Positions 1 to 38,668 of a DNA stretch of 38,668 nucleotides are shown piece after piece (position 1 is the stretch's first letter; every line of letters begins with the position of its first letter). The notes under the pieces were generated by a model that was given only the letters and a program-made list of their open reading frames with translations, was not told where the DNA came from and made no database searches. The stretch covers positions 1-38,668 of the forward strand of contig JAUCBJ010004937.1 of the NCBI GenBank assembly GCA_032718475.1, in the 5' to 3' direction. The position numbers and the translations under genes were made by a program. The stretch comes from Nemertoderma westbladi. Lineage: Eukaryota; Animalia; Xenacoelomorpha.

Positions 1-3000
1 TACCGGGGTGTCCTTATACGGTGTGTGGGTCTCGTCATCCAGGATTACCGGGGTGCCCTTATACGGTGTGTGGGTCTCGTCATCCAGGATTACTGGGGTG
101 CCCTTATACGGTGTGTGGGTCATTCTACTTAACCTTGCATTTCGTCATCCAGGATTACCGGGGTGCCCTTATACGGTGTGTGGGTCTCGTCATCCAGGAT
201 TACCGGGGTGACCTTATACGGTGTGTGGGTCTCGTCATCCAGGATTACTAGGGTGCCCTTATACGGTGTGTGGGTCTCGTCATCCAGGATTACCGGGGTG
301 TCCTTATACGGTGTGTGGGTCTCGTCATCCAGGATTACCGGGGTGACCTTATACGGTGTGTGGGTCTCGTCATCCAGGATTACCGGGGTGCCCTTATACG
401 GTGTGTGGGTCTCGTCATCCAGGATTACCGGGGTGCCCTTATACGGTGTGTGGGTCTCGTCATCCAGGATTACCGGGGTGACCTTATACGGTGTGTGGGT
501 CTCGTCATCCAGGATTACTGGGGTGCCCTTATACGGTGTGTGGGTCATTCTACTTAACCTTGCATTTCGTCATCCAGGATTACTGGGGTGCCCTTATACG
601 GTGTGTGGGTCTCGTCATCCAGGATTACCGGGGTGACCTTATACGGTGTGTGGGTCTCGTCATCCAGGATTACCGGGGTGACCTTATACGGTGTGTGGGT
701 CATTCTACTTAACCTTGCATTTCGTCATCCAGGATTACCGGGGTGCCCTTATACGGTGTGTGGGTCTCGTCATCCAGGATTACCGGGGTGCCCTTATACG
801 GTGTGTGGGTCATTCTACTTAACCTTGCATTTCGTCATCCAGGATTACCGGGGTGACCTTATACGGTGTGTGGGTCATTCTACTTAACCTTGCATTTCGT
901 CATCCGGGATTACCGGGGTGCCCTTATACGGTGTGTGGGTCTCGTCATCCGGATTACCGGGGTGACCTTATACGGTGTGTGGGTCTCGTCATCCAGGATT
1001 ACCGGGGTGCCCTTATACGGTGTGTGGGTCATTCTACTTAACCTTGCATTTCGTCATCCAGGATTACCGGGGTGACCTTATACGGTGTGTGGGTCTCGTC
1101 ATCCAGGATTACCGGGGTGACCTTATACGGTGTGTGGGTCTCGTCATCCAGGATTACCGGGGTGCCCTTATACGGTGTGTGGGTCTCGTCATCCAGGATT
1201 ACCGGGGTGACCTTATACGGTGTGTGGGTCATTCTACTTAACCTTGCATTTCGTCATCCAGGATTACCGGGGTGCCCTTATACGGTGTGTGGGTCTCGTC
1301 ATCCAGGATTCCCGGGGTGACCTTATACGGTGTGTGGGTCATTCTACTTAACCTTGCATTTCGTCATCCAGGATTACCGGGGTGACCTTATACGGTGTGT
1401 GGGTCTCGTCATCCAGGATTACTAGGGTGTCCTTATACGGTGTGTGGTTCATTCTACTTAACCTTGCATTTCGTCATCCAGGATTACCGGGGTGCCCTTA
1501 TACGGTGTGTGGGTCTCGTCATCCAGGATTACCGGGGTGACCTTATACGGTGTGTGGGTCTCGTCATCCAGGATTACGGGGTGCCCTTATACGGTGTGTG
1601 GGTCTCGTCATCCAGGATTACCGGGGTGCCCTTATACGGTGTGTGGGTCTCGTCATCCAGGATTACTACGGGGTGCACCTTATACGGTGTGTGGGTTCAT
1701 TCTACTTAACCTTGCATTTCGTCATCCGGGATTACCGGGGTGCCCTTATACGGTGTGTGGGTCTCGTCATCCAGGATTACCGGGGTGACCTTATACGGTG
1801 TGTGGTTCATTCTACTTAACCTTGCATTTCGTCATCCGGGATTACCGGGGTGCCCTTATACGGTGTGTGGGTCTCGTCATCCAGGATTACCGGGGTGACC
1901 TTATACGGTGTGTGGGTCATTCTACTTAACCTTGCATTTCGTCATCCGGGATTACCGGGGTGCCCTTATACGGTGTGTGGGTCTCGTCATCCAGGATTAC
2001 CGGGGTGCCCTTATACGGTGTGTGGGTCTCGTCATCCAGGATTACCGGGGTGCCCTTATACGGTGTGTGGGTCTCGTCATCCAGGATTACCGGGGTGTCC
2101 TTATACGGTGTGTGGGTCTCGTCATCCAGGATTACCGGGGTGACCTTATACGGTGTGTGGGTCTCGTCATCCAGGATTACCGGGGTGACCTTATACGGTG
2201 TGTGGGTCTCGTCATCCAGGATTACCGGGGTGTCCTTATACGGTGTGTGGTTCATTCTACTTAACCTTGCATTTCGTCATCCGGGATTACCGGGGTGACC
2301 TTATACGGTGTGTGGGTCTCGTCATCCAGGATTACCAGGGTGACCTTATACGGTGTGTGGGTCTCGTCATCCAGGATTACCGGGGTGACCTTATACGGTG
2401 TGTGGGTCTCGTCATCCAGGATTACCGGGGTGCCCTTATACGGTGTGTGGGTCTCGTCATCCAGGATTACCGGGGTGCCCTTATACGGTGTGTGGGTCTC
2501 GTCATCCAGGATTACTGGGGTGCCCTTATACGGTGTGTGGGTCATTCTACTTAACCTTGCATTTCGTCATCCGGGATTACCGGGGTGCCCTTATACGGTG
2601 TGTGGTTCATCTTATACGGTGTGTGGGTCATTCTACTTAACCTTGCATTTCGTCATCCGGGATTACCGGGGTGCCCTTATACGGTGTGTGGGTCTCGTCA
2701 TCCAGGATTACCGGGGTGTCCTTATACGGTGTGTGGGTCTCGTCATCCAGGATTACCGGGGTGCCCTTATACGGTGTGTGGGTCTCGTCATCCAGGATTA
2801 CCGGGGTGACCTTATACGGTGTGTGGGTCTCGTCATCCAGGATTACTGGGGTGACCTTATACGGTGTGTGGGTCTCGTCATCCAGGATTACCGGGGTGAC
2901 CTTATACGGTGTGTGGTTCATTCTACTTAACCTTGCATTTCGTCATCCAGGATTACCGGGGTGACCTTATACGGTGTGTGGGTCTCGTCATCCAGGATTA

Positions 3001-6000
3001 CTGGGGTGACCTTATACGGTGTGTGGTTCATTCTACTTAACCTTGCATTTCGTCATCCAGGATTACCGGGGTGACCTTATACGGTGTGTGGGTCTCGTCA
3101 TCCAGGATTACCGGGGTGACCTTATACGGTGTGTGGGTCTCGTCATCCAGGATTACCGGGGTGCCCTTATACGGTGTGTGGGTCTCGTCATCCAGGATTA
3201 CCGGGGTGCCCTTATACGGTGTGTGGGTCTCGTCATCCAGGATTACCGGGGTGACCTTATACGGTGTGTGGGTCTCGTCATCCAGGATTACCGGGGTGCC
3301 CTTATACGGTGTGTGGGTCATTCTACTTAACCTTGCATTTCGTCATCCAGGATTACCGGGGTGACCTTATACGGTGTGTGGTTCATTCTACTTAACCTTG
3401 CATTTCGTCATCCGGGATTACCGGGGTGCCCTTATACGGTGTGTGGGTCTCGTCTCCGGATTCGGGTCCTTATACGGTGTGTGGTTCATTCTACTTAACC
3501 TTGCATTTCGTCATCCGGGATTACCGGGGTGCCCTTATACGGTGTGTGGGTCTCGTCATCCAGGATTACCGGGGTGACCTTATACGGTGTGTGGTTCATT
3601 CTACTTAACCTTGCATTTCGTCATCCAGGATTACCGGGGTGCCCTTATACGGTGTGTGGGTCTCGTCATCCAGGATTACCGGGGTGACCTTATACGGTGT
3701 GTGGGTCTCGTCATCCAGGATTACCGGGGTGACCTTATACGGTGTGTGGGTCTCGTCATCCAGGATTACCGGGGTGACCTTATACGGTGTGTGGGTCTCG
3801 TCATCCAGGATTCCCGGGGTGACCTTATACGGTGTGTGGGTCATTCTACTTAACCTTGCATTTCGTCATCCGGGATTACCGGGGTGCCCTTATACGGTGT
3901 GTGGGTCTCGTCATCCAGGATTCCCGGGGTGACCTTATACGGTGTGTGGTTCATTCTACTTAACCTTGCATTTCGTCATCCGGGATTACCGGGGTGACCT
4001 TATACGGTGTGTGGGTCTCGTCATCCAGGATTACCGGGGTGTCCTTATACGGTGTGTGGGTTCATTCTACTTAACTTGTTTCGTCATCCAGGATTACCGG
4101 GGTGACCTTATACGGTGTGTGGGTCTCGTCATCCAGGATTACCGGGGTGACCTTATACGGTGTGTGGGTCTCGTCATCCAGGATTACCGGGGTGCCCTTA
4201 TACGGTGTGTGGGTCTCGTCATCCAGGATTACTAGGGTGCCCTTATACGGTGTGTGGGTCATTCTACTTAACCTTGCATTTCGTCATCCGGGATTACCGG
4301 GGTGCCCTTATACGGTGTGTGGGTCTCGTCATCCAGGATTCCCGGGGTGACCTTATACGGTGTGTGGTTCATTCTACTTAACCTTGCATTTCGTCATCCG
4401 GGATTACCGGGGTGACCTTATACGGTGTGTGGGTCTCGTCATCCAGGATTACTAGGGTGTCCTTATACGGTGTGTGGTTCATTCTACTTAACCTTGCATT
4501 TCGTCATCCGGGATTACCGGGGTGACCTTATACGGTGTGTGGGTCTCGTCATCCAGGATTACCGGGGTGACCTTATACGGTGTGTGGGTCTCGTCATCCA
4601 GGATTACTGGGGTGACCTTATACGGTGTGTGGTTCATTCTACTTAACCTTGCATTTCGTCATCCAGGATTACCGGGGTGACCTTATACGGTGTGTGGGTC
4701 TCGTCATCCAGGATTACCGGGGTGACCTTATACGGTGTGTGGTTCATTCTACTTAACCTTGCATTTCGTCATCCGGGATTACCGGGGTGACCTTATACGG
4801 TGTGTGGGTCTCGTCATCCGGATTCCGGGTGACCTTATACGGTGTGTGGGTCTCGTCATCCAGGATTACCGGGGTGACCTTATACGGTGTGTGGGTCTCG
4901 TCATCCAGGATTACCGGGGTGACCTTATACGGTGTGTGGGTCTCGTCATCCAGGATTACTAGGGTGTCCTTATACGGTGTGTGGGTCTCGTCATCCAGGA
5001 TTACTGGGGTGCCCTTATACGGTGTGTGGTTCATTCTACTTAACCTTGCATTTCGTCATCCGGGATTACCGGGGTGACCTTATACGGTGTGTGGATCTCG
5101 TCATCCAGGATTACTAGGGTGTCCTTATACGGTGTGTGGGTCTAGTCATCCAGGATTACTAGGGTGCCCTTATACGGTGTGTGGGTCTCGTCATCCAGGA
5201 TTACTGGGGTGACCTTATACGGTGTGTGGGTCTCGTCATCCAGGATTACTGGGGTGACCTTATACGGTGTGTGGGTCTCGTCATCCAGGATTACTGGGGT
5301 GACCTTATACGGTGTGTGGTTCATTCTACTTAACCTTGCATTTCGTCATCCAGGATTACCGGGGTGACCTTATACGGTGTGTGGGTCTCGTCATCCAGGA
5401 TTACTAGGGTGTCCTTATACGGTGTGTGGTTCATTCTACTTAACCTTGCATTTCGTCATCCGGGATTACCGGGGTGACCTTATACGGTGTGTGGGTCTCG
5501 TCATCCGGGATTACCAGGGTGACCTTATACGGTGTGTGGGTCTCGTCATCCAGGATTACCGGGGTGACCTTATACGGTGTGTGGGTCTCGTCATCCAGGA
5601 TTACCGGGGTGACCTTATACGGTGTGTGGGTCTCGTCATCCAGGATTACTAGGGTGTCCTTATACGGTGTGTGGGTCTCGTCATCCAGGATTACTAGGGT
5701 GCCCTTATACGGTGTGTGGGTCTCGTCATCCAGGATTACTGGGGTGACCTTATACGGTGTGTGGGTCATTCTACTTAACCTTGCATTTCGTCATCCGGGA
5801 TTACCGGGGTGCCCTTATACGGTGTGTGGGTCTCGTCATCCAGGATTCCCGGGGTGACCTTATACGGTGTGTGGTTCATTCTACTTAACCTTGCATTTCG
5901 TCATCCGGGATTACCGGGGTGACCTTATACGGTGTGTGGGTCTCGTCATCCAGGATTACTAGGGTGTCCTTATACGGTGTGTGGTTCATTCTACTTAACC

Positions 6001-9000
6001 TTGCATTTCGTCATCCGGGATTACCGGGGTGCCCTTATACGGTGTGTGGGTCTCGTCATCCAGGATTACTAGGGTGTCCTTATACGGTGTGTGGGTCTCG
6101 TCATCCAGGATTACTGGGGTGCCCTTATACGGTGTGTGGGTCTCGTCATCCAGGATTACCGGGGTGACCTTATACGGTGTGTGGGTCTCGTCATCCAGGA
6201 TTACCGGGGTGACCTTATACGGTGTGTGGGTCTCGTCATCCAGGATTCCCGGGGTGACCTTATACGGTGTGTGGTTCATTCTACTTAACCTTGCATTTCG
6301 TCATCCGGGATTACCGGGGTGCCCTTATACGGTGTGTGGGTCTCGTCATCCAGGATTCCCGGGGTGACCTTATACGGTGTGTGGTTCATTCTACTTAACC
6401 TTGCATTTCGTCATCCGGGATTACCGGGGTGCCCTTATACGGTGTGTGGGTCTCGTCATCCAGGATTACCGGGGTGCCCTTATACGGTGTGTGGGTCTCG
6501 TCATCCAGGATTACTAGGGTGTCCTTATACGGTGTGTGGGTCTCGTCATCCAGGATTACTGGGGTGCCCTTATACGGTGTGTGGGTCTCGTCATCCAGGA
6601 TTACCGGGGTGACCTTATACGGTGTGTGGGTCTCGTCATCCAGGATTACCGGGGTGACCTTATACGGTGTGTGGGTCTCGTCATCCAGGATTCCCGGGGT
6701 GACCTTATACGGTGTGTGGTTCATTCTACTTAACCTTGCATTTCGTCATCCGGGATTACCGGGGTGCCCTTATACGGTGTGTGGGTCTCGTCATCCAGGA
6801 TTCCCGGGGTGACCTTATACGGTGTGTGGTTCATTCTACTTAACCTTGCATTTCGTCATCCGGGATTACCGGGGTGCCCTTATACGGTGTGTGGGTCTCG
6901 TCATCCAGGATTACTAGGGTGCCCTTATACGGTGTGTGGTTCATTCTACTTAACCTTGCATTTCGTCATCCAGGATTACCGGGGTGCCCTTATACGGTGT
7001 GTGGTTCACTCTACTTAACCTTGCATTTCGTCATCCGGGATTACCGAGGTGTCCTTATACGGTGTGTGGGTCTCGTCATCCAGGATTACCGGGGTGTCCT
7101 TATACGGTGTGTGGGTCTCGTCATCCAGGATTACTAGGGTGCCCTTATACGGTGTGTGGTTCATTCTACTTAACCTTGCATTTCGTCATCCAGGATTACC
7201 GGGGTGCCCTTATACGGTGTGTGGGTCTCGTCATCCAGGATTCCCGGGGTGACCTTATACGGTGTGTGGTTCATTCTACTTAACCTTGCATTTCGTCATC
7301 CGGGATTACCGGGGTGCCCTTATACGGTGTGTGGTTCATCTTATACGGTGTGTGGGTCTCGTCATCCAGGATTACCGGGGTGCCCTTATACGGTGTGTGG
7401 GTCTCGTCATCCAGGATTACTAGGGTGACCTTATACGGTGTGTGGGTCTCGTCATCCAGGATTACTGGGGTGCCCTTATACGGTGTGTGGGTCATTCTAC
7501 TTAACCTTGCATTTCGTCATCCAGGATTACTGGGGTGACCTTATACGGTGTGTGGGTCTCGTCATCCAGGATTACTGGGGTGACCTTATACGGTGTGTGG
7601 GTCTCGTCATCCAGGATTACTAGGGTGACCTTATACGGTGTGTGGGTCTCGTCATCCAGGATTACTGGGGTGCCCTTATACGGTGTGTGGGTCATTCTAC
7701 TTAACCTTGCATTTCGTCATCCAGGATTACTGGGGTGCCCTTATACGGTGTGTGGGTCTCGTCATCCAGGATTACTGGGGTGCCCTTATACGGTGTGTGG
7801 GTCATTCTACTTAACCTTGCATTTCGTCATCCAGGATTACTGGGGTGACCTTATACGGTGTGTGGGTCATTCTACTTAACCTTGCATTTCGTCATCCGGG
7901 ATTACCGGGGTGCCCTTATACGGTGTGTGGTTCATCTTATACGGTGTGTGGGTCATCTTATAAGGTGTGTGGGTCATCTTATAAGGTGTGTGGGCCATCT
8001 TATACGGTGTGTGGGTCATTCTACTTAACCTTGCATTTCGTCATCCAGGATTACCGGGGTGCCCTTATACGGTGTGTGGGTCTCGTCATCCAGGATTACT
8101 GGGGTGTCCTTATACGGTGTGTGGGTCTCGTCATCCAGGATTACCGGGGTGCCCTTATACGGTGTGTGGGTCTCGTCATCCAGGATTACCGGGGTGACCT
8201 TATACGGTGTGTGGGTCTCGTCATCCAGGATTACTAGGGTGCCCTTATACGGTGTGTGGGTCATTCTACTTAACCTTGCATTTCGTCATCCAGGATTACT
8301 GGGGTGCCCTTATACGGTGTGTGGGTCTCGTCATCCAGGATTACCGGGGTGCCCGTATACGGTGTGTGGGTCTCGTCATCCAGGATTACTAGGGTGCCCT
8401 TATACGGTGTGTGGGTCTCGTCATCCAGGATTACCGGGGTGTCCTTATACGGTGTGTGGGTCTCGTCATCCAGGATTACCGGGGTGTCCTTATACGGTGT
8501 GTGGTTCATTCTACTTAACCTTGCATTTCGTCATCCAGGATTACTGGGGTGCCCTTATACGGTGTGTGGGTCTCGTCATCCAGGATTACCGGGGTGCCCG
8601 TATACGGTGTGTGGGTCTCGTCATCCAGGATTACTAGGGTGCCCTTATACGGTGTGTGGGTCATTCTACTTAACCTTGCATTTCGTCATCCAGGATTACT
8701 AGGGTGCCCTTATACGGTGTGTGGGTCTCGTCATCCAGGATTACCGGGGTGTCCTTATACGGTGTGTGGGTCTCGTCATCCAGGATTACTAGGGTGCCCT
8801 TATACGGTGTGTGGGTCATTCTACTTAACCTTGCATTTCGTCATCCAGGATTACTGGGGTGCCCTTATACGGTGTGTGGGTCTCGTCATCCAGGATTACC
8901 GGGGTGCCCGTATACGGTGTGTGGGTCTCGTCATCCAGGATTACTAGGGTGCCCTTATACGGTGTGTGGGTCTCGTCATCCAGGATTACCGGGGTGACCT

Positions 9001-12000
9001 TATACGGTGTGTGGTTCATTCTACTTAACCTTGCATTTCGTCATCCAGGATTACTGGGGTGCCCTTATACGGTGTGTGGGTCTCGTCATCCAGGATTACC
9101 GGGGTGACCTTATACGGTGTGTGGGTCTCGTCATCCAGGATTACTAGGGTGCCCTTATACGGTGTGTGGGTCATTCTACTTAACCTTGCATTTCGTCATC
9201 CAGGATTACTGGGGTGCCCTTATACGGTGTGTGGGTCTCGTCATCCAGGATTACTAGGGTGCCCTTATACGGTGTGTGGGTCATTCTACTTAACCTTGCA
9301 TTTCGTCATCCAGGATTACTGGGGTGCCCTTATACGGTGTGTGGGTCTCGTCATCCAGGATTACCGGGGTGCCCTTATACGGTGTGTGGGTCTCGTCATC
9401 CAGGATTACTAGGGTGCCCTTATACGGTGTGTGGGTCATTCTACTTAACCTTGCATTTCGTCATCCAGGATTACTGGGGTGCCCTTATACGGTGTGTGGG
9501 TCTCGTCATCCAGGATTACTAGGGTGCCCTTATACGGTGTGTGGGTCTCGTCATCCAGGATTACTAGGGTGCCCTTATACGGTGTGTGGGTCATTCTACT
9601 TAACCTTGCATTTCGTCATCCAGGATTACTGGGGTGCCCTTATACGGTGTGTGGGTCTCGTCATCCAGGATTACTAGGGTGCCCTTATACGGTGTGTGGG
9701 TCATTCTACTTAACCTTGCATTTCGTCATCCAGGATTACTGGGGTGCCCTTATACGGTGTGTGGGTCTCGTCATCCAGGATTACCGGGGTGCCCTTATAC
9801 GGTGTGTGGGTCTCGTCATCCAGGATTACTAGGGTGCCCTTATACGGTGTGTGGGTCATTCTACTTAACCTTGCATTTCGTCATCCAGGATTACCGGGGT
9901 GCCCTTATACGGTGTGTGGTTCATTCTACTTAACCTTGCATTTCGTCATCCGGGATTACCGGGGTGCCCTTATACGGTGTGTGGGTCTCGTCATCCAGGA
10001 TTACTAGGGTGTCCTTATACGGTGTGTGGTTCATTCTACTTAACCTTGCATTTCGTCATCCGGGATTACCGGGGTGCCCTTATACGGTGTGTGGGTCTCG
10101 TCATCCAGGATTACCGGGGTGACCTTATACGGTGTGTGGGTCATTCTACTTAACCTTGCATTTCGTCATCCGGGATTACCGGGGTGCCCTTATACGGTGT
10201 GTGGGTCTCGTCATCCAGGATTACCGGGGTGCCCTTATACGGTGTGTGGGTCTCGTCATCCAGGATTACCGGGGTGCCCTTATACGGTGTGTGGGTCTCG
10301 TCATCCAGGATTACCGGGGTGTCCTTATACGGTGTGTGGGTCTCGTCATCCAGGATTACCGGGGTGACCTTATACGGTGTGTGGGTCTCGTCATCCAGGA
10401 TTACCGGGGTGCCCTTATACGGTGTGTGGGTCTCGTCATCCAGGATTACCGGGGTGCCCTTATACGGTGTGTGGGTCTCGTCATCCAGGATTACTGGGGT
10501 GCCCTTATACGGTATGTGGGTCTCGTCATCCAGGATTCCCGGGGTGCCCTTATACGGTGTGTGGGTCTCGTCATCCAGGATTACTGGGGTGCCCTTATAC
10601 GGTGTGTGGGTCATTCTACTTAACCTTGCATTTCGTCATCCGGGATTACCGGGGTGCCCTTATACGGTGTGTGGTTCATCTTATACGGTGTGTGGGTCAT
10701 TCTACTTAACCTTGCATTTCGTCATCCGGGATTACCGGGGTGCCCTTATACGGTGTGTGGTTCATCTTATACGGTGTGTGGGTCATTCTACTTAACCTTG
10801 CATCTCGTCATCCAGGATTACCGGGGTGCCCTTATACGGTGTGTGGGTCTCGTCATCCAGGATTACCGGGGTGACCTTATACGGTGTGTGGTTCATTCTA
10901 CTTAACCTTGCATTTCGTCATCCAGGATTACCGGGGTGTCCTTATACGGTGTGTGGTTCATTCTACTTAACCTTGCATTTCGTCATCCAGGATTACCGGG
11001 GTGACCTTATACGGTGTGTGGGTCTCGTCATCCAGGATTCCCGGGGTGACCTTATACGGTGTGTGGGTCTCGTCATCCAGGATTACCGGGGTGCCCTTAT
11101 ACGGTGTGTGGGTCTCGTCATCCAGGATTACCGGGGTGACCTTATACGGTGTGTGGTTCATTCTACTTAACCTTGCATTTCGTCATCCAGGATTACCGGG
11201 GTGTCCTTATACGGTGTGTGGTTCATTCTACTTAACCTTGCATTTCGTCATCCAGGATTACCGGGGTGACCTTATACGGTGTGTGGGTCTCGTCATCCAG
11301 GATTCCCGGGGTGACCTTATACGGTGTGTGGGTCTCGTCATCCAGGATTCCCGGGGTGACCTTATACGGTGTGTGGGTCTCGTCATCCAGGATTACCGGG
11401 GTGTCCTTATACGGTGTGTGGGTCTCGTCATCCAGGATTACCGGGGTGCCCTTATACGGTGTGGGTCTCGTCATCCAGGATTCCCGGGGTGCCCTTATAC
11501 GGTGTGTGGGTCTCGTCATCCAGGATTACCGGGGTGCCCTTATACGGTGTGGGTCTCGTCATCCAGGATTCCCGGGGTGACCTTATACGGTGTGTGGGTC
11601 TCGTCATCCAGGATTCCCGGGGTGACCTTATACGGTGTGTGGTTCATTCTACTTAACCTTGCATTTCGTCATCCGGGATTACCGGGGTGTCCTTATACGG
11701 TGTGTGGTTCATTCTACTTAACCTTGCATTTCGTCATCCGGGATTACCGGGGTGCCCTTATACGGTGTGTGGTTCATCTTATACGGTGTGTGGGTCATTC
11801 TACTTAACCTTGCATTTCGTCATCCGGGATTACCGGGGTGCCCTTATACGGTGTGTGGGTCTCGTCATCCAGGATTACCGGGGTGACCTTATACGGTGTG
11901 TGGTTCATTCTACTTAACCTTGCATTTCGTCATCCAGGATTACCGGGGTGACCTTATACGGTGTGTGGGTCTCGTCATCCAGGATTCCCGGGGTGACCTT

Positions 12001-14420
12001 ATACGGTGTGTGGGTCTCGTCATCCAGGATTCCCGGGGTGACCTTATACGGTGTGTGGGTCTCGTCATCCAGGATTCCCGGGGTGACCTTATACGGTGTG
12101 TGGGTCTCGTCATCCAGGATTCCCGGGGTGACCTTATACGGTGTGTGGTTCATTCTACTTAACCTTGCATTTCGTCATCCGGGATTACCGGGGTGACCTT
12201 ATACGGTGTGTGGGTCTCGTCATCCAGGATTACTAGGGTGTCCTTATACGGTGTGTGGGTCATTCTACTTAACCTTGCATTTCGTCATCCGGGATTACCG
12301 GGGTGACCTTATACGGTGTGTGGGTCTCGTCATCCAGGATTACTAGGGTGTCCTTATACGGTGTGTGGGTCATTCTACTTAACCTTGCATTTCGTCATCC
12401 AGGATTACCGGGGTGTCCTTATACGGTGTGTGGGTCTCGTCATCCAGGATTACCGGGGTGCCCTTATACGGTGTGTGGGTCTCGTCATCCAGGATTACTA
12501 GGGTGTCCTTATACGGTGTGTGGGTCTCGTCATCCAGGATTACTGGGGTGCCCTTATACGGTGTGTGGGTCTCGTCATCCAGGATTACCGGGGTGACCTT
12601 ATACGGTGTGTGGGTCTCGTCATCCAGGATTACCGGGGTGACCTTATACGGTGTGTGGGTCTCGTCATCCAGGATTCCCGGGGTGACCTTATACGGTGTG
12701 TGGTTCATTCTACTTAACCTTGCATTTCGTCATCCGTGATTACCGGGGTGCCCTTATACGGTGTGTGGGTCTCGTCATCCAGGATTACCGGGGTGACCTT
12801 ATACGGTGTGTGGGTCTCGTCATCCAGGATTACCGGGGTGTCCTTATACGGTGTGTGGGTCTCGTCATCCAGGATTACCGGGGTGCCCTTATACGGTGTG
12901 TGGGTCTCGTCATCCAGGATTCCCGGGGTGACCTTATACGGTGTGTGGTTCATTCTACTTAACCTTGCATTTCGTCATCCGGGATTACCGGGGTGCCCTT
13001 ATACGGTGTGTGGTTCATCTTATACGGTGTGTGGGTCTCGTCATCCAGGATTACCGGGGTGCCCTTATACGGTGTGTGGGTCTCGTCATCCAGGATTCCC
13101 GGGGTGACCTTATACGGTGTGTGGGTCTCGTCATCCAGGATTACCGGGGTGCCCTTATACGGTGTGTGGGTCTCGTCATCCAGGATTACCGGGGTGCCCT
13201 TATACGGTGTGTGGTTCATCTTATACGGTGTGTGGGTCTCGTCATCCAGGATTACCGGGGTGCCCTTATACGGTGTGTGGGTCTCGTCATCCAGGATTCC
13301 CGGGGTGACCTTATACGGTGTGTGGGTCTCGTCATCCAGGATTACTAGGGTGCCCTTATACGGTGTGTGGTTCATTCTACTTAACCTTGCATTTCGTCAT
13401 CCGGGATTACCGGGGTGCCCTTATACGGTGTGTGGTTCATCTTATACGGTGTGTGGGTCTCGTCATCCAGGATTACCGGGGTGCCCTTATACGGTGTGTG
13501 GGTCTCGTCATCCAGGATTACTAGGGTGACCTTATACGGTGTGTGGGTCTCGTCATCCAGGATTACTGGGGTGCCCTTATACGGTGTGTGGGTCATTCTA
13601 CTTAACCTTGCATTTCGTCATCCAGGATTACTGGGGTGACCTTATACGGTGTGTGGGTCTCGTCATCCAGGATTACTGGGGTGACCTTATACGGTGTGTG
13701 GGTCTCGTCATCCAGGATTACTAGGGTGACCTTATACGGTGTGTGGGTCTCGTCATCCAGGATTACTGGGGTGACCTTATACGGTGTGTGGGTCTCGTCA
13801 TCCAGGATTACTAGGGTGACCTTATACGGTGTGTGGGTCTCGTCATCCAGGATTACTGGGGTGCCCTTATACGGTGTGTGGGTCATTCTACTTAACCTTG
13901 CATTTCGTCATCCAGGATTACTAGGGTGCCCTTATACGGTGTGTGGGTCATTCTACTTAACCTTGCATTTCGTCATCCAGGATTACTGGGGTGACCTTAT
14001 ACGGTGTGTGGGTCATTCTACTTAACCTTGCATTTCGTCATCCGGGATTACCGGGGTGCCCTTATACGGTGTGTGGTTCATCTTATACGGTGTGTGGGTC
14101 ATCTTATAAGGTGTGTGGGTCATCTTATACGGTGGGTGGGCCATCTTATACGGTGTGTGGGTCATTCTACTTAACCTTGCATTTCGTCATCCAGGATTAC
14201 CGGGGTGCCCTTATACGGTGTGTGGGTCATCTTATACGGTGTGTGGGTCATCTTATACGGTGTGTGGGTCATCTTATACGGTGTGTGGGTCATCTTATAC
14301 GGTGTGTGGGTCATCTTATACGGTGTGTGGGTCATCTTATACGGTGTGTGGGTCATCTTATACGGTGTGTGGGTCATCTTATACGGTGGGTGGGCCATCT
14401 TATACGGTGTGTGGGTCATC
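1..14420 (+). repeat. Intronic minisatellite 1 (runs off the 5' edge): 45-bp unit CTCGTCATCCAGGATTACCGGGGTG(C/A/T)CCTTATACGGTGTGTGGGT interspersed with a 65-bp unit (CATTCTACTTAACCTTGCATT replacing the first C) and a 21-bp unit CATCTTATACGGTGTGTGGGT
   Basis: Units read directly. Roughly 280 units by length. A run of 21-bp units at about 14228-14420 ends the array about 55 nt before the acceptor at 14475-14476. Confidence 0.98.
14195..14217 (+). CDS. Candidate 23-nt coding segment/microexon of the LRP2-like gene (G ATT ACC GGG GTG CCC TTA TAC G; ITGVPLY). This is the last of many near-identical copies, and the copy actually used is unknown.
   Basis: Preceded by CTTAAC + pyrimidine-rich + CAG and followed by GTGTGT, the same donor used at 30850. 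It ends in phase 1, which joins the 14477 exon (G|AA = Glu), giving VPLYEIAASSLSVD, similar to the 'xVPV...A..VDxD' propeller start in LRPs. The true exon may lie upstream of the window. Confidence 0.4.
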
Positions 14421-14476
14421 TTGTCTCTCTTCTAAATAATTTTATGTTTCAAATTGAAATATTTCTTTTATTTTAG

Positions 14477-14624
14477 AAATTGCTGCCAGCAGTTTATCAG
14501 TGGATCAGACTACGGGATATACATACTTCGCAGTGAACCGGTGGGGCCAGGAGGATGGGAGGTCTGTTTGGCGAACCTCAAGGGGGGGCCAGGGGTTGGA
14601 ACGAGTTGTATCCATTAATGACAT
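14477..14624 (+). CDS. LRP2: LRP2/megalin-like exon, YWTD-type blade (EIAASSLSVDQTTGYTYFAVNRWGQEDGRSVWRTSRGGQGLERVVSINDM)
   Basis: TTTTAG acceptor and GTTAGT donor. Open frame. Phase-2 end AT joins G at 27668 (Met). Not in the ORF track. Confidence 0.85.
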
Positions 14625-17600
14625 GTTAGTTAATTAAGTTATATCCATTAATGACATGTTAGTTAATTAAGTTGTATCCATTAAAGACATGTTAGTTAAT
14701 TAAATTGAATTCGTTAATGACATGTAAGTTAATTAAGTTGTATCACATGTTAGTTAATTAAGTTGTATCCATTAATTACATGTTAGTTAATTAAATTGTA
14801 TCCATTAATGACATGTAAGTTAATTAAGTTGTATCCATTAATGACATGTTAGTTAATTAAGTTGTATCCATTAATGACATGTTAGTTAATTAAGTTGTAT
14901 CCATTAATTACATGTTAGTTAATTAAGTTGTATCCATTAATGACATGTACGTTAATTAAGTTGTATCCATTAATGACATGTTAGTTAATTAAGTTGTATC
15001 CATTAATGACATATTATGTTAGTTAATTAAGTTATATCCATTAATGACATGTTAGTTAATTAAGTTATATCCATTAATGACATGTTAGTTAATTGAGTTG
15101 TATCCATTAATGACATGTTAGTTAATTAAGTTGTATCCATTAATGACATATTATGTTAGTTAATTAAGTTATATCCATTAATGACTTGTTAGTTAATTAA
15201 GTTATATCCATTAATGACATGTTAGTTAATTAAGTTGTATCCATTAATGACATATTATGTTAGTTAATTAAGTTATATCCATTAATGACATGTTAGTTAA
15301 TTAAGTTGTATCCATTAATGACATGTTAGTTAATTAAGTTATATCCATTAATGACATGTTAGTTAATTAAGTTATATCCATTAATGACATGTTAGTTAAT
15401 TGAGTTGTATCCATTAATGACATGTTAGTTAATTAAATTGAATTCGTTAATGACATGTACGTTAATTAAGTTGTATCCATTAATGACATGTTAGTTAATT
15501 AAGTTGTATCCATTAATGACATGTTAGTTAATTGAGTTGTATCCATTAATGACATGTTAGTTAATTAAATTGAATTCGTTAATGACATGTACGTTAATTA
15601 AGTTGTATCCATTAATGACATGTTAGTTAATTGAGTTGTATCCATTAATGACATGTTAGTTAATTAAATTGAATTCGTTAATGACATGTACGTTAATTAA
15701 GTTGTATCCATTAATGACATGTTAGTTAATTAAATTGAATTCGTTAATGACATGTACGTTAATTAAGTTGTATCCATTAATGACATGTTAGTTAATTAAG
15801 TTGTATCCATTAATGACATGTTAGTTAATTGAGTTGTATCCATTAATGACATGTTAGTTAATTAAATTGAATTCGTTAATGACATGTTAGTTAATTAAGT
15901 TATATCCATTAATGACATGTTAGTTAATTGAGTTGTATCCATTAATGACATGTTAGTTAATTAAATTGAATTCGTTAATGACATGTACGTTAATTAAGTT
16001 GTATCCATTAATGACATGTTAGTTAATTAAGTTATATCCATTAATGACATGTTAGTTAATTGAGTTGTATCCATTAATGACATGTTAGTTAATTAAGTTA
16101 TATCCATTAATGACATGTTAGTTAATTAAGTTATATCCATTAATGACATGTTAGTTAATTGAGTTGTATCCATTAATGACATGTTAGTTAATTAAGTTGT
16201 ATCCATTAATGACATATTATGTTAGTTAATTAAGTTATATCCATTAATGACATGTTAGTTAATTAAGTTATATCCATTAATGACATGTTAGTTAATTAAG
16301 TTGTATCCATTAATGACATATTATGTTAGTTAATTAAGTTATATCCATTAATGACATGTTAGTTAATTAAGTTGTATCCATTAATGACATGTTAGTTAAT
16401 TAAGTTGTATCCATTAATGATATGTTAGTTAATTAAGTTGTATCCATTAATGACATGTTAGTTAATTAAGTTGTATCCATTAATGACATGTTAGTTAATT
16501 AAGTTGTATCCATTAATGACATATTATGTTAGTTAATTAAGTTATATCCATTAATGACATGTTAGTTAATTAAGTTGTATCCATTAATGACATGTTAGTT
16601 AATTAAGTTGTATCCATTAATGACATGTTAGTTAATTAAGTTGTATCCATTAATGAAATGTTAGTTAATTAAGTTGTATCCATTAATGACATGTTAGTTA
16701 ATTAAGTTGTATCCATTAATGACATGTTAGTTAATTAAATTGAATTCGTTAATGACATGTTAGTTAATTAAGTTGTATCCATTAATTATATGTTAGTTAA
16801 TTAAGTTGTATCCATTAATGACATGTTAGTTAATTAAGTTGTATCCATTAATGACATGTTAGTTGATTAAGTTGTATCCATTAATGACATATGTTAGTTA
16901 ATTAAGTTGTATCCATTAATGACATGTTAGTTAATTAAGTTGTATCCATTAATGACATGTTAGTTAATTAAGTTGTATCCATTAATGACATATTATGTTA
17001 GTTAATTAAGTTATATCCATTAATGACATGTTAGTTAATTAAGTTATATCCATTAATGACATGTTAGTTAATTGAGTTGTATCCATTAATGACATGTTAG
17101 TTAATTAAATTGAATTCGTTAATGACATGTACGTTAATTAAGTTGTATCCATTAATGACATGTTAGTTAATTAAGTTGTATCCATTAATGACATGTTAGT
17201 TAATTAAGTTGTATCCATTAATGAAATGTTAGTTAATTAAGTTGTATCCATTAATGACATGTTAGTTAATTAAGTTGTATCCATTAATGACATGTTAGTT
17301 AATTAAATTGAATTCGTTAATGACATGTTAGTTAATTAAGTTGTATCCATTAATGACATGTTAGTTAATTAAATTGAATTCGTTAATGACATGTTAGTTA
17401 ATTAAGTTGTATCCATTAATTATATGTTAGTTAATTAAGTTGTATCCATTAATGACATGTTAGTTAATTAAGTTGTATCCATTAATGACATGTTAGTTGA
17501 TTAAGTTGTATCCATTAATGACATATGTTAGTTAATTAAGTTGTATCCATTAATGACATGTTAGTTGATTAAGTTGTATCCATTAATGACATATGTTAGT

Positions 17601-20600
17601 TAATTAAGTTGTATCCATTAATGACATGTTAGTTAATTACGTTGTATCCATTAATGACATGTTAGTTAATTAAGTTGTATCCATTAATGACATATTATGT
17701 TAGTTAATTAAGTTATATCCATTAATGACATGTTAGTTAATTAAGTTATATCCATTAATGACATGTTAGTTAATTGAGTTGTATCCATTAATGACATGTT
17801 AGTTAATTAAATTGAATTCGTTAATGACATGTACGTTAATTAAGTTGTATCCATTAATGACATGTTAGTTAATTAAGTTGTATCCATTAATGACATGTTA
17901 GTTAATTAAGTTGTATCCATTAATGAAATGTTAGTTAATTAAGTTGTATCCATTAATGACATGTTAGTTAATTAAGTTGTATCCATTAATGACATGTTAG
18001 TTAATTAAATTGAATTCGTTAATGACATGTTAGTTAATTAAGTTGTATCCATTAATTATATGTTAGTTAATTAAGTTGTATCCATTAATGACATGTTAGT
18101 TAATTAAGTTGTATCCATTAATGACATGTTAGTTGATTAAGTTGTATCCATTAATGACATATGTTAGTTAATTAAGTTGTATCCATTAATGAAATGTTAG
18201 TTAATTAAGTTGTATCCATTAATGACATGTTAGTTAATTAAGTTGTATCCATTAATGACATGTTAGTTAATTAAGTTGTATCCATTAATGACATGTTAGT
18301 TGATTAAGTTATATCCATTAATGACATGTTAGTTAATTAAGCTGTATCCATTAATGACATATGTTAGTTAATTAAGTTGTATCCATTAATGAAATGTTAG
18401 TTAATTAAGTTGTATCCATTAATGATATGTTAGTTAATTAAGTTGTATCCATTAATGACATGTTAGTTGATTAAGTTGTATCCATTAATGACATGTTAGT
18501 TAATTAAGTTGTATCCATTAATGACATGTTAGTTAATTAAGTTGTATCTATTAATGACATGTTAGTTGATTAAGTTGTATCCATTAATGACATGTTAGTT
18601 AATTAAGTTGTATCCATTAATGACATGTTAGTTAATTAAGTTGTATCCATTAATGACATGTTAGTTAATTAAGTTGTATCCATTAATGACATGTACGTTA
18701 ATTAAGTTGTATCCATTAATGACATGTTAGTTAATTAAGTTGTATCCATTAATGACATGTTAGTTAATTAAGTTGTATCCATTAATGATAGTTAATTAAG
18801 TTGTGTCCATTAATGACATGTTAGTTAATTAAGTTGTATCCATTAATGACATGTTAGTTGATTAAGTTATATCCATTAATGACATGTTAGTTAATTAAGT
18901 TGTATCCATTAATGACATGTTAGTTGATTAAGTTATATCCATTAATGACATGTTAGTTAATTAAGTTGTATCCATTAATGACATGTTAGTTAATTAAGTT
19001 GTATCCATTAATGACATGTTAGTTGATTAAGTTGTATCCATTAATGACATGTTAGTTAATTAAGTTGTATCCATTAATGACATGTTAGTTAATTAAGTTG
19101 TATCCATTAATGACATGTACGTTAATTAAGTTGTATCCATTAATGACATGTTAGTTAATTAAGTTGTATCCATTAATGACATGTTAGTTAATTAAGTTGT
19201 ATCCATTAATGACATGTTAGTTAATTAAGTTGTATCCATTAATTACATGTTAGTTAATTAAGTTGTATCCATTAATGACATGTTAGTTGATTAAGTTGTA
19301 TCCATTAATGACATGTTAGTTAATTAAGTTGTATCCATTAATGACATGTTAGTTAATTAAGTTGTATCCATTAATGACATGTTAGTTAATTAAATTGAAT
19401 TCGTTAATGACATGTTAGTTAATTAAGTTGTATCCATTAATGACATGTTAGTTAATTAAGTTGTATCCATTAATTACATGTTAGTTAATTAAGTTGTATC
19501 CATTAATGACATGTTAGTTAATTAAGTTGTATCCATTAATGACATGTTAGTTAATTAAGTTGTATCCATTAATGACATGTTAGTTAATTAAGTTGTATCC
19601 ATTAATGACATGTTAGTTAATTAAGTTGTATCCATTAATGATATGTTAGTTAATTAAGTTGAATTCGTTAATGACATGTACGTTAATTAAGTTGTATCCA
19701 TTAATGACATGTTAGTTAATTAAGTTGTATCCATTAATGACATGTTAGTTAATTAAGTTGTATCCATTAATGACATGTTAGTTCATTAAGTTGTATCCAT
19801 TAATGACATGTTAGTTAATTAAATTGAATTCGTTAATGACATGTTAGTTAATTAAGTTGTATCCGATAATGACATGTTAGTTAATTAAGTTGTATCCATT
19901 AATGACATGTTAGTTAATTAAATTGAATTCGTTAATGACATGTTAGTTAATTAAGTTGTATCCATTAATGACATGTTAGTTAATTAAATTGAATTCGTTA
20001 ATGACATGTTAGTTAATTAAGTTGTATCCATTAATGACATGTTAGTTAATTAAGTTGTATCCGATAATGACATGTTAGTTAATTAAGTTGTATCCATTAA
20101 TGACATGTTAGTTAATTAAGTTGTATCCATTAATGACATGTTAGTTAATTAAGTTGTATTCATTAATGACATGTTAGTTAATTAAGTTGTATCCATTAAT
20201 GACATGTTAGTTAATTAAGTTGTATCCATTTAATGACATGTTAGTTAATTAAGTTGTATCCATTAATTACATGTTAGTTAATTAAGTTATATCCATTAAT
20301 GACATGTACGTTAATTAAGTTGTATCCATTAATGACATGTTAGTTAATTAAGTTGTATCCATTAATGACATGTTAGTTAATTAAGTTGTATCCATTAATT
20401 ATATGTTAGTTAATTAAATTGTATCCATTAATGACATGTTAGTTAATTAAGTTGTATCCATTAATGACATGTTAGTTAATTAAGTTGTATCCATTAATGA
20501 CATGTTAGTTAATTAAGTTGTATCCATTAATGACATGTACGTTAATTAAGTTGTATCCATTAATGACATGTTAGTTAATTAAGTTGTATCCATTAATGAC

Positions 20601-23600
20601 ATGTTAGTTAATTAAGTTGTATCCATTAATGATATGTTAGTTAATTAAGTTGAATTCGTTAATGACATGTACGTTAATTAAGTTGTATCCATTAATGACA
20701 TGTTAGTTAATTAAGTTGTATCCATTAATGACATGTTAGTTAATTAAGTTGTATCCATTAATGACATGTTAGTTAATTAAGTTGTATCCATTAATGACAT
20801 GTTAGTTAATTAAATTGAATTCGTTAATGACATGTTAGTTAATTAAGTTGTATCCGATAATGACATGTTAGTTAATTAAGTTGTATCCATTAATGACATG
20901 TAAGTTAATTAAATTGAATTCGTTAATGACATGTTAGTTAATTAAGTTGTATCCATTAATGACATGTTAGTTAATTAAATTGAATTCGTTAATGACATGT
21001 TACTTAATTAAGTTGTATCCATTAATGACATGTTAGTTAATTAAGTTGTATCCGATAATGACATGTTAGTTAATTAAGTTGTATCCATTAATGACATGTT
21101 AGTTAATTAAGTTGTATCCATTAATGACATGTTAGTTAATTAAGTTGTATCCATTAATGACATGTTAGTTAATTAAGTTGTATCCATTAATGCCATGTTA
21201 GTTAATTAAGTTGTATCCATTAATGACATGTACGTTAATTAAGTTGTATCCATTAATGACATGTTAGTTAATTAAGTTGTATCCATTAATGACATGTACG
21301 TTAATTAAGTTGTATCCATTAATGACATGTTAGTTAATTAAGTTGTATCCATTAATGACATGTACGTTAATTAAGTTGTATCCATTAATGACATGTTAGT
21401 TAATTAAGTTGTATCCATTAATGACATGTTAGTTAATTAAGTTGTATCCATTAATGACATGTACGTTAATTAAGTTGTATCCATTAATGACATGTTAGTT
21501 AATTAAGTTGTATCCATTAATGACATGTTAGTTAATTAAGTTGTATCCATTAATGACATGTTAGTTAATTAAGTTGTATCCATTAATGACATGTTAGTTA
21601 ATTAAGTTGTATCCATTAATGACATGTTAGTTAATTAAGTTGTATCCATTAATGACATGTTAGTTAATTAAGTTGTATCCATTAATGACATGTTAGTTAA
21701 TTAAGTTGTATCCATTAATGACATGTTAGTTAATTAAGTTATATCCATTAATGACATGTTAGTTAATTAAGTTGTATCCATTAATGACATGTTAGTTAAT
21801 TAAGTTGTATCCATTAATGACATGTTAGTTAATTAAGTTGTATCCATTAATGACATGTACGTTAATTAAGTTGTATCCATTAATGACATGTTAGTTAATT
21901 AAGTTGTATCCATTAATGACATGTTAGTTAATTAAGTTGTATCCATTAATGACATGTTAGTTAATTAAGTTGTATCCATTAATGACATGTTAGTTAATTA
22001 AGTTGTATCCATTAATGACATGTTAGTTAATTAAGTTGTATCCATTAATGACATGTTAGTTAATTAAGTTGTATCCATTAATGACATGTACGTTAATTAA
22101 GTTGTATCCATTAATGACATGTTAGTTAATTAAGTTGTATCCATTAATGACATGTTAGTTGATTAAGTTGTATCCATTAATTATATGTTAGTTAATTAAG
22201 TTGTATCCATTAATGACATGTTAGTTAATTAAGTTGTATCCATTAATGACATGTTAGTTAATTAAGTTGTATCCATTAATGACATGTTAGTTAATTAAGT
22301 TGTATCCATTAATGACATGTACGTTAATTAAGTTGTATCCATTAATGACATGTTAGTTGATTAAGTTGTATCCATTAATGACATTTAGTTAATTAAGTTG
22401 TATCCATTAATTATATGTTAGTTAATTAAGTTGTATCCATTAATGACATGTTAGTTAATTAAGTTGTATCCATTAATGACATGTTAGTTAATTAAATTGA
22501 ATTCGTTAATGACATGTACGTTAATTAAGTTGTATCCATTAATGACATGTTAGTTAATTAAGTTGTATCCATTAATGACATGTTAGTTAATTAAGTTGTA
22601 TCCATTAATGACATGTTAGTTAATTAAATTGAATTCGTTAATGACATGTACGTTAATTAAGTTGTATCCATTAATGACATGTTAGTTAATTAAGTTGTAT
22701 CCATTAATGACATGTTAGTTAATTAAGTTGTATCCATTAATGACATGTACGTTAATTAAGTTGTATCCATTAATGACATGTTAGTTAATTAAGTTGTATC
22801 CATTAATGAAATGTTAGTTAATTAAGTTGTATCCATTAATGACATGTTAGTTAATTAAGTTGTATCCATTAATGACATGTTAGTTAATTAAGTTGTATCC
22901 TTTAATGACATGTTAGTTGATTAAGTTGTATCCATTAATGACATGTTAGTTAATTAAGTTGTATCCATTAATGACATGTTATTTAATTAAGTTGTATCCA
23001 TTAATGACATGTTAGTTAATTAAGTTGTATCCATTAATTATATGTTAGTTAATTAAGTTGTATCCATTAATGATATGTTAGTTAATTAAATTGAATTCGT
23101 TAATGACATGTACGTTAATTAAGTTGTATCCATTAATGACATGTTAGTTAATTAAGTTGTATCCATTAATGACATGTTAGTTAATTAAGTTGTATCCATT
23201 AATGACATGTTAGTTAATTAAGTTGTATCCATTAATGACATGTTAGTTAATTAAGTTGTATCCATTAATGACATGTACGTTAATTAAGTTGTATCCATTA
23301 ATGACATGTTAGTTAATTAAGTTGTATCCATTAATGACATGTTAGTTAATTAAGTTGTATCCATTAATGACATGTTAGTTAATTAAGTTGTATCCATTAA
23401 TGACATGTACGTTAATTAAGTTGTATCCATTAATGACATGTTAGTTGATTAAGTTGTATCCATTAATGACATTTAGTTAATTAAGTTGTATCCATTAATT
23501 ATATGTTAGTTAATTAAGTTGTATCCATTAATGACATGTTAGTTAATTAAGTTGTATCCATTAATGACATGTTAGTTAATTAAATTGAATTCGTTAATGA

Positions 23601-26600
23601 CATGTACGTTAATTAAGTTGTATCCATTAATGACATGTTAGTTAATTAAGTTGTATCCATTAATGACATGTTAGTTAATTAAGTTGTATCCATTAATGAC
23701 ATGTTAGTTAATTAAGTTGTATCCATTAATGACATGTTAGTTAATTAAGTTGTATCCATTAATGACATGTTAGTTAATTAAATTGAATTCGTTAATGACA
23801 TGTACGTTAATTAAGTTGTATCCATTAATGACATGTTAGTTAATTAAATTGAATTCGTTAATGACATGTACGTTAATTAAGTTGTATCCATTAATGACAT
23901 GTTAGTTAATTAAGTTGTATCCATTAATGACATGTTAGTTAATTAAGTTGTATCCATTAATGACATGTTAGTTAATTAAATTGAATTCGTTAATGACATG
24001 TACGTTAATTAAGTTGTATCCATTAATGACATGTTAGTTAATTAAGTTGTATCCATTAATGACATGTTAGTTAATTAAGTTGTATCCATTAATGACATGT
24101 ACGTTAATTAAGTTGTATCCATTAATGACATGTTAGTTAATTAAGTTGTATCCATTAATGAAATGTTAGTTAATTAAGTTGTATCCATTAATGACATGTT
24201 AGTTAATTAAGTTGTATCCATTAATGACATGTTAGTTAATTAAGTTGTATCCTTTAATGACATGTTAGTTGATTAAGTTGTATCCATTAATGACATGTTA
24301 GTTAATTAAGTTGAATTCGTTAATGACATGTACGTTAATTAAGTTGTATCCATTAATGATATGTTAGTTAATTAAATTGAATTCGTTAATGACATGTACG
24401 TTAATTAAGTTGTATCCATTAATGACATGTTAGTTAATTAAGTTGTATCCATTAATGACATGTTAGTTAATTAAGTTGTATCCATTAATGACATGTTAGT
24501 TAATTAAGTTGTATCCATTAATGACATGTTAGTTAATTAAGTTGTATCCATTAATTACATGTTAGTTAATTAAGTTGTATCCATTAATGACATGTTAGTT
24601 AATTAAGTTGTATCCATTAATGACATGTTAGTTAATTAAGTTGTATCCATTAATGACATGTTAGTTAATTAAATTGTATCCATTAATGACATGTTAGTTA
24701 ATTAAGTTGTATCCATTAATGACATGTTAGTTAATTAAGTTGTATCCATTAATGACATGTTAGTTAATTAAATTGAATTCGTTAATGACATGTACGTTAA
24801 TTAAGTTGTATCCATTAATGACATGTTAGTTAATTAAGTTGTATCCATTAATGACATGTTAGTTAATTAAGTTGTATCCATTAATGACATGTTAGTTAAT
24901 TAAGTTGTATCCATTAATGACATGTTAGTTAATTAAGTTGTATCCATTAATGACATGTTAGTTAATTAAGTTGTATCCATTAATTACATGTTAGTTAATT
25001 AAGTTGTATCCATTAATGACATGTTAGTTAATTAAATTGTATCCATTAATGACATGTTAGTTAATTAAGTTATATCCATTAATGACATGTTAGTTAATTA
25101 AGTTGTATCCATTAATGACATGTTAGTTAATTAAGTTGTATCCATTAATGACATGTTAGTTAATTAAGTTGTATCCATTAATGACATGTTAGTTAATTAA
25201 ATTGTATCCATTAATGACATGTTAGTTAATTAAGTTGTATCCATTAATGACATGTTAGTTAATTAAGTTGTATCCATTAATGACATGTTAGTTAATTAAA
25301 TTGAATTCGTTAATGACATGTACGTTAATTAAGTTGTATCCATTAATGACATGTTAGTTAATTAAGTTGTATCCATTAATGACATGTTAGTTAATTAAGT
25401 TGTATCCATTAATGACATGTTAGTTAATTAAGTTGTATCCATTAATGACATGTTAGTTAATTAAGTTGTATCCATTAATGACATGTTAGTTAATTAAGTT
25501 GTATCCATTAATTACATGTTAGTTAATTAAGTTGTATCCATTAATGACATATGTTAGTTAAATAAGTTGTATCCATTAATGACATATGTTAGTTAAATAA
25601 GTTGTATCCATTAATGACATGTTAGTTAATTAAATTGTATCCATTAATAACATGTTAGTTAATTAAGTTGTATCCATTAATGACATGTTAGTTAATTAAG
25701 TTGTATCCATTAATGACATGTTAGTTAATTAAATTGAATTCGTTAATGACATGTACGTTAATTAAGTTGTATCCATTAATGACATGTTAGTTAATTAAGT
25801 TGTATCCATTAATGACATGTTAGTTAATTAAGTTGTATCCATTAATTACATGTTAGTTAATTGAGTTGTATCCATTAATGACATGTACGTTAATTAAGTT
25901 GTATCCATTAATGACATGTTAGTTAATTAAGTTGTATCCATTAATGACATGTTAGTTAATTAAGTTGTATCCATTAATGACATGTTAGTTAATTAAGTTG
26001 TATCCATTAATGACATGTTAGTTAATTAAGTTGTATCCATTAATTACATGTTAGTTAATTAAGTTGTATCCATTAATGACATGTTAGTTAATTAAATTGT
26101 ATCCATTAATGACATGTTAGTTAATTAAGTTGTATCCATTAATGACATGTTAGTTAATTAAGTTGTATCCATTAATGACATGTTAGTTAATTAAGTTGTA
26201 TCCATTAATGACATGTTAGTTAATTAAGTTGTATCCATTAATGACATGTTAGTTAATTAAGTTGTATCCATTAATGACATGTTAGTTAATTAAGTTGTAT
26301 TCATTAATTACATGTTAGTTAATTAAGTTGTATCCATTAATGACATGTTAGTTAATTAAATTGTATCCATTAATAACATGTTAGTTAATTAAGTTGTATC
26401 CATTAATGACATGTTAGTTAATTAAGTTGTATCCATTAATGACATGTTAGTTAATTAAATTGAATTCGTTAATGACATGTACGTTAATTAAGTTGTATCC
26501 ATTAATGACATGTTAGTTAATTAAGTTGTATCCATTAATGACATGTTAGTTAATTAAGTTGTATCCATTAATTACATGTTAGTTAATTGAGTTGTATCCA

Positions 26601-26928
26601 TTAATGACATGTACGTTAATTAAGTTGTATCCATTAATGACATGTTAGTTAATTAAGTTGTATCCATTAATGACATGTTAGTTAATTAAGTTGTATCCAT
26701 TAATTACATGTTAGTTAATTAAGTTGTATCCATTAATGACATGTTAGTTAATTAAATTGTATCCATTAATGACATGTTAGTTAATTAAGTTGTATCCATT
26801 AATGACATGTTAGTTAATTAAGTTGTATCCATTAATGACATGTTAGTTAATTAAGTTGTATCCATTAATGACATGTTAGTTAATTAAGTTGTATCCATTA
26901 ATGACATGTTAGTTAATTAAGTTGTATC
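14605..26928 (+). repeat. Intronic minisatellite 2: 33-bp AT-rich unit GTTGTATCCATTAATGACATGTTAGTTAATTAA, about 370 copies
   Basis: Unit read directly. The first copy overlaps the last 20 nt of the 14477-14624 exon. Recurrent variants include ATTGAATTCGTTAATG, CATGTACG, CATATTATG and CCGATAAT. Confidence 0.98.
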
Positions 26929-26979
26929 ATCTATGCATTGATATAATTTTGGTTGGACACACCTTTGCAAAGTCGGCAA

Positions 26980-27060
26980 TGACGTCCAGGTGGGATCGAA
27001 CTGGGTGACCTCTAAGTTGGAAGTTTGACGTATCAATTAATGATCGATTATTTAGCTTCT
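26980..27060 (-). pseudogene. Degenerate tRNA-like fragment or tRNA-derived SINE head
   Basis: The minus strand reads ...CTTCCAA...AGGTCACCCAGTTCGATCCCACCTGGACGTCA, with a B-box/T-loop-like GTTCGATCC and an anticodon-loop-like CTTCCAA. The stems pair poorly. Confidence 0.35.
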
Positions 27061-27156
27061 ATAAATAATATACTGATCGGCAAAGTGGTAGAAAAAATGT
27101 TTTTGTTAAGCCAGCTTAGCATCTCAATGTGCAGCTTCAACGCCGCAGGCCGATTA

Positions 27157-27180
27157 TAGTAGTAGTAGTAGTAGTAGTAG
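27157..27180. repeat. (TAG)8 microsatellite
   Basis: Read directly. Confidence 0.9.
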
Positions 27181-27667
27181 AGCGACAAAGTTCCGGCACC
27201 CCAACTCTATCACCCATCATACGAGATGTATTCCTATATTCAAGGCCATAAAGGTCATCAGGAAAGAAAGGGGCTCAAGGAATTGTTATCTACTCTACCC
27301 CTCACTCCTGTAAGGTGTAAGATAGACAGCCGATCAGGAGATAACTGACCGGATAGGCTGTCTGTGGGGTGGGGCCATTTGTGTACGGTTATTGCACTGA
27401 CCCCAGTGCCAGTGGACGTACCTCGCCTATACCCCACCACCAATGGGGATACAATAAGAAAACCATAACAACAGATCTGATGATGCATAGCCTTTGTAAG
27501 AGGGTCTATGCAGCCACAGCTGCGCTGCATGAGGGTGTCATGATTTCGGGATCAATGTCCCAGCAGACCTTACCTGACCCTATTTATCTTAGCTTAGGTA
27601 GGTAGTGTAGTGTATATTTGTCATTCTACAGTATATCCTATCTGAAACATAATTTATTATATTCTAG

Positions 27668-27850
27668 GTCTGTTATAACTCACACAGCAATGGATCCGGT
27701 GGCTAACAATCTATACTACCTCCGTGACGATGGATACAATATCAACCTCGAAGTCTCTCATTTACCTAGTCGACCACGTCATAGACTTATTCTACTAACT
27801 ATCGCTAGAGTAGAACAACCAGGCTGCCTTACCATAGACTACATACGAAG
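27668..27850 (+). CDS. LRP2: LRP2-like exon, YWTD propeller (SVITHTAMDPVANNLYYL...QPGCLTIDYIRR)
   Basis: TTCTAG acceptor and AG|GTTTGT donor. Phase 2/2 fits both neighbours. AMDPVANNLYY matches the 'AVDWVAGNLYF' type motif. Confidence 0.88.
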
Positions 27851-27970
27851 GTTTGTTAGGAATTGTCTACTTATTCTACAGTACTAACTATCGCTATAGT
27901 GTAGAACATTAAGGTTTGTTATGAATTGTCTTCTTATTCTATTAACTATCGCTAGAGTAGAACACCCAGG
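27786..27970 (+). repeat. Degenerate 2-3-copy duplication of exon 3' sequence and donor
   Basis: Exonic CTTATTCTACTAACTATCGCTAGAGTAGAACAACCAGG recurs at about 27870-27908 (degenerate) and about 27933-27970. The junction AAGGTTTGTTAGGAATTGTCT recurs at about 27911-27931. Confidence 0.85.
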
Positions 27971-28196
27971 TACGAACCAACTCACTCGTACATGAATTTT
28001 CTACTATTCTACATTCGGAAATGTGTGAACGCCAATAACTCCTTTAAGTAGCACAAGTGCAACTGATAGTTTACTATTACAAAAAAAATTAAAACATTGT
28101 AGGAATAATCTGATTTTGAACTCGGGACATAAACATTTTGCATATTTTTTACATATGCGGCAATATATTTATTTTATAATGTTTATTTTCTTCTAG

Positions 28197-28801
28197 AAAT
28201 CTGTTCTTTTGTAAAACCGGTTCGTTACGGGGAATATTTCGATCGTCTCTGGACGGTTCGACGGTGTCCCAGATCGTCGGACCTTCGGGGACCTTCTCGC
28301 CGTCTGCACGTCGGAAACGCGACGCGGAAACCTTCTCCCCGACCTCGATGGCTGTGTCGCTGGTGATGGACCGGATCTACTGGACGAACGAAGCGAGCCA
28401 CTCGATCGAGTACTCGAGGTCCGATGGATCCGGGCGGACCACCCTTGTCGACAACCTTCCCTCCCCGAAGGCCCTCGCACTGTCCGCCAACGGTAGCGTC
28501 ATCTACTGGTCCGACGCGGTACTCAAACAAATCCTCACCGTCAGCACAGAAACACCGACGGCTCAACAAGTAGTTCTTACTCAATACGCGGCCACTATTG
28601 GTTTAATAGAAAGCGATAATGTATCCATAGCGACAGTAGCGTCCCGCTGCCGTTCCCATAACGGAGGTTGCGCTCAGTTCTGTTTCGATAGCGACGCGAG
28701 CGACGCAAGCGTTTGCGCATGCGCAACGGGGGAGGTTTCTGGGCTGCGTTGCGATATCCCGTCGGAGTATATCGCTTACACAACCGGAGATTCCATAGAA
28801 T
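28197..28801 (+). CDS. LRP2: LRP2-like exon: YWTD blades (DRIYWTN, VIYWSD) plus EGF-like domain (CRSHNGGCAQFC...CACATG...C)
   Basis: TTCTAG acceptor and T|GTGAGT donor. In frame with ORF 28264..28911. Canonical YWTD and NGGC-x2-C EGF motifs. Confidence 0.92.
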
Positions 28802-28869
28802 GTGAGTCACCGGAATGCTATGTACGCGAGTTTGTAAATATAGTGAGCTGTTACTATAATGTTGCGAGA

Positions 28870-29104
28870 CAGAGGGGGAAACTGGACGCAAAACCCGCCT
28901 TGGCGAATTAATATCCCGCCTCAATGTTAAATTCTCAATTTAGGGAAAGGAGCATTTTACAGCGGCACGTTATTTTAACAAAAACAATAAACTAAACACA
29001 ATGCTACGGTTTTATTATTGAGAGTAATCATCTGTTATTTGCGTCCAATTTCACCTGGAGAGGGATGGATTTTTATTGCGTCCAGTCCCCCCCCCCCCTA
29101 TCTG
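28870..29104. mobile_element. Putative MITE-like element with imperfect terminal inverted repeats
   Basis: Left end CAGAGGGGGAAACTGGACGCAAAA. The reverse complement of the right end is CAGATAG(G)nACTGGACGCAATAAAA. Non-coding AT-rich interior. No clear target-site duplication. Confidence 0.5.
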
Positions 29105-29486
29105 AATGTTGCACATCTTCATCTTTCATCGCATACCGATATCTGCGTCTTCTGTCAATAAATCATTACTTAACTAAATAAATAAAGCTCAAGGCTAATT
29201 CTCCCGTCCTCAATTAAACGATATCACTATATTAACTTGTAAGGCTTTTTATTAATTTCGTTTCGTTTATTTTTACTTTTCTGTTGTTGGTGTGTTTCAG
29301 TATTACTTTTGTAATTTCGTTGACTATTAATTAATGACAACCATTATCTCTATGCTCAACCCCGAAGAGGGTTTCTAATAAATTAAATTTAGATCAACTT
29401 TCAATAAAAATGAATAAACCCGGTTCAATTTTATATTAAATCAATAAGCGATATTTTTTTATTACAATCTTGACTTTCCATTTCAG

Positions 29487-29693
29487 CTTTTACCTACAGT
29501 GGAGAGAATGCAACTTCAACTCCCATTCCTAAGATCACAGGTCTACAGGGAGCCACTAACCTCGCATACGATGTCGCCAACAGGTTACTTTATTTCACTC
29601 AAGGGAGTTACAAAGCGGGAATATATTACTTCCACCTGGACTCCAATGATATCACTACCGTCTATAAGGATTCCAATCTCACCAGGATATCAG
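29487..29693 (+). CDS. LRP2: LRP2-like exon, start of the second propeller (SFTYSGENATSTPIPKITGLQGATNLAYDVANRLLYFTQG...)
   Basis: TTTCAG acceptor and G|GTAATA donor. Phase 1/1. LAYD...LLYFTQ motif. Confidence 0.88.
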
Positions 29694-29972
29694 GTAATAT
29701 AAATCTATAATATTTAATAATTAATTAATAATATCATTTTTTTATTTATTTATATTATTTTTCTGAATATTTTATAATCAAAAGTGCTGTCAATACACTT
29801 TTCAAACGCACACAAAGCCGTGAATAATAGTTCAAATGTCTGAAATTTATACACAAGCCACATTGATATTTACCAAAACCAAAAACGTTACAATGTCAGA
29901 ATAATATTAGTAGCGCTGTAGGGTATAGGTATACTAATGGCTCGCAGCGCTAACCTATTCCTCTCACTACAG

Positions 29973-30253
29973 CCATCGCTTACGACTACCACCACCATCG
30001 GCTCTACTTCTACCACACCGCAATCGAAGCCATCTGTATGGTCAACGCATTAGCCAATGAGAACAGCTACATCGTGGTTGCCAGGGTGACGGAGAAGGTC
30101 CGCAGTCTGGTGCTGGACCCGTGCCACGGCTACATGTACTGGTCCCAGGGGACAGGGAACCGTGGTAGGGTTGTCCGTAGTAATCTCAGTGGCAGACAAC
30201 GGTTCGATGTTATTACAGGTGTAGACGTACACGGATTGGCCCTGGACTACTTG
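29973..30253 (+). CDS. LRP2: LRP2-like exon (AIAYDYHHHRLYFY...VVARVTEKVRSLVLDPCHGYMYWS...GLALDYL)
   Basis: CTAAC...CTACAG acceptor and GTAAGT donor. Phase 1/0. VARV...VLDPCxGYxYW is a megalin-characteristic motif as I recall it. Confidence 0.92.
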
Positions 30254-30645
30254 GTAAGTTATTGCCGAGGGTAACTTAATGATTCATAGACCATAGAAAT
30301 TATTTAGTAATACTTTTTTTAATGCGTTTTAAAGTTTTAGATTTTTTACATTTATTATATATAAAACTGATGTTTTGTATGTTCTGCATAATGGTACGAA
30401 CTTCATCAGCGGTAATATTATTCAACATTTTTTTCGCGTCAATTGAAGCGTTTAGGTAGAGAAAGGGAGTGTAACTTGGAGTATAAATTATTCCTAGAAT
30501 CTTAAGGCTTTTTAAATTACATTTAGTATATAATCACCTGTGATGTCGTAATATTTAACCTTCAATGTAATTAGTATGATAATTATAGATTTACTTTCTA
30601 GAACACAGGTGATAATTAATTCTTACATTTATCCGCAACCCACAG

Positions 30646-30849
30646 GATAGCCGTTTATACTTCACTAACTCAGCAGAACAACAGATTGAGTACATTAACC
30701 TGAACACTTCTAGTCATCAGCGGTTCATTGTGAACCAGGGCATGAGTTACCGAGGGATTGGTATCCACGGAGACAGACTCTTCTTCTACGACCAGCTGAA
30801 TTTCCATATCTACACGACCTTAAAAGGGAACGGGCAGGATTTCCTACAG
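30646..30849 (+). CDS. LRP2: LRP2-like exon (DSRLYFTNSAEQQIEYINL...GIGIHGDRLFFYD...GNGQDFLQ)
   Basis: CACAG acceptor and CAG|GTGTGT donor. 204 nt, open frame, phase 0/0. Confidence 0.88.
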
Positions 30850-30980
30850 GTGTGTAATAAGAGACATTAACAGGGAATTAAATTATATTTTATTTATAAA
30901 GTCAATATACTGACTTTACCACATGCTAATTTTATTTCATTCTGTATTTCATTCAGTTGTATTACTATATTTCCCCATAG

Positions 30981-31156
30981 ATGACCAGGAACCCCGTCTA
31001 CATGTACAATTTTGTCGCGGTTTCCGCCGAATCTCAGATCTGCCAGGCGACGGCTTGTGACGTCACCAACGGGTACTGCAGTCACGTCTGTCACCCCGGA
31101 CCCAACGGTGTGGCTGAATGTTCCTGTCCCAACGATGAATCTCAGAAACATCTTTA
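30981..31156 (+). CDS. LRP2: LRP2-like exon, EGF-like domain (CDVTNGYCSHVCHPGPNGVAECSCP)
   Basis: CCCCATAG acceptor and TA|GTAAGT donor. Phase 0/2. CSHxCxPGPNG-AECxCP matches the megalin EGF before the third LDLa cluster (recall). Confidence 0.9.
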
Positions 31157-31328
31157 GTAAGTTACACCACCACACTGGTGTCGCTACACTATTAATTGTA
31201 ATATATTATTAATAATTACATTATATTATTAATATTAATATTATTAATTAAATTATTAATATTATTATTAAATTATATTATTATACATTAATTACATTAT
31301 AGAATTAATTGGTAAGATATAGGATTGG

Positions 31329-32249
31329 TTAAGTTTTGTAGAACTCCATAACGGCCTGTTTAATCCTGGCTATTTCCCCCGGTCCCACCCTACAGCAGCC
31401 GCCCACCCACCCCACACCCCTACCCACCCACTCCCCAACCCACTCCTCTATCGCTCTACCCGCCCCACCCCGTCCGGCCGCATACCAGCGCGTCGTGGGG
31501 TCCCAGTCCTCGCCGCTGTTGGGGTAAACCCCGAACCGTTGGTTCGAACCCAGTAGCCCCTGTGCGGAATCCAGTAGCGGGGAAATAAACTCAGGGGCCG
31601 TACAGTTGATACCAACGATGGATACATTGGGGAGCTTACTAACTAGGGTAACAAAATCACAGAATCGATCCCCATTCACTAAATGCAATCCGTCTTTACA
31701 CGATACGCTTACAAGAGCTTTAACATTCGGTTGTTCTGCTATAAGAGTAAATAGGGAGTTGCATTCCTTGATGCTGGGAATGGTTTCGCACGCGATCAAA
31801 TCAATTTCGTTGTTGATCATGGCAGTGAATCTCGGTCGGTGCCATTCCGTTAACTCGTCCGTGGTCATAGATTCGGCGTAGGTGCCCGTGTACTCGGATC
31901 CGTCGCAGAGACAGGCGCCGTAGGGGCCTATAGACCCGGCGACCAGCACACTCTCGTTAGCAACACTCTCCCTAGCAACCCGTACTGCGCGACCCACCAC
32001 TTCGTCCACGGTTAACTCGTTCTGTTCCGCCCCGAGGTGGTTCCGCAGTAGCGCCTCGCTCAACTGGTACGTTACCGTGGATATCAGCTGACTGCCCGCG
32101 GCTACGTAGTCCTTGTAGACGCGTTTCAGTGTATCCCCCTGCCCGTTTATAACGACGTTGGTTGACCAGAGCGGAGTCCCGTAGATCGCACAGCCTCTCG
32201 CCTGTAACTCCGAACCCAACCCACCGCTTAGAATCCGACACGGGGTCAT
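31329..32249 (-). CDS. mmuM: Homocysteine S-methyltransferase (MmuM/HMT family), 306 aa, no introns in the CDS, nested antisense in an LRP2-like intron
   Basis: Family motifs GGLGSEL, PLWS, AG..IST.TYQ, GSIGPYGA.L.DGSEY.G.Y, ETIP, GINC, YPNSGE and GGCC (Zn-binding cysteines). Typical length for the family. Confidence 0.95.
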   Translation of the reverse strand: MTPCRILSGGLGSELQARGCAIYGTPLWSTNVVINGQGDTLKRVYKDYVAAGSQLISTVTYQLSEALLRNHLGAEQNELTVDEVVGRAVRVARESVANESVLVAGSIGPYGACLCDGSEYTGTYAESMTTDELTEWHRPRFTAMINNEIDLIACETIPSIKECNSLFTLIAEQPNVKALVSVSCKDGLHLVNGDRFCDFVTLVSKLPNVSIVGINCTAPEFISPLLDSAQGLLGSNQRFGVYPNSGEDWDPTTRWYAAGRGGAGRAIEEWVGEWVGRGVGWVGGCCRVGPGEIARIKQAVMEFYKT

Positions 32250-32261
32250 CGTGACTCGTAG

Positions 32262-32300
32262 CTGGTAACGTTAGCAACCACCAAAAAAACAATCAAATAA
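32262..32300 (-). other. Candidate splice or trans-splice acceptor 12 nt upstream of the HMT ATG
   Basis: The minus strand reads TTATTTGATTGTTTTTTTGGTGGTT-GCTAAC-GTTAC-CAG|CTACGAGTCACG-ATG: T-rich tract, branch-point consensus, CAG. Confidence 0.45.
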
Positions 32301-32317
32301 TAATTTTTGCCGGTACC

Positions 32318-32329
32318 GTTGCCGGTAAC
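32318..32329. promoter_or_regulatory. RFX X-box-like motif GTTGCCGGTAAC upstream of the HMT gene
   Basis: Matches GTNRCC(N0-3)RGYAAC, about 70 nt upstream of the ATG. Motif match only. Confidence 0.3.
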
Positions 32330-32496
32330 TGATAGTAGTTATCTGACAGGGATCTGGAATTATCCTCATGAAAATATATTTAAATATCCCTCCAATCCTA
32401 TAAGTTTCTTGAGTTACTAATTTTAGCCAATAAGGTTTCACCAGGTTCAACCATTTTACCAGCTCAAATTGTTGGAGCCACTAAGTCAGTGGGCAT

Positions 32497-32617
32497 TAGC
32501 ACGCAGATTTTTTTTTATAATTTATAAAGGAAACGAATGGGCAAACAGGGCGAGCCCTATATCCTGCCCATATATATTATGGTGTAGTAGTAGTATAATG
32601 TAGAATATAGCACGCAG
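32497..32617 (-). mobile_element. About 100-bp probable retroposed insertion flanked by a 10-bp direct repeat
   Basis: TAGCACGCAG at 32497-32506 and 32608-32617. A T9 run lies beside the left copy (A-tail on the minus strand). Internal hairpin ATGGGCA...TGCCCAT. Confidence 0.5.
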
Positions 32618-33122
32618 TTTAGTGCGAACGTAGTGAATGTCTGCACAAATTCAAATATGTTCTTCCAATGTTTCACAATTGGTGTGAACATATAGTTTGT
32701 ACATTGTGGTCTATAATGCTCATTGGCCTATACGACTTAGACGAGTTAGCGTCAAATCCCCACAGCATATTCACCATTTCTTACTTTCATGTGTTACTCG
32801 TGGTGGGTGTGTCTGTAAATAAAGGTAAATAACCGCACCCACACTCGACTTTATTTTCACTTTTCTTCGATTTTTTATTATAGGTTGTATAGTTATATAA
32901 AGTGTGCAAGCTAGTCGTGGGTTTTAGTGATTCCTTTTAATAGATTCACGTGTTCATGTTTATAAATAAATGGCACTTGGATCTAATTAATTAATCATTC
33001 ATAATTGAACTGTAATCTTATTTTTATTTTGGAGCCAAACAAACAAAATACTGGCGATACTTTTCTTCTATAGCGTTTCTGTATAACTGTATACTTTTAA
33101 TAAATGCCTTTTTTACTTTCAG

Positions 33123-33286
33123 TTTAACGAACAGTAACCGTATGTGCGTGGAGAGGCTGTTGGACTGCTCACACGACGCAAGTCGATTTACTTGTAGAAA
33201 TGCGGAGAAGTGCATCCCGGTTGACTGGGTCTGTGACAACGTGACACATTGCACAGATGGTTCGGATGAAGACGAGGTATTCTGTG
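33123..33286 (+). CDS. LRP2: LRP2-like exon: end of EGF and first LDLa repeat (FTCRNAEKCIPVDWVCDNVTHCTDGSDEDEVFC)
   Basis: TTTCAG acceptor and G|GTGAGT donor. Phase 2/1. LDLa cysteine pattern and DGSDE. Confidence 0.93.
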
Positions 33287-33389
33287 GTGAGTTTATGTGT
33301 ATCTTAAAATCCCTTAACCCCTTCCCCTCGTCTCTGAGGGACACAGGTATCTCACATACTTCTCAGTTGAGATCTACAACTGTGACCCC

Positions 33390-36300
33390 TAACCTTTCAT
33401 TATCTCCCCCCACTCAGCTCTCCCAACCTGCTGTATTTAACCTTTCATTATCTCCCCCACTCAGCTCTCCCAACCTGCTGTCTTTAACCTTTCATTATCT
33501 CCCCCACTCAGCTCTCCCAACCTGCTGTCTTTAACCTTTCATTATCTCCCCCACTCAGCTCTCCCAGACTGTTGTCTTTAACCTTTCATTATCTCCCCCA
33601 CTCAGCTCTCCCAACCTGCTCTATTTAACCTTTCATTATCTCCCCCACTCAGCTCTCCCAACCTGCTCTATTTAACCTTTCATTATCTCCCCCACTCAGC
33701 TCTCCCAACCTGCTGTATTTAACCTTTCATTATCTCCCCCACTCAGCTCTCCCAACCTGCTGTCTTTAACCTTTCATTATCTCCCCCACTCAGCTCTCCC
33801 AACCTGCTGTCTTTAACCTTTCATTGTCTCCCCCACTCAGCTCTCCCAACCTGCTGTCTTTAACCTTTCATTATCTCCTCCACTCAGCTCTCCCAACCTG
33901 CTGTCTTTAACCTTTCATTATCTCCCCCACTCAGCTCTCCCAACCTGCTGTCTTTAACCTTTCATTATCTCCCCCACTCAGCTCTCCCAACCTGCTGTCT
34001 TTAACCTTTCATTATCTCCCCCACTCAGCTCTCCCAACCTGCTGTCTTTAACCTTTCATTATCTCCCCCACTCAGCTCTCCCAACCTGCTGTCTTTAACC
34101 TTTCATTATCTCCCCCACTCAGCTCTCCCAACCTTCTATCTTTAACCTTTCATTATCTCCCCCACTCAGCTCTCCCAACCTGCTCTATTTAACCTTTCAT
34201 TATCTCCCCCACTCAGCTCTCCCAACCTGCTGTATTTAACCTTTCATTATCTCCCCCACTCAGCTCTCCCAACCTGCTGTCTTTAACCTTTCATTATCTC
34301 CCCCACTCAGCTCTCCCAACCTGCTGTCTTTAACCTTTCATTGTCTCCCCCACTCAGCTCTCCCAACCTGCTGTCTTTAACCTTTCATTATCTCCCCCAC
34401 TCAGCTCTCCCAACCTGCTGTCTTTAACCTTTCATTATCTCCCCCACTCAGCTCTCCCAACCTGCTGTATTTAACCTTTCATTATCTCCCCCACTCAGCT
34501 CTCCCAACCTGCTGTCTTTAACCTTTCATTATCTCCCCCACTCAGCTCTCCCAACCTGCTGTCTTTAACCTTTCATTGTCTCCCCCACTCAGCTCTCCCA
34601 ACCTGCTGTCTTTAACCTTTCATTATCTCCCCCACTCAGCTCTCCCAACCTGCTGTCTTTAACCTTTCATTATCTCCCCCACTCAGCTCTCCCAACCTGC
34701 TGTCTTTAACCTTTCATTATCTCCCCCACTCAGCTCTCCCAACCTGCTGTCTTTAACCTTTCATTATCTCCCCCACTCAGCTCTCCCAACCTGCTGTATT
34801 TAACCTTTCATTATCTCCCCCACTCAGCTCTCCCAACCTGCTGTCTTTAACCTTTCATTATCTCCCCCACTCAGCTCTCCCAACCTGCTGTCTTTAACCT
34901 TTCATTGTCTCCCCCACTCAGCTCTCCCAACCTGCTGTCTTTAACCTTTCATTATCTCCCCCACTCAGCTCTCCCAACCTGCTGTCTTTAACCTTTCATT
35001 ATCTCCCCCACTCAGCTCTCCCAACCTGCTGTCTTTAACCTTTCATTGTCTCCCCCACTCAGCTCTCCCAACCTGCTGTCTTTAACCTTTCATTATCTCC
35101 CCCACTCAGCTCTCCCAACCTGCTGTCTTTAACCATTCATTATCTCCCCCACTCAGCTCTCCCAACCTGCTCTATTTAACCTTTCATTATCTCCCCCACT
35201 CAGCTCTCCCAACCTGCTGTCTTTAACCTTTCATTATCTCCCCCACTCAGCTCTCCCAACCTGCTGTCTTTAACCTTTCATTATCTCCCCCACTCAGCTC
35301 TCCCAACCTTCTATCTTTAACCTTTCATTATCTCCCCCACTCAGCTCTCCCAACCTGCTCTATTTAACCTTTCATTATCTCCCCCACTCAGCTCTCCCAA
35401 CCTGCTGTATTTAACCTTTCATTATCTCCCCCACTCAGCTCTCCCAACCTGCTGTCTTTAACCTTTCATTATCTCCCCCACTCAGCTCTCCCAACCTGCT
35501 GTCTTTAACCTTTCATTGTCTCCCCCACTCAGCTCTCCCAACCTGCTGTCTTTAACCTTTCATTATCTCCCCCACTCAGCTCTCCCAACCTGCTGTCTTT
35601 AACCTTTCATTATCTCCCCCACTCAGCTCTCCCAACCTGCTGTATTTAACCTTTCATTATCTCCCCCAATCAGCTCTCCCAACCTGCTGTCTTTAACCTT
35701 TCATTATCTCCCCCACTCAGCTCTCCCAACCTGCTGTCTTTAACCTTTCATTGTCTCCCCCACTCAGCTCTCCCAACCTGCTGTCTTTAACCTTTCATTA
35801 TCTCCCCCACTCAGCTCTCCCAACCTGCTGTCTTTAACCTTTCATTATCTCCCCCACTCAGCTCTCCCAACCTGCTGTCTTTAACCTTTCATTATCTCCC
35901 CCACTCAGCTCTCCCAACCTGCTGTCTTTAACCTTTCATTATCTCCCCCACTCAGCTCTCCCAACCTGCTGTCTTTAACCTTTCATTATCTCCCCCACTC
36001 AGCTCTCCCGGCCTGCTGTCTTTAACCATTCATTATCTCCCCCACTCAGCTCTCCCAACCTGCTGTCTTTAACCTTTCATTATCTCCCCCACTCAGCTCT
36101 CCCAACCTGCTGTCTTTAACCTTTCATTGTCTCCCCCACTCAGCTCTCCCAACCTGCTGTCTTTAACCTTTCATTATCTCCCCCACTCAGCTCTCCCAAC
36201 CTGCTGTCTTTAACCTTTCATTATCTCCCCCACTCAGCTCTCCCAACCTGCTGTCTTTAACCTTTCATTATCTCCCCCACTCAGCTCTCCCAACCTGCTG

Positions 36301-37978
36301 TCTTTAACCTTTCATTATCTCCCCCACTCAGCTCTCCCAACCTGCTGTCTTTAACCTTTCATTATCTCCCCCACTCAGCTCTCCCAACCTGCTGTCTTTA
36401 ACCTTTCATTGTCTCCCCCACTCAGCTCTCCCAACCTGCTGTCTTTAACCTTTCATTATCTCCCCCACTCAGCTCTCCCAACCTTCTATCTTTAACCTTT
36501 CATTATCTCCCCCACTCAGCTCTCCCAACCTGCTGTCTTTAACCTTTCATTATCTCCCCCACTCAGCTCTCCCAACCTGCTGTCTTTAACCTTTCATTAT
36601 CTCCCCCACTCAGCTCTCCCAACCTTCTATCTTTAACCTTTCATTATCTCCCCCACTCAGCTCTCCCAACCTGCTGTCTTTAACCTTTCATTATCTCCCC
36701 CACTCAGCTCTCCCAACCTGCTGTCTTTAACCTTTCATTATCTCCCCCACTCAGCTCTCCCAACCTGCTGTCTTTAACCTTTCATTATCTCCCCCACTCA
36801 GCTCTCCCAACCTGCTGTCTTTAACCTTTCATTATCTCCCCCACTCAGCTCTCCCAACCTTCTATCTTTAACCTTTCATTATCTCCCCCACTCAGCTCTC
36901 CCAACCTGCTGTCTTTAACCTTTCATTATCTCCCCCACTCAGCTCTCCCAACCTGCTGTCTTTAACCTTTCATTATCTCCCCCACTCAGCTCTCCCAACC
37001 TGCTGTCTTTAACCTTTCATTATCTCCCCCACTCAGCTCTCCCAACCTGCTGTCTTTAACCTTTCATTATCTCCCCCACTCAGCTCTCCCAACCTGCTGT
37101 CTTTAACCTTTCATTATCTCCCCCACTCAGCTCTCCCAACCTGCTGTCTTTAACCTTTCATTATCTCCCCCACTCAGCTCTCCCAACCTGCTGTCTTTAA
37201 CCTTTCATTATCTCCCCCACTCAGCTCTCCCAACCTGCTGTCTTTAACCTTTCATTATCTCCCCCACTCAGCTCTCCCAACCTGCTGTATTTAACCTTTC
37301 ATTATCTCCCCCACTCAGCTCTCCCAACCTGCTGTCTTTAACCTTTCATTATCTCCCCCACTCAGCTCTCCCAACCTGCTGTCTTTAACCTTTCATTATC
37401 TCCCCCACTCAGCTCTCCCAACCTGCTGTCTTTAACCTTTCATTATCTCCCCCACTCAGCTCTCCCAACCTGCTGTCTTTAACCTTTCATTATCTCCCCC
37501 ACTCAGCTCTCCCAACCTGCTGTCTTTAACCTTTCATTATCTCCCCCACTCAGCTCTCCCAACCTGCTGTCTTTAACCTTTCATTATCTCCCCCACTCAG
37601 CTCTCCCAACCTGCTGTCTTTAACCTTTCATTATCTCCCCCACTCAGCTCTCCCAACCTGCTGTCTTTAACCTTTCATTGTCTCCCCCACTCAGCTCTCC
37701 CAACCTTCTATCTTTAACCTTTCATTATCTCCCCCACTCAGCTCTCCCAACCTGCTGTCTTTAACCTTTCATTATCTCCCCCACTCAGCTCTCCCAACCT
37801 GCTGTCTTTAACCTTTCATTGTCTCCCCCACTCAGCTCCCCCAGCCTGCTGTCTTTAACCTTTCATTATCTCCCCCACTCAGCTCTCCCAACCTGCTGTC
37901 TTTAACCTTTCATTATCTCCCCCACTCAGCTCTCCCAACCTGCTGTCTTTAACCTTTCATTATCTCCCCCACTCAGCT
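33390..37978 (+). repeat. Intronic minisatellite 3: 47-bp pyrimidine-rich unit CTCTCCCAACCTGCTGTCTTTAACCTTTCATTATCTCCCCCACTCAG, about 97 copies
   Basis: Unit read directly and highly homogeneous. The final copy supplies the acceptor of the 37977 exon. Confidence 0.98.
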
Positions 37979-38125
37979 GACCATGTCTGCGGCCCCGGTA
38001 TGTTTACCTGCGCTAACGGTCGCTGCACCTTGGAAACTTTTCAATGTGACCATGATGACGATTGCAGAGATAATTCAGATGAAATCGCGTGTAACTTCAC
38101 AGCCTGCGAACCCTATCAGTTCACG
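37977..38125 (+). CDS. LRP2: LRP2-like exon, LDLa repeat (ADHVCGPGMFTCANGRCTLETFQCDHDDDCRDNSDEIACNFTACEPYQFT)
   Basis: ACTCAG acceptor and ACG|GTTAGT donor. Phase 1/0. Canonical LDLa. Confidence 0.93.
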
Positions 38126-38309
38126 GTTAGTATTGAGTCAACAGTTTATCATTTTAACAGTTTAAAGAATTAATATTTCTATACGACAACATAAAAATAT
38201 TTAATATTTAATTGTCTTGAGTTGTATGATATACAGTATACACCTTATATGTTTTATAAATTGTTTATCTATTTTTTTACTTACTTCATTAATTGTTTAC
38301 TTCATGCAG

Positions 38310-38523
38310 TGCGCCAATCAGCGTTGCATACACAATGGATCGCGATGCGATGGCTTCGACCAATGTCGAGACGGGAACCACTCGGACGAGATTGGCTGCC
38401 CAATCGAACACGAGTGTCCCACTGGCCTGATCCGATGTCCCGGTGTCAATGTCTGTATCCATCGAGTGTGGCGATGCGACGGAGAGAATGACTGCGCCGA
38501 CGGATGGGACGAAGCTGAATGCG
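38310..38523 (+). CDS. LRP2: LRP2-like exon, LDLa repeats (CANQRCI...DGNHSDEIGC; CPTGLIRC...CDGENDCADGWDEAEC). The gene continues beyond the window.
   Basis: ATGCAG acceptor and G|GTAAGT donor. Phase 0/1. LDLa motifs. Confidence 0.93.
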
Positions 38524-38668
38524 GTAAGTTCGGGTTAATGGGAGTCCCACAATAGGACAGCCGGTGTATCTAAACTACCGAGTCCCAGAGTGGGACAGCT
38601 TGGACATGTTTTTCTGGTCCCTTCGCAACTGTCGATCTTACCTCATTAATGGACAGTATAACTTCAGG

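Follow-up and report, generated by a model that had tools for sequence, protein, structure and literature searches.

How can a gene be spliced when hundreds of decoy splice sites lie in its introns, and where do such decoys come from? The question is raised by a 38,668-nt stretch of Nemertoderma westbladi DNA (contig JAUCBJ010004937.1; hereafter, the window), in which Tandem Repeats Finder detected three large arrays, at 1-14422 (array 1), 14604-26928 (array 2) and 33390-37978 (array 3). Together they cover 81% of the window, and all three sit in introns of an LRP2-like gene. The initial annotation of the window claimed that the units of these arrays, and of a fourth, low-copy repeat, were copied from the gene's own splice junctions, and knew of no named system to which the pattern belongs. 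The claim on origin holds for array 2, array 3 and the low-copy repeat, three of the four cases, and is likely for array 1, whose upstream exon lies beyond the window; a name for the pattern does exist, as discussed below. The explanation that we regard as probable is that the arrays are very large minisatellites of the type called mirages: three exon-edge duplications, likely four, that were expanded and have persisted through splicing at the exon-nearest site.

The gene model within the window consists of ten exons on the + strand, separated by nine GT-AG introns, between 14477 and 38523. Exon 1, the first visible one, starts a YWTD propeller (14477-14624), and both it and exon 2 (27668-27850) were placed by the gene model and alignment. 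By Pfam, exon 3 (28197-28801) encodes an LDL receptor class B repeat and an EGF-like domain, and exon 9 (37977-38125) and exon 10 (38310-38523) encode LDL receptor class A repeats. The gene model places exon 4 at 29487-29693, exon 5 at 29973-30253, exon 6 at 30646-30849, exon 7 at 30981-31156 and exon 8 at 33123-33286. When the ten visible exons were joined, they formed a stop-free frame of 776 codons, and Pfam matches to LDL receptor class A, class B and EGF-like families were found in five of them. The joined protein was 29-32% identical to large LRP proteins (best E 2e-106); among the seven proteins with the best scores, three bear the name LRP2 or LRP2-like, a fourth falls in a cluster with named LRP2 proteins, and three are unnamed or hypothetical. 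The domain order, in which YWTD propeller-EGF units are followed by a cluster of LDL receptor class A repeats, is that of megalin (LRP2), and judged from its sequence the host gene is megalin (LRP2)-like. Protein searches found no close relative, and the matches of exon 3 were 24-39% identical.

Several other features of the gene were seen along the way. Exon 3 encodes an insertion inside the propeller that carries a basic RRKR motif, which we take to be a possible furin-type cleavage site. Intron 7 holds an intronless ORF nested in antisense (31329-32270, - strand), a homocysteine S-methyltransferase (PF02574, E 8e-64) whose best-scoring relatives are animal proteins at ~41% identity (maximum 43%); it is possibly a retrocopy. 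An AT-rich low-complexity repeat (31190-31300) starts 33 nt past the exon 7 donor. At 27159-27600, a short TAG microsatellite precedes ~400 nt of intron that is richer in GC and may be what is left of a mobile element. An Rfam search over 26900-33420 gave no match at E<=0.1.

The origin of the units is clearest for array 2 (14604-26928, + strand), which the initial annotation had described as exon end plus donor. The first unit indeed spans the junction: the final 21 nt of exon 14477-14624 belong to it, and they are followed by 12 nt of intron carrying the donor GTTAGT. This 33-bp unit is repeated 372.3 times by Tandem Repeats Finder and 370 times by unit splitting. Units of exactly 33 nt number 351, with a mean identity of 97% to the junction copy, and 199 are identical to it. 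The donor sites are GTTAGT (324), GTACGT (40) and GTAAGT (3). The closing unit is a 9-nt partial one, as would be expected if a 9-nt direct repeat had seeded slippage. In most of the six proteins that cover this junction, the LRP2 alignment across it shows at most small gaps.

A fourth case on a small scale was borne out in the next visible exon. At 27786-27970 (+ strand), sequence comparison revealed ~2.5 copies of a unit in which the 65 nt that end exon 27668-27850 are joined to ~18 nt of its donor. The copies have diverged: they contain indels, their matched blocks are 94-95% identical, and reading through the repeat runs into a stop codon. This repeat resembles what array 2 would be without expansion. 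Both it and array 2 consist of head-to-tail units spanning a host exon-intron boundary, and are mirages by definition.

Array 3 (33390-37978, + strand) lies on the acceptor side. Its 47-bp unit, present in 98 copies by unit splitting and 97.6 by Tandem Repeats Finder, ends on the exon 9 acceptor and comprises 27 nt of the intron end and 2 exon bases, to which another 18 nt are added. The intron-end part contains a branch-point-like TTAAC at -25, a pyrimidine tract and AG, so that the earlier description of the unit as branch point, pyrimidine tract and acceptor stands as far as the motifs go. Compared with the last copy, the 29 nt of intron end plus exon bases are 99% identical over the 98 units, and CACTCAG occurs 97 times in the array. 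The remaining 18 of the 47 nt matched neither the exon nor the upstream flank; together with the presence of only 2 exon bases, this means that array 3 abuts the junction rather than truly spanning it. No older degenerate copies of the unit were found upstream of the array (P 0.76). LRP2 proteins align without a gap across this acceptor (exon 37977-38125).

The claim that the splicing machinery must pass hundreds of decoys was upheld. Only one of the 326 donor copies tested in array 2 keeps the frame, as does a single one of the 99 acceptor candidates in 33301-37980, the last, at the end of array 3; each time it is the copy nearest the exon, and every alternative site tested in the two arrays breaks the frame. 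LRP2 proteins align over all three affected junctions without array-sized gaps. The open frame and the LRP2 alignment across the junctions are indirect signs that splicing at the authentic sites may be kept.

Array 1 (1-14422, + strand) is a composite minisatellite that runs past the start of the window, and its origin is more difficult to read. Tandem Repeats Finder and unit splitting gave 297 units, of which 180 are 45 bp, 82 are 65 bp, 25 are 21 bp and 10 have other lengths; a few indel-rich units may be sequencing errors, so the copy numbers are approximate. Every unit contains a GTGTGT-type donor-like site (297 sites), a hexamer that also serves as the donor of exon 6. From the last of these donor-like GTs to the exon acceptor there is a 70-nt GT...AG stretch (14407-14476, + strand, from the site positions), likely the length that the intron had prior to amplification. 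The array is not a coding VNTR, as 80-387 stops occur in every frame. In the frame that joins the next exon, 179 of the 180 45-bp units are open, a count that rests on a few amplified mutations.

Profile comparisons were used to look for a coding relationship. An HMM built from 12 LRP1/2 segments, applied to 30 combinations of donor and acceptor, stopped short of the array 1 unit (best P 0.06); ungapped profile scoring gave P 0.43, and a third scheme gave P 0.14 when no frameshift was allowed. When one base was skipped in this third scheme, the match of the unit to the propeller's first strand block reached a score of 13.7, compared with a shuffle mean of 3.8 and with 9.1 for the matching block of this gene's next propeller. 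Two of 300 shuffles reached the score of the unit (P ~0.007), a post hoc value from the third scheme tried. These comparisons were mixed, one of the three favouring a coding origin; with the 70-nt distance to the acceptor as further indirect support, such an origin of the unit is likely, and array 1 is probably the copied end of an exon upstream of the window plus its donor. The common variants in the candidate frame comprise three amino-acid-changing positions against one synonymous, a preponderance that fits neutral turnover.

The 65-bp unit can also be divided in another way, into a branch-point-like motif, AG, 23 nt and a GT donor, and array 1 would then be a bank of 23-nt alternative microexons. 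Consistent with this, the AG is preserved in 43 of the 83 units that carry a branch-point-like motif, and read in frame with the next exon these 43 would encode four variants of a peptide. The motif, TTAAC at -21, resembles those at 6/10 real acceptors, which bear one between -14 and -27. However, AG is lost in the other 40 of these units (1/184 among units without the motif), just 42 nt separate one cassette from the next, the unit as a whole fits the end of a longer exon better, with one extra base, and the variants show block turnover unlike exon-like divergence. We find a microexon bank extremely improbable. The loss of AG was also considered as selection against decoys; a single mutation that was then amplified accounts for the counts, and they cannot show selection.

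With array 1 as a copied exon end, the gene would have four junction-derived repeats, and we compared the units with one another. The initial annotation called the sequences of the three arrays unrelated, which is essentially correct: P was at least 0.03 in five of the six pairwise comparisons of units, and 0.01, uncorrected, for the arrays 1 and 3 pair. In this one pair of six the units match at 12/13 nt around TTAAC (500 shuffles), probably by chance. Within the window, no 13-mer of any unit occurred beyond its own array. Blocks of variant units recur in each array; the recurring blocks are 15 units long in array 2 (shuffle maximum 5), 10 in array 3 (0) and 8 in array 1 (4), with 30 shuffles per array. 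Recurrence beyond the shuffles in all three arrays is a mark of unequal exchange and shows tandem-repeat turnover within them. In addition, arrays 2 and 3 both become more uniform toward the 3' end, whichever end bears the real junction; from the first to the last fifth, 5' to 3', the fraction of non-major units falls from 0.64 to 0.31 in array 2 and from 0.53 to 0.16 in array 3.

Repeats of this kind already have a name. PMC3087553 gives the name mirages to duplications that resemble minisatellites and copy intron-exon boundaries, 5' as well as 3', in the globin and Adh3 genes of amphioxus, with normal splicing and an unclear origin, and PMC3902484 adds PGBD5 and troponin C. Tandem junction repeats (VNTRs) are likewise described in the human genes F7, 6-16, CBS, LAMIN B2 and PDGF (PMC1557585). 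In F7 intron 7, the pseudo-sites of a 37-bp VNTR are functional and mutagenesis showed that the upstream-most donor wins; in 6-16 and CBS two further sites are used as well (PMC1557585). Variable internal tandem repeats at exon-intron boundaries of coding genes also occur in human segmental duplications (PMC2812944).

As far as these sources describe them, the arrays share with the amphioxus mirages (Adh3, BflGb6, BflGb9, troponin C and PGBD5) the tandem boundary copies on both donor and acceptor sides, the AG/GT signals, the turnover of the array and a normal mRNA, here a putative one, and the unit sizes overlap those of the Adh3 mirage (10-72 bp). With F7 they share a first unit that spans the exon-donor boundary, identical donors continuing into the intron, and a similar unit size (33 bp in array 2, 37 bp in F7). 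As in the human segmental duplications, a minisatellite has expanded at coding-gene boundaries. The differences mostly concern scale. BflGb6 has 3-6 copies, F7 has 5-9 and 6-16 has up to 25 pseudo-sites, whereas the arrays here hold ~100-370 copies (98-370) and are 4.6 to >14 kb each, and four cases occur within one gene. The F7-type VNTRs are described on the donor side only, whereas array 3 is on the acceptor side, and some repeats of the human segmental duplications make new introns or alternative transcripts, whereas the alternative sites of arrays 2 and 3 break the frame. Among the top matches listed for the host proteins, none was named as an amphioxus protein. The repeat type is therefore known, and what is unusual here is its size and density.

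How could such arrays arise and be tolerated? Our interpretation is that short exon-edge stretches were duplicated head-to-tail at three junctions, likely four. Seeding may have occurred by slippage at short direct repeats, of 9 nt for array 2 and 2 nt for array 3, and later expansion would likely have proceeded by ordinary unequal exchange. If the copied stretch is an exon end placed in the next intron, or an intron end repeated within its own intron, the exon-nearest site stays intact and the change would be nearly neutral. That site may be chosen by exon definition or by oriented scanning, as in human F7; use of the first site was shown experimentally in F7 and is deduced from sequence here, and the 98-370 copies exceed the 3-25 of the published cases compared, which makes the F7 rule an extrapolation. 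The arrays likely persist since the exon-nearest splice site still gives an intact protein. Use of a decoy would create premature stops, and rare decoy-spliced RNA might be removed by nonsense-mediated decay. The clustering at junctions could then result from short ancestral introns, the purging of duplications inside exons, and an anchor copy at the exon edge that cannot be deleted.

The question remains whether the contact with junctions exceeds what chance would give. We built an in-window null in which the arrays were collapsed to one unit, leaving 7,326 nt, 4,995 of them intronic, and seeds of 33-84 nt were placed with wholly coding positions excluded. A seed touched a junction with a probability of 0.12-0.35, and the joint P for junction contact was 0.006-0.011 for three repeats and 0.0014-0.003 for four; the window was chosen for this pattern, so that these values cannot show a genome-wide bias. 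The repeats at 31190-31300, 31405-31443 and 31948-31979, which are short or of low complexity and span no junction, were left out. Every repeat with a unit of at least 33 bp (four in all) touches a junction, that of array 1 being a presumed one. Part of the coincidence is accounted for by short introns together with a selection filter, although a joint P of 0.001-0.01 suggests that short introns alone do not fully explain the contacts. Duplications cover 3/20 visible junctions, and none was found over the junctions of exons 4-8 (29487-33286).

Two other explanations bear on these numbers. By the one, the genome is simply prone to minisatellites, introns are short, arrays start anywhere, and the window is the tail of a distribution. 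A chance of 12-35% per array of touching a junction is not small, and a P of 0.001-0.01 would often be reached among ~250,000 scanned windows; however, the ~5 kb of collapsed intron holds no purely intronic long-unit array, and we think such a coincidence quite improbable. By the other, which takes in the splicing-coupled seeding proposed in the initial annotation, exon-intron borders are favoured starting points for tandem duplication in this lineage, which would inflate introns; splicing-coupled R-loops, polymerase pausing and nucleosome edges are conceivable causes. That three or four of the four long-unit repeats touch junctions (in-window P ~0.001-0.01) speaks for this, as does PMC3087553, which describes the way mirages arise as unclear and suggests that they may be general in cephalochordates. 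However, this is one hand-picked window, 17 of its 20 visible junctions are free of duplication, selection and retention filters predict some excess without any mutational bias, and neither a sequence sign of R-loops or RNA templates nor a unit joining two exons was found. We therefore consider junction-biased mutation unlikely, though less so than coincidence, and equally doubtful the broader proposal that a lineage process starts duplications at junctions and grows them to tens of kb as the main route of intron growth, with the spliceosome ignoring the decoys. A literature search, judged on titles and abstract openings, found no study testing genome-wide whether minisatellites are enriched at splice junctions.

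With its mirage-type repeats and probable exon-nearest splicing, the LRP2-like gene is for now an extreme instance of something odd but already known. Genes with such arrays will trip up gene prediction and read mapping. The gene is also a natural test of splice-site choice, in which one donor would be used among 326 near-identical ones and one acceptor among 99. A junction bias, if true genome-wide, would explain how mirages originate and reveal a new way for introns to be gained and inflated.
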